Of a DNA stretch of 64,000 nt, positions 1-64,000 are shown piece after piece (positions within the stretch are counted from its first letter, which is position 1; each line of letters starts with the position of its first letter). The stretch covers positions 946-64,945 of the forward strand of contig JBBSHM010000002.1 in assembly GCA_038253125.1 (NCBI GenBank), given 5' to 3'. This DNA is from Acidimicrobiales bacterium. GTDB lineage: Bacteria; Actinomycetota; Acidimicrobiia; Acidimicrobiales; JAUJNH01. The notes below the pieces were generated by a model. That model saw nothing but the letters and a program-made list of their open reading frames with translations, was not told the DNA's origin and searched no databases. The position numbers and the translations under genes are program-made.

Positions 1-1
1 C

Positions 2-742
2 GAGGCCGACGCCCTGTACGACAAGGCGGCCGAGCTGATGGCCAAGCACCGGATCGACGCCGCCCTGCTCGAGGCGAGCCGGGCGCCGACCGACCGCAGC
101 CCGGTGGTGGAGCGGCCGGTGGACCTCGGTTCCGGGCAGTACGTACGGGCCCGCCTGCAGCTCATCCACCACGTGGCTGAGAACCACGGCTGCCGGCTCC
201 TCACCCACACCACCCGTGACGGGCGGGTGGCAACCGTGGTGGGCGTGGCCGACGACTCCGACCGGGTTGAGATGCTCTACACGAGCCTTCTGCTGCAGGC
301 CACCCGGCTGGCCGGTGCCGCCTGGTCGGACCGGGCCGCCGGCCCAACGGGTGCGCAGGTCCGGCGCCCCCCGGCCACCAGCAGCCAGGTGGCCTGGAAG
401 CGAGAGTTCCTGTTCGGCTTCGGGGTCCGGGTGGGCGAGCGCCTGGCCGAGCTGGCCCAGATGGCCGCCCACCCGCCGGGCGGTGAGGCCGACGGCAGCA
501 CGGTGGCCCTGGTGCTGGCCGACCGGGCTCAACGGGTTGACGCCTGGGTAGACCGGGCTCATCCCCGGTTGCGCTCGCTGGCCCCCGCCGCCGGGTTCAC
601 CGGCCACGGCGGCTTGGCTGCCGGACGGTCCTCCGCCGACTCCGCCGACCTGGGCAGCCGACAGGTCGAGGCGGCCCGCCGGGCGCTCTCATCCAGCTCT
701 GCTGGGCCGCTCGGGGCCTGGACCTCCCGCTCGGACCACTAG
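2..742 (+). CDS. DUF2786 domain protein (5' end outside window)
   Basis: Frame open from window edge: EADALYDKAAELMAKHRID matches the DUF2786 'A..KA..LM.++.I' pattern; later 'VG..D..RVEMLYTSLL.QA' and 'F..GF..RV.ERL' fit actinobacterial DUF2786 proteins. Confidence 0.8.
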   Translation, partial: EADALYDKAAELMAKHRIDAALLEASRAPTDRSPVVERPVDLGSGQYVRARLQLIHHVAENHGCRLLTHTTRDGRVATVVGVADDSDRVEMLYTSLLLQATRLAGAAWSDRAAGPTGAQVRRPPATSSQVAWKREFLFGFGVRVGERLAELAQMAAHPPGGEADGSTVALVLADRAQRVDAWVDRAHPRLRSLAPAAGFTGHGGLAAGRSSADSADLGSRQVEAARRALSSSSAGPLGAWTSRSDH

Positions 743-746
743 GCGG

Positions 747-1286
747 TTGAAGCTGATCGCCGTGGGCGGCCGTGACGGGGAGCGTCAGCGGGTCTACGAC
801 GCCGAGGACGCCGCCTTCCTCGAGACCTCCTACGCCGAGGGGCTGGGGGAGCGGGGCTGCCGGTGGCTGATCGAGCGCCTGACGGCCACGCCCTGGTGGT
901 CCGAGGCGGCGGGCGGTGTCGTGCCTGCGCTTCGGGCGGCCCGGGCCGACAGCGCCCGCTCGGCCGCGGTGGTGGCCGCCGGCAGGGCCGAGGTGCGCAT
1001 CGGTCCGGGCATGGACCAGGCGCACGTCCTCTCCCACGAACTGGCCCACCTACTGGCCGGAGCCGATGCCGGCCATGGCCCGTGGTTCCGAGCCGCCCAC
1101 CTGGACCTCGCCACCATTGCCCTCGGCACCCACGGCGCCGGCCGCCTGGCCGGCGCCTACGGCCGGGCCGGCCTGGCCATCGAGGATCGGCGATGGCCGC
1201 CACCCTCCGACCACGGTTCGGGCGGCCTGCTCGCCATCTGGGAAGCCCTCGTGGCGCTGGAGTCGTTCGGCCGCTGCGCAACCTGA
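747..1286 (+). CDS. HEXXH metallohydrolase (TIGR04338-like)
   Basis: HELAH and HGPWF motifs; directly follows DUF2786, its usual partner; TTG start is uncertain. Confidence 0.7.
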   Translation: MKLIAVGGRDGERQRVYDAEDAAFLETSYAEGLGERGCRWLIERLTATPWWSEAAGGVVPALRAARADSARSAAVVAAGRAEVRIGPGMDQAHVLSHELAHLLAGADAGHGPWFRAAHLDLATIALGTHGAGRLAGAYGRAGLAIEDRRWPPPSDHGSGGLLAIWEALVALESFGRCAT

Positions 1287-1519
1287 GGGCCGAAGCCTCG
1301 AAGAGGCGTCTTGCCCGCGCAACCCCTCTTCTGGTCCGCACACCGTGCCGACCGATGGCCTGGAGGGTTGCGGAGTGGCACTCCGATTGGCGTAAAAGGC
1401 CGGCTCAGCCGGTAGAGTTCATCCGGCGGAGGATGCCGAGGACCTGTCCCCCCATGGGTCGATGGGCTTCGGAGCTTCCCCCACCACAACGCAGCATCGG
1501 AGGAAGAGCACTGGCCGAG

Positions 1520-4500
1520 GTGGGCACCCGCGCCGACGACCCCCAGTGGGTCGCCATGGTCGAGGACGAGGCGGCAGATGAGGCCGCGCCCGGCGACCTG
1601 GCCGTCCTGGAGGGCGACCGGGTCCGGTGGCTGCGCGTGGCCCAGGCCATGCTGCGCGACACCGAGGACGCGATCGAGGACGTGGCCGAGCTGGCCGATC
1701 CCGTCGTACGGGCGCAGGCCATCGCCGACCTCAGCGACGAATCGGCCCGCCTCGCCGCCGTCGTCACCCGCCTCGCCGTCGCCGCCGGCCTCGGCACCCC
1801 GTGGCAGGCCGCACCGCCGCCCTCAACTGGGGACGGCACCGGCAGCCGCAGCCGCAGCCCGTACGAGGTGGCCGTGGCGGCGCCCACCGGGCCGCCCCGC
1901 CTTCAGGGCTCGTGGGTCGACGGCGGGCTGGTGCTGTGGGGCGGCGGTGCGGGCGTCCGGCCGCTGCCGGCGGCCGAGGTGGTGGCTTTGGGCGGCTCGA
2001 TCGGCGCCGACACCAGCGGCTGGACCCGCCGCAAGCCGGTCATCGTCCCTGGGGGTGACCAGGCTGACGCCTGGGCCGTGCCCCTGGAACGGGTCCTCGG
2101 CTGGCTGGTGGCGGTGGCCACCACCCCGCCGGGCGAGGTCGTGGCGCCGAGCCTGCGGTGGCTCGGCGAGGTGGCGGCCTGGGCCGTCGAGCTGGTGGCC
2201 ACCGGCCGGGCCGTGCCCATCATGCGGCGCTCGACGGGGGGCGGTTCCACCTCGCGGTGTCGGGTGCGATGGAGCCCGGCCCTGGTCGACAAGGACAGGC
2301 TGGACGCGGCGGCCGCCCGCCGGCCGGGTGCGGTGGCCATCACCGCCTCGGCCGAGGATGCGGCCGTCACCGCCCGGTCGGTCCTCGGCGCCGTGGTCGA
2401 CACCCTCTTCCGCCTCGCCGCCGCTCGCGCCCCCAGCATCCCCTCGCCACCGGACGTGACCACGGCGGCCGAGGTCGGCGAGTCGATCCTGGCCGGCCTG
2501 GCCGGCGAGCGGTTCGAGGCCGCCGAGCGGGTCGCCGGCATGGTCGAGCACCGCCTGAACCGGTGGGCCCGGGCCGTGACCGCCGAGGTCGCCCCGGCAC
2601 TGATCGTGCGGCTGGCCGAGCCCGATTCCGAGGGCGTGTGGCTGCTGTCGGTCCACGTGCCCGGTATCGGCGCTGGCGGCGGCGAGATGCCGGTCGAGGT
2701 GGCCATGGGCACGGCGAGGGGCGAGGAGCGGCGGGCCGTCGAGGTGGCCTACGGCCGGCTCGAGCGGCTGGTGCCAGTCATCTCCCGGCCCGGCCGGGCC
2801 CGACGGGGCGAGGTCGCCCTGTCCGACGCCGAGGCGTGGGAGCTGCTCACCGAGGTGGGGCCGGCCCTCGAGGCGGCCGGGTTCTCGGTGCAGGTGCCCC
2901 GGCTGCTGCGCCGTAGCCCCTCGCCCGTGCTGCGCCTGTTCACCAAGGAGGGCGGCTCAACCCACGTCGGGGCCAACCAGCTGGTCGACGTGCGCTGGTC
3001 GGTGCTGATCGGCGACCTCGAGCTGGACGCCGCTGACATCGCCCGGCTCGCCGCCCAGGCCACTCCGCTCGTGCGAACCGGCGGCCGGTGGGTGGCGCTG
3101 GAGCGGGCCGACCTGGTCGAGGCGGCCGCCGCCCTGGCCGAGCGTTCCCGGGTCAACCAGATGACGGGCGGGGCGGTGCTGCGCGAGGCGCTGGGGCTCG
3201 AGGGCTCCGGCCCGTCCGGCGGCATCAGGGTCGACGGCCAGGGGTGGGCCGCCGACCTCCTGCGTGAGGCCGGCTCCTTCCCGCCCCCGCCCGCCGATCC
3301 GCCCCAGTCCTTCCGCGGCGTCCTGCGCGCCTACCAGGCCGAGGCGCTCGGATGGCTCACGTTCCTCGACCGGGCCGGTCTCGGCGGCTGCCTGGCCCTC
3401 GACATGGGCCTCGGCAAGACAGCCACGGTGCTGGCCCGCATTGCCTCGACGTCGGATCAGGGGCCGACCCTGGCCGTGGTGCCACAGGCCGTGCTCAGCA
3501 ACTGGGCGGCTGAATCGAATCGTTTCACCCCTAGTCTCCGGGTGGCCGTCCACCACGGCTCGGCCCGAAGCGACGACCTGGTCAGGATGGCGGCCAGCTA
3601 CGACCTTGTGGTCACCACCTTCGGCACGGCGGTGCGCGACATCGACAGCCTGGCCGCGGTGAAGTGGGACCGGGTCGTCATCGACGAGGCCCAGAACATC
3701 AAGAACCCGGCGTCGGAGACGGCCAAGAGCCTGCGCCGCCTCCCGGCCCGGTCGCGGCTGGCGCTCACGGGCACGCCGGTCGAGAACGGACTCGGCGACC
3801 TCTGGGCCATCCTGGACTACACCAATCCCGGCCTGGTCGGCGCCCGCGACGCCTTTGTCGGGGGCCTGTCGGGCAGGACGGTCGCCGGCCAGGGCGCCGA
3901 GGCGGCGCTGCGGGCGCTGAACGGCCTCCTGGTCTTCCGACGAACCAAGTCCGAGCCTGAGATCGGCGCCGAGCTGCCCGACAAGATCGACGAGCTCGAG
4001 CGCTGCGCCATGACCACCGAGCAGATCGGGCTGTACCAGGCGGTGCTGGACAAGCTGGTGGCCGACCCTCCGACCGGTGACACCAAGGTGCGCAACGGCC
4101 GGGTGCTGGCCGCCATCACCGCCCTGAAGCAGATCTGCGACCACCCGGCCGCTTACACCCATGACGACCGGCCCCTGGCCGGCCGCTCCGGCAAGCTCAC
4201 CCGCCTGGAGCAGGTGGCCGACGCCGTGCGGGCCGCCGGCGAGAAGCTGCTCGTCTTCACCCACTTCGCCTCGTGGGGCGAGCGGCTGGCCGGGCACCTG
4301 GCCGAGCGCTACGGCGAGCCGGTCGGCTGCTACCACGGCGGGCTGGCCCGGGGGGCCCGGGACAAGCTGATCGAGGACTGGAAGGCCCGTCCGGGCGGCG
4401 GGATCCTGGTGCTGTCGCTGAAGGCCGGCGGCACCGGTCTCAACCTCACCGAGGCGAGCCACGTGGTGCTGTACGACCGGTGGTGGAACCCGGCGGTCGA

Positions 4501-4759
4501 GGACCAGGCCCGGGACCGGGCATGGCGCATCGGCCAGGAGCGCACGGTCGTCTCGCGCCGCTTCGTGTGCCCCGGCACCATTGACGAGCGGGTCGAGGAG
4601 GTGGTGGCCGGCAAGCGTCGCATAGCCGATCTCGTGCTGCCGGCCTCGTCATCGCTGGCCGACCTGTCGTCCGAGCAGCTGCGGGTCGCCCTCGGCCTGC
4701 GCCCCGACCAGCTGGTGGCCGACGACGACGGCTCGACCGACGAGGAGGCCGCGGCGTGA
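1520..4759 (+). CDS. SNF2-family helicase/ATPase (HelZ-like)
   Basis: DMGLGKT, DEAQNIKN, LTGTPVEN, SLKAGGTGLNL, DRWWNPAVEDQARDRAWRIGQ motifs; start estimated near GGAGGA at ~1499, not at 863. Confidence 0.92.
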   Translation: MGTRADDPQWVAMVEDEAADEAAPGDLAVLEGDRVRWLRVAQAMLRDTEDAIEDVAELADPVVRAQAIADLSDESARLAAVVTRLAVAAGLGTPWQAAPPPSTGDGTGSRSRSPYEVAVAAPTGPPRLQGSWVDGGLVLWGGGAGVRPLPAAEVVALGGSIGADTSGWTRRKPVIVPGGDQADAWAVPLERVLGWLVAVATTPPGEVVAPSLRWLGEVAAWAVELVATGRAVPIMRRSTGGGSTSRCRVRWSPALVDKDRLDAAAARRPGAVAITASAEDAAVTARSVLGAVVDTLFRLAAARAPSIPSPPDVTTAAEVGESILAGLAGERFEAAERVAGMVEHRLNRWARAVTAEVAPALIVRLAEPDSEGVWLLSVHVPGIGAGGGEMPVEVAMGTARGEERRAVEVAYGRLERLVPVISRPGRARRGEVALSDAEAWELLTEVGPALEAAGFSVQVPRLLRRSPSPVLRLFTKEGGSTHVGANQLVDVRWSVLIGDLELDAADIARLAAQATPLVRTGGRWVALERADLVEAAAALAERSRVNQMTGGAVLREALGLEGSGPSGGIRVDGQGWAADLLREAGSFPPPPADPPQSFRGVLRAYQAEALGWLTFLDRAGLGGCLALDMGLGKTATVLARIASTSDQGPTLAVVPQAVLSNWAAESNRFTPSLRVAVHHGSARSDDLVRMAASYDLVVTTFGTAVRDIDSLAAVKWDRVVIDEAQNIKNPASETAKSLRRLPARSRLALTGTPVENGLGDLWAILDYTNPGLVGARDAFVGGLSGRTVAGQGAEAALRALNGLLVFRRTKSEPEIGAELPDKIDELERCAMTTEQIGLYQAVLDKLVADPPTGDTKVRNGRVLAAITALKQICDHPAAYTHDDRPLAGRSGKLTRLEQVADAVRAAGEKLLVFTHFASWGERLAGHLAERYGEPVGCYHGGLARGARDKLIEDWKARPGGGILVLSLKAGGTGLNLTEASHVVLYDRWWNPAVEDQARDRAWRIGQERTVVSRRFVCPGTIDERVEEVVAGKRRIADLVLPASSSLADLSSEQLRVALGLRPDQLVADDDGSTDEEAAA

Positions 4760-4787
4760 GATCACCGACGAGAGGGTCGGGCCGCTC

Positions 4788-5054
4788 ATGAGCGGCAGGC
4801 GCAGGAAGAAGCCGCCGACGGTGGCGGTGGCCGACGTCGCCCGCTTCTGGGGCACCGATGTGGACGAGCCCATCGCCCCCTTTATCCGGCCGTCGACGGA
4901 CCCAACCGCCCTCCTGCGCTCCCTCGGCCCCATCCCGCTGACCGTCCAGGAGAAGCTGGCCGCCGCCCAGCTGCACGCCGTCTACGAGAAGGCCACCCAG
5001 GTGGCTACCGCGGTGGCTGCTGCCGCCAACCTCATCGAGCCTGAGGCACCGTAG
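4788..5054 (+). CDS. Small hypothetical protein
   Basis: 88-aa ORF with normal composition, 28 bp downstream of the SNF2 stop. Confidence 0.6.
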   Translation: MSGRRRKKPPTVAVADVARFWGTDVDEPIAPFIRPSTDPTALLRSLGPIPLTVQEKLAAAQLHAVYEKATQVATAVAAAANLIEPEAP

Positions 5055-5110
5055 GGCCGAGGCTGTCGACGCCGGTCACCTGCAAAGCCGTGGCTGTTGC
5101 GAAAGCCCGC

Positions 5111-5158
5111 TTCTGTCGGGACAAGCCATCCGCTGAGCGACATCTACTCCCGACAGAA
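5111..5158. repeat. 48-bp palindromic intergenic repeat, copy 1
   Basis: TTCTGTCGGGA...TCCCGACAGAA stem; same-length copies at 24911 and 55524. Confidence 0.85.
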
Positions 5159-5173
5159 CCGGTGGGGGAGGGT

Positions 5174-5356
5174 TTATGCGGCGGGGCCCGGGTGCTTCTC
5201 GCCCCGGGCCTCTTGAACGTCGTCCTCGGCCGCTTCGACCTCGCCCTGGTCCGGCTTGTGCCCAAGGTGCTCCTCGGCACGACCTTCGGCTTCGACCTCG
5301 CGATCCTCGGTGATGTTGCCGAGCACCTTCTTGATATGTCCTGTGGTCTCACCCAT
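5174..5356 (-). CDS. CsbD-like small stress protein
   Basis: 60 aa starting MGETTGHIKKVLGNITEDREVEAEG, resembling the CsbD 'G.+K+.+G.+T.D..+..EG' signature; it is the last 60 codons of the spurious 5174..6946 ORF. Confidence 0.65.
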   Translation of the reverse strand: MGETTGHIKKVLGNITEDREVEAEGRAEEHLGHKPDQGEVEAAEDDVQEARGEKHPGPAA

Positions 5357-5428
5357 TGGCTCTCGACTACCCGGCCGGCGCCGATGCGGAACCTCGATCT
5401 GTGCCCCGTGTTCGGCAAGGATGCCGTC

Positions 5429-7060
5429 GTGCTGCTGTGCGAAGTCGTCGCCACCTCGGCCGCCGTCACGGCCACCACCAGCCGCTCGGCCAAGGTGGCG
5501 GCGCTGGCCGACCTCCTGCGCCGCCTCGCCACGGACGAGGTCGAGGTGGTGGTCGCCGCCCTGGCCGGTGAGGCGAGGCAGGGCCGCATCGGCATCGGGT
5601 GGGCCACCGTCGCCGCTCTCGACGTGCCCGCCGCCGCCTCCGCCTCGCTCAGCATCACCGACGTCGACCGGGCTCTGGATGTTCTGGCCGCTTCGGTCGG
5701 TTCTGGCTCCCAGGCCCTGAGGTCCGCCCGCCTGGGAGCACTGCTGCGGGCGGCGACGGCCGACGAGCAGACGTTCCTGCGCCGCCTGCTGCTGGGCGAG
5801 CTGCGCCAGGGCGCCCTGGTCGGCGTGGTGACCGACGCCGTGGCCCGGGCGGCCGGCGTGCCCCTGGCCCAGGTGCGGCGGGCCGCCATGCTCGCCGGCG
5901 ACCTGCCGTCGGTGGCCGCCATCGCGTTGTCCGAGGGCGCCGCCGGCCTCGCCGGCGTCGGCCTGTCGGTCGGACGCTTCATCCAGCCGATGCTGGCCGC
6001 GCCGGGGGCGGCGGTGGCCGACGCCCTCCCCGCCCACGGCGGCCCGGCGTCGGTCGAGCAGAAGCTGGACGGCGCCAGGATTCAGGCCCACCGCACGGGC
6101 GACATCGTCCGACTGTTCACCCGCAACGGCAACGACGTCACCGCCCGCCTCGGAGCGGTCGCCGAGCTGGTCCGTGCCCTCCCCTGCACGTCGGTGGTGC
6201 TCGACGGCGAGGTCATCGGCCTGGACCAGGACGAGCGCCCGGAGCGCTTCCAGGACACGATGTCCCGCTTCGGCCGTCAGGCCGGCCACGCCGAGACCGC
6301 CCTGTCCTCCCCGCTCGGTGGGGCCGCTCGGGCCCTGTCCTCCCCGCTCGGTGGGGCCGCTCGGGCCCTGTCCTCCCCGCTCGGTGGGGCCGCTCGGGCC
6401 CTGACGGTGAGGTTCTTCGACTGCATCCACCTGGACGGGACCGACCTGGTCGACGAGGCACTCAGCACCCGGGCCGGGTCGCTGGCGCAGGTGGCCGAAA
6501 GGTGGCAGGTGCCGAAGATCATCACCGCCGACGTGGCCGAGTCCGAGGTGTTCCTGGCGGCCTCGCTGGCCGCCGGCCACGAGGGCGTGGTGGTGAAGGA
6601 CCTCGCCTCGACCTACGAGGCCGGCCGGCGGGGCGGGGCGTGGCGCAAGGTGAAGCCCGTCCGCACCCTCGACCTGGTGGTCCTCGCCGTCGAGTGGGGC
6701 AGCGGGCGCCGGTGGGGATGGCTGACGAACCTCCACCTCGGCGCCCGCGACCCGCAAGGTGGGCCGCCGATCATGGTGGGCAAGACGTTCAAGGGTCTGA
6801 CCGACGAGCTGCTGCGCTGGCAGACCGCCGCCCTGCTCGAGCGGGAGGCACCGGGTCCGAGCGGCCCCGCAGAGCGGGAGGCACCGGGCCATGTGGTCCA
6901 CGTCCGGCCCGAGCTGGTCGTCGAGATCGCCGTCGACGGGGTGCAACGCTCGACCCGATACCCGGGCGGGGTGGCCCTGCGCTTCGCCCGGGTCCGCCGC
7001 TACCGCGACGACAAAAGCCCCGCCGACGCCGACACCATCGACGCCGTACGCGCCCTTTAG
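5429..7060 (+). CDS. ligB: ATP-dependent DNA ligase (LigB-type)
   Basis: EQKLDGARIQ (KxDG), EGVVVK, YEAGRRG, WRKVK, GKTFKGLTD, LRFAR motifs; start estimated at GTG 5429. Confidence 0.92.
   Translation: MLLCEVVATSAAVTATTSRSAKVAALADLLRRLATDEVEVVVAALAGEARQGRIGIGWATVAALDVPAAASASLSITDVDRALDVLAASVGSGSQALRSARLGALLRAATADEQTFLRRLLLGELRQGALVGVVTDAVARAAGVPLAQVRRAAMLAGDLPSVAAIALSEGAAGLAGVGLSVGRFIQPMLAAPGAAVADALPAHGGPASVEQKLDGARIQAHRTGDIVRLFTRNGNDVTARLGAVAELVRALPCTSVVLDGEVIGLDQDERPERFQDTMSRFGRQAGHAETALSSPLGGAARALSSPLGGAARALSSPLGGAARALTVRFFDCIHLDGTDLVDEALSTRAGSLAQVAERWQVPKIITADVAESEVFLAASLAAGHEGVVVKDLASTYEAGRRGGAWRKVKPVRTLDLVVLAVEWGSGRRWGWLTNLHLGARDPQGGPPIMVGKTFKGLTDELLRWQTAALLEREAPGPSGPAEREAPGHVVHVRPELVVEIAVDGVQRSTRYPGGVALRFARVRRYRDDKSPADADTIDAVRAL
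6299..6403. repeat. 33-bp tandem repeat x3 within ligB (ALSSPLGGAAR)
   Basis: GCCCTGTCCTCCCCGCTCGGTGGGGCCGCTCGG repeated three times exactly, in frame. Confidence 0.95.
6839..6889. repeat. Second, inverted copy of the 33-bp element within ligB
   Basis: GAGCGGGAGGCACCGGG recurs at 33-bp spacing (6839, 6872); its reverse complement resembles the 6299 unit. Confidence 0.75.
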
Positions 7061-7114
7061 CCGCCGTCACTCGGTCGCTTTGCTCCCTCCGTTCCGGCGG
7101 GTTCGGCCGCCTGC
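7058..7114. repeat. REP-like element, left arm of inverted pair
   Basis: Reverse complement aligns with 8393..8464; begins at the ligB TAG stop. Confidence 0.75.
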
Positions 7115-7330
7115 GGGGCAGAATCCGGAGTGTCTGCTGGCGAGCTTCGGGTCCACGGGTGCTTGTGCACCTCGACGAAGCTGTACGGCGAGCTTCGCTT
7201 TTGGGCGGCGATCTTGGCCTTACGGCGGCGGGCTTGGTCTACGGCGGCGCCACCTTGGGTGCCGCCTGGGCGGCAGTGACGACGGCGCGCGCCCGGCCGT
7301 GAGGCCGAGGCGCCCGTAGGCTCCGCCGGA

Positions 7331-8275
7331 ATGTCCACTCCCACTCTGACCTTTCGACTGGTGCTGGCTGGGGCCAGCGGCCTTCTCCTGCTCGGGGGCG
7401 TCGCTGCTGCTGTCACCGTGGATGACGACGGCGGTTCGCCCAGGAGGATCGACACCGCGGCTGCGTCGGCGCCCGGAGACGAATCCGCCACTTCGACGGC
7501 CCCCGGGCCGCTGACCGACGGCCCGGCGACGACCGTGGTCGGTGCCCCCGACCCGGTCCCGGTCCCGGCGCCGACGAGCGACGCCGCCAGCCCGACCACC
7601 ACGGCCAGGGCCCCGCGGGCCACGACCACGACTAGGAGCCGATCAACCGCAACCAGTTCTACGCCGGGCCCGCTGATGGCGCCGAAGGCCGGGTCCTACG
7701 GCTACGACGCCACTACCGGCGCCGACGGCGCCGCGGCCACCACGTCCAAGGCGACTGTCATCGTTGAGGCCGCAGGCACCGCGGGGGCCGACACCCTTCA
7801 GGACATCACCATCCCGACCGGGGGCCTGGGCCAGGGCACGACCATCCGCAGCCGGGTCGCCTGGGGCCCGGCGGGCGCCATCGTCAGTCGCAGCCAGGCC
7901 TCGGGCGGCGACTGCATGTGGAAGCCGACGTGGCCGCAGTACGCGGGGAACCTGAAGATCGGCCAGGCATGGAGCTATGACACCAGCTGCTCGGTGACGT
8001 CTCCGATCCAGGCGACGATCCAGCGCCGGGGCAACCGGCGGGTGACCGGCACCCAGAGCATCGATGTCGCCGGTCGCCGGCTGGCCACCTGGACCATCGA
8101 CGTCGACGAGACCACGGTCATCACGACCGCCCTCGGAGTGATCTCAGTCCGCTCGGTCGGCACCGAGCAGCTGGCCCCGTCGCTAGGACTGCCCGTAACC
8201 AAGACCGAAGCCCTCTCCGGAACCGGAATCCCCCCCGGCTCCACCTCCACCCTAAAGCTCGTCTCCCCGGCCTGA
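7331..8275 (+). CDS. Secreted or membrane-anchored Thr/Pro-rich hypothetical protein
   Basis: N-terminal hydrophobic helix, Thr/Pro linker, beta-rich C-terminal domain with two Cys. Confidence 0.75.
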   Translation: MSTPTLTFRLVLAGASGLLLLGGVAAAVTVDDDGGSPRRIDTAAASAPGDESATSTAPGPLTDGPATTVVGAPDPVPVPAPTSDAASPTTTARAPRATTTTRSRSTATSSTPGPLMAPKAGSYGYDATTGADGAAATTSKATVIVEAAGTAGADTLQDITIPTGGLGQGTTIRSRVAWGPAGAIVSRSQASGGDCMWKPTWPQYAGNLKIGQAWSYDTSCSVTSPIQATIQRRGNRRVTGTQSIDVAGRRLATWTIDVDETTVITTALGVISVRSVGTEQLAPSLGLPVTKTEALSGTGIPPGSTSTLKLVSPA

Positions 8276-8392
8276 CCTCAAAGCCGATCTTCGCCCGCCG
8301 ATCGAGGGCTTTTGGGGAGTTCGAGGGGGCGCAGCTTGCGGAGCCCCCTCGTCAGGCGGCGAAAGGCGAGCTTGCTCGCCCGCCGTTGAAGG

Positions 8393-8494
8393 GCAGGCGG
8401 CCGAAGGCCGACCAGAAGACCCGCCCGAACGGAGCGAGCGCAGCGAGCGAGTGAGCGGCGGCTGAGAGCGCAGCGAGCGAGTGAGTGGCGGCTA
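8393..8494. repeat. REP-like element, right arm of inverted pair (partly duplicated)
   Basis: GAGCGCAGCGAGCGAGTGAG(C/T)GGCGGCT occurs twice; inverted homolog of 7058..7114. Confidence 0.75.
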
Positions 8495-9001
8495 TAGCCC
8501 GCTTAGAACCGGTCCAGGCCAGCTCGGCCAGCTGGTCGGCCAGCTCCTCAGCGGTGGTGTTGGTGGTGCCGGCGGCCCGGGCCCGCAGCCAGTGGCGGCA
8601 GGTCGATTCGGCCATGCCGACGATGCCGTGGGCCAGGGTGAGGGTCCGGTCCGGTGGCAGCTCGGCTGTGATGAAGGAGGCAATGAGCTTGGCTATGGCT
8701 CCCTCCACCAGGCGCCGAAGCCGGCCTGGACCTGTTGGCGGGGCCCGTCGGCCTCGGCGGCGGCTTTGGCGATGACGTCCATGAGCTGGCCGCCGACGTC
8801 GTCGAGCAGCTCGAGGTAGAGGGCGCGCTTCGAGCCGAAGTGCTGGTACAGGACAGGCTTGGTGACACCGGCCGCCATCGCCACGTCGTCCATGGACGTG
8901 CCGTGGAACCCGCCTGCAGAGAAGGTGGCCAGCGCCGCGTCGAGGAGCTGACGGCGGCGTCGGGCAGCTGGGAGGCGGGACGGGCGGTCGGGGAGCGGCA
9001 T
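8492..9001 (-). pseudogene. TetR/AcrR-family regulator, disrupted
   Basis: HTH 'GFHGTSMDDVAMAAGVTKPVLYQHFGSK' in 8693..9001; the C-terminal 'LAHGIVGMAE...AWTG' lies in another frame (break near 8709); a probable second slip near 8510. Confidence 0.75.
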
Positions 9002-9427
9002 GCGTTGCTACCGGATGGTAACAACGGCTAGGGGCACTGACGGCGTGTGGCCCCCGGCAGCTCCTCGCAGCTCTGTGCCCTCTGCACGTTTTGGGCTATG
9101 TGCCCGGGATGGGGGATCGGACAGGGGTGCCGGGGACCGGCGACGAACGACTTGGGCATGGGACCGAAGCACCAGACACATCGCCGGTCCGGTACCCGGC
9201 CTCCCGAACCGCCGCGACCCGCGCCGGCGCGACGCCCCGCCCTCTCCCTGGTCGCCGTCCAGGCCCGCCGCCGCCGGCGCCGGCCCTTCCTCCTGTAGCG
9301 GTCAGTGCCAGCGCTGCGTGTGGCGGCCGGGGCCTTCGCCGGCTGCAGCGGCTGGAGCCCTCATCACTGTCACGGCCGAGGTTGCCGCCTTTACGCCGAC
9401 GACCCTTGTGCGCAGAGCATCTTGTTC

Positions 9428-9757
9428 TCAGGTGGGCGGCAGCTTGCGGTCCTCCCGGGCCGCCGCCTTCACCGCGTAGCCGAGGATGATGGCGGGCACC
9501 AGGCAGGCGGTGGCCACGGCCAGGCCGCCGATCACCAGCGTCACCGACCATCCCGGCAGGTCGTTCAGCGCCCCGACCACAAAGGCGACGATGGCCACGA
9601 GCAGAGCGAGATAGCCGACCCGGGAGCCGCACGACGCCAGCCGCCGCATCCGCTCACGCTGAACCAGAACCCGGTCGCCGCTTGCCGCGGTTGGCGCCTC
9701 TGCGCTCCCCGTCGGGCCACAAGGCTTGCTTCCCGCCGGGTCGTTCACCCTGCTCAC
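9428..9757 (-). CDS. Small two-TM membrane protein
   Basis: Two hydrophobic helices ending 'PAIILGYAVKAAAREDR'; 4-bp overlap with the upstream glycosyltransferase. Confidence 0.7.
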   Translation of the reverse strand: MSRVNDPAGSKPCGPTGSAEAPTAASGDRVLVQRERMRRLASCGSRVGYLALLVAIVAFVVGALNDLPGWSVTLVIGGLAVATACLVPAIILGYAVKAAAREDRKLPPT

Positions 9758-10824
9758 ATGAGCCGAGCCAGGATGCTGGCCAGGCGGGCGGGGAGGTCGT
9801 TCACGTTGAAACAGTCGCGCACGATGGCCTCGTTGCGGTCCAGCTGTGCCTGGTCAGGGTGGTCGAGTGCGCTCCGCAGGCCGACTGGGTCGTCCACCTC
9901 GAGCCAGGCGAAGCCGTGCCGGCGCTCGAGGTCGGCCGCCACCGGGTAGCGCCGCACGGCGATGGGCCGGCGGGCCACCGCCGCCTCCAGGATCGGCAGG
10001 CCGAAGCCCTCCCACGACGAGGGCAGCACCACGGCGTCGGCGGCGGCGTAGGCGTCGGCCATCGACAGGCCGTGCTCGTCGGCCCCCCGCAGGACGCGGG
10101 TGGGCGCGTCGGCCAGCAGCGCCGCCACCTCGGCGTCGAAGCCCTCCTCGGCCGGCCCCGTCAGCCAGTAGACGGCGCTGGCGGCGGCGGCCAGGGTCAC
10201 GCCTTCGGCCACACCCTTGCGGCCGATCGCCCGGGTGGGCTGCAGGACGAGGCGATCACCCGCGGCCAGGGCGAGGAGGTCGCGGGTGGCCTGCCGGTGA
10301 CCGTCGGCTCCCCAGGCCGGGGCGATCCGCAGCGGCTCGACGACGGCGGCCACGCCGCGACCTGCCATCTGCCGCCGGGACAGCTCGTTGATCACGACAT
10401 GTCCCCAGGCGGGGTCGCCCGGCGGCGACCAGCCCGAGGCCAGGTACCGCGGGCGCTGCCAGGGCAGGTCGTAGTGGTGGAGGATGGCCGGGCGGTCCGA
10501 CAATGCGGCGGCGACGGCGGCGGCCGCCGCCGGGTGCAGCGGCAGCGAGCAGAGGTTCTCGACGATGACCACGTCACAGCCCTCGACAGCGGCAGCCACC
10601 TCGCCGACCGTCGGGTCGGCCACCACCGGCCACTCCAGGCCGGCGACGATCACGTCGACGGGACCGCACCCCGCCACGGTCCGGACCGACCAGCCCAGCT
10701 GGCCGAGCGCCCACTCCCACTGTCGGGCCACCACGCTCACCCCGTCGGCGCCGCCGAGGCGGAATGACACGAGCGCAGCGGCCGGCACGGACCTTGGAAC
10801 GTACCCGTCGGCCCTCCCAGACAT
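9754..10824 (-). CDS. GT4-family glycosyltransferase
   Basis: 'RLGGADGVS', 'PTRAIGRKG', 'PSSWEGFGLPILEA' GT-B motifs; start uncertain. Confidence 0.85.
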   Translation of the reverse strand: MSGRADGYVPRSVPAAALVSFRLGGADGVSVVARQWEWALGQLGWSVRTVAGCGPVDVIVAGLEWPVVADPTVGEVAAAVEGCDVVIVENLCSLPLHPAAAAAVAAALSDRPAILHHYDLPWQRPRYLASGWSPPGDPAWGHVVINELSRRQMAGRGVAAVVEPLRIAPAWGADGHRQATRDLLALAAGDRLVLQPTRAIGRKGVAEGVTLAAAASAVYWLTGPAEEGFDAEVAALLADAPTRVLRGADEHGLSMADAYAAADAVVLPSSWEGFGLPILEAAVARRPIAVRRYPVAADLERRHGFAWLEVDDPVGLRSALDHPDQAQLDRNEAIVRDCFNVNDLPARLASILARLM

Positions 10825-10989
10825 GCGGTTGATCAGGTCCGCCTTCACCAAAGGCCGCGCTGCCCCCCGAGCCAGGCGCATCGTCGAGCAGGCCCGTCTG
10901 GCCGAGAGAGGCCTTCACCGAGACAGGGCCCGCCTCGTCGAACAGGCCCGCTTCGCCGAGACAGGTCCGCCGCGCTTCACTGGTGGGTG

Positions 10990-11766
10990 ATGTCCGCGCT
11001 GCTAGCCGTCAGCCTGCCCGCCGGCCTGGCGCCAGCGCTGGGCCTGGCGTTCCTGGCCGGGGCGGTGTCGTTCCTGTCGCCGTGCGTGCTGCCGCTGGTG
11101 CCGAGCTACCTGTCGCTGATGTCGGGGGTGGGGGCGTCCGAGCTGGCCGTGGCCACCAAGGTCGACCAGCGCCGGCTGCTGCGCTCGACCCTGCTGTTCG
11201 TGGCCGGGTACTCGGCGGTGTTCACCGCCCTCGGCGCCGCCGCCTCAACCGTCGGGTCGTTCCTCTTCGATCACCAGATCGGGCTGCGCATGGTGTCCGG
11301 CGTGCTCATCGTGGTGATGGGGCTGGCGCTGGCCGGCCTGGTGCGCCCCGCCTTCTTCGACCGTGAGCGCCGCTTCCACGTGTCGCCCGCCGCCCTGGGG
11401 TCCTACGCCCCTCCGGTGATGGGGGCGGCCTTCGCCTTTGGCTGGTCGCCGTGCATCGGCCCGGTGCTCGGCGCCATCCTCGGCCTGGCCGCCCAGTCGG
11501 CCAGCCTGGGTCGGGGCGTGGTGCTCCTGCTCGCCTACTCGGCCGGGCTGGGCGTCCCCTTCGTCGTCTCGGGGATGGCCTTCGGGCGTCTCACCGGTGC
11601 CTTCTCCTGGGTTAAGCTGCACTTCGGGGTGATCAACCTCGTCAGTGGCCTGCTCCTGGTCGGCTTCGGCCTGCTCCTGCTCACCGGGTCCATCACCGAC
11701 GTGGTGCGCTCGCTCCAGGGCGCCCTGCGGGCCGTCGGCCTGGACACCTTCGCCAACAGCCTGTAA
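10990..11766 (+). CDS. ccdA: Cytochrome c biogenesis thiol:disulfide transporter CcdA
   Basis: SFLSPCVLPL and GWSPCIGP motifs; multiple TM helices. Confidence 0.92.
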   Translation: MSALLAVSLPAGLAPALGLAFLAGAVSFLSPCVLPLVPSYLSLMSGVGASELAVATKVDQRRLLRSTLLFVAGYSAVFTALGAAASTVGSFLFDHQIGLRMVSGVLIVVMGLALAGLVRPAFFDRERRFHVSPAALGSYAPPVMGAAFAFGWSPCIGPVLGAILGLAAQSASLGRGVVLLLAYSAGLGVPFVVSGMAFGRLTGAFSWVKLHFGVINLVSGLLLVGFGLLLLTGSITDVVRSLQGALRAVGLDTFANSL

Positions 11767-11787
11767 GGACGTGCCGGGCCCCCCCGG

Positions 11788-13104
11788 TCATGACGGCACG
11801 GCCTTGGCCAGGTGGGTGTAGAAGATCCAGAGGCCGGCGAGCAGGGGAACGGCGGTGAGCAGCCAGGCCGGCCAGCGGCGCCAGAGGCGGCCCAGCACCG
11901 TTCCGGCTACGGCCAGGGTGAGCACGGCCAGGCCCCACAGGGCCGAGGGAACCCGCTCGGCCGGGTCGCCGCTGGCGCCGACGACCTCGGATACAACCGG
12001 TGGCGCCGGCGTGGCCTCGGCCCCAGGCGGAGTGCGGCCGGGGTCGACGGCCGGAGCCGGCGGGGAGGCGGCGGCGGCCGGGCCCTTCAGGTCGGCTGTG
12101 ACCACGAGCCGCTGGGCGGCCGAGAACCTCGGGTTGCAGGTGGTGAGGGTGAGCTGGTCGCCGGTGGTCGGGTCGAGCACCTCGACCTGGCCCGGCTTCA
12201 CCACGAAGACCTGGCGAACCTCGTAGCGGAAGGCGCCCTGCACCGTGCTGACGAGGATCGGGTCGCCCGGCTTCATCTCGTCCAGGCGGAAGAACGGCGC
12301 CCCGTAGGTAGTGCGGTGGCCGGCGATGGCGGCGTTGCCGGGCTGGCCGGGCAGGGGGGTGCCGGCGTAGTGGCCGGGGCCCTTGCGCAGGTCGGAGAGC
12401 CCGACCCCTTCGACCACCGCCTTGTCGACGCCGATGCGGGGGATACGGATCTGGGCCACGGCCGAGCCGACGGGGGGCGGAGGTGGCGCCGGCTGGAACG
12501 CCGGCTGGCTGACCGCCAGGTCAGCGGGCGGCGGCGGGACGGTGAGCTGGCCCCGGAGGGTGTCCTGGTTGCGCGACTCAGCGACGTTGGTGCCGAGCAG
12601 CTCAAAGGCGACGAAGCCGAGGACCAGCAGGCCGAGGGCGATCAGGGTGCGGCCGGTGGCCGACAGGACAGCAGGCAGGTCGAGGCGACGGGCGGGGCCG
12701 GGGCGGCCCGCCCTCCCGGTTCGCCTGGAGCGGTGGGCCGGTGCCGACGCCGGCGCCGGTGCGACGGCCAGGTAGGGGTCATCGGCTGGCGCAGGTGAAG
12801 TCGTCGGGGCGGGCTCATCGGCTGGGCTCGGTGCGGCGGCCGAGGGGGGGGCATCGGGCAGGATCGCCGCGGCTGGCGCCGGAGGCTCATCGGGCACCGT
12901 CGGTGCCTCGGCCGGGCCCTTGTCGACGGCGTCCCGGGCGCCTGCCGGCGGCGCCATGGGTGTCGGGACGGCCGCTGCGTCGGGGGCTGGCCAGACGTCG
13001 GGGGTGTCGAGCTCCTCCGGGCTCAGCGGGGGCGGCCACGGCGGGGGGGCGTGCGGCGGATCGGGGGTCGGCCACGGCGCCGGGATGTCGACTGCCTCGT
13101 CCAT
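11788..13104 (-). CDS. Class E sortase with Pro-rich N-terminus
   Basis: GPGHY, AIAGHRTTYGAPF, LTLTTCNPRFSAAQR catalytic motifs; TM helices flank the domain; start at ATG 13104 is estimated. Confidence 0.88.
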   Translation of the reverse strand: MDEAVDIPAPWPTPDPPHAPPPWPPPLSPEELDTPDVWPAPDAAAVPTPMAPPAGARDAVDKGPAEAPTVPDEPPAPAAAILPDAPPSAAAPSPADEPAPTTSPAPADDPYLAVAPAPASAPAHRSRRTGRAGRPGPARRLDLPAVLSATGRTLIALGLLVLGFVAFELLGTNVAESRNQDTLRGQLTVPPPPADLAVSQPAFQPAPPPPPVGSAVAQIRIPRIGVDKAVVEGVGLSDLRKGPGHYAGTPLPGQPGNAAIAGHRTTYGAPFFRLDEMKPGDPILVSTVQGAFRYEVRQVFVVKPGQVEVLDPTTGDQLTLTTCNPRFSAAQRLVVTADLKGPAAAASPPAPAVDPGRTPPGAEATPAPPVVSEVVGASGDPAERVPSALWGLAVLTLAVAGTVLGRLWRRWPAWLLTAVPLLAGLWIFYTHLAKAVPS

Positions 13105-13179
13105 GGACGGCAGAGACGGCCAGGCCTGGGCTTGCCTTGGTGGAATCGCCGGCGCCGCCGGTAGCCTGGGGTCGCTGGC

Positions 13180-13884
13180 ATGAGCCTCGCCGTCCACCTT
13201 CGCTCCGCCGTCTGCCTGCTCGGACGCTTCCCTGCCCTCGCGGGCGTCGACCTCGACGTCCGAGCCGGTGAGGTGGTTCTCCTGGCCGGCCCGAACGGTG
13301 CCGGGAAGACCACCCTGCTGCGCGCCTGCGCCGGGCTGGTCCCCGTGGTTGACGGCACCGCCATCGTGCTCGGGCACGATCTCCGCGTCGATCGTCGGTC
13401 GATCCGCCGCCAGCTCGGGCTTGTTGGCCACGCCACCTCCCTCTACGACGACATGTCGGTGGTCGACAACGTCCGCTTCACCGTACGCGCCCGGGGCGGC
13501 TTTACCGGGGCGGTCGAGCCCGCCCTCGAGCGGCTTGGCCTGAGCGGCCGCCTCCGCAACGTTGCGGTGTCCCGCCTCAGCGCCGGCCAACGCCGACGCT
13601 GCACCCTGGCCGGCCTGGTGGCCGTAGACGCCGAGCTGTGGCTGCTCGACGAGCCCCACGCCGGGCTGGACGCCGAGGGCCGCGACCTGGTCGACCAGCT
13701 GGTGGGCGATGCCCGGGCCCGGGGCCGAACCGTCATCATGGCCAGCCATGACCTGGAACGGGCCTCCGCCGTCGCCTCCCGCCAGGTGACCATCGAAGCC
13801 GGCACCGCCCGCCGCCGCCCGTCCTCGCCGGACCGACCGTCCGAAACGCCAGCGCCGGCGCCGGAGGTCAGCGGTGTGGGCTGA
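13180..13884 (+). CDS. ccmA: Heme ABC exporter ATP-binding subunit
   Basis: GPNGAGKT, LSAGQRRR, LLDEP; first gene of the ccm operon. Confidence 0.88.
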   Translation: MSLAVHLRSAVCLLGRFPALAGVDLDVRAGEVVLLAGPNGAGKTTLLRACAGLVPVVDGTAIVLGHDLRVDRRSIRRQLGLVGHATSLYDDMSVVDNVRFTVRARGGFTGAVEPALERLGLSGRLRNVAVSRLSAGQRRRCTLAGLVAVDAELWLLDEPHAGLDAEGRDLVDQLVGDARARGRTVIMASHDLERASAVASRQVTIEAGTARRRPSSPDRPSETPAPAPEVSGVG

Positions 13885-14542
13885 CGCCGGGTTGGTGGCG
13901 GGCAAGGACCTGCGCATCGAGCTGCGGAGCCGGGTGGCCCTGAACCAGGTGCTGCCGTTCTCCTTCGTGGTGCTGGTGCTGTTCGCCTTTGCCCTCGACC
14001 CCGACCGCGGCGTGCTCGACCGGGCGGCGCCGGGGCTGTTCTGGGTGGCCGTGCTGCTCACGTCACTGCTGGCCACCCAACGCTCGTTCGCCATCGAGGC
14101 GGCCGACGGCAACACCGACGCCCTGCGCATGTCGGGTCTCGACCCGGCCGGGCTGTTCCTCGGCAAGGCGGCGGCCGTCGCCGCCCAGCTCCTGGCGCTC
14201 GAGGTCCTGCTGCTGATCGGCGTCGCCTTCCTCTACGGCATCGCCCTGCACTCCTTCGGGCTGCTGGCGCTGACGTGCGTGCTGGCCACCCTCGGCCTGG
14301 CCGGCGCCGGCACCGTCTACGGGGTGATGGCGTTCGGGCTGCGGGTGCGCGAGACGCTGCTGCCCCTGCTCATCCTGCCCGTGCTGGCACCGGTCCTGCT
14401 GGCCGCCACCCGCAGCTTCGAGGCCGCCCTCGGCGGCGTCCCCCGTGAGTGCATCGGCTGGCTGGGCCTGCTGGCCGCCTTCGCCGCCCTCTACGCCGTC
14501 GTCGGGCTCTTCGGCTTCGGTCCCCTCCTGGAGGAGTCGTGA
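13874..14542 (+). CDS. ccmB: Heme exporter permease
   Basis: 'KDLRIELRS', 'LLPLLILPVLAP'; polytopic membrane protein. Confidence 0.9.
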   Translation: MWADAGLVAGKDLRIELRSRVALNQVLPFSFVVLVLFAFALDPDRGVLDRAAPGLFWVAVLLTSLLATQRSFAIEAADGNTDALRMSGLDPAGLFLGKAAAVAAQLLALEVLLLIGVAFLYGIALHSFGLLALTCVLATLGLAGAGTVYGVMAFGLRVRETLLPLLILPVLAPVLLAATRSFEAALGGVPRECIGWLGLLAAFAALYAVVGLFGFGPLLEES

Positions 14543-15285
14543 GAACCGCCCGAACCCCCGTCGCCCTCCGAGGCTCGACCATGCTGGGCTGGGCCTCGCT
14601 GGTCCTGGTCGGCGCCACCGTCGGCCTGGGCCTGGCGCTGCCCCGCACGCAGGAGCAGGCCGAGTACAGCCGGCTCATCGCCGTCCACCCGCCGGCCGCC
14701 TGGGCGTCCTACGTGGCCGTCGGCGTCGCCGCCTTCGCCGCCGTCGGCCACCTCGTCACCCGCCGCCTCGCCTGGGACCGCGTCACCATCGCCAGCCTCG
14801 AGGTCGGATCGGTCTTCACGGCCATCACCCTGGCCACCGGCTCGATCTGGGGCCGTCCCACCTGGGGGGTGTGGTGGGAGTGGGATCCCCGCCTCACGAC
14901 CGAGGCCCTACTCCTTGCCATCCTCGTCGGCACCGTCGCCCTGCGCCGCTCGCTGGCCCCTGGTCGGGGCCGGGCCGTCATCACCTCGGTGGCGGCGCTG
15001 GCCACGGTCGGTCTGCTGCCAGTCATCCACTTCTCGGTGCTGTGGTGGCGGTCGCAGCACCAGGGCGGCACTCTCCTCGCCCCCGACCCCGCCTCCAACG
15101 CCGACAACCCCTACGTCGTGGCCATGCTCGTCGGCTTCGTGGCGTTCACCGTGCTGTTCGCCTGGATGGTCGTGCAGCGGGTGCGCATCGAGGCACTCGA
15201 GGAGGAGGCCGACGAGGTGGTGCTCGGTCGGGCCATCGCCGAGCGTCGGGCCGAGGGCAGGCCGACCAGCGGGGTCACCGCCTGA
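14539..15285 (+). CDS. ccmC: Heme exporter / cytochrome c maturation protein C
   Basis: WWD motif WGRPTWGVWWEWDPRLT with flanking His; GTGA overlap with ccmB. Confidence 0.92.
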   Translation: MRTARTPVALRGSTMLGWASLVLVGATVGLGLALPRTQEQAEYSRLIAVHPPAAWASYVAVGVAAFAAVGHLVTRRLAWDRVTIASLEVGSVFTAITLATGSIWGRPTWGVWWEWDPRLTTEALLLAILVGTVALRRSLAPGRGRAVITSVAALATVGLLPVIHFSVLWWRSQHQGGTLLAPDPASNADNPYVVAMLVGFVAFTVLFAWMVVQRVRIEALEEEADEVVLGRAIAERRAEGRPTSGVTA

Positions 15286-15392
15286 TGGGCTACGTCGCCG
15301 CCGGCTACCTCGTGACCCTCGCAGGCCTGGGCACCTACGCAGCCTGGCTCGTCCGCCGGGCCAAGCAGCTCAACCGCGAGCGGCTCCAGTGA
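15285..15392 (+). CDS. ccmD: CcmD-like small membrane protein (35 aa)
   Basis: MGYVAAGYLVTLAGLGTYAAWLVRRAK: TM helix plus basic tail between ccmC and ccmE, with overlapping start/stop codons. Confidence 0.75.
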   Translation: MGYVAAGYLVTLAGLGTYAAWLVRRAKQLNRERLQ

Positions 15393-15892
15393 GCGGATTG
15401 AGCACAGCTCCGACGCTGGACGACGAGGACCTGCCCCCCGTCGTCACCACCCGGCGACCCCGCCAGGCCAAACCGGCACGCATCATCGTGTCGTCGGTCC
15501 TTGCTCTCGGGGCCATCGGCTTCCTGGTGAGCAAGGGCCTGGGAAGCGCCACCGTGTACTTCAAGACCGCGGATGAGGCCGTGGCCCAGCGCCGCCAGCT
15601 CGGCACGCACCGCTTCCGCATCCAGGGCTCGGTGGAGCCGGGAACCATCCGCCAGGACCAGGGCCGGCTGCTGTTCACCATTCTCGGCGAGCAGGGCGCC
15701 GAGGTGCCGGTGGTCCACACCGGAGGCCAGCCGACCGGGCTGTTCAAGGACTCGATACCGGTCGTGCTCGAAGGGCACTGGACCGGCTCGGGGCCGGCCT
15801 ACGCCTCGGACAAGATCATCGTGAAGCACTCCGAGACCTACCGGGCCGCCAACCCCGGCCGGGTGGCCGACTACAAGCCGACGAGCTCGTGA
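15389..15892 (+). CDS. ccmE: Heme chaperone
   Basis: TM anchor; 'P.GLFKDSIPVVLEG'; KHSETY is the HxxxY heme-binding motif. Confidence 0.9.
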   Translation: MSGLSTAPTLDDEDLPPVVTTRRPRQAKPARIIVSSVLALGAIGFLVSKGLGSATVYFKTADEAVAQRRQLGTHRFRIQGSVEPGTIRQDQGRLLFTILGEQGAEVPVVHTGGQPTGLFKDSIPVVLEGHWTGSGPAYASDKIIVKHSETYRAANPGRVADYKPTSS

Positions 15893-17949
15893 ACGCCGTC
15901 CTCGGCTCGATGGGCGTGCTGCTCGGCCTGGCCGGCGCCATCGCCGGCGTGGCCGCCCTGGCCACCGGGCTCGTCACCAGGAAGGAGTCGCTGCTGCGCA
16001 GCGGGACCGTCTACGCCTTGATGGTGCTGGCCGGTGCCGTAACGGCGTTCGCGGCCATGGAGCGGGCCCTGCTCACCCACGACTTCTCCCTGAAGTACGT
16101 GGCCGACAACCACAGCCGGTCCACGCCCACCATGTACACCATCGCCTCGCTGTGGAGCCGGCTCGAAGGCTCGATCCTGCTGTGGGCGCTGATCCTGGCC
16201 GGCTACGGGGCGGCCATGGCGTGGCGCTTCCGGGCCCGCCGGGGCGACCCGGTGGTGGCGTGGGCCACGCTGGTCGTGCTGTCGGTGTCGATCTTCTTCT
16301 TCGCCCTGCTGGCGGGCCCGGCCGACCCGTTCGGCACGGTGCGGCCGGTGCCGCTCAACGGGCCGGGCCCCAACCCGCTGCTGCAGAACCACCCGCTGAT
16401 GCTGGTCCACCCGCCGATCCTGTACCTCGGCTACGTCGGCTTCACCGTGCCGTTCGCCTTTGCCATCGCCGCCCTGGCCACCGGACGCCTGGGGGAGGGC
16501 TGGCTGGTCGAGACCCGGCGCTGGACCTTGCTGGCCTGGGGGTGCCTGACCATCGGCATCGCCATGGGCGCCTGGTGGAGCTATGAGGTGCTGGGCTGGG
16601 GCGGCTTCTGGGCGTGGGACCCGGTGGAGAACGCGTCGTTCCTGCCGTGGCTCACCGCCACCGCCTACCTCCACTCGGTGATGGTGCAGGAGCGCAGGGG
16701 GATGTTGCGGGTCTGGAACCTGTCGCTGCTGTGCGCCACGTTCGCCCTCACCATCCTCGGCACGTTCCTGACCCGCTCGGGCGTACTCGAGAGCGTCCAC
16801 GCCTTCTCGAACAGCAGCATCGGCCACTGGATCCTGGCCTTCTTCGCCGTGATCGTCGTCGTGGTGATCGGCCTCATCGGCTGGCGGGGCGACCGCCTGC
16901 GCTCACCCGGCACCATCGACAGCCCGGTGAGCCGCGAGGGCGCCTTCCTGATCAACAACCTGCTGTTCGCCGCCTTTGCCTTCGTCGTGCTGCTCGGCAC
17001 CGTCTTCCCCCTCGTCACCGAGGCGCTGAAGGGCGACCGCATCACGGTGGGCCGGCCCTACTTCGACCGGATGTCGGCGCCAATCGCCGTGTCGCTGCTG
17101 TTCCTCATGGCCGTGGCGCCGGTGCTGCCGTGGCGCAAGGCGTCGGCCGAGACCCTGCGCACCCGGATGCAGTGGCCGCTCACCTTCGCCGTGGCCGTCA
17201 CCGTGGTGCTGGCCGCCTCCGGCCTGCGGGGCTGGCTGGCCCTCCTGGCCTTCTTCCTGGGTGGCCTGGGCGGCGGCTCCGCCGTGCGCCAGCTGATCCT
17301 GGCCACCCGACGCAACGGCTGGCGGGGCCTGGTCGGCCGCACCAACGGCGGGATGGTCGTGCACATCGGCGTCGTTCTGATCGCCGTGGCCTTCGCAGCC
17401 AGCGCCGCCTACGCCTCGCGGGCCGAGGTGAGCCTGACCGAGGGCCAGAGCACCACCGTCGGCGGCCACAAGGTCACCTACCTCGGCACCGACACCCGGC
17501 GCTTCGCCGCCAGCAACCCAAAGGCGGCCGTGGTCACCGCCCGCCTGCGGGTCGACGACGGGCGGGTGTACGTGCCGGCCATCACCCAGTATCGCACCCA
17601 GACCCAGGGCATCGGCACCCCGTCGGTGCGCACCGGCCTGCTCGAGGACGTGTACACCACCCTGGTCCAGGCGCCCTCCGAGCCGGGCGGCCCGGCCACC
17701 ATCGGCGTGCTCGTGCACCCGCTCACCGTCTGGCTGTGGATCGGAGCCGGCCTGATGGGGCTCGGCACGATGCTCGCCGCCTTCCGGGTCGGCCGGCCCA
17801 TCCCCCCGGTCACCCCCCGCCCACCCCCGCCGACGGGCCGCCGCCAGCCCGAGCGCCCCCGCGCTGGCGGCCCCAAGCGCCAGCTGGACCGGGTCCCGGT
17901 GGGCGCCCGCGACCGCACGCTCACCACCCCTGGCAAAGCCACCCCGTGA
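15889..17949 (+). CDS. ccmF: Heme lyase CcmF/NrfE family
   Basis: EGSILLW, HPPILYLG, WGGFWAWDPVEN, TRSG..SVHAF motifs. Confidence 0.95.
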   Translation: MNAVLGSMGVLLGLAGAIAGVAALATGLVTRKESLLRSGTVYALMVLAGAVTAFAAMERALLTHDFSLKYVADNHSRSTPTMYTIASLWSRLEGSILLWALILAGYGAAMAWRFRARRGDPVVAWATLVVLSVSIFFFALLAGPADPFGTVRPVPLNGPGPNPLLQNHPLMLVHPPILYLGYVGFTVPFAFAIAALATGRLGEGWLVETRRWTLLAWGCLTIGIAMGAWWSYEVLGWGGFWAWDPVENASFLPWLTATAYLHSVMVQERRGMLRVWNLSLLCATFALTILGTFLTRSGVLESVHAFSNSSIGHWILAFFAVIVVVVIGLIGWRGDRLRSPGTIDSPVSREGAFLINNLLFAAFAFVVLLGTVFPLVTEALKGDRITVGRPYFDRMSAPIAVSLLFLMAVAPVLPWRKASAETLRTRMQWPLTFAVAVTVVLAASGLRGWLALLAFFLGGLGGGSAVRQLILATRRNGWRGLVGRTNGGMVVHIGVVLIAVAFAASAAYASRAEVSLTEGQSTTVGGHKVTYLGTDTRRFAASNPKAAVVTARLRVDDGRVYVPAITQYRTQTQGIGTPSVRTGLLEDVYTTLVQAPSEPGGPATIGVLVHPLTVWLWIGAGLMGLGTMLAAFRVGRPIPPVTPRPPPPTGRRQPERPRAGGPKRQLDRVPVGARDRTLTTPGKATP

Positions 17950-18551
17950 GCCAGGTCACCGAGGTGAGGGGAGCGGGCGAGCCGGCTGGCGCCCCCGACG
18001 CCCCACGGGGAAAGCGGAGCGTGCTCTTCGCGGTGATCCTGGCGGCCGTGGTGCTCGGCGCCTTTGTCGTGCTGCTCGTCGGGGCCAAGGAGCCGGACAG
18101 CCGCAGCACCGTCGTCGGCAAGCCGGCTCCGTCGATCGACCGGGCCTTCGGCACGCTGAAGGGCGGCGACCGGGTGAGCCTGGCCGACTTCCGGGGCCGC
18201 TACGTGGTCCTCAACTTCTTCGCCTCCTGGTGCACTCCGTGCGTCACCGAGCACCCCGAGCTGGTCCGCTTCCAGAAGCAGCACGCCGCCCTGGGCGACG
18301 CCACCGTGGTGCAGGTGCTGTACAGCGACAAGCCGGCGGCGGCCCGGCAGTTCTTCGCCGAGCGGGGCGACGGCGGCTGGCCGGTCCTGATCGACGACGA
18401 GGGTCGCTTCGCCCTGGACTACGGCGTGACCGGACCGCCCACCTCGTTCCTGATCGACCCGCAGGGCTTCGTGCTGGCCAGTGTGAAGAGCGCCATCGAC
18501 CAGGCCGGGCTCGAGGACCTCCTCAACCGGGCGAAGCAGGGTCGGCCCTAG
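17946..18551 (+). CDS. ccmG: Membrane-anchored thioredoxin (CcmG/TlpA family)
   Basis: NFFASWCTPC and YGVTGPP; N-terminal TM; GTGA overlap with ccmF. Confidence 0.85.
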   Translation: MSQVTEVRGAGEPAGAPDAPRGKRSVLFAVILAAVVLGAFVVLLVGAKEPDSRSTVVGKPAPSIDRAFGTLKGGDRVSLADFRGRYVVLNFFASWCTPCVTEHPELVRFQKQHAALGDATVVQVLYSDKPAAARQFFAERGDGGWPVLIDDEGRFALDYGVTGPPTSFLIDPQGFVLASVKSAIDQAGLEDLLNRAKQGRP

Positions 18552-19013
18552 GTGCGGCGCTGGCTGCCCCTGGCCCTTCTCGGCGCCCTGTTGGTCTTCG
18601 CCCTGGCCCTCGCCGCCCGGCCCCAGGTGGACCACAGCGAGGCGGCCCGGGTCACCCGCATCGCCAGCGAGGTGCGCTGCCCCACCTGCCGGGGACAGTC
18701 GGCGGCCGAGTCCGACGCCGAGGCGGCCACCGCCGTCAAGACCTTCATCCGTGAGCGGCTCGGCCAGGGGGCCAGCGACGCCCAGGTCAAGGCCGAGCTG
18801 GCTGACCGCTTCGGCACCAGCATCCTGCTGCGGCCACCGGCGTCGGGGGTGAGCGGGCTGGTCTGGGCGCTTCCGGTAGCCGCCTTCATCCTGGCCGCCG
18901 GCGGGCTGGCCTACGCCTTTTGGCGGTGGCGGTCGCGGGGGCTCCGCCAGGCCAGCGACGAGGACGTCGTGCTGGTGGCGCGAGCGAGGCGGACGTGGGA
19001 ACGCACGGGCTGA
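18552..19013 (+). CDS. ccmH: Cytochrome c biogenesis protein CcmH
   Basis: VRCPTCRGQS..ES motif; 'LLRPP' followed by a TM helix. Confidence 0.9.
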   Translation: MRRWLPLALLGALLVFALALAARPQVDHSEAARVTRIASEVRCPTCRGQSAAESDAEAATAVKTFIRERLGQGASDAQVKAELADRFGTSILLRPPASGVSGLVWALPVAAFILAAGGLAYAFWRWRSRGLRQASDEDVVLVARARRTWERTG

Positions 19014-20023
19014 GGGTCGAGCTTGAGGAGGAGCGCGACTTCCTTCTCCGCTCGCTCGACGACCTGGAGGCCGAACGGGCCGGGGGCGACCTGGAGGAAG
19101 ACGACTACCGCAGCCTCCAGGGCGACTACACCGCCCGGGCGGCGACAGTCCTGCGCCGCCTGCAGCACCTCGAGGAGCCGGCCGAGGCGGCGCCGGCCGG
19201 GGGCAAGGCCCCGTGCGATGGGCGAGTCGATGGCCCCGCCGCTGGCCCAGCCGATCACAGCGGGAGCCCAGACGCTCACAGCGGGAGCCCAGACGGTGGC
19301 CATGGGAGCCCAGACGACGGGCATGGGAACCCCCCCGTGGAAACCGGTCACGTCGACGCGGGGGCGTCACCGGCTCGGTCCACCTCGGGCCGCCGCCGTA
19401 CACGGTGGCCGCTGGTGCTCAGCGTCGTGGCCACCATCGCGCTGGCTGCCGGCTCGGGCTACCTGGTCACCCGGTCCTCGGGCGAGCGGCGGCCGGACCA
19501 GGGGGTCTCGGGAGGGCCCGACAGCTCGCCCAGCGCCCTGCTGCGGGAGGCCATCACCCTCGACAACGGCGGCAAGCTGCTGGACGCGGCCAAGCTGTAC
19601 GACGCCGTGCTGGCCAAGGAGCCGGAGAACGTGATCGCCCTCACCCGGCGCGGCTGGCTCGTCGGGCTGTCAGGCCGCCAGGCCGGCAACGTCGAGCTGC
19701 TGCAGGCCGGCCTCGGCTACCTCGACCGTGCTGTCAAGATCGACCCCAGCTACGCCGACGCCCACGCCTACCGGGGCTTGGTGATCGGGGCCTTGGGCCG
19801 GCCGGGCGACGCCGGCTGTGAGTTCCGGCTGTGGCTCGCCGTAGCCCCGCCCGACGACGAGCGGCGGCCGGCCATCGAGGGGGTGCTCGACGAGGCCACC
19901 ACCCAGGCCGGCGGCAAGCTGCCCGAGTGCCCCAAGCCTCCCCTTCCGGGTCCCGTCGCCGTCCCGCCCGTTCCCCCGCCTGCCCCCCCGACGGCGGCGA
20001 GCCCGTCGACCACGATCCCCTAA
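18995..20023 (+). CDS. CcmI-like TPR protein
   Basis: 'ERDFLLRSLDDLE.E...GDL..DDY' N-terminal region, TM helix, TPR-like helices; last gene of the ccm operon; start estimated. Confidence 0.75.
   Translation: MGTHGLRVELEEERDFLLRSLDDLEAERAGGDLEEDDYRSLQGDYTARAATVLRRLQHLEEPAEAAPAGGKAPCDGRVDGPAAGPADHSGSPDAHSGSPDGGHGSPDDGHGNPPVETGHVDAGASPARSTSGRRRTRWPLVLSVVATIALAAGSGYLVTRSSGERRPDQGVSGGPDSSPSALLREAITLDNGGKLLDAAKLYDAVLAKEPENVIALTRRGWLVGLSGRQAGNVELLQAGLGYLDRAVKIDPSYADAHAYRGLVIGALGRPGDAGCEFRLWLAVAPPDDERRPAIEGVLDEATTQAGGKLPECPKPPLPGPVAVPPVPPPAPPTAASPSTTIP
19255..19338. repeat. 21-bp imperfect tandem repeat x4 (His/Gly/Ser/Pro/Asp heptapeptide)
   Basis: GGGAGCCCAGACG core at 21-bp spacing. Confidence 0.85.
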
Positions 20024-20079
20024 TGGGCCCGAGGTCGAGCCGACGTGTCGATCCCGCCGGGCGCGGGTAGTCGCCCAGG

Positions 20080-20634
20080 ATGGAGACAACCACGGTGGAT
20101 GCTGGCGACCACGGGCCGGCCCGGGTGGTCGACTCGGTTCGCAGCCGCCTCGAGCACGAGGAGGAGGAGCACGCCCACGGGACCGAGAGGCCCATCGGCG
20201 GCTACATGGTGCTGCTCGGCTCATACGCCCTGATGGTGCTCAGCCTCGGGATCGTCGTCCGCCGCCGCCGGCACATGCCCGTTCGGCCGGCCCCCGCCGA
20301 CCTCGCCCTCGTCGCCGTGGCCACCCACAAGATCTCGCGGATGCTGTCGAAGGACACTGTGCTGGCGGCGGTGAGGATGCCCTTCACCCGCTTCGAGGAG
20401 GCGGCGGGGGAGGGAGAGGTGAACGAGTCGGTCCGGGGGCACGGTCTGCGTCACGCCATCGGCGAGCTGCTCACCTGCCCCTTCTGCCTGGCCCAGTGGG
20501 TGGCCACCGGGTTCACGTTCGGCCTGCTTCTGGCTCCCCGGGCCACCCGGCAGGTGGCCGCGGTCTTCTGCGCGGTAACGGCCAGCGACTACCTGCAGCT
20601 GGCTTACGCCGCCGCCGAGAAGACCGCCGAATGA
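20080..20634 (+). CDS. DUF1360-family membrane protein
   Basis: 'ATHKISR..KD....R.PF' and 'GELLTCPFCLAQW' motifs. Confidence 0.8.
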   Translation: METTTVDAGDHGPARVVDSVRSRLEHEEEEHAHGTERPIGGYMVLLGSYALMVLSLGIVVRRRRHMPVRPAPADLALVAVATHKISRMLSKDTVLAAVRMPFTRFEEAAGEGEVNESVRGHGLRHAIGELLTCPFCLAQWVATGFTFGLLLAPRATRQVAAVFCAVTASDYLQLAYAAAEKTAE

Positions 20635-20698
20635 CCCCGTCCCTGCTACAAGGGAACCTTGTGGTCTGACCCTTCTCCTTTTTAGGATCCATGGTGGG

Positions 20699-21373
20699 TC
20701 ACGGGCCGGCGGTGACCAGGGCGATGGCGAGGCCGTCGTGGCCCTTGCTGCCCACGGTCTGGATGGCGGTGGCGCTCACCCGCGGCGCGGACGCCAGCAG
20801 CTGGTGGAGCCGGCGGGTGCCTTGAATGTCGGGGTCTTCGCTGTCGGCGTCGATGACGGCGCCCCGGCGGACGACGTTGTCGACGATGATCACGGTCCCG
20901 GGGCGCGACAGCTGCAGCGCCCAGGTGAAGTAGTCGGGGTTGTTGGCCTTGTCGGCGTCGATGAAGATGAGGTCGAACGGCCCGCTTCCCTCGGATGCGA
21001 GCTGCGGAAGCGTGTCAAGCGCCCGACCCAGGCGCACCTCGACGATCCCCGCCAGACCGGCGTTGGCGATGTTGGAGGTGGCGACCTCGGCGTGGCCGGG
21101 ATCGGCCTCGAGCGTGACGAGGCGGCCGCCGCCAGGCAGCGCCCGGGCCAGCCAGATGGTGCTGTAGCCCCCCAGCGTGCCGATCTCCAGGATGGACATG
21201 GCCCCGTGGATCTGCGCCAGCAGCGCCAGGAGCTTCCCCTGGTTGGGCGCCACCTGGATCTGCGGCAGGCCGGCGGCGACGCTGGCCGCCAGCGCCGAAT
21301 CCAGCGCCGGGTCGGGCGGCACGAGCAGGTCTGTGATGTAGCGGTCCACGGCCGTCCACAGCTCTTCGGTCAC
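20699..21373 (-). CDS. O-methyltransferase (class I SAM-dependent)
   Basis: LEIGTLGGYST, FIDADK, VDNVVR, KGHDG; start GTG 21373. Confidence 0.92.
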   Translation of the reverse strand: MTEELWTAVDRYITDLLVPPDPALDSALAASVAAGLPQIQVAPNQGKLLALLAQIHGAMSILEIGTLGGYSTIWLARALPGGGRLVTLEADPGHAEVATSNIANAGLAGIVEVRLGRALDTLPQLASEGSGPFDLIFIDADKANNPDYFTWALQLSRPGTVIIVDNVVRRGAVIDADSEDPDIQGTRRLHQLLASAPRVSATAIQTVGSKGHDGLAIALVTAGP

Positions 21374-21407
21374 CGTTCCTCGATCCACTCGGGTCTGCAC
21401 ATGCTGG

Positions 21408-22535
21408 TCATCGGTCGACCGGTCCGCGGCGGAGAGCCTGGAGCGACTCCAGGACCTGGGGCAGGGCGGCGAGAAAGGTGGAGACGTCCTCGTCGCTGGT
21501 GCTCCAGCCCACGCTGGCCCGTAGGCTGCGCTCGGCGTCCGCGCCCATGGCCTCGAGCACCGGCGACGGCTCGAGCAGCTCGGACGAGCACGACGAGCCC
21601 GAGTGGACGGCGATGCCAGCCTGGTCGAGGCCGAGAAGGACCGGCTCGGCCTCGATTCCTTCCAGGCCGAAGCAGGCGATGTGGGGCAGCCGGGCCTCAG
21701 GGGTGAAGCGGCGGACGCCGGCAACCGCCGCCGCACCGCCGAGGAGGCGCTCGGTCAGGGCGTGCTGGCGGGCTCCCTCTGCGGCCGGGTCGAGCTGCTC
21801 GAGGGCGGCGGCGAAGCCAACGGCGCCGGCCACGTTCTCAAGCCCCGCCCTACGGGCCCGCTCCTGGGCGCCACCGACCAGCAGCGGATCGAGGCGAAGG
21901 CCCCGCCGTACGAGCAGGGCTCCGACGCCCCGGGGACCGCCCAGCTTGTGGGCGCTGACCGACACCAGGTCGGCACCGGTGGCGGCGAAGTCGATCCGGA
22001 CCCGACCGGCGGCCTGGGCGGCGTCGACGTGCACCAGAGCCCCGGCCCGGCGGGCGGCGGCCACCACCTCGGCCACGGGCTGGAGGGTGCCCACCTCGTG
22101 GTTACCCCATTGCACGTTGACCAGCGCCACCCCGTCCAGGACGACGTCATCGATCGACAGGCGGCCGGTGTCATCGACCGGCGGCTCCACCACGCCACCA
22201 CCGGCCCGGGCCGCCCACTCGCGCACGGAGGAGTGCTCGACGGCGGCGGCTACCACAGCGCCCGCCGGGTTTCGGCGGATGGCGCCCCAAGTGCCCATGG
22301 CCACGGCCTCGGTGGCCCCGCTCGTGAACACCACCTCCCGGCTAGCCCGGCATCCGAGGGCGGCGGCTATCCGCTCCCGGGCGTCCTCCAGCGCAGCCCG
22401 GGCCATCCGCCCCTCGGTGTGCACCCGCCCGGGGTCGGCGGCGCTGAGCCACGGTGCCATGGCCTCGGCCACCGCAGGCAGGAGGGGCGAGGTGGAGGCG
22501 TGATCCAGGTAATGACGGGCCGCGCTCACTGGCAT
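21408..22535 (-). CDS. Cysteine desulfurase (IscS/NifS family)
   Basis: YLDHASTS, FTSGATE, NHEVG, HVDAAQ, SAHKLGGP, SGSSCSS. Confidence 0.92.
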   Translation of the reverse strand: MPVSAARHYLDHASTSPLLPAVAEAMAPWLSAADPGRVHTEGRMARAALEDARERIAAALGCRASREVVFTSGATEAVAMGTWGAIRRNPAGAVVAAAVEHSSVREWAARAGGGVVEPPVDDTGRLSIDDVVLDGVALVNVQWGNHEVGTLQPVAEVVAAARRAGALVHVDAAQAAGRVRIDFAATGADLVSVSAHKLGGPRGVGALLVRRGLRLDPLLVGGAQERARRAGLENVAGAVGFAAALEQLDPAAEGARQHALTERLLGGAAAVAGVRRFTPEARLPHIACFGLEGIEAEPVLLGLDQAGIAVHSGSSCSSELLEPSPVLEAMGADAERSLRASVGWSTSDEDVSTFLAALPQVLESLQALRRGPVDR

Positions 22536-22603
22536 GCGGGCACCCTCGATCGGCTGCCGATCGTCACGCGTGTCCCATGGCCCCGGTAGAAACCCGCCCC
22601 GTA

Positions 22604-22740
22604 CGCCCGGGCACTAACGGTTGCGGAGACGTCACCTTCTGCCCGGGCGCAACCCACCCACCTTCTGCCCCGGCAGTACCGGTTGCGGGGACGCCACGTG
22701 GTGCCCGGGCACAACCGGCCCACCTTCTGCCCGGGCAGAA
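22604..22740. repeat. Array of TGCCCGGGCA-like palindromes (62-bp period)
   Basis: 10-mers at 22604, 22640, 22666, 22702, 22728 (spacing 36/26/36/26); CACCTTCTGCCC occurs three times. Confidence 0.8.
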
Positions 22741-22812
22741 CCGGTCGCCGCCACCTACGCCGGGCCCGGGCCGTCTGACGTGGTGACGGCGAGGCGTCGG
22801 CCAGCTCAGAAG

Positions 22813-23625
22813 TCACACCAGGGTGATGCAGGTGGCGTCGCCGCGGGCCCTGCTGGTCTCCTGCTCGGGCGAGCGGTCGACGCCCAGGCCGGCCAGCATG
22901 CCCCGCACCATGCCGCGGTCCACTGCGCACAGCACGGGGTGCTGTGACGCCGTGGTGCCGAACGGGCAGTTGTCGGCGATCACGGCGATGAGCCCGTCTC
23001 TGGTCTCGGCGTGGGCGGCGAAGCCGTGGGCGGTCAGGGCGTCGGCCACGGCGTGGAGTGCGGCCCTGACGTCACGCACAGCCTCGGCGCCCGGCTCTGC
23101 AGCCACCTCGGCCCCGTCTTCCCCGCTCTGGGGGGCCGCTCGGGTCCCGGCCATGGAGGCGGCGAGAGCTCGGCCGTAGTCCTCGCCTACCTGCTCGGCC
23201 ATGGCCTCGGCCTGCTCGCGGGGCAGCAGGCCGAGCGCTCTGCCGAGGAGGGTGATGATGAGGTCGTCGCGGCGGGCGGGGAAGCCGGTGGTGCCCGCCG
23301 ACGCCGCCGCCGCCACGTCGACCGGCACGCGGTAGCGCTTGGCGGGCCGGCCGGCGGCCCGGCCCTCGGTGCGGTCGACGAACACCTCGAGGTAGGTGGA
23401 GGTGGTCAGCTTGTCCAGGTGGTGGCGGGCCACGTTCGGGTGCAGGCCCAGGTGCTCGGCGGCCTCGGCCGCCGTCACCCCGGGGTCGCCGACGTCGCGG
23501 GCGAGGAGCCAGGCCGCCCGCCGGGTGGGGTCACCAAAGGCGTTGGTGATGGCGGCGACGTCAGCCCCGAAGGCCCGGTGCTCGTCGAGCTCGGCGCCGG
23601 CGGCGGCCGGCTGGGTACTGGCCAC
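22813..23625 (-). CDS. HTH metalloregulator (SufR-like/ArsR family)
   Basis: GDPTRR, 'LGLHPNVARHHLDKL', GRPAKRY; C-terminal NCPF...LC...TC ligand-like cysteines. Confidence 0.82.
   Translation of the reverse strand: MASTQPAAAGAELDEHRAFGADVAAITNAFGDPTRRAAWLLARDVGDPGVTAAEAAEHLGLHPNVARHHLDKLTTSTYLEVFVDRTEGRAAGRPAKRYRVPVDVAAAASAGTTGFPARRDDLIITLLGRALGLLPREQAEAMAEQVGEDYGRALAASMAGTRAAPQSGEDGAEVAAEPGAEAVRDVRAALHAVADALTAHGFAAHAETRDGLIAVIADNCPFGTTASQHPVLCAVDRGMVRGMLAGLGVDRSPEQETSRARGDATCITLV
23111..23148. repeat. Copy of the 33-bp coding repeat inside the SufR-like gene
   Basis: GCCCCGTCTTCCCCGCTCTGGGGGGCCGCTCGG matches the ligB unit at 29 of 33 positions. Confidence 0.8.
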
Positions 23626-23646
23626 GAGCCGATAGTGTAAATCGCC

Positions 23647-24825
23647 GTGCCGGTATCGGAGTCGCAGGTCCTCGATGCCCTGCGGCCGGTGCAGGACCCC
23701 GAGATCGGCAAGAGCATCGTCGACCTCGAGATGGTCCGCACCATCACCGTCGATGGCGCCCTCGTCACCGTCCTCGTCGCCCTCACGGTCGCTGGCTGCC
23801 CGATGAAGGCCGAGATCGAGAGCCGGGTGACGGCCGCCGTCATGCCCCTCGAAGGTGTCGAGCAGGTCAAGGTCGAGCTCACCGTGATGTCGCCCGAGCA
23901 GCTGGCCGGCCTGAAGGCCAAGATGGGCGCTGGTGGTCATGGCGGACAGGACCAGGGGGGTGGCCACACCTTCGCCCAGGGCAAGGGCGGCGAGACGCCC
24001 GACATCAGCTTCAACCGGGCCGGTTCCAAGACCCGGGTCCTCGCCATCACCTCGGGCAAGGGCGGGGTCGGCAAGTCGTCGGTCACGGTCAACCTCGCCG
24101 TGGCGCTGTCGAACCTGGGCCACGACGTCGCCGTGCTCGACGCCGACATCTACGGCTTCTCGATACCGAAGATGCTGGGCGCCGACGTGCAGCCCACGGT
24201 GCTCGACGAGGAGGAGAAGCTGCTGCTGCCGGTGGCCGCCCACGGGCTGCGCATCATCTCGGCCGGCAACTTCATCCCCGACGACCAGGCCATGATCTGG
24301 CGGGGACCGATGCTGCACCAGATGCTGCGCGAGTTCCTCACCCGGGTGTGGTGGGGCGACCCCGACTTCCTCGTGGTCGACATGCCCCCCGGCACCGGTG
24401 ACATCGCCCTGTCGGTAGCCCAGTACCTGCCCGGCGCCGAGGTCTACGTGGTCACCACCCCCCAGCCAGCGGCCCAGCGGGTGGCGCAGCGCTCGGCGCT
24501 GATGGCCCGCAACGACAAGATCAACCAGCCGGTCATGGGCGTCATCGAGAACATGAGCTGGTTCACCGGCGACGACGCCAAGCGCTACCCCCTGTTCGGC
24601 CAGGGCGGCGGCCAGGAGCTGGCCGACGAGCTGGGCGTGCCGCTCGTCGGCCAGGTCCCGCTCATCCCGGCCCTGCGCGAGGGCGGCGACACCGGCCTGC
24701 CGATCACGATCACCGAGCCCACGAGCGAGGTGGCCGGCATCTTCGAGGGGATCGCCAAGCGGATCGAAGCCAACCCCCCGCCCAAGCCCACAAAGGTCTT
24801 CCGCCCCGAGCTGCGCATCCAGTAG
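23647..24825 (+). CDS. mrp: Mrp/ApbC/NBP35 Fe-S carrier ATPase
   Basis: DUF59-like N-terminus (DPEIG...GCP), SGKGGVGKS, DADIYGFS, WRGPM, DMPPGTGD, ENMS. Confidence 0.93.
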   Translation: MPVSESQVLDALRPVQDPEIGKSIVDLEMVRTITVDGALVTVLVALTVAGCPMKAEIESRVTAAVMPLEGVEQVKVELTVMSPEQLAGLKAKMGAGGHGGQDQGGGHTFAQGKGGETPDISFNRAGSKTRVLAITSGKGGVGKSSVTVNLAVALSNLGHDVAVLDADIYGFSIPKMLGADVQPTVLDEEEKLLLPVAAHGLRIISAGNFIPDDQAMIWRGPMLHQMLREFLTRVWWGDPDFLVVDMPPGTGDIALSVAQYLPGAEVYVVTTPQPAAQRVAQRSALMARNDKINQPVMGVIENMSWFTGDDAKRYPLFGQGGGQELADELGVPLVGQVPLIPALREGGDTGLPITITEPTSEVAGIFEGIAKRIEANPPPKPTKVFRPELRIQ

Positions 24826-24910
24826 GAAGCGATCGGTGCCCTGGGGGGCGGCCTCGACTGGCCGGCGAGGATCCGGGCCGCCTTCGAGCCCGTAAAGCTC
24901 GGCATCGGCA

Positions 24911-24958
24911 TTCTGTCGGGAGTAGCTGTCGGCTGGAGCACAGCTACTCCCGACAGAA
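24911..24958. repeat. 48-bp palindromic intergenic repeat, copy 2
   Basis: TTCTGTCGGGAGTAGCTGT...ACAGCTACTCCCGACAGAA perfect 19-bp stem between convergent genes. Confidence 0.9.
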
Positions 24959-24967
24959 GCGGCGGGT

Positions 24968-25747
24968 TCAGGGGCGGATCGAGACGGGGGTGCCGTTGGG
25001 GGCCAGGGCGGCCACCTGGTTCCACGCGTCGTTCAGCATCCGCACGCAGCCGTGGCTGGCGTTGCCGCCGATCGAGCGAGGGTTGTTGGTGCCGTGGATG
25101 GCGATCTGGCCGATGCCGCCGCCGAAGCTCTTGTAGACCTCTGAGAACCCGCTGACGCTCAGCTGCCCGACCCCGTAGGGGCTGTCGGGGCGGGTGATGT
25201 GGACGGTGGCGTCGACGTAGAACTCGCCGACCGGCGTCGGCCCTGACGGTGCGCCGATGGCCACCGGGTGCTCGGCCAGCACGTCGTTGCCGTGCAGCAC
25301 CTGCAGCTTGCGAGCGCCGAGCTCGACGACGATTCGGTTCGAGATGTGGCGCATCGAGACGTCGCTGCGGCGGATCCACGCCGTGGCGCCGTTGGGCCGG
25401 ACGTTGATCCGCACGTGCAGCCAGGCACCCTGGTCCTCCAGGACCGCGAACACCAGCGGCACACCCTCAAAGGTCGGGTTCTTCAGCTCGCCAGAGGGCT
25501 GGGGGGCGGCGGCTGACTGGAACAGCGGAACGACGGGTCCGGCGGCGTCGGCGGCGTCGGCCTCGCCGGGGACGGGCACCGCAACCGGGGCGGGAGGCGG
25601 CGGTGGCGGGGCAGGAGGGGCGATCGCCGCGGCCTGCGCCGTGGGCGCCGAGATCGTCAAGGCGCCGACGACACCGGCGACGAGCTGGAGCAGGACCGCC
25701 ACGGCCACCAGCCAGCGAACTCGTGTCGATCGTCCGAGGCTTCCCAC
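24968..25747 (-). CDS. L,D-transpeptidase (YkuD family)
   Basis: 'VAIG....PTP.G.F', IAIHGTN, SHGCVRM; N-terminal TM. Confidence 0.9.
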   Translation of the reverse strand: MGSLGRSTRVRWLVAVAVLLQLVAGVVGALTISAPTAQAAAIAPPAPPPPPPAPVAVPVPGEADAADAAGPVVPLFQSAAAPQPSGELKNPTFEGVPLVFAVLEDQGAWLHVRINVRPNGATAWIRRSDVSMRHISNRIVVELGARKLQVLHGNDVLAEHPVAIGAPSGPTPVGEFYVDATVHITRPDSPYGVGQLSVSGFSEVYKSFGGGIGQIAIHGTNNPRSIGGNASHGCVRMLNDAWNQVAALAPNGTPVSIRP

Positions 25748-25754
25748 GACGCCT

Positions 25755-25956
25755 ACCGTACCGGCATCCCGTCACGCCCGGCACCGCTGGCACCTCGATG
25801 GCGGCGGCCCGGTCGACGTGCTCGACCTCGGGTTCGGCGTCCTCACCGTCCCCCACGGCCAGGGCCGTCGGCTGCTCGGCGATCTGCTGACCCGAGAGCA
25901 GCACGCCACCTTCGTCCGGTCGCTGGCCGAGGACCCCTGACCTTGCCACCACGTGA
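25755..25956 (+). pseudogene. Probable AbrB/MazE-like antitoxin remnant
   Basis: 'TVPA...RHRWHLDGGGPVDVLDLG' is AbrB-like; no start codon evident; removing one C from GGACCCCTGA gives AEDPDLATT-stop overlapping the next GTG. Confidence 0.45.
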
Positions 25957-26294
25957 CCAGGGCGATCCTTGACGATCACCTGCTGCGCGACCTGCTGGCG
26001 GACCACAGGGGTGAGCGCCTGGACCGCCTGTTGGAGGCTCACGAGCCGGCGACGACGAACCTCTTCCTGCACCGGCTGTGCAGGAGCGTCGTCTCCGCCC
26101 GGGGCGGTGCGCTCACAGGAGCGTGGGAAGCTGAGCAGCGACGGGAGCTGGGACGGCGGCTCCTGACGCTGCCGAGGAGCATCGAGATCGTGCCGATCCG
26201 GGTGGTCGCCCGCCGGATGGCGGTGATCGCCGACGGCCGCCGGGTCTCGGCCATGTTCGCCGTCGGCGGCGAGTACCGCACCATCAGCCGCTGA
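25953..26294 (+). CDS. PIN-domain-like protein, possibly C-terminally truncated
   Basis: N-terminal 'AILDDHLL' acidic strand typical of the PIN fold; coupled to the antitoxin-like fragment; C-terminal acidic motif not seen. Confidence 0.45.
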   Translation: MTRAILDDHLLRDLLADHRGERLDRLLEAHEPATTNLFLHRLCRSVVSARGGALTGAWEAEQRRELGRRLLTLPRSIEIVPIRVVARRMAVIADGRRVSAMFAVGGEYRTISR

Positions 26295-26376
26295 CACCCC
26301 AGATGGTGCCTTAGTTGCCCCGCCCGGTGTCGGGCACTTGGCTCCCCCCGGCCGCCGCGCTGGCGAGTCGGTGCAG

Positions 26377-27513
26377 CTAGCGGCCGCCCACGCCGGCTGG
26401 GAGGGCGGCTGAGTCCCAGCCGAGCAGCGTCACCGCCTGGGAGAAGGCGAAGCGGTCGGTCATCCCAGCCACGTAGGTGACCGCCTCCCGCAGCGCATCG
26501 TCGCTGCCGGCCACAAGCCCCCGTGGCGTGGTGCCCTCGCCAAAGGCGGGCAGGACGTTGGGCCGGTCGGCGTACAGCTCGACCAGCGCCCGCAGGACCC
26601 TCACCACCGTCGCCCCCTGCTGGACCGACGCCGGCCGCAGGTAGACGTGCTCGTAGTCGAACGCCCGCAGCGCAGCGAGCGCCTCGGCCAGCTCGGGCAC
26701 CATCCCCACCCGGCCGCGCCCGGCCGAGCCCCCGACCAGGCCGCGGATCAGCGCCCGCAGCTGACTGGACCGGGTGGACCCGCAGCGCTCGACCACCAGC
26801 TCCGGGACCATCTCGTAGGTGACCACGCCAGCGGCCACCGCGTCCTCCAGGTCGTGGCACACATAGGCGATGCGGTCGGCCCACGACACCACCTCGCCTT
26901 CGGGCGTGGCCGGCGCCGGCCGGCTCCAGGAGTGGTTGCGCACCCCGTCGAGCGTCTCGGTGCACAGGTTCAGCGGCGCCAGGGTCACGTCCGCCCCCCA
27001 GGTGGCGTGGTCGAACCCGTCGGGCAGGAACGAGGCGAATGCGTCCTCGCTGGCGTGGCCACCCGGGCCGTGCCCACAGTCGTGACCCAGGGCGATGGCC
27101 TCGGCCAGGGCGACGTTGAGCCGCAGGGCCCGGGCGACGGCGGTGGCGACCTGCGCCACCTCGAGCGCATGGGTGAGGCGGGTGCGCTGGTGGTCGTCGG
27201 GGAAGACGAAGACCTGGGTCTTGCCGGCCAGCCGCCGGAACGCCGCCGAGTGGAGGATGCGGTCCCGGTCGCGCTCGAAGCAGGTCCGCCACTCGTCCGG
27301 TTCCTCTTCCACCGCCCGGTGGCCGGCGCCAAGCGAACGGGTGGCCGCCGGGGCCAGAGCCGCCGCCTCGGCCGCCTCGCGCTCGACTCGGCCGAGCGGG
27401 CCGAGAAGGCCGAGCGCCACCCCCGAGTCCGCGTGCGCCACCCGCACGCCGTCCCCGGCCCCGTGACCCGCCATGGTCGCCGCCCACCTCTGGACCCGGT
27501 CAGTCGTGCTCAT
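26377..27513 (-). CDS. dgt: HD-domain dGTP triphosphohydrolase-like protein
   Basis: FERDRDRILHS.AFRRL.GKTQVF, RTRLTH, HDCGH, ADRIAY..HD.ED, YVAGMTD. Confidence 0.88.
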   Translation of the reverse strand: MSTTDRVQRWAATMAGHGAGDGVRVAHADSGVALGLLGPLGRVEREAAEAAALAPAATRSLGAGHRAVEEEPDEWRTCFERDRDRILHSAAFRRLAGKTQVFVFPDDHQRTRLTHALEVAQVATAVARALRLNVALAEAIALGHDCGHGPGGHASEDAFASFLPDGFDHATWGADVTLAPLNLCTETLDGVRNHSWSRPAPATPEGEVVSWADRIAYVCHDLEDAVAAGVVTYEMVPELVVERCGSTRSSQLRALIRGLVGGSAGRGRVGMVPELAEALAALRAFDYEHVYLRPASVQQGATVVRVLRALVELYADRPNVLPAFGEGTTPRGLVAGSDDALREAVTYVAGMTDRFAFSQAVTLLGWDSAALPAGVGGR

Positions 27514-27634
27514 GCACGGTGCCTCCCGCCGTGCACCCGAAACGACGGCCGTGCTGGTTCGCTGCGCCCACGGGGATTGAAGGTAGCCACGGCTCGTGAC
27601 GGCGAAGGCCATGTCGGGAGTAGGTTCCTCAGCC

Positions 27635-27868
27635 ATGGAGGTCCGCATCGGTGTGACGCAGTCGGCTCGCGAGCTTGAGGTCGACCTCGGCGACGGCGCC
27701 GACGGAGTGGCTCTGGGCGTGGAGATCGAGGCGAAGCTGGCCGCTGGCGGCATCCTGTGGCTCACCGACAAGAAGGGACGCCGCGTCGGTGTCCCCACCG
27801 AGAAGGTGGCCTACGTCGAGCTCGGCTCCGCCGACGACAACCGCCGCGTCGGCTTCGGGCTGGGCTGA
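27635..27868 (+). CDS. DUF3107 family protein
   Basis: MEVRIGV..S.REL...LTD.KGR...VP..K+AYVE+G....R.VGF signature. Confidence 0.88.
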   Translation: MEVRIGVTQSARELEVDLGDGADGVALGVEIEAKLAAGGILWLTDKKGRRVGVPTEKVAYVELGSADDNRRVGFGLG

Positions 27869-27882
27869 CAAAGAGCCAGAAG

Positions 27883-28836
27883 GTGGCGGCGGCCTCGACG
27901 CCCCTCCTCGACCGCCGGCTGCTCTTCGTCTCGGGCAAGGGAGGCGTCGGCCGTTCCACGGTGGCAGCCGCTCTGGCGCTTTGCGCGGCCGAGCAGGGCA
28001 AGCGGGTGCTGGTGTGCGAGGTCGACGCCAAGGGCAACCTGGCCGACTTCTACGAGACGGCCCCTCTGCGCTTCGCCGAACGTGAGGTGTCGCCAGGCGT
28101 GTGGGCCATGGCCATGGACACCGAGGCGAGCCTGAAGCAGTACCTGTCGCTGCAGATGAAGATCCCGATCGTCGCCCGCGTCGGGCCCATCGCCCGGATG
28201 TTCGAGTTCATCGCCGTGGCCGGGCCCGGGGTGAAGGAGATCGTGACGATCGGCAAGTTCTGCTGGGAGGTGAAGCAACGCCACTACGACCTGGTCGTGG
28301 TCGATTCCTCGCCAACCGGCCACATCGTCGGTCAGCTGGCGTCGCCCCAGGCCATCAACGAGCTGGTCCAGGTCGGCCTGGTCCGCAGCCAGACCCAGTG
28401 GATGCTCGACATCCTCGGCGACCCGGCCCGAACCGGTCTGGTGATCGTGGCCACCCCCGAGGAGATGCCGGTGGCCGAGACCATCGAGCTGTCGCACCGC
28501 GTGCGGACCGAGACCAACGTCGACCTGGCCGCCGTGGTAGTGAACCGGGTGCTGCCGGAGCTGTTCGGCCGGGGCGAGGAGGAGGTGTTCGACCGCCTGG
28601 CCCAGGACCCGGACCGGCTGGCGGAGGCGATGGGAGGTGACGCCCGGCCGCTCCTCGACGCCGCAGGGCTAGCCGTCCGTCTGCGCCGCACCCGTGCCAT
28701 CCACCTGGAGCACCTCCGCCAGGGCATCGACCCGTCGGTCCCGCTGCTCTACGTGCCCTACCTGTTCCTGAAGGACCACGGCCTGCGGGCCACCCGGGTG
28801 GTGGCCGAGGCGCTCGGCGAGGAGCTGGCCACGTGA
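27883..28836 (+). CDS. ArsA/Get3-like anion-transporting ATPase (first of pair)
   Basis: SGKGGVGRST, PGVKE, PTGH, PEEMPV.ET; resembles Rv3679-type. Confidence 0.88.
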   Translation: MAAASTPLLDRRLLFVSGKGGVGRSTVAAALALCAAEQGKRVLVCEVDAKGNLADFYETAPLRFAEREVSPGVWAMAMDTEASLKQYLSLQMKIPIVARVGPIARMFEFIAVAGPGVKEIVTIGKFCWEVKQRHYDLVVVDSSPTGHIVGQLASPQAINELVQVGLVRSQTQWMLDILGDPARTGLVIVATPEEMPVAETIELSHRVRTETNVDLAAVVVNRVLPELFGRGEEEVFDRLAQDPDRLAEAMGGDARPLLDAAGLAVRLRRTRAIHLEHLRQGIDPSVPLLYVPYLFLKDHGLRATRVVAEALGEELAT

Positions 28837-28852
28837 GCGACCGGAGGCGACG

Positions 28853-30055
28853 ATGAGCCCGAGCCCGAGCCCGAGGGACGACCGGGCGCCGGTGGGGCGA
28901 CTCGAGTCGCTGCTGGCCGCCAAGGAGATCGTCATCGCCTGCGGGTCCGGCGGGGTCGGCAAGACCACGACCGCCGCCGCCGCCGCCGCCATGGCCGCCA
29001 CCCGTCCGCGGGGCCGGGTCTTGGTCCTCACCGTCGACCCGGCCAAGCGCCTGGCCGGTGCGCTGGGTCTGGACGGGTTCGACAACGTGGCGAGCCGGGT
29101 GCCTGACGCCGCCTTCCGGTCGGCCGGCGTTCAGCCCCGGGGCGAGCTGTGGGCCGCCATGCTCGACACCAAGCAGAGCTGGGACGACCTGGTGCGCCGC
29201 CACGCCCCGGACGCCCGCACCGCCGAGCAGATCCTGGCCAACAAGCTCTACGCCAACATCAGCGGCCGGTTCGTGCAGAGCCACGAGTACATCGCCATGG
29301 AGCGCCTCTACGAGCTGCACCAGTCCGGTCGCTACGACCTGATCGTGGTCGACACCCCACCGACCCGCAACGCCATCGACTTCCTCGAGGCCCCCTCGCG
29401 GATGGCCGACTTCTTCTCCAGCCGGTTCCTCAAGCTGCTGGCCGCCCCCTCGCGCAACCGGCTCGTCTCGGCGGCCACCAGGCCCTTCTACTCGGTGGCC
29501 GACCGGGTCCTCGGCAGCCAGTTCCTGTCCGACATCGGCGAGTTCTTCACCCTGTTCGAGCGGATGGGACCAGGTTTCGTCGAGCGGGCCCGGGCCGTCG
29601 AGCGGGTGCTGCACGACCGCCGCACCACCTTCCTCGTCATCACCACGCTCGAGGCGGCGCCGGCCCACGAGGCCGAGTTCTTCATCACCAGCCTCGACCG
29701 CATGGGCTTCCACCTGGGTGCGGTGGTCCTGAACAAGGTGCTTCCGGCTTGGCTGCTGGCCGACGAGCCGGCCCGGCTGGCCGAAGGGCTACGCGACCGG
29801 GTCGAGCCGGCGGTGGCGGCGCTCTCACCGGGGCTCGGGGCCGAGCCGGCTCAGGTCCACCGCGTCCTGTGCGAGGTGGCCGACGCCTTCCTCAACTACC
29901 AGGTGGTGGCCAGGAGGGAGGCCGAGCAGAAGGCCGAGCTGGCGGCCCGCTCCGAGGTGCTGGTCAGCGTCCCCGCCTTTGACCAGGACATCCACGACCT
30001 GGCCGGCCTCCTGCGCCTGGGCCAGGCCCTGCTCGATCAGGGGGGCGACGCCTAA
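28853..30055 (+). CDS. ArsA/Get3-like ATPase (second of pair)
   Basis: CGSGGVGKTT, TVDPAKRLA, EYIAMERL, DTPP.RNA.DFL.AP; resembles Rv3680-type. Confidence 0.9.
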   Translation: MSPSPSPRDDRAPVGRLESLLAAKEIVIACGSGGVGKTTTAAAAAAMAATRPRGRVLVLTVDPAKRLAGALGLDGFDNVASRVPDAAFRSAGVQPRGELWAAMLDTKQSWDDLVRRHAPDARTAEQILANKLYANISGRFVQSHEYIAMERLYELHQSGRYDLIVVDTPPTRNAIDFLEAPSRMADFFSSRFLKLLAAPSRNRLVSAATRPFYSVADRVLGSQFLSDIGEFFTLFERMGPGFVERARAVERVLHDRRTTFLVITTLEAAPAHEAEFFITSLDRMGFHLGAVVLNKVLPAWLLADEPARLAEGLRDRVEPAVAALSPGLGAEPAQVHRVLCEVADAFLNYQVVARREAEQKAELAARSEVLVSVPAFDQDIHDLAGLLRLGQALLDQGGDA

Positions 30056-30828
30056 CAGGCGTAGGTCTCGGGTTCCGTCAACGTCTGGAGGACGGCGGGA
30101 CTGGCGTCACGGGCCAGGATCTGGAGTTGCACCGTCTCGTTGACGACCCGGTCGAGCCGGACCATCCAGATGTCGGGCTGGTTGGGTTCGGGTGCCATCT
30201 GCACCTCGCGTCCCGAGACGATGGCCGACACGCCCATCACGCCGTCGGCGTCGACAACCATTGCCAGCACGTCCCAGGCATCTATGCACGGCGAGGACTG
30301 GGCGAACGTGGACCCGACGGGCGTGACGCGCGGTGGCGTGTTCGGCGGGGGAGGTGGGCTGGTCGGCGGAGGACTCGTCGGTGCCGGGGTCGGTGCTGGT
30401 GCCGGTCGTGGACGTGGCGCAGGTACCGGCGCCGGGCGGGGCGCGGTGGTGGTCACCTTCCTGGCGGTGGTGCTCGGGGCTACAGCGGGGCGTGGGGGCA
30501 CGACAGGGAGCGTCGGCGGAGGCAGGGAGGCGTCGGGGGTCAGGGAAGGCACCGTCTCTGTGAAGGGGGGGAAGGTGTCTGGCGTCCCCGGGTCGACGTC
30601 GGCCGGGAAGGTCGTGCTCGCGCCGGTCTTCAGAGCCGTCCGGTCGCTTCCGCCCTGGGCCAGCTGAAGCAGGCCGGCCACGAGCAGGACCACGCCAACC
30701 AAGGCCGCGACCAGGATCCAGCGGCTCCGACTGCTGACGACGGTGCTGACGCGCTGCTTGCCGACCACGAACGACGGCGGCGGGAACCCGTTGGGCATCC
30801 ACGGCTCGGTGTCGGGCTCGGCCATCAT
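30052..30828 (-). CDS. Single-pass Pro/Thr-rich membrane protein
   Basis: TM helix, long Pro/Thr linker, small beta domain; ATGA overlap with the sigma gene. Confidence 0.7.
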   Translation of the reverse strand: MMAEPDTEPWMPNGFPPPSFVVGKQRVSTVVSSRSRWILVAALVGVVLLVAGLLQLAQGGSDRTALKTGASTTFPADVDPGTPDTFPPFTETVPSLTPDASLPPPTLPVVPPRPAVAPSTTARKVTTTAPRPAPVPAPRPRPAPAPTPAPTSPPPTSPPPPPNTPPRVTPVGSTFAQSSPCIDAWDVLAMVVDADGVMGVSAIVSGREVQMAPEPNQPDIWMVRLDRVVNETVQLQILARDASPAVLQTLTEPETYAC

Positions 30829-31763
30829 GGGACCTCGTGTGATCGCAGCGGCGGAGCGGGGTCGCCGGCCTCGGGCGAGGAGCCGGCATCCAAGGGGACC
30901 GGCCTGTCTACGGGTTGAGTGGCCTCGGGCATAGCCGGCGGGGTGCTGGCCGGGATGACGGGTGCGCTGATCGGCTCCTGGAAGGCTTCGTTCGACGGGG
31001 GCCGGACCGTGCGGGCGTCGGCATCGATGCGCAGCACGATCCGTTCCAGCCCTTGTGCCTCTAGCGAGGCTGGGAAGGCTGCGGGGAGGGCGGAGGCGTA
31101 GAGGGCGAAGGGCGACGGAAGCTCAAAGCCGGCCTGGGTGCAGACGGCGCAGCCGTCGACGTGGCGGGAGATCAGGCTCGCCCCCTTCAGGGTGAAGCGG
31201 CCGTCCCAGCCCTTCAGCGCCTTTGTGAGGTCCGGGCAGCGCCCGCCGGCCGACCGGTCGACGAGGTAGCCGGTCAGGCCCTTCTCGATCGGGACCCGCA
31301 TCTCGGTCTCCAGCTGCCGGGCGTCGGCCACGCTGACGCCCAGCGCGTCGGCCAGGTCCTGGCCTTCGAGGCCCTGGCGCAGCGAGAGCTCGATCAGGGT
31401 CCTGTCACGCAGCGGCAGGTCGCCCACCGCCTCCCAGACCAGGTTGGCCAGGCGATCCTGCTCCGGGTCCAGGCCCGGCAGCGTGGGCCGCCGGTCGGGG
31501 CCGGCCACCGGACCTGCCCGCAGGGCGGCGTGGCGGCGGGTCACGGCCAGCAGCCACACGGCCAGACGATGCTCCTCCAGGAGCCCGGGCAGCCGTCGCC
31601 TGGCCTCGCCGAAGACGGACTCAACGACGTCGCCAGCGAGCCGGCGGTCCCGGAGGAGGGCAAGGGCGAGGTCGTGGACGCGTGCTGCGTAGCGGTCGAA
31701 GATGGCCGTGAAGGCCAGGCCGTCGCCTTCACAGGTGGAACGGACAAGCTCAGCATCGTCCAC
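30825..31763 (-). CDS. ECF-type sigma factor with C-terminal Zn-finger-like extension
   Basis: Region 2 'D.ELV....G...AF..+FDRY', region 4 'LPLRDR..IEL.LRQGL...DLA..LGVS'; RCPDL...HVDGCAVC. Confidence 0.78.
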   Translation of the reverse strand: MDDAELVRSTCEGDGLAFTAIFDRYAARVHDLALALLRDRRLAGDVVESVFGEARRRLPGLLEEHRLAVWLLAVTRRHAALRAGPVAGPDRRPTLPGLDPEQDRLANLVWEAVGDLPLRDRTLIELSLRQGLEGQDLADALGVSVADARQLETEMRVPIEKGLTGYLVDRSAGGRCPDLTKALKGWDGRFTLKGASLISRHVDGCAVCTQAGFELPSPFALYASALPAAFPASLEAQGLERIVLRIDADARTVRPPSNEAFQEPISAPVIPASTPPAMPEATQPVDRPVPLDAGSSPEAGDPAPPLRSHEVP

Positions 31764-31915
31764 CGCCCGCCAGGATAGAGAACTCAGCAGCCCTAAGGGG
31801 CTAGGCGCCGCTCCCCGCTACCTTGGCTGTGCGTGGAGGCCACGTCGGTGCGTGACGAGGTGGCGCGATGGTTCGCCGCATCGTTGCCCTGTGACCTGTA
31901 CGGCGGCGCGCGCTG

Positions 31916-33010
31916 ATGTCGGCGCTGGGCAAGAGCATCAGCCTGGGGCGGCTCGGACCGATCCCGATACAGCTCGACCCGTCGCTGTTCGTCATCCTGG
32001 CGCTGATCGGCTACGTCCCTGGCGTCACGTTCGCCGAGATCGTGGTCTGGGTCCTGGTCGCCGCCTTCTGCATCCTCGTCCACGAGCTGGGCCACGCCGT
32101 GGCCTTCCTGGCCTTTGGTCGCCGCCCGTCGGTGCTGCTCTACGGCTTCGGCGGGGTCACTTCGGCCGAGGGGGGCCTAGGGCCGTGGGCCAGCCTCACC
32201 ACCAGCCTCGCCGGCCCTGTCGCCGGGTTCGGCCTGGGGGGCCTGATCCTGCTCGCCGGGCTGTCAGGCGGCAGCCCTGACACCGGCTCGCTGGCCCACA
32301 CCGCCTTCCGGGACGGGCTCTTCGCCTGCTTCGGGTTCGGGATCTTGAACCTGCTGCCGATCCTCCCGCTCGACGGCGGGGCGGCGGTGGCCGCCTTCCT
32401 GCGAGGGGTGCGGGGGCCGTCGGGCGAGCAGCTGGCCCGTTACATCTCGATCGTCGTCGCCGCCGTCCTCGCCCTGGTGGCCCTGCGGTTCGGGCAGATC
32501 TTCGGCGGGCTGTTCGGCGTCATGTTCGCGGCGCAGAACTACCAGGAGGTGAAGCGTCACCGTGAGGAGCCGGAGCGTGAGCGGCTCCGGGGGGCCTACC
32601 AGTCCCTCTACGGTGGCGACCCGGCGGGGGCCGCCGCCCAGGCCCGCCAGGTGCTCGACGGCCGGGCTTCGGCCGACCTCAAGGAGATCGCCGCCGAGAC
32701 CGTGGTCTGGGCCGAGCTGGACCGGGGCGACCCCGCCGCCGCCCGGGCCGCGCTCAGCCTGCGCCCCGAGCGGCACGCCACTGACCACCGGCCCGTCGGC
32801 CGCATGGCTGAGGCTGCCGTCGCCCTGGCCGAGGGCGCGGGCGACCAGGCCCTGGCGGTGCTGGCCACCAGCCTCGACCAGGGCGAGCACGCTCCGCCGA
32901 ACATCCTGTTCCCGCTCCTCGAGCGGGTGGGGGTGCTGCCCGAGCTGTGGAGCCGCCTCGGGCCGGGCGGCCGTGATGCGCTTCAGCGCATGCACGCAGC
33001 CCGCGGCTAG
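31916..33010 (+). CDS. Site-2 protease (M50) with C-terminal helical-repeat domain
   Basis: HELGH, LAGP, NLLPILPLDGG motifs. Confidence 0.9.
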   Translation: MSALGKSISLGRLGPIPIQLDPSLFVILALIGYVPGVTFAEIVVWVLVAAFCILVHELGHAVAFLAFGRRPSVLLYGFGGVTSAEGGLGPWASLTTSLAGPVAGFGLGGLILLAGLSGGSPDTGSLAHTAFRDGLFACFGFGILNLLPILPLDGGAAVAAFLRGVRGPSGEQLARYISIVVAAVLALVALRFGQIFGGLFGVMFAAQNYQEVKRHREEPERERLRGAYQSLYGGDPAGAAAQARQVLDGRASADLKEIAAETVVWAELDRGDPAAARAALSLRPERHATDHRPVGRMAEAAVALAEGAGDQALAVLATSLDQGEHAPPNILFPLLERVGVLPELWSRLGPGGRDALQRMHAARG

Positions 33011-33018
33011 GCCCGGCT

Positions 33019-34563
33019 GTGGCAACGCTGCCCGAGCTGGCCCGCCTGCACACGCGCCTCGTTGGTGACCAGCTCTCACACCTGAACCGCCTGGTTGCCA
33101 GCTGGGGGATCCTGGCCGACCTCTGCTTCGCCGACCTGCTCCTGTTCGTGCCCGTGGCGGGCGGCGCCGGGAGCCCGGGGGAGGGGCCGTTCGGCGAGCG
33201 GAGGTTCGGCGAGGGGAGGTTCGGCGAGCGGAGGTTCATCGTTCTGGGCCAGGTGAGGCCCACCACCAGCCAGACCCTGCACACCGACGATCTGGTCGGG
33301 CGCGTCATCGACGAAGCCGAGAGGCCTCTCGTCGCCCGCGCCTTTTGGGCCGGCGAGATCATGGACGGCGAGGTGGCGGTCACCGGCCGGGGAGGCGAGC
33401 CCGCCCGCCTCCAGTGCATACCGGTGCGCCACCGGGGCGAGGTGGTGGCCGTGCTCACCCGGGAGGCGGCTCTGACGGTGGGCCGCCGCCCCGGCGAGCT
33501 AGAGCGGTCGTACATCGAGGTCTTCGAGCGGTTCGCCCGCATGCTCGTGTCCGGGTGCTTCCCCTATCCCGTCGACGAGGGGGCGATCGCTGAGTCGCCG
33601 AGGGTGGGCGACGGGGTGCTGCTCCTGGACGAGGCGGCCCGGGTGGTCTACGCCTCACCCAACGCCGTCAACCACCTGCACCGGATGAGCGTCTACACCA
33701 ACGCCGAGGGGGCCAGGCTTGACGAGGTCGGACTCGGCGGCAGCGCCATCACCGAGGCGTGGGATGCCGCCCTGCCGATCACCGAGGAGCTGGAGCGGCG
33801 TCCCGATGTAACGCTGCTGATGCGGGTCCTGCCCCTGCTCGACGGGAGGGGCGGCGCCGAGCCTCCCCTGGTGACCGGGGCCATCGTCCTGCTGCGCGAC
33901 GTCAGCGACGTACGGCTCCGCGAGCGCGAGCTGCTGTCGAAGGACGCCACGATCCGAGAGGTCCACCACCGGGTCAAGAACAACCTGCAGACCATCGGAT
34001 CGCTCCTGCGGCTGCAGGGTCGGCGGCTGCCACCGGGGGAGGGCCGAAACGCGCTGGCCGAGGCTGAGCGGCGCATCCGCTCGATCGCCCTGGTGCATGA
34101 GATCCTGAGCCGCGAGGCGGGGGAGCAGGTGCCCTTCGACCAGATCGTCGGCTTCCTCATCCGCATGGCCGAGGATGCCACCATCTCGCCCGAGGCACCG
34201 GTGCGATTCAGCGTCGAGGGCTCGGCCGGCGAGCTCCCGGCCACCCTGGCCACGCCGCTATCGGTCGTCCTGAGCGAGCTGCTGCAGAACGCCATCGAGC
34301 ACGGCTACCCCGAAGGCTCCTCAGGCGGCCACGTCCACATCACGCTGGCCAACGACGGCGACTGCCTGCGGGTCGTGGTGCAGGACGACGGCCGTGGCCT
34401 GCCGGCCGGCTTCACCATCGACCGTACCCGCAGCCTCGGGCTGTCGATCGCCCGCGACCTTGTGACCACCCAGATGGGCGGCACCATCAGCCTGTCGGCC
34501 GAGGAGGGCACCAGGGTCGTGCTCGACATCCCCGTCCCGCCCCCCGAGATCCTGCCGGGGTGA
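33019..34563 (+). CDS. pdtaS: PdtaS-like cytoplasmic sensor histidine kinase
   Basis: N-terminal 'LADL.FAD', RVGDG, KDATIREVHHRVKNNLQ (HisKA_2), DDGRG, LGL; synteny with whiB and DAGK. Confidence 0.88.
   Translation: MATLPELARLHTRLVGDQLSHLNRLVASWGILADLCFADLLLFVPVAGGAGSPGEGPFGERRFGEGRFGERRFIVLGQVRPTTSQTLHTDDLVGRVIDEAERPLVARAFWAGEIMDGEVAVTGRGGEPARLQCIPVRHRGEVVAVLTREAALTVGRRPGELERSYIEVFERFARMLVSGCFPYPVDEGAIAESPRVGDGVLLLDEAARVVYASPNAVNHLHRMSVYTNAEGARLDEVGLGGSAITEAWDAALPITEELERRPDVTLLMRVLPLLDGRGGAEPPLVTGAIVLLRDVSDVRLRERELLSKDATIREVHHRVKNNLQTIGSLLRLQGRRLPPGEGRNALAEAERRIRSIALVHEILSREAGEQVPFDQIVGFLIRMAEDATISPEAPVRFSVEGSAGELPATLATPLSVVLSELLQNAIEHGYPEGSSGGHVHITLANDGDCLRVVVQDDGRGLPAGFTIDRTRSLGLSIARDLVTTQMGGTISLSAEEGTRVVLDIPVPPPEILPG
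33189..33237. repeat. 15-bp tandem repeat x3 in pdtaS (FGERR/FGEGR)
   Basis: GTTCGGCGAG(C/G)GGAG x3, in frame. Confidence 0.9.
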
Positions 34564-34578
34564 GCGGACAGGGCTGGC

Positions 34579-34878
34579 TCAGGCCGTGGCGCGGGTGGTG
34601 CGCTGGCGGGCCAGCCAGGCCTTGCGCAGCTTGCGGCGCTCCTCCTCGGAGGTGCCGCCCCACACGCCCGACTCCTGGTTGGTGGCCAGAGCGAACTCGA
34701 GGCACTGGGGCTGGGCCTCGCACATGCGGCAGACGGCCTTGGCCGACTCGATCTGCTCCAGGGCCACGCCTGTCGTCCCGATGGGGAAGAACAGGTCGGG
34801 GTCGGTGTCACGGCATGCGGCGTGGGTGCGCCAGTCGGCGACATCCCAGTCGATAGAGCGGTGCCAGGTCAAGGTCAC
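34579..34878 (-). CDS. WhiB-family Fe-S regulator (WhiB1-like)
   Basis: DWR..AAC...DPDLFFP.G, AK.VC..C....C, GVWGG.SE.ER; start estimated at GTG 34878. Confidence 0.93.
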   Translation of the reverse strand: MTLTWHRSIDWDVADWRTHAACRDTDPDLFFPIGTTGVALEQIESAKAVCRMCEAQPQCLEFALATNQESGVWGGTSEEERRKLRKAWLARQRTTRATA

Positions 34879-35049
34879 GGCGGCCTCCGAGGGCACAGAT
34901 GTTTGGTCAGGGACAGGGCACAGATGTTCGGGAACGAGAGTGAAAACGTTCACATGAGCCCCCCGACCCATGCACCGGACGTCACACCTCCGGACACGAG
35001 ACCTTAAACCCTCGCATCCCCCGATGGCAACGGTCGTGGCGGGAAAATC

Positions 35050-35985
35050 TCACCTCTTGTCGGTTGCCGGCGGGATGGCCAGGGTCAGCAGGTCAGGGAC
35101 CCATGCCAGCTCCAGGCGCTCGGCGTCGCCCAGGTGGTCGCCGTCGACCTGGTACGGGAACGGACCGTGGCCGGTCACGGTGACCCGCTCCAGGTCATGG
35201 CGCTCGACCACCCTGGCGTCACGGGAGAGCCGGTCGCCGCCGAGCAGGGCCTCGGTCAGGTAGCGCAGCGTGGGCAGCAGATCGAGGTCGCGGAAGCTGA
35301 GCATCGTGAGGGGCCGGTCGAGGGCGGCGTTGGGGTTGGTCTCGAAGGGCCGGTTGCCGAGGAAGGTGTAGGGGTTGGAGTTCTGGCACAGCGCGAAGAC
35401 GGCGTCGTCGACGACGGTGCCGTCGGGGTGGCGGACGGCGAAGCGGGGCCGGCTGCGGTCGTAGGTGCGGCTCCACGCCTGCAGGCCGCAGAGGGCGAAC
35501 AGCGGGTGGCCGGCCCACCGCTTCAGCTGGCCCCGCCGCTCCACCAGTCGGACCACCTCGGCGTCGAGACCCATCCCGACGTGGAACAAGAAGTAGCGGC
35601 CGTTCACCGAGCCGAGCCCGATCCGCTGGGTGGAGCCGGCGTCGAGGGCGCTGAGCAGCTCGCTGGTGGCCTCGATCGGATCGTTGGCCATCCCGATCGT
35701 CCGGGCGAACACGTTGGTCGAGCCTCCGGGCAGCACCCCGAGGGTGGTGTCACTGCCGGCGAGCCCGTTGGCCACCTCGTTCAGGGTCCCGTCGCCGCCC
35801 AGGGCGACCACCACCTCCATGCCGTCAGCCACCGCCCCCTGGGCCAGACGGGTGGCGTGGCCGCGCCGGTGGGTCACCACCACCTTCACGTCGTGATCGG
35901 CCCCGAGCGCCTTGGCGATGACGATCCTGGCCCGCGGGGTGACCGAGGAGGCCGACGGGTTCCCGATCAGGAGGAGGCGAGCCAA
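35050..35985 (-). CDS. Diacylglycerol kinase family lipid kinase
   Basis: NPSA, GGDGTLNEVANGL, LPGGSTNVFAR, QVDGD. Confidence 0.9.
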   Translation of the reverse strand: MARLLLIGNPSASSVTPRARIVIAKALGADHDVKVVVTHRRGHATRLAQGAVADGMEVVVALGGDGTLNEVANGLAGSDTTLGVLPGGSTNVFARTIGMANDPIEATSELLSALDAGSTQRIGLGSVNGRYFLFHVGMGLDAEVVRLVERRGQLKRWAGHPLFALCGLQAWSRTYDRSRPRFAVRHPDGTVVDDAVFALCQNSNPYTFLGNRPFETNPNAALDRPLTMLSFRDLDLLPTLRYLTEALLGGDRLSRDARVVERHDLERVTVTGHGPFPYQVDGDHLGDAERLELAWVPDLLTLAIPPATDKR

Positions 35986-35986
35986 G

Positions 35987-36733
35987 TCAGGCCGAGACCT
36001 CGCGGAGCACGGCCAGGCTCTTGGCCAGCAGCCGGGACACGTGCATCTGGCTGATGCCGAGCTCGGTGGCGATCTCGGCCTGGGTCCGGTCGTCCCAGAA
36101 TCGCAGGTGCACGATCCGCCGCTCGCGGGGGGCGAGGCGGTCGAGCAGGCCGGCCAGCTCGACCCGTTGCTCGGCGGTGGCCATCGCTACATCGGCCTTG
36201 CCCAGCGTCGAGGCGACGCTCGCATCGCCGTCTGCCCCCGGGGCGGGTGCATCCAGCGAGGACGAGCGGTAGGCCTGACCGGCCTCGAGCGCCTCGAGCA
36301 CCTCCTCCTCGGTGACGCTGGCGGACGATGCCAGCTCGGCCACGGTGGGCGAGCGGCCCAGGCTCTGGCTCAGCTCGTCGACCAGCCGGGTCAGCTCGAG
36401 GTACAGCTCCTGGAGCCGACGGGGGGCGCGCACGGCCCAGCCGGCGTCGCGGAAGTGGCGTTTCAGCTCTCCGAGGATGGTGTGGGCGGCGTAGGTGGCG
36501 AACTCGACGCCGCGCTCGGCATCGAACCGCTCCACCGCCTTGAGCAGGCCGATCGAGGCGACCTGCACGAGGTCGTCCAGCGGCTGGCCTCGGTCGGCGA
36601 AGCGGCGGGCCAGGTGGCGGGCCAGGGGGAGGTGACCTTCGATCAGCCGGGCGGCGGCCGCCGGGCTGCGGGTCTCGACGTAGGCATCGAGGAGCCGACG
36701 GAGCTCCTCCCGCCGGGCGGCATCCAGCGCCAC
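35987..36733 (-). CDS. SigB/SigF/SigG-family sigma factor
   Basis: DDLVQVASIGLLKAVERFD, TILGELKRHFRD, PRRLQEL, QAEIA.ELGISQMHVSRLL. Confidence 0.92.
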   Translation of the reverse strand: MALDAARREELRRLLDAYVETRSPAAAARLIEGHLPLARHLARRFADRGQPLDDLVQVASIGLLKAVERFDAERGVEFATYAAHTILGELKRHFRDAGWAVRAPRRLQELYLELTRLVDELSQSLGRSPTVAELASSASVTEEEVLEALEAGQAYRSSSLDAPAPGADGDASVASTLGKADVAMATAEQRVELAGLLDRLAPRERRIVHLRFWDDRTQAEIATELGISQMHVSRLLAKSLAVLREVSA

Positions 36734-37248
36734 TAGACCTGCTTGGTTCTCATGCGGAAGCCGGGGCCCTGGCCATCGGCGGGCTCCAGCAGGCCGTAGT
36801 CCTCGACGAGGGTGTCGAGGATCCGCAACGAGAGCGCAGACAGCTCCCCGTGTCGTCCATCTGCCGCCGAAGCTGCCGCCGAAGCTGCCGCCGAAGCTGC
36901 CGCCGAAGCTGCCGCCGAAGCTGCCGCCGAAGCTGCCGCTGGCTCCTCGTCCGGCCCGGGCTGGAGCCGGCCCTCGACGGTGAAGGCGGCGTCGAGGATG
37001 ATGAACCGCACCGCCAGAGTGGCTGTGACGCCGGCTTTTGACGCCACCGTCCAGCACAGCTCGTCGACCGCCAGCCGTACGTCCTCGACGGCGTCGATGG
37101 GGAAGCCGAGGCGACTGGCCAGACCGGATGCGACCACCCGCACCAGGCGCAGCAGGTCGGGGGTGGTCGGGACCTCGAGGCGGATCTCGTCGCCTGCGCC
37201 CCTCCGCTCGGCCACAGCGTCGGAACCTACACCTCCCGAACCGGCCAT
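36733..37248 (-). CDS. RsbW-like anti-sigma factor
   Basis: 'LRLVRVVASGLASRLGF..D.+ED+RLAVDEL', 'IL..LV.D'; directly upstream of the sigma gene. Confidence 0.82.
   Translation of the reverse strand: MAGSGGVGSDAVAERRGAGDEIRLEVPTTPDLLRLVRVVASGLASRLGFPIDAVEDVRLAVDELCWTVASKAGVTATLAVRFIILDAAFTVEGRLQPGPDEEPAAASAAASAAASAAASAAASAAASAADGRHGELSALSLRILDTLVEDYGLLEPADGQGPGFRMRTKQV
36861..36939. repeat. 12-bp tandem repeat x6.5 in anti-sigma gene (AAAS)n
   Basis: CTGCCGCCGAAG six perfect copies plus a partial copy. Confidence 0.95.
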
Positions 37249-37302
37249 CCCGAGGCGCTGCGGCGATTGGTCGTGCCCCGAGGTTCGGACGAAGATGCCG
37301 CC

Positions 37303-38112
37303 ATGCACGTCGCCGTCTGCGTGAAGCAGATACCGGATCCGTCGTCGCCGGGCCGGCTGGACGCCGGGACGGGGAGGCTCGTGCGCGACGCCAAGCTGGT
37401 GATGGACGACTCCGACAGCTACGGGGTCGAGATGGCCCTGCAGCTGGCGCAGGCGGCCGACGGGGGCGGGAGCGGGGGCTACGTCACCGTCATCTCCATG
37501 GCGCCGGGCGGAGCGACCAAGGGTGTGAAGGATGCCCTGGCCATGGGGGCCGACGCCGCCATCGTGGTCAGCGACGAGGCGCTGGCCGGCTCCGACGCCC
37601 TGTCGACCGCCAGGGTCCTCGCCGCCGCCGTGCGCCTGGCGGCGGCCGGGGAGGGCGGCGCCGTGGACCTCATCCTCGCCGCCACCGAGTCCACCGACGG
37701 CTACACCGGCACCACCCCGGTGCAGCTGGCCGCCCTGCTCGACATGCCCTCGGTCACCTTCGCCAAGAACGTGACGTGCGACGGGGCCAGGGTGACCGTC
37801 CAACGACAGACCGACGAGGGCCATGACGAGGTCGAGGCCACCCTGCCGGCGCTGGTCACCGTCACCGCCGGCGTGGTCGAGCCCCGCTACCCGGCCTTCA
37901 AGGCGATCATGGCGGCCAAGAACAAGCCCTGCCGGGTGGTCGGCATCGCCGAGCTCGGCCTCGACGCCGGCGAGGTCGGCTCGGCTGGCGCCCGCCAGGA
38001 GATCATCGAGGTTCTCGCCGCCGAGGAGCGGGCGACCGGTGAGCTGGTCGAGGACAACGGCCAGGCCCACCTCAGGATCGTCTCCCTCCTGGAGAGTCTG
38101 AAGGTGATCTGA
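37303..38112 (+). CDS. etfB: Electron transfer flavoprotein beta subunit
   Basis: VCVKQIPD, ALAMGAD, STDGYTG, EPRYP. Confidence 0.93.
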   Translation: MHVAVCVKQIPDPSSPGRLDAGTGRLVRDAKLVMDDSDSYGVEMALQLAQAADGGGSGGYVTVISMAPGGATKGVKDALAMGADAAIVVSDEALAGSDALSTARVLAAAVRLAAAGEGGAVDLILAATESTDGYTGTTPVQLAALLDMPSVTFAKNVTCDGARVTVQRQTDEGHDEVEATLPALVTVTAGVVEPRYPAFKAIMAAKNKPCRVVGIAELGLDAGEVGSAGARQEIIEVLAAEERATGELVEDNGQAHLRIVSLLESLKVI

Positions 38113-38113
38113 G

Positions 38114-39076
38114 GTGCCGGTTGAGCGGATCTGGGTGGTGGTCGAGCCGGCCGGCGGCGGCGCCGCCACCAACGGCCTGGAGCTGCTGACGGGCGCCCGT
38201 CCCCTGGCCGTCACCATCGACGCCGTCACCTTCGGCGACGCCAACGGAGCGGCCACGGTCCTCGGCGACCACGGCGCCAGCACGGTCTTCACCGTCGACA
38301 CCCCCAACGCCATGGCCGGGGTGCCGGTGGCGGCGGCGATCGTGGCCGCCACCCGGGTCAAGGGTGCGCCCACCGCCATCCTCCTGCCCCAGACCTACGA
38401 GGGCCGAGACATAGCCGGCCGGCTGTCGGTGGCGCTCGACGCTCCGGTCCTGGCCAACGCCGTGGGCCTGAGCGAGGTCGACGGGCGGCTGGTGGCCGAG
38501 CACGCCGTCTTCGGCGGCGCCACGATCGTGAAGGCGGCGTTCACCACCGACCGCGTGCAGCTGTTCCTGGTGCGGCCCAAGTCCTTCGCCGCCGAGGGGG
38601 GCGCCGGAGCGGCAGGGACCGTCGAGGCGCTGCCCATCCCCGACACCGGCCGGCCCGGCGCCGCCAGGGTGCTGGCCCGCCACGCCGAGGACCGCCTGGG
38701 CCCCAAGCTCGACGAGGCGCCTGTCGTCGTCTCCGGCGGACGCGGCCTGGGCGAAAAGGAGCGCTACGCCCTGGTCGAGGAGCTGGCCCGCCTGCTGAAG
38801 GGCGCCCCGGGCGCCTCGCGCGCCATCGTCGACGCCGGCTGGGTGCCCTACTCCTACCAGGTGGGCCAGACGGGCAAGACGGTGAAGCCGAACGTCTACA
38901 TAGCCGCCGGCATCTCCGGCGCCACCCAGCACATGGTGGGGATGAAAGGCGCCAAGCACATCATCGCCATCAACAAAGATCGCGAGGCCCCGATCTTCGC
39001 CATCTGCGACCTCGGCATCGTCGGCGACGTCAACAAGATCCTACCCAAGCTGATCGACGCCCTGAAGAGCCGCTGA
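38114..39076 (+). CDS. etfA: Electron transfer flavoprotein alpha subunit
   Basis: [43 protein letters not shown]. Confidence 0.95.
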
Positions 39077-39179
39077 CCGGGACGAGTTTCACTACACCTC
39101 GGACCTCAGGCGACCACCAGCAGCCACACGATGCAAATCCAGTTTGGGCTGAGGACCCCGCCGCGACGTCCCCGATTGG

Positions 39180-40115
39180 TCAGAAGGTCAGCGGCCCGCC
39201 GAAGGCGGCAGCGAGCCTCTTGATCTCTGTAAGGAGGTCTGTGAGGTCCGAGTGAATGCCGTCGAGCTTACCCACCGCAACCTTGACGTCGGCAAGATCC
39301 AGGTCCTGCGCCTTCTTCTTCTTGACCAGACCGTGCCCGTCGGGAAGGTAGAGCAGTACGTCGTCTTCCGGCAGCCCATGGATGAAGAGTCTTGGCAGAA
39401 CTCGCGTGCGGACAGCTTCCTCCCCCAGGCGGGCAAGAAAGCCCGCCTCAACCTTGGGCACAGCACGAATCCTCTTCAGCGCAGCGATGGCTTCGTCATC
39501 TCTTCCGGCGGCGGCATGAAGCTTGGCTTCATCCCATGCCGATCGAACGTTGCTTTCGTTGATCTTGTCGAGCACGATCAGAATGGGGGCATCGGTCGCA
39601 TTGAGGAGCCACTCCGCATGACCAACGATGAGCGCCTGCCTGGCACCGCGAAGCACCAGGATCTGAGCGTAGGAAGCTTCCAGCTCCCCCGAAACAACCC
39701 CTTCAAAACGATCTCGTCATGCTCTCCTTCAACGACAACAAATATGCGACGGAGTTGTAGCAGATCGCCCTTGGTCAGACCAAGATCCTCGTCATCGGGT
39801 ACGCCCGACAGGCCCACTACCCCTGTAGCGCCGCTGAGGAAATCTCGGCGAACATGGAGGAGACGAGCGCCCGGCCCGAGAAACGCTGGAGAGTGGGAGG
39901 CTACTACAACTGCTCGCCCGGAACCGGCCATGAGACGCCGGAAACCGGCTGCCACCTGCGCCTCGGCAGTCCTGTGCAGGCCCGCCTCCGGCTCGTCGGA
40001 CAAGACGATCGAGGGACGAGGCGATCCGGAGGCACTTTCAAGGGCAAGGCGGATTGCCGCTATGGCCCAACGCCGCCGGCCGCCTGACAGCTTGCCGACC
40101 GGTACAGGTATGGGT
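39180..40115 (-). pseudogene. ABC-ATPase + TOPRIM (OLD-like) nuclease remnant
   Basis: LSGG signature, DEPE.GLH, SHSP and VEGEHD in 39578..40264; continues in the 39180..39656 frame after a G-run slip at ~39686-39690; no Walker A; visibly lower GC. Confidence 0.7.
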
Positions 40116-40169
40116 GCAGCAGAGTTATGCTCCTCACAGATCCAACCGGGCGGTCTTCCCAAGAACCAC

Positions 40170-40778
40170 TCGGACCCGCACCAGGACGGTCGCTTCGCCG
40201 ATCTGGCCGGGGCCGAGAACAGCTGCGGGCGACGAACGGCCGATGCGTTCGTCGAGATGGCCAACAGGGCGGTCGGCGCCGGCCCCGGTCAGCCAGCCGT
40301 GCACCCTGATGTTGTCGTCGTCGTGCCTCAAGAGGCTCTGAGCAGAGCCGAGCCCGACCCGTTCGACCCGCCCAGCATCATCGGCGGCGGCCCGGTCACC
40401 CTGGCCGAGGTCTTCCGGCTGGCCCTGCTTGGCACCGTTTCGACCCTGACTGTCGACGACTGCGGTCGGCCGCTCAACCTGGGCCGCAAGCATCGACTGG
40501 CCAACAGCGACCAGTGGATCGCCGCGTCGGTGCGCGACCGTGGGTGCGTCGCGCCGGGCTGTGATCGCCCGGCTGCGTGGTGTCAGCTCCACCACCTCCG
40601 ATGGTGGTCCCATGGCGGTTCCACCGACCTGTCGAACCTGGCCTGCGCCTGTTCGTTCCACCACCACCTGATCCACGACCAGGGTTGGAACCTCGAAGCG
40701 CTGAGCGATGGCACGTGGAGGCTGCTCCGCCCTGACGGCACGACCGTCGAACCACCGCGCTACGCCGCTCAGCGCTGA
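40170..40778 (+). pseudogene. DUF222/HNH endonuclease C-terminal fragment
   Basis: 'ADAFVE', 'PLNLGR', RDRGC..PGC.RP..WC..HH...W..GG.TDL.NL...C..HH..IH; N-terminal part absent. Confidence 0.78.
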
Positions 40779-40898
40779 CGCGGCCTACCCAAGCTCGACG
40801 CCTGCGGCGCACCTGGCGAGCCGTTCTTGGGATCCGTCTGCCCTCGATGCTGTAGAGATAGATGCGGACCCGGCGAACCCGAGGATCGTGGGTTTGGG

Positions 40899-41288
40899 TC
40901 AGGCCGGCGCGATCTGGATGGGGGTGTGGCGGGCCAGGGCGTCGAAGTCGGCGTCGGCGTGCAACAGGGTGGCGCCGGCGCGGATGGCCTGGGCGGCGAT
41001 GAGGCAGTGGATCAGCTTGCGGATGGTCTCGCCTCGGCGGCGGCACATGCGGAAGAGCGCGGCCGCCTCGTCGAAGTCCGTTGCCTGGACGGGGATGATC
41101 GAAGCGCGGGCCAGGAGGCGTCTGAGCTCGCCCAAATGGGTCTCGTGGCGGGCGCCGGCGAGGACCTCCATCCAGACGGGGTGGCAGGTGGCGATGTCAG
41201 CTCCGAGAAGCTGGTCGACCCGCTCGCAGGTCGGGCTCCCGGTGCCGCGCAGGAACTCGACCCACGCCGAGGTGTCGACCAGGATCAC
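40899..41288 (-). CDS. vapC: VapC PIN-domain toxin
   Basis: MILVDTSAW, EVL.G, CLIAA.A, LH.D.DF. Confidence 0.9.
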   Translation of the reverse strand: MILVDTSAWVEFLRGTGSPTCERVDQLLGADIATCHPVWMEVLAGARHETHLGELRRLLARASIIPVQATDFDEAAALFRMCRRRGETIRKLIHCLIAAQAIRAGATLLHADADFDALARHTPIQIAPA

Positions 41289-41488
41289 CCGGGACCGCTG
41301 GAGCGCATCTGGTCCAGATCACCCTCCCAGCCGGAACCGCGCAGGCGGCGTGCCTCATCTAGTCCCAGTGGCTCGGCGGCGACGGACCGAAGGGCGAAGT
41401 TGACGGCGTCCCGCTTGGTCGACAGCTGATAGCGGTCCATGACCGTCCGGCAGGCGCTGTCGTCCAGGTCAATGTTGGTGCGTGACAT
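41285..41488 (-). CDS. vapB: VapB antitoxin
   Basis: SRTNIDLDD...TKRDAVN.AL...W.GDL..MR; GTGA overlap with vapC. Confidence 0.9.
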   Translation of the reverse strand: MSRTNIDLDDSACRTVMDRYQLSTKRDAVNFALRSVAAEPLGLDEARRLRGSGWEGDLDQMRSSGPG

Positions 41489-41670
41489 ACACCTACGATA
41501 CACCACCAGGCCTGAGGGACCAGCATCAGAAGCCTGCTCGGGTCAGCTGCGGCAGGTGTAGCACGCTCTTGGTCAGGCAGACCGCCCGTGACCGGGAACC
41601 CGCCGGCCCGGCGTTCGATGGAATCGTGGCCGGGCAGGGTTGATCTCGGATGAGCCTGGACATCCGGCCT

Positions 41671-42435
41671 TTAGACCAACGGCCAAGGGTAGGGGCGGCG
41701 GTCGGGGCCCGGGTTGGGCAGCTCGCCCCTTTCGGCCAGGATGCTGGCTCGGCGCTTGACCACCTCCACCTCCCGCCGGTGGAGCAGGCGGTGGAGCGGC
41801 TCGGGGGGGTCGGCGGCCAGCCGGCGCAGGTCGTCGCGCCAGGCGTCTTCCAGGCGGTCGCCGGCGAACTCCCAGATCACGGTGCGCAGCTTCGGCTCGA
41901 CGTGGAAGCACAGTCCGTTGTCAATGGCCCACACCAGCCCGTCGTCACCGAGGAGGCAGTGGCCGCCCTTGCGGTCGGTGTTGTTGACCACGATGTCGAA
42001 CACCGCCAGCTGGCGGAGGCGGTCGTGGTGGGCCGGGTCCTCGATGAGGGTGAAGTAGTGCTGCTCCTCGTCTCCCCACACGAAGCGCTGGAGCGAGCCG
42101 GGGCCGAGCGGGGCGTCTGGGCGCACCAGCGTCTCGGGGACCAGGTGCCAGCCGAGAGCCTCGGACACCACCCAGGCGGCGGCCTCACGCTTGTAAAGGC
42201 CGTCGGGGAAGTCCCACAGCGGCCGCTCACCCCGGTGCGGCTTGTAGATGGCGTGGCAGCCGTCACCGGCCAGGCGCAACGCCACCAGGAAGGTGGCGTT
42301 GGATGACCACTGCATCCGACCGACCAGCTCGACGTCGCCACAAGCCAGCACCTCGACGTAGCGACCGGAGTCGAGGTCGGGGAACCGCTCGATGGCTACA
42401 GCGTCGGAGGCCGGTGACCGTTCGTCTTCGGGCAC
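41671..42435 (-). CDS. SCO1664-family PI3/4-kinase-like protein
   Basis: SSNAT, YKP..GERPLWDFP.G...RE.AA, NNTDRKGGH, IDNGL.FH..PKLRTV.W. Confidence 0.88.
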   Translation of the reverse strand: MPEDERSPASDAVAIERFPDLDSGRYVEVLACGDVELVGRMQWSSNATFLVALRLAGDGCHAIYKPHRGERPLWDFPDGLYKREAAAWVVSEALGWHLVPETLVRPDAPLGPGSLQRFVWGDEEQHYFTLIEDPAHHDRLRQLAVFDIVVNNTDRKGGHCLLGDDGLVWAIDNGLCFHVEPKLRTVIWEFAGDRLEDAWRDDLRRLAADPPEPLHRLLHRREVEVVKRRASILAERGELPNPGPDRRPYPWPLV

Positions 42436-42944
42436 ACGTGGCCCCGGGGGTCGAGGGGATAGCCGCAGAGCGGGCAGGCGGCTCGGCCGGTGGCCACCAG
42501 CGTGGCGCCCCGCATGGCCAGGGCGGCGGCCTGGCCCCGGGTGCAGCCGAAGCGGGCGACGGCGCCGTGGGCCTGGTCCTCGTCGTCCTCATCGTCGCCC
42601 ATGTCGTCCTCGTCGGCCTCCGCCAGGACGGCCTCCTCGCACACGAGGACGACCCGGTCCTCGTCGCTGCTGAACGACAGCCCGAGCGAGCCGACGACGA
42701 ACTCGGCCAGCGTCGGCTCCTCGAGGTCGAGCTCGGCGATCTCGGGGATACGCGAGCTGGCCGGGTTCTCGTGCAGCAGCTCGCCCAGACGCTCGGCCAG
42801 GGCGGCCACCTGGCCCTTCTCGACCTTGAGGCTCACGAGCAGCGAGTCCTCCCGGGCCTGCAGGAAGAAGCTGCGGCGGCCCGGCTCGCCGACGGCACCG
42901 ACGGTGATCCGGTCAACTGTCGCCAGGTCGAAGCTGCTGCTCAC
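42396..42944 (-). CDS. DUF3090 family protein
   Basis: GAVGEPG.R.FFLQA, EK.QV..L, GR..CPLCG.PLDP.GHVCP..NGH. Confidence 0.88.
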   Translation of the reverse strand: MSSSFDLATVDRITVGAVGEPGRRSFFLQAREDSLLVSLKVEKGQVAALAERLGELLHENPASSRIPEIAELDLEEPTLAEFVVGSLGLSFSSDEDRVVLVCEEAVLAEADEDDMGDDEDDEDQAHGAVARFGCTRGQAAALAMRGATLVATGRAACPLCGYPLDPRGHVCPKTNGHRPPTL

Positions 42945-43579
42945 GCCGCGCCTGGCAGCTTGGCGGTCGAGTTGACGCACTGCACGCTGGGCCCGGCCAC
43001 TGAGTAGGCGATGACGGTGATCGAGCACGGACTCACACCGAAGCGCTGGAAGTGGTCGAGGTGGCTGCCCATGGCGTCGGCCACCATGACCTTGATCGGA
43101 TCGGCGTGGCTGACGCACACCACGACCTCGCCGGGGTGGGCGGCCACGATGCGGCGGACGGCGTCGGAGGTGCGGGCCTGCATCTCGAGGAACGACTCGC
43201 CCTCGGGGAAGCGGAACTGTGACGGGTTGCGCTGCACCTGCTGCCACTCAGGGAGCTTGTACAGCTCCTTCAGCTCGCGACCCGTCCAGGCGCCGAAGTC
43301 GCACTCGAGCAGGCCCCGGTCGACGACAACGCGCAGACCGAGCGCCTTACCGATGGGCGCCGCCGTCTCCCTGGTGCGCTCAAGCGGCGAGGCGTAGATC
43401 GCGGCAACCTTGGCGTAGGCGGCCAGCCGGTCGGCGGCCGCCTGGGCCTGGGCCTGACCCTGGTCGGCCAAGTGGAGGCCCTTGGCCCGGCCGGGCAGCA
43501 CCTTGCCAGTGGTGGGGGTCTGGCCGTGGCGGACAAAGGCGATCGTCGTCGGCTTGGGAGGCTTGGGGCGGGCCGGCAT
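42941..43579 (-). CDS. MSMEG_4193-family histidine phosphatase/phosphomutase
   Basis: VRHG, SPLERTRETA, ECDFGAWTG, FPEGES, SHADPIK, HLDHFQR. Confidence 0.9.
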   Translation of the reverse strand: MPARPKPPKPTTIAFVRHGQTPTTGKVLPGRAKGLHLADQGQAQAQAAADRLAAYAKVAAIYASPLERTRETAAPIGKALGLRVVVDRGLLECDFGAWTGRELKELYKLPEWQQVQRNPSQFRFPEGESFLEMQARTSDAVRRIVAAHPGEVVVCVSHADPIKVMVADAMGSHLDHFQRFGVSPCSITVIAYSVAGPSVQCVNSTAKLPGAA

Positions 43580-43606
43580 GTCGAGCCAGCACCGTAGTTT
43601 GGCCTG

Positions 43607-44329
43607 ATGCCTAGGCCAGATCCCGGAGCGGCGCCGGGCCACGCTGGGTCGTCGCTGGCGGCCCTGGAGGCCGAGATCACCGAATGCCGCCGCTGCCCCC
43701 GGCTGGTGGCGTGGCGGGAGCAGGTGGCCGAGGAGCGGCGGGCCGCGTTCCGTGACGAGGAGTACTGGGGTCGACCGGTGCCCGGCTTGGGCGATCCCGC
43801 CGCCCGCCTGCTGATCGTCGGGCTCGCCCCGGCGGCCCACGGGGGCAACCGCACCGGCCGGGTCTTCACCGGTGACCGGAGCGGCGACTGGCTGTTCGCC
43901 GCCCTGTGGCGGGCCGGCTATGCCAACCAGCCGACCTCACGCCACCGCGACGACGGCCTCAGGCTGGCCGGGTGCTGGGTCAGCGCCGCCGTCCGCTGCG
44001 CCCCGCCGGCCAACAAGCCGTCGCCCCAGGAGCGCGACGCCTGCGCCCCCTACCTGGCCCGGGAGCTGGCCCTGCTGAGCGATGTCGCCGTGGTCGTGGC
44101 CCTGGGCCGCTTCGCCTGGGACGTGGCGTGGCCGATGCTCGCTCCGGGCGTGCGCCCTCGGCCGCCGTTCGCCCACCTGGCCGAGGCGGCGCTGCCGCCT
44201 GATGTGGCCGGCCGTCCCCGGACGCTGCTCGGCTCGTTCCACCCCAGCCAGCAGAACACCTTCACCGGGCGCCTCACCGAGCCCATGTTCGACGCCGTCT
44301 TCGCCCGGGCCCGCTCGCTCGGGGCCTGA
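43607..44329 (+). CDS. udgB: Uracil-DNA glycosylase family 5 (Fe-S)
   Basis: CRRCPRL, GLAPAAHGGNRTGRVFTGDRSG, RCAPPANKP, HPSQQN. Confidence 0.92.
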   Translation: MPRPDPGAAPGHAGSSLAALEAEITECRRCPRLVAWREQVAEERRAAFRDEEYWGRPVPGLGDPAARLLIVGLAPAAHGGNRTGRVFTGDRSGDWLFAALWRAGYANQPTSRHRDDGLRLAGCWVSAAVRCAPPANKPSPQERDACAPYLARELALLSDVAVVVALGRFAWDVAWPMLAPGVRPRPPFAHLAEAALPPDVAGRPRTLLGSFHPSQQNTFTGRLTEPMFDAVFARARSLGA

Positions 44330-44341
44330 GCGCACAGGTGC

Positions 44342-45496
44342 TCAGGCCGGGGCGGGCTGCTTAGGGGGCAGCGGCGGCATGCGCCTCGGGGCATCGACCG
44401 CCACCTCGGGCCACCGCCGGCGGCTGACCCGGGACAGCTTGCGCATCAGCGCGATCGCCCCCGGGTCGTCGTCGCCCGGCCGGGTCTCGATCACCCCGTC
44501 GGCCACCAGCCGGCTCATGATCTCGCGGCCCCGGTCGGTGCGGACCACCGTCAGGGTCCAGTCATTGAAAGCGCCGATCCCGCCGGTCGAGATGTCGGCG
44601 TGCTCGGCGGCGAAGTCCGGGCAGGTCTTGCAGCCCTCGCGTGTCCAGGCGTGGCACTCCTTCAGCGGTACCTCGTGGTAGCTGCCGTCGCGCATCCAGA
44701 TCTGGAAGACGCCCTTGATGTTCATCTTCACCATGTCCTGCTTGCGCAGGCCGTACTTCGCCTCGAAGAGCTCTTCGAAGATGGCGTCGTCGAAGGTCTT
44801 CGAGCACAGCAGGCCGATGTTCAGCGAGAGGCGGCGGGCCACCTTCCCGGCCTTGCGGGCCGCCATGATCGGCGGCACCGACGACTGGCACGACATGCCG
44901 ACCAGGGCGATCTTCTCGGCGCCGCCGGCCACCGCCTCGCCGTAGGCCATGGTGTTGGCCGAGTAGGTGTAGCGGCTGCCGGCGCCGGCCAGCACCTCGC
45001 CTCTCGTGCGGGCCACACCGGGCACCGCCTTCCAGGATGTGCCGTCGCCCTCGAGGTAGGACACCAGGGCGGCGTCGATCTCGCCCTTCTCCAAGGCCCA
45101 GATGAGGATGGCCGAGACGAGCCCGCCGTCCTGGCCCCGCTCGTGGACCTGGGGGTCCGTCGCCCGGGCGAGCAGCACGTCCTTGGATATGCCGGACACC
45201 TCAACCTCCTCCCGGACCCGGCCGAAGAGGTGGGCGTCAGCCTCGGGCTCCCAGTCGCGGAAGCGGGGACAGGCCCGGGTGCAGGACGTGCAGCCCTTCT
45301 GGCCGTGGGTGCAGTCGGACGGGCCGAGCTCCTCCTCGATGTTCAGCGGCTTGTACACCCCGTTGGTGTCGTCGTAGCCGAGCACGTCGTGGGGGCAGGC
45401 GATGACACATCCGGCGCACCCGGTGCACAGCCCGGAGGTGACCACCTCGTCGAACAGCTCTTTCCACTGGAACTTCTGGCGAACGGCCGGCGGCAC
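44342..45496 (-). CDS. Coenzyme F420 hydrogenase/dehydrogenase beta-subunit family protein
   Basis: CTGCAGCVIACP, CTSCTRACP, GQDGG.VS, AGSRY, VGMSCQ, IGLLC, GCKTCPDF...ADISTG. Confidence 0.85.
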   Translation of the reverse strand: MPPAVRQKFQWKELFDEVVTSGLCTGCAGCVIACPHDVLGYDDTNGVYKPLNIEEELGPSDCTHGQKGCTSCTRACPRFRDWEPEADAHLFGRVREEVEVSGISKDVLLARATDPQVHERGQDGGLVSAILIWALEKGEIDAALVSYLEGDGTSWKAVPGVARTRGEVLAGAGSRYTYSANTMAYGEAVAGGAEKIALVGMSCQSSVPPIMAARKAGKVARRLSLNIGLLCSKTFDDAIFEELFEAKYGLRKQDMVKMNIKGVFQIWMRDGSYHEVPLKECHAWTREGCKTCPDFAAEHADISTGGIGAFNDWTLTVVRTDRGREIMSRLVADGVIETRPGDDDPGAIALMRKLSRVSRRRWPEVAVDAPRRMPPLPPKQPAPA

Positions 45497-45626
45497 GCCC
45501 CTGAAACTATCGGCCCGTGGCGCGGCCGCCGGGCGCCGGCGTTCAACCGGTGATCTGCAGCGAGCCGTTGCTGGTGACCACCCACGGGGAACGGCACAGG
45601 CGAACGCGACCGTAGGGTCCAGAGCC

Positions 45627-46415
45627 GTGCCCGAGCTGGCGGAGGTCGAGGCATACCGGCGGCTGGCCGAGCTGGACGCGCTGGGTCGTCGGATCATCGC
45701 AGTGGAGGCGCCCGACCCCTGGTTCCTGAAGGGCGGCATCGGTGCTGCGGATGTCGAGGAGGCACTTCTCGGGCGGACTCTGGTGGCGGCACGGCGCCGC
45801 GGCAAGCTGCTCCTGCTCGACACCGATGAGGGCCGCACCCTGGGACTGCGCTTCGGGATGAGCGGCCGGCTGGTCGTCGACGGCACCCCCGGCGTCGATC
45901 GGCTCCGCTACTCGAGCATCCGCGACGACCCCGTGTGGGACCGCTTCTCGCTGCAGCTTGCCTCCGGACCCGGCGCCCTGCGGGTCAACGATCCGAGGCG
46001 CCTCGGCGGCGTCACCCTCGACCCGCGGGAGGAGGCGCTCGGGCCGGACGCCCGCACCGTCACCGGTGTCCAGCTCGCCGCTGCGCTCTGCGGATCGGGG
46101 GCGCCGCTCAAGGCCCGGCTGCTCGACCAGGCCCGGCTCGCCGGCGTCGGGAACCTCATGGCCGACGAGGTGCTGTGGCGGGCCGGCCTGTCACCGCTGC
46201 GGCCGGGGGTCTCGCTGACATTGGCCGAGGTACGGCGCCTGCACCGCAACCTGCTCCGAACCGTCGAGCTGCTCATCGATCGCGGCGGCTCTCACCTCGG
46301 CGACCTCACGCCGCACCGCGTCCCGGGCGGTCTGTGCCCCCGTGACGGCCGTCCCCTCCGCCGGGACACCGTCGGGGGCCGGACCACCTGGTGGTGCGAG
46401 GCCCATCAACGCTGA
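45627..46415 (+). CDS. mutM: Fpg/Nei-family DNA glycosylase
   Basis: PELAEVE N-terminus, RRGK, GMSG, DPRRLG, LLDQ..AGVGN..ADE, Zn finger CPRDG...WCEAHQ. Confidence 0.88.
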   Translation: MPELAEVEAYRRLAELDALGRRIIAVEAPDPWFLKGGIGAADVEEALLGRTLVAARRRGKLLLLDTDEGRTLGLRFGMSGRLVVDGTPGVDRLRYSSIRDDPVWDRFSLQLASGPGALRVNDPRRLGGVTLDPREEALGPDARTVTGVQLAAALCGSGAPLKARLLDQARLAGVGNLMADEVLWRAGLSPLRPGVSLTLAEVRRLHRNLLRTVELLIDRGGSHLGDLTPHRVPGGLCPRDGRPLRRDTVGGRTTWWCEAHQR

Positions 46416-46489
46416 GCAGGCCGGCCGGCTCGCGTCGGTGAGGTTGCCGAACGGCCACTGGGCGAACCGGAGGAGATCCCCGCATGCTG

Positions 46490-46564
46490 TGGTGCCCTCG
46501 GCAGGATTCGAACCTGCGCACACGCCTCCGGAGGGCGATGCTCTATCCCCTGAGCTACGAGGGC
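46490..46564 (-). tRNA. tRNA-Arg(CCG)
   Basis: GCCCTCGTAGCTCAGGGGATAGAGCATCGCCCTCCGGAGGCGTGTGCGCAGGTTCGAATCCTGCCGAGGGCACCA: cloverleaf, T-loop, encoded CCA; divergent from argS. Confidence 0.96.
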
Positions 46565-46625
46565 GGGACCAGGCCGGGACGATAGTGCCTGGCGCTGCGA
46601 GCCCGGGGACGGGTAACCCTGGAGG

Positions 46626-48374
46626 ATGGCCGATCCTGCCCTCGCTCTCGACGTCGCCCTGCGGCGGGCCATCGCCGCCGCGTTTCCCGAGGCCGCGGAC
46701 GCCGATCCGGTCGTGCGGCCCTCGGCCGATCCCCGCTTCGGGGACTACCAGGCCAACGGCGCCATGGCCCTGGCCAAGCGGGTGGGCCTGGCCCCCCGCG
46801 TTGTCGCCCAGGGGGTGGCCGACCTGCTTGACGCCGCCGCCGCCGGGGTGGAGCCACCTGAGGTCGCCGGTCCGGGGTTCGTGAACCTTCGCCTCACTGC
46901 GGCGTCGCTGTCCGACCGGCTCGGCGAGCTGGTCGCCGACGCCCGCCTCGGGGTCACCGGCGCCGAGCGGCCCGACCGGGTGGTGGTCGACTATTCCGCC
47001 CCGAACGTGGCCAAGGAGATGCACGTCGGCCACCTCCGGTCGACGATCATCGGCGACGCCCTGGTCCGCATCCTCGCTTTCTTGGGCCACGACGTGGTGC
47101 GCCAGAACCACGTCGGCGACTGGGGCACCCCGTTCGGCATGCTGATCGAGCACCTCCTCGACCTGGGTGAGGAGGAGGCGGCCGACGAGCTGTCGGTGGG
47201 CGACCTCACCGCCTTCTACCAGGAGGCCCGGAAGAAGTTCGACGCCGACCCCGGCTTCGCCGACCGGGCCCGCCGCCGGGTGGTTCAGCTGCAGGCCGGC
47301 GACAGCGAGACCCTCCGGCTGTGGCACCTGCTGGTCGAGGAGTCGAAGCGGTACTTCAACCTGGTCTACCGCCGTCTGCGGGTGCTGCTAACCGACGAAG
47401 ACCTGGCCGGCGAATCGTTCTACAACGACCTCCTGGGGCCAACCTGTGACGAGCTCCAGGAGCGGGGGATCGCCGTCGTCTCCGAAGGCGCCCTGTGCGT
47501 GTTCCCTCCCGGCTTCACCGGGCGCGACGGCGGCCCGATGCCGCTCATGGTCAAGAAGTCCGACGGCGGGTTCGGCTACGACGCCACCGACCTGGCCGCC
47601 CTGCGCTACCGGACCACCGACCTCAGGGCCACTCAGGTCATCTATGTCGTCGGCTCGCCTCAGGCTCAGCACCTGGCTCTGGCGTTCGCCGGTGCCGTGG
47701 TGGCCGGCTGGCTCGGAGGGACCACCGGTCGGCGGGCCGTACACGTCGCCTTCGGGTCGGTCCTGGGCGCGGATGGCCGGATGCTGAAGACCCGCAGTGG
47801 CGGCAGCGCCAAGCTGATCGACCTCCTGGACGAGGCGGTCGAGCGGGCGTCGGCCATCGTGGCCGAGCGCAGCGAGCTGTCGCCGCAGGAGCAGGCCGTG
47901 GTGGCCGAGGCCGTCGGCATCGGCGGCGTGAAGTACGCCGACCTCGCCAACGACCGCACCCGCGACTACAGCTTCGACTACGACCGCATGCTGGCCACCG
48001 ACGGCAACACCGGCGCCTACCTCCAGTACGCCGTGGCCCGCTGCTGTTCGATCCTGCGCCGGGGCGAGATTGAGGGCGCCTCGCCCGCTCTGCCCGTCGT
48101 GGTGGCCGAGCCGTCCGAGCGGGCACTGGCCCTGGCGCTGCTCCGGCTTGACGCCGCCGTCCAGGCTGCCGCCGCCGATCTGGCGCCCCACAAGCTGTGC
48201 GGTCACCTGTTCGACCTGGCCCAGGCCTTCACCTCGTTCTATGACGCCTGCCCGGTGCTGAAGGCCCCCGACGAAGCCAGCCGGGCCAGTCGCCTGACGC
48301 TGTGCCGGCTGACGGCCGACGCCCTCACCCTCGGACTCGGTCTTCTCGGGATACATGCCCCCGCCCGGATGTGA
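46626..48374 (+). CDS. argS: Arginine--tRNA ligase
   Basis: GDYQAN, PNVAKEMHVGHLRS, GDWGT.FG, KTRSG, YLQYA. Confidence 0.97.
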   Translation: MADPALALDVALRRAIAAAFPEAADADPVVRPSADPRFGDYQANGAMALAKRVGLAPRVVAQGVADLLDAAAAGVEPPEVAGPGFVNLRLTAASLSDRLGELVADARLGVTGAERPDRVVVDYSAPNVAKEMHVGHLRSTIIGDALVRILAFLGHDVVRQNHVGDWGTPFGMLIEHLLDLGEEEAADELSVGDLTAFYQEARKKFDADPGFADRARRRVVQLQAGDSETLRLWHLLVEESKRYFNLVYRRLRVLLTDEDLAGESFYNDLLGPTCDELQERGIAVVSEGALCVFPPGFTGRDGGPMPLMVKKSDGGFGYDATDLAALRYRTTDLRATQVIYVVGSPQAQHLALAFAGAVVAGWLGGTTGRRAVHVAFGSVLGADGRMLKTRSGGSAKLIDLLDEAVERASAIVAERSELSPQEQAVVAEAVGIGGVKYADLANDRTRDYSFDYDRMLATDGNTGAYLQYAVARCCSILRRGEIEGASPALPVVVAEPSERALALALLRLDAAVQAAAADLAPHKLCGHLFDLAQAFTSFYDACPVLKAPDEASRASRLTLCRLTADALTLGLGLLGIHAPARM

Positions 48375-48411
48375 GCTTCGCTGTGTGGGCTCCGCATGTG
48401 AACATGGAGCG

Positions 48412-48768
48412 GTGACAAAGGTGCTGGTCGTCGATGACGACCCGGTGATCGTGCGGCTCCTGCGGGTCAACTTCGAGATGGAGGGCTACGAGGTGGCGAC
48501 CGCCGCTGACGGTGAGGAGGCGCTGGCCGCCGTCCGCTCCAGCCGCCCTGACATCGTGGTCTCCGACGTGATGATGCCGAGGCTCGACGGGCTGGCACTG
48601 GCCTCCGCGCTCAAGGCCGATCCGGCCCTGGCCGCGATACCCGTGATCCTGCTCTCGGCCAAGGCGCAGAGCGCCGACGTTGACGCGGGCCTGGAAGTGG
48701 CGGACGCCTACATGACCAAGCCCTTCGACCCGCTCGAGCTGCTCGAACGTGTCGCGGCCCTGATCTGA
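48412..48768 (+). CDS. Single-domain response regulator (receiver only)
   Basis: VLVVDDD, SDVMMP..DG, LSA, KPF; no output domain; TGATG overlap with lysA. Confidence 0.9.
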   Translation: MTKVLVVDDDPVIVRLLRVNFEMEGYEVATAADGEEALAAVRSSRPDIVVSDVMMPRLDGLALASALKADPALAAIPVILLSAKAQSADVDAGLEVADAYMTKPFDPLELLERVAALI

Positions 48769-50057
48769 TGGCCGGGCCCCTTCCCCGCCACCTCCTGCCG
48801 GACACCGCGACGGTGGGCGTCGACGGACGGTGCTCGATCGGAGGGTGCGACCTGCTCGACCTGGCCTCCCGGTTCGGCACCCCTCTGTTCGTCTACGACG
48901 AGGCCCAGCTGAGGGCCCGCTGCCGGGAGGCGGTGGGCGCGTGGGGTGACGGTGTCGCCTATGCCACGAAGGCGTTCCTCTGCGTGGCCATGGCCCGCCT
49001 GGCGGTCGACGAGGCGATGCACCTCGACGTGTCGACCGGCGGCGAGCTGCACGTCGCATTGGCCGCCGGCGTGGTGCCCGAGCGCTTGGTGCTACACGGC
49101 AACAACAAGTCCGAGGCCGAGCTGGCGGCGGCGCTGTCGCTGGGCGTGGGGCGGATCGTGGTCGACTCCTTCGACGAGATCGACCGCATCCAGCGCCTGG
49201 CACCCGCCGCCGGCGCCAAGCCCCGTGTGCTGGTGCGCATCACGCCTGGCATCGAGGCCCACACCCATGAGTTCGTGCGCACCGGCCAGGACGACTCGAA
49301 GTTCGGCTTCACCGTGGCGACCGGGCTGGCGGCCGAGGCGGTGGGTCGCCTGCGTCGCCTCGAGCAGGCCGGGATCGTCGAGCTGGTGGGCCTCCACGCC
49401 CACATCGGGTCGAACGTCTTCAGCCTTGGCTCCTTCGAGCAGGCGGCCGAGGTGCTGGCCGGCATGGCGGCCCGACTGGGCCTGCCAGAGCTAGTGGTGG
49501 GCGGCGGCCTCGGTGTCCCGTACGTGGGGGGCGAGGAGGCCCCGAGCATCGCCTCGTGGGCCAAGGTCACCCGCGCCGCCCTGGTGGCCGGCGGTCTCGA
49601 CCCTGCGGTGCGGGTGACCGCCGAGCCCGGCCGCTCCCTGGTGGCCGCCGCCGCCGTCACCCTCTACACGGTGGGAACCATCAAGGCCCTGTCCGGCATC
49701 CGCACCTACGTGGCGGTGGACGGCGGCATGAGCGACAACCCCCGCCCCGTCCTGTACGGCAGCGGCTATGAACCGTTCCTGCCCCGCGCCACCGGAGCCG
49801 ACCGCCCCCTGGGCGTGCGGATAGTCGGCAAGCACTGCGAGTCAGGCGACGTGCTGGTGGCCAACGGCTTCGTACCTGATGATCTCGCCGTAGGCGACGT
49901 GCTGGCCACGCCGGTCACCGGCGCCTACGGCCACTCGATGGCCAGCACCTACAACAAGGTCCCCCGTCCCCCTGTGGTCTTCGTCGGCGACGGCTCCGCC
50001 CGCTTGGTCGTCCGCCGAGAGACCCTCGACGACCTCCTGGCCCAGGACCTCGGCTAA
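48768..50057 (+). CDS. lysA: Diaminopimelate decarboxylase
   Basis: YATKAF, HGNNK, SKFG, HAHIGS, GGGLG, EPGRS, HCESGD, GAY. Confidence 0.96.
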   Translation: MAGPLPRHLLPDTATVGVDGRCSIGGCDLLDLASRFGTPLFVYDEAQLRARCREAVGAWGDGVAYATKAFLCVAMARLAVDEAMHLDVSTGGELHVALAAGVVPERLVLHGNNKSEAELAAALSLGVGRIVVDSFDEIDRIQRLAPAAGAKPRVLVRITPGIEAHTHEFVRTGQDDSKFGFTVATGLAAEAVGRLRRLEQAGIVELVGLHAHIGSNVFSLGSFEQAAEVLAGMAARLGLPELVVGGGLGVPYVGGEEAPSIASWAKVTRAALVAGGLDPAVRVTAEPGRSLVAAAAVTLYTVGTIKALSGIRTYVAVDGGMSDNPRPVLYGSGYEPFLPRATGADRPLGVRIVGKHCESGDVLVANGFVPDDLAVGDVLATPVTGAYGHSMASTYNKVPRPPVVFVGDGSARLVVRRETLDDLLAQDLG

Positions 50058-50085
50058 CCGGTGATGCTCACTACCCTCGGATGCC

Positions 50086-51384
50086 GTGACCACCGATGCC
50101 CCCCTCAGCGCGCCGGTGCGGGTGGGGCTGCTCGGCTGCGGCAACGTCGGTGCCGCCTTGGCCGCCCTCCTGGCCGAGCAGGGAGGCGGCCTCTTCGCCC
50201 GCACCGGGCTCAGCCTGGAGCTGACGTGGGTCGCCGTGCGCAACACCGCCAAGAACCACGGCCCGGATGTCCCGGAGCACCTGCTCACTAACGACGCCGC
50301 CGCGGTGGTGGTGGCCGACGACGTCGATGTGGTCGTCGAGCTCATCGGGGGCATCGAGCCGGCGCGCTCGCTGATCCTCGACGCCCTGAAGGCCGGCAAG
50401 CCGGTGGTCACCGCCAACAAGGAGCTGGTCGCCGACCTCGGTGAGGAGCTTTTCCAGGCCGCCGCCGCCGCCGGGGTCGACCTGCTGTTCGAGGCGGCGG
50501 TGGCTGGTGGGATCCCCATCGTCCGGCCGCTGCGTGAGTCCCTGGCCGGTGAGCGGCTGACACGGGTAATGGGGATCGTGAACGGCACCACCAACTACAT
50601 CCTCACCAAGATGGAAGCGGGCGAGGGCTACGCCGAGGCGTTGTCCGAGGCCCAGTCGTTAGGTTTCGCCGAGCGGGATCCGACAGCGGACGTGGAGGGG
50701 TTCGACGCCTCGGCCAAGGCGGCGATCATCGCCACCATCGCCTTTGGCCACAAGGTCGTTGCCGGAGACGTGGCCCGTGAGGGCATCAGCAGCCTCACCT
50801 CGGCCGACTTCGCCTTTGCCCGCCGGATGGGCTTCGTCATCAAGCTGCTGGCCGTCGCCGAGCGCCACGAGGACGGGTCGGTGTCGGCCCGGGTCCACCC
50901 TTCGCTGGTGCCGGTGGGCCACCCGCTCGCCAGCGTGCGTGACAGCTTCAACGCCGTGTTCGTCGAGGGCGAGGCCGTCGGCGAGCTGATGTTCTTCGGG
51001 CGAGGCGCAGGTGGCAAGCCGACAGCCAGTGCCGTGCTGGGTGACCTCCTCGACGCTGCCCACTCCCTGCGGGGCGGAGCCCCCGGTCGCCTGCCCCAGC
51101 CCGACCGGGCTCGGATCCGCCCCTTCGAGGAGATGGCGTCGCCGTACTACGTCAGCCTGCTGGTGCGTGACCAGCCTGGTGTGCTCTCCACCGTTGCCGG
51201 CGTCTTCGGTGCCCACCGGGTCAGCATCCGCTCGATGGAGCAGGAGGGTGCGCCGGGGGGCGACGCCCGCATCGACTTCATCACCCACACCGCCACCGAG
51301 CGCGACGTGCAGGCCACCCTGGCCGAGCTGCGTGAGCTCGATGTCGTCGACGCCATCGGCGGGCTGATCCGCGTGGTGGCCTGA
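50086..51384 (+). CDS. hom: Homoserine dehydrogenase
   Basis: [43 protein letters not shown]-terminal ACT domain. Confidence 0.96.
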
Positions 51385-51386
51385 TC

Positions 51387-52433
51387 GTGGCGGCGCCGGG
51401 CTGGCGGGGCCTCATCGAGGAGTACCGCGAGTTCCTTCCGGTCACCCCGACGACCCCGGTGATCACCCTACTGGAGGGCGCCACTCCGCTGTTGCACGCC
51501 GACCGCCTGTCCGAGCGCGTGGGGGCCGACGTCTGGCTCAAGTACGAGGGCGCCAACCCGACCGGTTCGTTCAAGGACCGGGGCATGACCCTGGCGATCA
51601 CCAAGGCGGCCGAGGACGGCGCCAAGGCGGTGGTCTGCGCCAGCACCGGAAACACCAGTGCGTCGGCCGCCGCCTACGCCGCCCGGGCCGGGCTGACCTG
51701 CGCCGTGCTCATCCCCGACGGCTACATCGCCCTCGGCAAGCTGACCCAGGCCCTCGTCCACGGTGCCCGGGTCCTTCAGATCCGTGGCAACTTCGACCGG
51801 GCGCTGGCCATCGTGCGCGAGCTGGGCGAGCACGCCCCCCTCACCATCGTTAACTCGGTGAACGCCTTCCGCATCGAAGGCCAGAAGACGGGCGCCTTTG
51901 AGATCGTCGATGTGCTGGGCGACGCCCCTGACGTCCACTGCATCCCGGTTGGCAACGCCGGCAACATCACCGCCTACTGGAGGGGCTACCTCGAGTACCG
52001 GGCGGCGGGCCTGGCCACCAGGCTGCCCCGGATGCTCGGCTTCCAGGCGGCCGGGGCGGCTCCGATCGTCGCTGGTCACCCGATAGAGGAGCCGGAGACT
52101 GTGGCGACGGCCATACGGATCGGCAACCCGGCCAGCTGGTACGGGGCGACGGCAGCGGCGAGTGAGTCGGGCGGTTCGATCACCGCGGTGACCGACGAGG
52201 AGATCCTGGCCGCCTACCGCTTCCTCGCCGCCGAGGAGAGCGTCTACTGCGAACCGGCCTCGGCCGCCTCGGTGGCCGGGCTGCTGAAGGTGGGTGTGGA
52301 GCCCGGCGCCAGCGTGGTGTGCGTGCTAACCGGCAACGGCCTGAAGGACCCGGACACAGCCGTCGGCCAGATCAGCCCGCCGGCGTCCATCGCCGCCGAC
52401 TACGGCGCCATCGTCGAACAGCTGGGGTTGTAG
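51387..52433 (+). CDS. thrC: Threonine synthase
   Basis: [46 protein letters not shown]. Confidence 0.96.
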
Positions 52434-52663
52434 CCGCCACCTTCCGTTGTCGTTGCTCGGGGTGAGGCACTACGGTTCGGCTCGGTTCCTCCGGTGCGGG
52501 CTGGCCTCGGCAACGGGTCCGGCCCGCCTGTCGTCGACCAAGCCCCATCTCCGCTTGTGCAGCGATGAGCACCGGCCTGCCGCCGTCCGCCCGGGCGGCC
52601 CCTGAGCCCCCGCCAACAGATCAGCCGAACAAACCGATCAGCCGACGTGCAAGGAAGGTGACG

Positions 52664-54631
52664 ATGAGCGGAGCGCCGCAGCTCGAACGCTCGGTCCTCG
52701 AGGGCAAGGAGCGAGACGAGCTCCTGGCCATCGCCGTAGCCCTGGGCCAGAAGGCCGGGGCCCGGGCGAAGAAGAGCGACCTCGTCGACGTCATCCTGCG
52801 GGCTACCGGCGTCGACGCCGACCCGTCTGCCGTCAGCGCCTCGGACACCAAGCCGCGGCGCTCACCCCGCAAACGAGCAACGGGGGCGTTGCCCGAACCC
52901 GCGGCCGGTGACACCGCAGAGCCGCCCCGGGGTCGAGACGAAGAGGCCGAAGGATCCCCTGCGTCGCTCCCGATGCCCGTCGATGGCGCCGGGCCACACG
53001 GGTCAGAGCGCGCCGCCGAGCAGGCGCCGGCGGCTTCGGAGGCGCAGCCCGACGAGGTGCAGCCCGACGAGGTGCAGCCTGGCCAGGCGCAGCCGGCTCA
53101 GGCCAAGCCGGGCGACGCTCAGCCCAGCCCGGCTCAGCCCGGTCAGATCCAGCCTGGTCAGGCTCAGCCCGCCTCCAGCCAACCATCGACTAGGACGTCA
53201 GCCGAACCCAGGCCCTACCAGCCCCGTGTGCCGCAACAGCCGCCGGGGCCTCCGGGCCCGGGGAACCACGCTTCGCCGCCGGCTCAGGCCCAGCAGGAAC
53301 AGCACCGTCAGCAGGGTCAGCAGGGTCAGCAGGGTCAGCGCAACCAGGAGAGCCAGCCAGGTCCGCAGGGCGAGGCCGGGCCGGGCGGCGGGCCCGAGGG
53401 TGAGGTGCGCCGCAACCGACGCCGGCGTGGTCGTGATCGTCTGGGTCCGGGATACGACCAGCAGGCCCAACAGGCCGATCAGGCGTTCTCGGGGGAGCCC
53501 GTGCCGTGCGACGGCCTACTCGACCTGCGGCCCGAGGGCTTCGGCTTCCTGCGCACCGGCGGCTACCTGCCCGGCGCCGAAGACGTCTACGTCTCCATCA
53601 GCCAGGTGCGCAGGTTCGCCCTGCGGGCCGGGGACCGCATCGTCGGGGCCAGCCGCCCCGCCACCACCCAGGAGCGGTTCGGCGCCCTTCTGCGCATCGA
53701 CGCCGTCGGCGAGCTGAACGCCGACCAGGCCCGCCGCCGCCCCCGCTTCGAGGACCTCACACCGCTGTTCCCCGATGAGCAGCTGAAGCTGGAGATGAGC
53801 GACCCGGCCGATCCCGCCAACACCACCGGTCGGATCATCGACCTGCTGTCGCCCATCGGCAAGGGCCAGCGCGGGATGATCGTCTCACCCCCCAAGGCCG
53901 GCAAGACCACCGTGATGAAGCATATCGCCACGGCAATCGCCGCCAACCACCCCGAGGTCGACCTGATCGTGCTGCTAGTCGACGAGCGGCCCGAGGAGGT
54001 GACCGACATGCGCCGCAGCGTGAAGGGCGAGGTGATCGGCTCCACCTTCGACCGGCCAGCCGAGGAGCACGCCCAGGTGGCCGAGCTGGTCATCCAGGTG
54101 GCCAAGCGGCGGGTCGAGCTGGGACGCGATGTCGTCATTATCCTGGACGGCATCACCCGGCTGTCCCGGGCCTACAACCTGGCGGCGCCGGCCTCGGGCC
54201 GGATCATGTCGGGCGGCCTGGATTCGGCGGCCCTGTACCCGCCCAAGCGCTTCTTCGGCGCCGCCCGCAACGTCGAGGAGGGCGGCTCGCTCACCATCCT
54301 GGCCACGGCCCTGGTCGAGACCGGCTCGGCCATGGACACGGTCATCTTCGAGGAGTTCAAGGGCACCGGCAACATGGAGCTGCGCCTGGACCGGCGGCTG
54401 GCCGAGCGGCGCATGTACCCGGCGATCGATGTCACCGGATCGTCCACCCGCCATGAGGAGCTGCTGCTCACCAAGGACGAGCTGCACCTGGTGTGGCAGC
54501 TCCGGCGGGTGCTGGTCGCCCTCGGCCAGGAGAGCTCGGGACACAAGGGCTACGAGCTGCTCCTCGACCGGCTGAAGCACTCGCGCACGAACGCCGACTT
54601 CCTGGCCGATCTGGCCCGCACCCCGTCCTGA
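52664..54631 (+). CDS. rho: Transcription termination factor Rho with Q/P-rich insertion
   Basis: [42 protein letters not shown]; start ATG 52664 after AAGGAAGGTG. Confidence 0.96.
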
Positions 54632-54675
54632 GCTGGCGGGAACAGACGCCGTGGCCCTACCGTTGAAAGGCCCCT

Positions 54676-54882
54676 ATGAAGACTGACATCCACCCCAACT
54701 ACGAATCGGCTCGCGTCGTGTGCTCCTGCGGGAACGTCTTCACGACCCGGTCCACCAAGCCCGAGATGCGCATCGAGCTGTGCAACGAGTGCCACCCCTT
54801 CTACACCGGCAAGCAGAAGCTGGTGGACACCGGTGGTCGCGTCGAGCGGTTCGAGCGCCGCTACGGCCGCCGCAAGAAGTAG
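54676..54882 (+). CDS. rpmE: 50S ribosomal protein L31 (Zn-binding type)
   Basis: [34 protein letters not shown]. Confidence 0.97.
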
Positions 54883-54951
54883 CGCCACCCTCGCCGCCTC
54901 GAGCCGCTGAGCCACCCCTCGGGGAAGGCGGCCCGGGACGGCTGCCGCCCG

Positions 54952-55494
54952 ATGGCTCGCATCCTGCTCCTCTGCACCGCCAACCAGTGCCGCTCACCGA
55001 TGGGCGAGGTGATCCTGCGCGCCCACCGCCCGGCGCTCGAGGTGCGGTCGGCCGGCCGCCTCCCGGGCGGGGTCGCTGCCAGCGCCACCGCCGTGGAGGT
55101 GCTGGCCGAACGGGGCCTGGATCTGTCCAAGCACGTCAGCCAGACGGCGACGGCCGAGCTGGTGGCCGGCAGTGACCTGATCGTGGCCATGGCCCGCGAG
55201 CACGCCCGTGACGCCGTGCTGCTGCGACCGGAGGCCCGGAACCGCACGTTCACCTTGAAGGGCCTCGTCCGCCGGGGCGAGCAGGTCGGCTCCCGGAACG
55301 CTGCCCAGCCGCTGGAAGCCTGGCTGACCGAGGCCGTCGCCGGCCGGACGACCGCCGACCTGCTGGGCTCGACGGCGGCCGACGAGGTGGACGACCCGAT
55401 CGGTCAGAGCGCGGACCGCTACCGGGCCTGCGCGGACGAGCTGGACGACCTGCTGGGCCGCCTGGCCGCCGTCGCCTTCCCCGGCACCGCGTGA
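54952..55494 (+). CDS. Low-molecular-weight phosphatase (LMW-PTP/ArsC fold)
   Basis: CTANQCRS P-loop, SAG, DL+..M, VDDPIG. Confidence 0.88.
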   Translation: MARILLLCTANQCRSPMGEVILRAHRPALEVRSAGRLPGGVAASATAVEVLAERGLDLSKHVSQTATAELVAGSDLIVAMAREHARDAVLLRPEARNRTFTLKGLVRRGEQVGSRNAAQPLEAWLTEAVAGRTTADLLGSTAADEVDDPIGQSADRYRACADELDDLLGRLAAVAFPGTA

Positions 55495-55523
55495 CGTCCC
55501 CCGCCGCCACCGCCCACCCCTCG

Positions 55524-55571
55524 TTCTGTCGGGAGAAGTGGTGCGCCGGGCGACAGCTACTCCCGACAGAA
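55524..55571. repeat. 48-bp palindromic intergenic repeat, copy 3
   Basis: TTCTGTCGGGAG...CTCCCGACAGAA; same length as copies 1 and 2. Confidence 0.87.
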
Positions 55572-55591
55572 GCGGGGTTGTCGTGAGCCTG

Positions 55592-56623
55592 ATGGAGGCC
55601 AAGGCGGTCGGCGTGGCCCGCTCCCAGGGAGCCGTGCCGGTGGGCGAGCCCCAGCCGCTGCTGGGTGGGGCGGCCACGATGGCCGAGGGCGGCGGGGCGT
55701 GGGTGCTGGTCCAACGCGAACCCGAGCGGGCGCTGGGGGCGGCGCTGGCCTGGTCGCTGCGCCACGGCGCCACGTCGATCACCTGTGTGATCGACACCGG
55801 TCCCGACGGCCGTCCACAGCTGGGCGCCGCCGCCCTGGTGGCGGCCAAGGCGGCGGCTCTGGCCGGCCCCCGCTGCGGCACTTGCGGTCCGTTGCGACCC
55901 GTGACCGTCCTGGCGCTGACCCGCTCTGCGGTCGAGGCCGTGGCCCCGGCCGAGCTGCCCACGGGCCAGCCCACCGCCCCCTCCGCGTCGGCCGCCCTGC
56001 GCCTCAACGACGCCGCCGCCGCCCGGGTCGACGTGGTCGCCTACCCGAACGGCGGCCTGGCCTTCGAGGTGCTCGGGCTGGAGGTGGCCCGGGTGGCGCC
56101 CGACGGCTCACTCCTCGTCGGCGCCGGCAAGCACGACCGTGACGCCACCAACGAGCTGTACGCCGGCGAGCCCACCAGGGAGGCGCTGGTGCGGGCCGCC
56201 GAGGTGCTCCGCCAGGAACGGCAGGCCGGCGCCCAGCCCGGGCCGCCCAACCTCCTGCAGCGTGAGCGGTGGCTGCGCCACGCCCTGGTGGCCGACCCTT
56301 CGCCGCTCGCCTCCTCGCAGGTCGACGGGCCGCTTGTGGCCGTGGCCGATCCCGCTCCTCCCGTCGACCTGCGCCGGGCGCGCCCGGCGGCCGCCACCGC
56401 CGATGGCGGCCGGGTGCTGGTGGTGTGCTCGGCCGGCGTGGACCTCGACCTGGTGCCCACCGCGGCGTGGATGCGAGCCTTCGCCGCCCCCTCCGCTGAG
56501 CGCGTCGTGCTGGTCGTCCCCCACGGCTGCGATCAACCCATCCAGAGGGACATGACGTCGTTCCTGCCGGTGCCGGCCCAGGTCATCGCCGTGACGCCCC
56601 CGTGGGAGGATGCACACCGGTGA
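55592..56623 (+). CDS. Hypothetical protein
   Basis: Long ORF with 'EVLGLEVARV', 'VGAGKHDR', 'ERWLR', 'VVCSAGVDLDLVP'; stop overlaps the prfA start; start estimated. Confidence 0.72.
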   Translation: MEAKAVGVARSQGAVPVGEPQPLLGGAATMAEGGGAWVLVQREPERALGAALAWSLRHGATSITCVIDTGPDGRPQLGAAALVAAKAAALAGPRCGTCGPLRPVTVLALTRSAVEAVAPAELPTGQPTAPSASAALRLNDAAAARVDVVAYPNGGLAFEVLGLEVARVAPDGSLLVGAGKHDRDATNELYAGEPTREALVRAAEVLRQERQAGAQPGPPNLLQRERWLRHALVADPSPLASSQVDGPLVAVADPAPPVDLRRARPAAATADGGRVLVVCSAGVDLDLVPTAAWMRAFAAPSAERVVLVVPHGCDQPIQRDMTSFLPVPAQVIAVTPPWEDAHR

Positions 56624-57690
56624 TGGACGACGCGCTGGCGGCGCTGGTGGACGACTACGAGCAGACGTTGGACCGCATGGGCGACCCGGCGGTGCTGTCG
56701 GACCAGCGGGAGCTGCAGCGGGTGGGCCGGCGGGTGAAGCAGCTGGAGCCGGTGGTCGAGGCGGCCCGCCGCCTCCTCGCCGCCCGGCAGGACCGGGCCG
56801 CCGCCCACGACCTGCTGGTGGGCGCCGAGGGCGATGACCGCGCCTCGGTCCAGGCCGAGCTGGCCGGCTCGGAGGAGCTGATCGCCGAGCTGGAGGAGCA
56901 GATGAACATCCTGCTGCTGCCCCGGGACCCGAACGAGGACCGCAACGTCCTGATCGAGATCCGGGGCGCCGAGGGCGGCGAGGAGGCGAACCTGTGGGCC
57001 CGTGACCTCTACGGGATGTACAGCCGCTTCGCCGAGCGTCGGGGGTGGAAGCAGGAGGTGCTGTCGCTGTCGGAGTCAGACATGGGCGGCGTAGGCGAGG
57101 TCACCTTCAAGCTGGCCGGTGACGGCGCCTGGGCCCGCATGAAGCACGAGGCCGGCCCGCACCGGGTGCAGAGGGTGCCCGTCACCGAGAGCCAGGGCCG
57201 CATACACACCAGCTCGGCCACCGTCACCGCCCTGCCCGAGGCCGAGGAGGTGGACGTGCACCTGGAGGACAAGGACCTCAAGTTCGACGTGTACCGGTCG
57301 TCGGGGCCCGGCGGCCAGAGCGTCAACACCACCGACTCGGCCGTGCGCATCACCCACCTGCCGACCGGGCTGGTGGTGTCCATGCAGGACCAGAAGAGCC
57401 AGCTCCAGAACAAGGCCAAGGGGCTGCTGGTCCTGCGCAGCCGGCTGCTGAAGCTGCAGCAGGACGAGCAGTCCGCCGAGTCGTCGGCCACCCGCCGGTC
57501 ACAGGTGGGCGGCGGCGGCCGGGGCGAGAAGATCCGCACCTACAACTACAAGGAGAACCGGGTCACCGATCACCGCATCGGGCTCACCACATACACCCTG
57601 AGCAAGGTGCTGGAGGGCGACCTGGACGAGATCAGCGATGCCCTGGCGGCCGACGAGCGGGCCCGGCTCCTCGGTGCCGCCGGGGCCTGA
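56623..57690 (+). CDS. prfA: Peptide chain release factor 1
   Basis: HRVQRVPVTE (PxT), GPGGQSVNTTDSAVR, IRTYN...RVTDHRI. Confidence 0.97.
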   Translation: MDDALAALVDDYEQTLDRMGDPAVLSDQRELQRVGRRVKQLEPVVEAARRLLAARQDRAAAHDLLVGAEGDDRASVQAELAGSEELIAELEEQMNILLLPRDPNEDRNVLIEIRGAEGGEEANLWARDLYGMYSRFAERRGWKQEVLSLSESDMGGVGEVTFKLAGDGAWARMKHEAGPHRVQRVPVTESQGRIHTSSATVTALPEAEEVDVHLEDKDLKFDVYRSSGPGGQSVNTTDSAVRITHLPTGLVVSMQDQKSQLQNKAKGLLVLRSRLLKLQQDEQSAESSATRRSQVGGGGRGEKIRTYNYKENRVTDHRIGLTTYTLSKVLEGDLDEISDALAADERARLLGAAGA

Positions 57691-57703
57691 GGCCAGTCCG
57701 GCG

Positions 57704-58564
57704 GTGGCCACCTGGCGCGAGCTCGAGCGCCAGGCCCGCGCCCGCCTCGGCGACGAGCAGGAGGCCCGGTGGCTGGTACAGCAGGCCGCCGGCCGCACCG
57801 GCGCGCCGTGGCTGGCCGACCTCGACGACCGGGCGCCCGACCGCTGCCTGGCCTACGTCGAGCAGATGGTGGGCCGGCGGGCTGCCGGCGAGCCCCTGCA
57901 GTACGTGCTGGGCCGCTGGGGCTTCCGCCGCCTCGACCTGTCGATCGACCGGCGGGTGCTGATCCCCCGCCCCGAGACCGAGCAAGTGGTCGAGCACGCC
58001 CTCGCCGAGCTGACCCGCCTGCGCCTGGCCACCGGCCGGTCGCCCTGCGTCGTCGACCTCGGCACCGGGTCGGGCGCCATCGCCCTGTCGGTAGCCGTCG
58101 AGGTGGCCGGCGCCGAGGTGTGGGCCACCGACGCCTCCGAGGGCGCGCTGGCCGTGGCCCGGGCCAACGTCGCCGGCACCGGGGGGATGGCGGCCACCCG
58201 GATCCGGCTGGCCGCCGGCAGCTGGTACGACGCCCTGCCCCCCGAGCTGGCCGGGCGAATCGATCTCGTCGTCTCGAACCCGCCCTACCTGGCCGAGGCC
58301 GAGCTCGGCGACCTCGACCCGGCGGTGGCGGAGTGGGAGCCGACCGCCGCCCTGATCGCCGGCCCCACCGGGCTGGAGGCCATAGAGGCGGTGGTCGACG
58401 GCGCCCTGCGCTGGCTCGGCCGCCCCGGCGCAGTCGTGGTCGAGCTCGCCCCCGCCCAGGCCGACGCCGCGGTGGCGCTCGCCCTCACCGCCGGCTTCGA
58501 CCGGGCGGCCGTCCGCCCCGACCTCACCGGCCGCCCCCGCGCCCTTGTGGCCAGGACCGGCTGA
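57704..58564 (+). CDS. prmC: Release factor glutamine methyltransferase
   Basis: GEPLQY, VLIPRPETE, DLGTGSGAIA, SNPPY. Confidence 0.95.
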   Translation: MATWRELERQARARLGDEQEARWLVQQAAGRTGAPWLADLDDRAPDRCLAYVEQMVGRRAAGEPLQYVLGRWGFRRLDLSIDRRVLIPRPETEQVVEHALAELTRLRLATGRSPCVVDLGTGSGAIALSVAVEVAGAEVWATDASEGALAVARANVAGTGGMAATRIRLAAGSWYDALPPELAGRIDLVVSNPPYLAEAELGDLDPAVAEWEPTAALIAGPTGLEAIEAVVDGALRWLGRPGAVVVELAPAQADAAVALALTAGFDRAAVRPDLTGRPRALVARTG

Positions 58565-58889
58565 GCCAGGGCCGCATCCGCCTCGACTCCGCTAGCGCTA
58601 GCAGGCTCGGCGTCAGGGGTTCGGGGTCCGGCAGGTCGGCTGGGTAGGTGACGATCTCGGCGATGGTGCGGGGGAAGTCGCGCCGGTTGTTGGTGAGGAA
58701 GCGGTCGGCGCCGGATCCTTCACGGATCGGCTTGGAGAGCACCTCCGGGAGCAGCAGCACCGAGCCGATGCCAGCCGGTGGACGGGGTTGGGCGACGGGT
58801 TCCATCGGAAACAGGGCCAACACCCGTCGCCCTAGCGGGTGGCCAGGTGCCGCCGCGAAGATCAGGACGTCGGCGTCGAAGGCGTCCAT
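58524..58889 (-). pseudogene. PIN-domain toxin with internal deletion
   Basis: FDADVLIFA, SVLLLPEVL.KP and GADRFLTNN..DF present; the central part, including the usual 'DA.H.A.A' helix, is missing. Confidence 0.6.
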
Positions 58890-58893
58890 GTCC

Positions 58894-59100
58894 TCAGCCG
58901 GGGCCTCCGTCTCGTTCGGCCCGCACATAGGCCACAAGCTCCTCGGCAGGCTCGTTGCTCAGACCGACCATGAGCGAGAGGTCTGCGTGGCGCCCGGCCT
59001 CCAGGCGGGCATGCAGCGCCGCCGCCGCCGCGAAGGCCCGTTCGGTTCGACGGGCTCGGATCGCGTCCGGTCGCAGGACGACGGCCACCGGCTGACCGTG
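58894..59100 (-). pseudogene. Phd/YefM-like antitoxin, 5'-truncated
   Basis: 'HGQPVAVV.RPD' Phd motif with no N-terminal helix; immediately upstream of the PIN remnant. Confidence 0.55.
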
Positions 59101-59131
59101 CCAACATTTCCGCCGGTAGGCTCGACGCCTG

Positions 59132-60388
59132 ATGGCGCACCCCTCCACCGCCGCTGATCCTGAGGTGTTCGAGATCATCGACGCCGAGCTCGAGCGGCAG
59201 AACACCACGCTTCAGCTGATCGCCTCGGAGAACTTCACCTCGCCGGCGGTCATGGCAGCCACCGGATCCGTCCTTACCAACAAGTACTCCGAGGGCTACC
59301 CGGGCAAGCGCTACTACGGCGGCAACCAACAGGTGGACCGGGTCGAGACGATCGCCATCGACCGGGTCAAGCGGCTGTTCGGGGCCGAGCACGCCAACGT
59401 CCAGCCCCACTCGGGCGCCAACGCCAACACCGCTGCCTACCTGGCCGTCCTCGACCCGGGCGACACCGCCCTCGGCCTGCGCCTCGACCAGGGCGGCCAC
59501 ATCACCCACGGCCTGCCGGTCAGCCTGTCGGGCCGCTTCTACAACTTCGTGTCCTACGGAGTGACGCCGTCAGACGAGCGCATCGACCTCGACCAGGTGC
59601 GCGACCTGGCCCTCCAGCACCGGCCCAAGCTGATCGTGGCCGGCGCCACCGCCTACCCCCGCACCATCGACACCGAGCCGTTCCGCCAGATCGCCGACGA
59701 GGTCGGGGCGCTGCTGATGTTCGACGCCGCCCACATCGCCGGGCTGGTGGCCGGCGGGGCCCACCCGAGCCCGGTGCCCCTGGCTGACATCGTCACCTTC
59801 ACCACCCACAAGACGCTGCGGGGCCCGCGGGGCGGCTGCATCCTGTCGAAGGCCGCGCTGGCCGGGGCCATCGACAAGGGGATCTTCCCGGGCAGCCAGG
59901 GCGGCCCGCTCGACCACGTGGTGGCGGCCAAGGCCGTCGCCTTCGGCGAGGCCATGCAGCCCACCTTCGCCGCCTACGCCGCCCAGGTGGTGGCCAACGC
60001 CCAGGCCCTGGCCGAGGCGCTGGCCGGCGAGGGCTTCCGCCTCGTCTCAGGGGGCACCGACAACCACCTGGTGCTGGTCGACCTGCAGCCCTTCGACGCC
60101 GACCTGACGGGCAAGGTGGCCCAGGAGGTGCTGGACCGGGCCGGGATCACCTGCAACAAGAACACGATCCCGAACGACCCCCGGTCGGCCTTTGTCACGA
60201 GCGGCCTTCGCCTCGGCACCGCGGCCCAGACCACCGCCGGCATGGCCGAGCCCGAGATGGCCGAGGTGGCCCGCCTCCTCGGGCGGGCCCTCCGCCGACG
60301 CCACGACGAGGACGAGGTCGCCGCCACCCGGCACGAGGTCGCCACGCTCTGCTCCAAGTTCACCCCCTACCCCGAGCCGCTGGGGTAG
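59132..60388 (+). CDS. glyA: Serine hydroxymethyltransferase
   Basis: [51 protein letters not shown]. Confidence 0.97.
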
Positions 60389-60397
60389 CCGCCCCAG

Positions 60398-61561
60398 GTG
60401 CTCGGGACCTACGGCCCGGTCTTCCTGGCGGCGCTCGTCACCACCTGGGTCACCACGTTCGGCTGGCGGGCGTACGCCTGCCGTCGGGCATTCCTGCGCG
60501 TCGAGCCCGACGACCGCCGCATCCACACCCGCACCACGCCCACCGGTGGCGGGTTCGCCATGTGGCTCGCCTTCCTGGTGGCCATGGCCGTGGCCTGGCG
60601 GCTGCCCCGGCTCCACGACATCTTCGACGGCAGCACCGAACCGCTGGGCGTCATCCTCGGCGCCACCATCCTGTTCGGCGTCGGCCTGCTGGACGACATC
60701 CGCGAGGTCTCGCCGCCAGCGAAGCTGGCGGGCACGGTGCTCGGCGCGTCGGTCATGGCCAGCCAGGGCGTGCAGATGCTGTACTTCCGCGTGCCCTTCT
60801 GGGACACCGTCGTGCTCGACCAGAGCACCGGCTTCCTCATCACCGTGGTGTGGGTGGTGCTGGTGACCGAGGCCGTCAACCTGATCGACGGGCTCGACGG
60901 CCTGGCCGCCGGCGTGGCCCTCATCGCCGGGCTCGCCTTCTTCCTGTACGCCAGCCGCCAGGTCGACGCCGGCCTGCTGACCGGCGACACGATCGGCCCG
61001 CTCCTGGCCGTGGTCGTGGTGGGCGTGTGCCTGGGCTTCCTGCCCCACAACTTCCACCCGGCCAGGGTCTTCATGGGCGATGCCGGCGCCCTGTTCCTGG
61101 GGCTGCTGCTGGCCACCTCGACCCTGGTGGTCGGGGGCCGCACCAACGACGAGTTCAGCGGCCAGACCTTCTTCTTCTTCGCTCCTGTCTTCATCCCGTT
61201 CGTGATACTCGGCGTACCGCTGCTGGACACCGCCTTCGCCTTTGTGCGGCGGGTGGTGCAGCGGCGGGGCATCGCCGTGGCCGACAGGGAGCACCTCCAC
61301 CACCGCCTGGTGCGGCTCGGCCACGGGCACCGGCGGGCTGTGCTGATCCTGTGGGCGTGGACGGCCGTGCTGGCCACCCTGGCGCTCGTGCCTACCTACG
61401 CCAGAGGCGCCAACGGGCTGGTGCTGCCCGGGGTGCTGGCCCTCGGCGTGGTGCTCTACACCGTGCTGCACCCCGAGGTCCGGGCCGGGCGGAGGCTGGC
61501 GCCCGCGGCGCCGGTCACCACCGCTCCCGCCGGTCCCGTCGAGGTGCACGAGCAGGCCTGA
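60398..61561 (+). CDS. wecA: WecA/MraY-family polyprenyl-phosphate GlcNAc-1-P transferase
   Basis: GLLDD, NLIDGLDGLAAG, FMGDAG, DREHLHHRL. Confidence 0.88.
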   Translation: MLGTYGPVFLAALVTTWVTTFGWRAYACRRAFLRVEPDDRRIHTRTTPTGGGFAMWLAFLVAMAVAWRLPRLHDIFDGSTEPLGVILGATILFGVGLLDDIREVSPPAKLAGTVLGASVMASQGVQMLYFRVPFWDTVVLDQSTGFLITVVWVVLVTEAVNLIDGLDGLAAGVALIAGLAFFLYASRQVDAGLLTGDTIGPLLAVVVVGVCLGFLPHNFHPARVFMGDAGALFLGLLLATSTLVVGGRTNDEFSGQTFFFFAPVFIPFVILGVPLLDTAFAFVRRVVQRRGIAVADREHLHHRLVRLGHGHRRAVLILWAWTAVLATLALVPTYARGANGLVLPGVLALGVVLYTVLHPEVRAGRRLAPAAPVTTAPAGPVEVHEQA

Positions 61562-61697
61562 GCCCGCCACCGCGCCCCCAGCCGGCACGGGCGGCGAGAG
61601 GTTTCGGCTAGGTTGTCCCGGGATTTGCGGGCCCCGAAACCTGGGTCGTAGATTGCGCAGCAATTCACAAGCGAGGGAGCCAAACCTGGTGAGGAGG

Positions 61698-62036
61698 ATG
61701 GCCGTGGCCATGGTCGACGACCGTGAGCAGGAGCAGCGTCGGCAGCTGAACAAGGGCTTCGGCGCCTCCCTGAACAACGCGTTTGAGATCGCCGTCGTCC
61801 CGGTGATCTTCGCCGGGTTCGGCTGGCTGGTCGACCTGGTCCTGCACACCAGCCCCGTCTTCGCCGCCATCTTCGGCGTGCTCGGGCTCATCGGTACCTT
61901 CGCCAAGCTCTACTACGGCTACAGCTGCACGATGAGCGAGCTCGAAGAGGCGGGCCCGTGGCGCCGAGCCTCGGGCAACGCCCCGGTGAGCGCCGAGGTG
62001 AGCGGTCCCGTGAGCGCCCAGAGGACCGCTTCGTGA
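61698..62036 (+). CDS. AtpZ/AtpI-family membrane protein
   Basis: 'G...GWLVD....T.P.F...F..LG' two-TM pattern at the head of the atp operon; GAGGAGG precedes; start estimated. Confidence 0.78.
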   Translation: MAVAMVDDREQEQRRQLNKGFGASLNNAFEIAVVPVIFAGFGWLVDLVLHTSPVFAAIFGVLGLIGTFAKLYYGYSCTMSELEEAGPWRRASGNAPVSAEVSGPVSAQRTAS

Positions 62037-62532
62037 GCATCGCCACCGGCACGGCCGCGGCCACGGCGGTCGAGGGGCCTGCGGTCGAGCGCATGATCGT
62101 CGCCGACATGCTGCGACGGGGATGGCCGGCGCTGCTGGTGCTGGTCGGCCTCGGTGCCTTCTGGGGTGTCGGCGGGGTCCTGTCCTCCGGCTTCGGCGTG
62201 GGCCTGGCCGTGGCCAATGCCGCCGCTGCCGCCGCCATGGTGTCCGGCGCCGCCCGGGTCAGCCTCGGCCTGCTCTACGCCGCCGCCCTCGGCGGCTACA
62301 TCCTGCGCCTCGGCCTAATCACCGTCGCCGTGCTGTCCGTGGTGCACCAGGCGTGGGTCGAGGTCGTGCCCCTTGGTGCCGCGCTGGTGATCGCCCACCT
62401 CGGCCTGTTCATCTGGGAAGCCCGGTTCGTGTCCACCCAGCTCGCCTACCCCGGCCTGAAGCCCCGCCCGAAGCCCGCCGGGAACCCCGACCCGAAGCCC
62501 GACGAGAAGATCACCGTGAAAGGCGCGCACTG

Positions 62533-62533
<1 letters not shown>
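62033..62533 (+). CDS. ATP synthase subunit I-like membrane protein
   Basis: Four TM helices, 'GGYILRL'; overlaps both neighbours. Confidence 0.75.
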
Positions 62534-63595
<1,062 letters not shown>

Positions 63596-63608
63596 CCCGG
63601 GAGCGCGC

Positions 63609-64000
63609 ATGCCGAACCTGTACCTCCTCCTCGCCCAGGCCGCTCCGGCGGCGGGTGAGGCCGCCACCAGCAAGAACCCGATCGTCCCCGAGGTGAACGA
63701 GCTGATCTACAGCATCCTCGCCTTTGCCGTGCTCATCGTGCTGTTCATCAAGTTCGGCTACCCGCCCATAAAAAAGGCGATGGAGGACCGCACCGAGCGC
63801 ATCCGCACCGACCTCGACAAGGCCGAGTCGGCCAAGACCGACGCCGAATCGATCCTGGAGGAGTACCGCAAGCAGCTGGCCGACGCCAAGGGCGAGTCGA
63901 ACCGCATCATCGACGAGGCCCGCCAGCAGGCCGAGAAGGTCAAGGCCGACCTGCTCGACAACGCCAACAAGGAGGTGGCCGGGCTCAAGGCCAAGGCCAC
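63609..64000 (+). CDS. atpF: F0F1 ATP synthase subunit b (runs off window end)
   Basis: Translated by hand: MPNLYLLLAQAAP...NPIVPEVNELIYSILAFAVLIVLFIKFGYPPIKKAMEDRTERIRTDLDKAE; not in the ORF track because it is truncated. Confidence 0.93.
   Translation, partial: MPNLYLLLAQAAPAAGEAATSKNPIVPEVNELIYSILAFAVLIVLFIKFGYPPIKKAMEDRTERIRTDLDKAESAKTDAESILEEYRKQLADAKGESNRIIDEARQQAEKVKADLLDNANKEVAGLKAKA

Follow-up and report, generated by a model that had tools for sequence, protein, structure and literature searches.

The sequence analysed here (the window) is a stretch of 64,000 nucleotides from an Acidimicrobiales bacterium, in which three protein-coding genes carry four copies of a GC-rich 33-bp unit (Table 1). 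The ligB gene holds the unit in both orientations, 450 nt apart. The four copies had been described in the original prediction, which was made from the sequence alone, and each was recovered: the ligB triplication read as ALSSPLGGAAR is a perfect 3.2-copy array (TRF score of 210), the inverted relative read as GPSGPAEREAP comprises 1.5 units and matches the unit at 27/33 positions, the copy at 23111-23143 is a 29/33 match to the unit, and that at 693-732 is identical at 33/40 positions to the reverse complement of the 6839 copy. The next-best match within the 64-kb window was 22/33. Of the gene labels given previously, ligB was borne out by Pfam, but SufR-like and DUF2786 were not, as family scans of the gene parts inside the window gave MetOD1 and DUF7168; no NCBIfam match was found for the SufR-like protein at 1e-8.

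Table 1. Copies of the 33-bp unit in the window and the genes that contain them
Feature	Position	Strand	Remarks
Host gene with Pfam DUF7168 (previously labelled DUF2786)	2..742	+	5' end beyond the window
1.4-unit insertion, 45 nt, SSSAGPLGAWTSRSD	692..736	-	Directly before the stop of the DUF7168 gene; opposite to transcription; net +15 aa
ligB, ATP-dependent DNA ligase	5423..7060	+	Start codon not fixed; open frame from 5090
Perfect 3.2-copy array in ligB, ALSSPLGGAAR x3	6299..6403	-	Opposite to transcription; nucleotidyltransferase-domain loop (placed by sequence alignments to solved structures)
1.5-unit copy in ligB, GPSGPAEREAP	6839..6889	+	Along transcription; core 6853-6878; net +27 nt (+9 aa)
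HTH regulator gene (previously labelled SufR-like)	22813..23640	-	Between cysteine desulfurase-like and Mrp-like genes
57-nt insertion in HTH regulator gene	23092..23148	-	Intact core 23122-23147 and decayed second unit; along transcription; net +19 aa

The repeat unit and its placement in genes

We scanned the genome to which the window belongs (G000) with a PWM and found 91 units at 52 loci, and none in the reversed-genome control. The GC content of this genome is 72%. At a threshold of at least 25/33 matching positions, 75 matches were obtained genome-wide, compared with 0.6 per shuffled query (20 shuffles). The 33 nt of the unit consist of an almost invariant 26-nt core and a 7-nt variable spacer. 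A 5-bp GC hairpin opens the core, the first six bases of which are GGGCCC-like; the core ends in a purine run and contains no start or stop codon of its own. Its near-invariant positions adjoin fully variable ones, and the core is probably conserved because a putative host or trans-acting protein recognises it. The commonest fold of the unit was the 5-bp core stem; folding z-scores relative to shuffles ranged from -1.8 to +0.7, indicating no excess stability, no complementary covariation supporting a fold was found among 193 units, and no Rfam family matched either ligB copy. The G000 loci comprise 28 single, 12 double, 9 triple and 3 quadruple copies, with a head-to-tail period of 33 at 37/39 junctions; arrays are head-to-tail only, and their copy number varies between congeners by whole units. 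All six frames had been reported as open, which is true across the triplicated ligB unit but not for the whole family, in which 62 of the 192 distinct units (32%) possess a stop in one antisense frame.

Most loci lay in predicted coding sequence, 42/52 (81%) in G000 and 44/52 in a second 52-locus set, and the coding copies use all six frames (8/8/17 and 3/2/4). The host genes include topA, leuS, guaA, smc and ftsK. In G000, 30/52 loci were at least 75 nt inside genes and a start codon followed within 20 nt at only 4. In other Acidimicrobiia, 55/75 loci were intergenic or at gene ends, and 22 had an in-frame start at most 20 nt downstream. Both orientations occur, as originally claimed, but unequally: in four sets of loci, the ratios of copies along and opposite to transcription were 38:11, 39:12, 31:3 and 55:10 (approximately 80% along), while stop-codon content alone predicts 52:48. 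Intergenic loci between co-directional genes showed the same sense bias (37 vs. 5). In a joint model of 100 loci, gene direction explained orientation (p 1.5e-7), whereas a noisy replichore proxy, based on G/C at fourfold sites, added nothing (p 0.18). A codon-usage EM for the replichore was discarded, having drifted to an axis of AT-rich genes. The sense bias could arise by selection after insertion.

The imuA'-imuB genes (~2.9 kb) contained at least 6 distinct sites over 4 genomes, compared with one locus per 56 kb. In LexA-box operons, 6 loci were found where 0.92 were expected (6/104 loci in total), a count that includes two hand corrections (imuB added and one GC-rich false box removed) and gives p 0.09 for G002 alone. 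In a post hoc hand tally in which shared sites were only partly merged, DNA-metabolism genes made up 21/113 hosts and 3/80 random genes (p 0.002); in an independent set, they made up 9/71 (p 0.07). Unrelated inserts were present in G065 at two of the imuB positions used by the element, and those loops are therefore tolerant anyway. Gene-level tolerance was not supported as the reason for host choice, since host genes were neither more indel-prone (1.47 vs. 1.47 indels per 1000 aa in 59 and 1058 pairs) nor more diverged than others. Among 172 in-frame indels of at least 7 aa between two congeners (1117 orthologue pairs), the element marks 27 under a strict count and up to 42 when decayed copies are included. 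The inserted peptides are probably tolerated passengers.

Empty and filled sites in congeners

The insertion at 692..736 was absent from the orthologues in G001, G002, G003 and G004, and the 6839..6889 site was likewise empty in all four congeners. The site of the ligB array, which adds 33 aa or more, was empty in G001 and G004; G002 and G003 carried a decayed 38-aa insert there. The site in the HTH regulator gene was empty in G001 and G004 and held a shorter insert of 9-11 aa in G002 and G003. The additions had been put at 11 residues; about 11 aa is indeed typical, but the four window sites gain at least 33, 9, 19 and 15 aa. The original prediction, a short mobile or expanding element in unrelated genes and in several frames, was open to refutation by a lack of excess over shuffled sequence or by orthologues of distant taxa sharing the peptides. 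The match excess and the congener orthologues without these peptides thus decide both tests in its favour, and tandem growth was seen as well.

Of the 52 G000 loci compared with G002 (2.29 Mb compared), 19 were empty, 5 were filled and 28 had no two-flank orthologue; for the 52 G002 loci compared with G000, the numbers were 27, 4 and 21, the empty class in both directions including a few decayed copies. No seed unit was found inside the empty orthologues. As sites filled in one congener are empty in the other and vice versa, the unit arrives de novo and grows in tandem afterwards. The length difference was a multiple of 3 in 53/63 empty-site comparisons and exactly 33n in 16/63, and the modal gain at insertion sites was 33 nt.

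Where the net gain was 33n (20 comparisons, 18 distinct sites), the hexamer of the empty allele agreed with GGGCCC at 3.75/6 positions, compared with a background of 2.16, and 0/5000 resamplings scored as high. A HIP1-like over-represented target was rejected because GGGCCC is not over-represented genome-wide (o/e 0.92). Identity to the empty allele was 0.30-0.55 in the last 5 nt upstream of the insertion, compared with 0.65-0.80 further out. In G003/G002 pairs that were 94% identical, we observed one clean gain of 39 nt, one of ~38 nt with a loss of 5 and one of 33 nt with a loss of 9. A clean target-site duplication, which the original prediction proposed looking for, was not found, the junctions being ragged: searches of the consensus, the flanks and the empty/filled pairs revealed no exact target duplication, terminal inverted repeats, or GTAG or CGTC tag. 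The element ends tend to C-W-G on both sides, yet empty sites often lack C-W-G, and the upstream flank resembles the spacer weakly (0.38 vs. 0.32 in 66 single-unit loci). No insertion was seen between near-identical strains, the closest pairs being ~94% identical, and the ragged junctions may therefore partly reflect later decay. No empty allele appeared in read-derived contigs, and read depth over the array was dominated by copies from other organisms. In phylogenetic trees, only the grouping of G002 with G003 was resolved; thus, a site that G000 shares with them may be either ancestral or the product of repeated hits.

Host range and comparison with known repeats

The distribution of the element in Acidimicrobiia is patchy and crosses families, with carriers making up 17/401 genomes of the order. 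The carrier hosts found are metagenome-assembled, uncultured Acidimicrobiia of several groups, in which the unit occupies dozens of sites per genome. A transposase of the RAYT/IS200 type had been named as something to look for; Y1/RAYT (PF01797) matches were absent from all five genus genomes (67-95% complete). Reverse transcriptase was present in 8/16 carriers and 6/20 non-carriers, ImuA' in 16/17 and 18/20, RecC in 10/17 and 6/20, and IS110 genes, still a candidate mobiliser, in 14/17 and 11/20, and among the profiled genomes the element did not co-track with any of these or with Y1. The tested repair genes leave the patchy range unexplained. No neighbouring gene family recurred over 110 loci (700-nt flanks) beyond shared orthologous sites.

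Short repeats that invade genes are a known kind, and the following comparisons draw on parts of the published accounts. Intragenic GTAG/CGTC REPs are GC-rich, hairpin-type repeats of 20-40 bp with tens of copies, sometimes tandem and some in-frame; they occur preferentially in genes of replication and repair (dnaE2, uvrD, recBCD, ligase, pseudouridine synthases), a bias which the consulted part of the account reports without explanation, and CGTC REPs are described there as having no dedicated transposase (PMC3733652, Di Nocera et al. 2013). The 33-bp unit shares the size class, GC-richness, copy number, tandem and in-frame occurrence and the repair-gene bias. However, REPs are mostly extragenic and often form inverted dimers, whereas our unit is 81% coding, strictly head-to-tail, and without a GTAG/CGTC tag or a RAYT in the genus; the phyla given for intragenic REPs in that part of the report (PMC3733652) do not include Actinomycetota. 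The Rickettsia palindromic elements (RPEs), cited originally as the precedent, have ~105-150 bp, a conserved peptide, ~44 copies and an unknown mobiliser (Ogata et al. 2000, via PMC10969869, PMC3184786). The comparison is fair for in-frame insertion into unrelated housekeeping genes, but these palindromes encoding one peptide are far larger than a 33-bp unit that uses six frames and grows in tandem; intragenic REPs, SDRs and MIRU-VNTRs are closer in size.

The small dispersed repeats (SDRs) of Nostocaceae have ~20-30 bp and vary in tandem number; they apparently move with no transposase, and a palindromic site is the target of one family (via PMC2884548, PMC5861425). With these, compared by description only, our unit, with its 26-nt core, shares the small size, dispersal and insertion shown by empty sites, but its phylum is different, its sequence apparently so, and its target is not an over-represented palindrome (o/e 0.92). 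Elhai et al. in 2008 reportedly proposed an RNA-mediated route for SDRs, and the SDR folds are said to be supported by compensatory changes, unlike our unit, which shows no covarying structure (193 units). Mycobacterial interspersed repetitive units (MIRUs) are intercistronic repeats of 40-100 bp with an ORF overlapping its neighbours and 4-nt direct repeats (Supply et al. 1997, via PMC3184786). They resemble our family in being actinobacterial and co-transcribed, with 40-50 loci, variable tandem number, empty/filled sites and frequent location at gene junctions; however, our unit has no start or stop of its own and is mostly intragenic in the genus of G000, junction copies being commoner in other genera. 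It differs from MITEs in lacking terminal inverted repeats and a fixed target duplication. Borg tandem repeats are A-rich and nearly all unique per locus (PMC9879509, Schoelmerich et al. 2023). They likewise form stop-free in-ORF units divisible by three that add disorder-prone peptides, whereas our unit is one GC-rich family with one core at 52 loci. Literature searches by exact motif and peptide strings and by intragenic tandem repeats in Acidimicrobiia returned no report of the unit.

How the unit may spread

De novo insertion, in-frame retention, tandem change, sense bias, a GGGCCC-like target, ragged junctions and SOS-type hotspots were all observed; the mechanism of spread is what we infer from them. 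With somewhat better than even confidence, we regard the element as a tiny non-coding mobile repeat that reaches new sites, mostly in-frame in genes, through copying by host repair rather than by a transposase. A nicked or broken 3' end in a transcribed gene would pair, over only a few bases, with the GGGCCC end carried by an existing tandem copy, either its DNA or its transcript; about one unit would be copied from this donor, followed by imprecise rejoining. Selection would retain those gains in loops and termini whose length is divisible by three, and slippage or unequal exchange may later add or remove whole units. A tandem donor is indicated by the second ligB site, where the same spacer flanks the core on both sides; in X4, a related soil contig, this insert is present with 9 further element-like bases.

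It is unlikely that the unit is a REP- or MITE-like non-autonomous transposon moved in trans by a RAYT, an IS110-type recombinase or an unrecognised nuclease, its ends blurred by decay. The near-invariant core beside variable positions suggests protein recognition, and the hairpin opening the core, the range patchy across families, the modal 33-nt gain, the weak flank/spacer similarity (0.38 vs. 0.32) and the IS110 genes in 14/17 carriers are in keeping with such a transposon; however, PF01797 occurs in 0/5 genus genomes, no GTAG/CGTC tag, terminal inverted repeats or exact duplication is present, its neighbourhood holds no recurrent gene family (110 loci, 700-nt flanks), shared orthologous sites apart, and arrays are exclusively head-to-tail. 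Quite improbable, in our view, is a functional signal in mRNA or DNA that selection retains, as has been proposed for MIRUs. It would act at gene junctions as a site for ribosome binding, coupling or protein binding, with coding copies as spill-over. The terminal purine run of the core, the intergenic sense bias between co-directional genes (37 vs. 5) and the other Acidimicrobiia (55/75 loci gene-end or intergenic, 22 near an in-frame start) point to a signal, but in G000 30/52 loci lie deep in genes and only 4 near a start, sites are not kept between congeners, distances to starts are scattered, and a structure finds no support in covariation (193 units), in the folding z-scores (-1.8 to +0.7) or in Rfam (no family on the ligB copies).

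A Chi-like, replication-polarised recombination signal, the orientation of which follows the fork and which promotes its own ectopic copying, is very unlikely: the joint model assigns orientation to gene direction rather than skew, carriers in genera g123, g174 and g227 lack RecC (0/6), and opposite orientations lie 450 nt apart within ligB, although 20/25 coding loci in contigs with clear skew are on the G-rich strand and RecC occurs in 9/10 genomes from genera g1 and g61 and in 0/6 from the sister genus g132. We give almost no credence to independent local duplications, convergent GC-rich (Borg-like) loops, chance or an assembly artefact. The 72% GC genome, local whole-unit array changes and a contig break at the array could suggest these, but a single core is common to all loci and to distant families, controls yield 0-0.6 matches, empty orthologues hold no seed unit, and the same ligB insert occurs in an independent soil run; chance, artefact and local duplication were thus ruled out by the shuffle and reversed-genome controls, the empty/filled comparisons and the soil run.

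A more specific form of copying by host repair, which we advance only tentatively and consider rather doubtful, is a transposase-free "selfish repair template". The 33-nt unit would be written into genes during transcription and repair, the nicked template strand serving as the primer on the unit's own transcript or on a single-stranded copy, and would therefore land in the sense orientation, prefer SOS genes and account for about one-fifth of the proteome's new loops of at least 7 aa. If true, this would explain mechanistically why intragenic REPs in other phyla favour repair genes, a bias reported without explanation. It is an open question how repeats shorter than 40 bp spread when no transposase moves them. 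The 33-bp family comes with numerous empty/filled pairs, a target preference that can be measured, a strand rule and a hotspot cassette, and competing mechanisms therefore predict distinct outcomes for it. On the practical side, assemblies break at the element, read depth is inflated by it, and it could be a VNTR marker. For its hosts, the family is a quantifiable source of protein change, essential enzymes included.

The 33-bp element and neighboring repeats

The original prediction placed four copies of a 33-bp repeat in the window, and every one was found with the identities claimed for it. The predicted excess over shuffled sequence was also present in the studied Acidimicrobiales genome, G000 (2.93 Mb, 71.8% GC, 216 contigs), of which the window is C2:946-64945; 75 genome-wide matches of at least 25/33 were obtained there vs. 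0.6 per shuffled query. An iterated PWM converged at 91 units and yielded 0 on the reversed genome. When up to 3 mismatches to the core pattern were allowed, 52 loci were identified in G000 (28 single, 12 double, 9 triple and 3 quadruple). The array period was 33 at 37 of 39 junctions, and periods of 30 and 32 also occur in the arrays of other genera.

Each spacer is followed by the next unit or by a worn GGGCCC. In the core, 23 positions are 93-100% constant, which is partly accounted for by the construction of the search; both N positions, position R and the spacer sequence differ between loci and are common to the units within one array. A 5-bp hairpin can form in the first 15 bases of the unit; no complementary covariation supporting it was found among 193 units, and the unit folded no better than shuffles.

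Coordinates of the element and of other features
Feature	Location	Description
Element unit, strand usually matching mRNA		GGGCCCGAGCGGCCC-NN-C-R-GAGCGGG, then purine-rich 7-nt spacer ending C-W
ligB site 1	window 6299-6403	33-bp element
ligB site 2	window 6839-6889	33-bp element
SufR-like gene	window 23092-23148	33-bp element
DUF7168 tail	window 692-736	33-bp element
imuA'-imuB hotspot cassette	G000:C3:6646-9573 and L391-L393	
DrmD-like SNF2 helicase (below NCBIfam cut-off)	G000:C81:5972-9508	contains one element
PF00078 match	G000:C152:2848-4065	E 4.9e-36
Second repeat family	window 5111-5158, 24911-24958, 55524-55571	~50-60 bp palindrome, 12-bp arms (TTCTGTCGGGAG ... CTCCCGACAGAA)
GAGC-rich short tandem repeat	window 8436-8493	30-bp period
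GAGC-rich short tandem repeat	window 33181-33237	15-bp period
GAGC-rich short tandem repeat	window 7186-7249	20-bp period
Tandem repeat between cysteine desulfurase-like and SufR-like genes	window 22605-22745	62-bp unit x2.3
Tandem repeat	window 36861-36939	12-bp unit x6.6, perfect

A second, MITE/REP-like family gave 79 half-site matches in G000, and 62 of the 79 were intergenic, the opposite of the 33-bp element. One copy lies shortly 5' of ligB, and another abuts a 33-bp array at G000:C49:16185. The GAGC-rich tandem repeats are possibly sister families of the 33-bp element.

Insertion sites and host genes

That the window peptides are lineage-specific insertions was supported by comparison with four congeners, G001-G004. 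Within this set, only G000 has the copies at ligB site 2 and in the DUF7168 tail. For ligB site 1 and the site in the SufR-like gene, G001 and G004 show no insert, and G002 and G003 have one that is shorter or decayed. Against 2.29 Mb of G002, the 52 G000 loci comprised 19 empty sites, 5 filled sites and 28 without a two-flank orthologue; the corresponding numbers were 27, 4 and 21 for 52 G002 loci against G000, and 17, 2 and 17 for 36 loci of G001, G003 and G004 against G000. At 63 empty-site comparisons, the length difference was a multiple of three in 53 and exactly 33n in 16. Among 172 in-frame indels of at least 7 aa from 1117 orthologue pairs, 27 contained a strict element copy, and up to 42 did when decayed copies were included (random-segment background <1%). 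Because the trees group G002 with G003 and resolve nothing else, sites common to genomes may be old or repeated hits. At the start of a pyrH-like (amino-acid-kinase) gene (L041, L042, L060 and L006), differing variants are present in G002 and G004 and G000 is empty, reflecting either repeated hits or loss.

A self-trained gene caller (89% coding) placed 42 of the 52 G000 loci in coding sequence, and 30 of these are separated from both gene ends by 75 nt or more; counting the SufR-like gene, which the caller missed, gives 43. In G002, 44 of 52 were coding (2.29 Mb of ~2.9 Mb examined). Gene ends and positions near start codons are commoner for copies in other genera: 22 of 75 loci elsewhere have a start codon no more than 20 nt downstream, vs. 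4 of 52 in G000. Interpretation of family matches placed among the hosts topoisomerase I, SMC, FtsK, RecC, DinB, ImuA', ImuB, DNA polymerase III alpha family and RuvB, together with leucyl-tRNA synthetase, GMP synthase, GlnE, NadA, QueA, LipB, Lon and S-adenosylhomocysteine hydrolase. The LigB and TopA inserts coincide with alignment gaps relative to the solved structures 9df9_A and 6pcm_A.

As predicted, copies lie inside genes in several frames and both orientations; all six frames are used in G000 (8, 8 and 17 with transcription; 3, 2 and 4 against). Copies with and against transcription numbered 38:11 in G000, 39:12 in G002, 31:3 in G001, G003 and G004, and 55:10 in other Acidimicrobiia (73 loci, at least one duplicating G002), vs. 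52:48 expected from stop codons. Loci between co-directional genes showed the bias too (37:5). When gene direction and a skew-based replichore proxy were modelled jointly, the former mattered and the latter did not; the two looked confounded in a smaller subset.

Distribution of the element

The element pattern was found in 5/5 genomes of the genus and 0/2 other genera of the family, and in 17 of 401 genomes of the order, representing 7 genera. It occurred in 5/5 genomes of genus g61 vs. 0/6 of its sister g132, and in 3/3 of g123 vs. 0/2 of g33. Outside the order, 401 genomes of the phylum yielded one genome of the same class with 6 copies and one 2-mismatch match. An exact GTDB-wide scan revealed at least 110 stretches with the element; the 80 listed came from 28 assemblies, 27 assigned to Acidimicrobiia or at Actinomycetota level and one a Burkholderiales bin. 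The proteins flanking the element in this bin (L172) are 65-72% identical to those of G000, and the bin is probably misbinned. In four soil metagenome runs (X1-X4), contigs covering the array (window 6142-6408) had a summed depth that exceeded the flanks by a factor of several to tens, showing that many other organisms in these metagenomes carry the element.

Junctions, hotspots and mode of spread

In 20 comparisons with a net 33n difference (18 distinct sites), empty sites matched GGGCCC at 3.75/6 positions vs. 2.16 in the background (0/5000 resamplings); GGGCCC was not over-represented in the G000 genome. Over the five bases immediately upstream of the core, identity to the empty allele was low (0.30-0.55), host bases being replaced, not duplicated. 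Similarity between upstream flank and spacer barely exceeded shuffles. Inserted and removed lengths differed even among the closest pairs (~94% identical), and it is possible that the ragged junctions partly reflect later decay, the compared pairs not being recent enough. At ligB site 2, an identical spacer lies on either side, and in run X4 a contig with 15-fold depth extends the left side by nine further element-like bases; together these point to a tandem donor.

At least 6 distinct element sites fall in the imuA'-imuB cassette when four genomes are taken together; G065, a further genome compared at imuB, has none. One imuB site is filled in 4/4 genus genomes examined, with an RARAA-type peptide kept. 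A scan with a LexA-type box consensus recovered recA, lexA, radA, ruvC and imuA'; LexA-box operons held 6 loci vs. 0.92 expected after two hand corrections, and the excess in G002 alone had p 0.09. By hand tally, DNA-metabolism genes made up 21/113 hosts vs. 3/80 random genes, but only 9/71 in the set that had not prompted the idea (p 0.07). Host genes in general were no more indel-prone than other genes, although some imuB sites are tolerant loops.

The element inserts, is retained in frame, changes in tandem number, obeys a strand rule, resembles its target and has ragged ends. A tandem donor is probably copied into transcribed DNA under repair, primed by microhomology, and slippage would then follow the copying. 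If the nicked template strand acted as primer and the donor had mRNA-like polarity, the sense bias and SOS hotspots would follow. Alternatively, the bias may come from selection after insertion. A transposase so far unseen might instead move the element; none of the mobilisers tested had a distribution matching it, and no reverse transcriptase link was found, the sole PF00078 match of G000 being on a 4-kb contig.

In its behavior the element resembles intragenic REPs, RPEs, SDRs and MIRU-VNTRs; wherever comparison was possible, it lacked a defining feature of each. The SDRs are those reported by Elhai 2008. The comparison also drew on PMC3733652, PMC3184786, PMC10969869, PMC9879509, PMC5861425, PMC2884548 and PMC3116915. 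No published description of the 33-bp element was found in the literature searched, which left most subscription journals outside. The element is real, and this family, itself without a description found, is of a kind of repeat already known.
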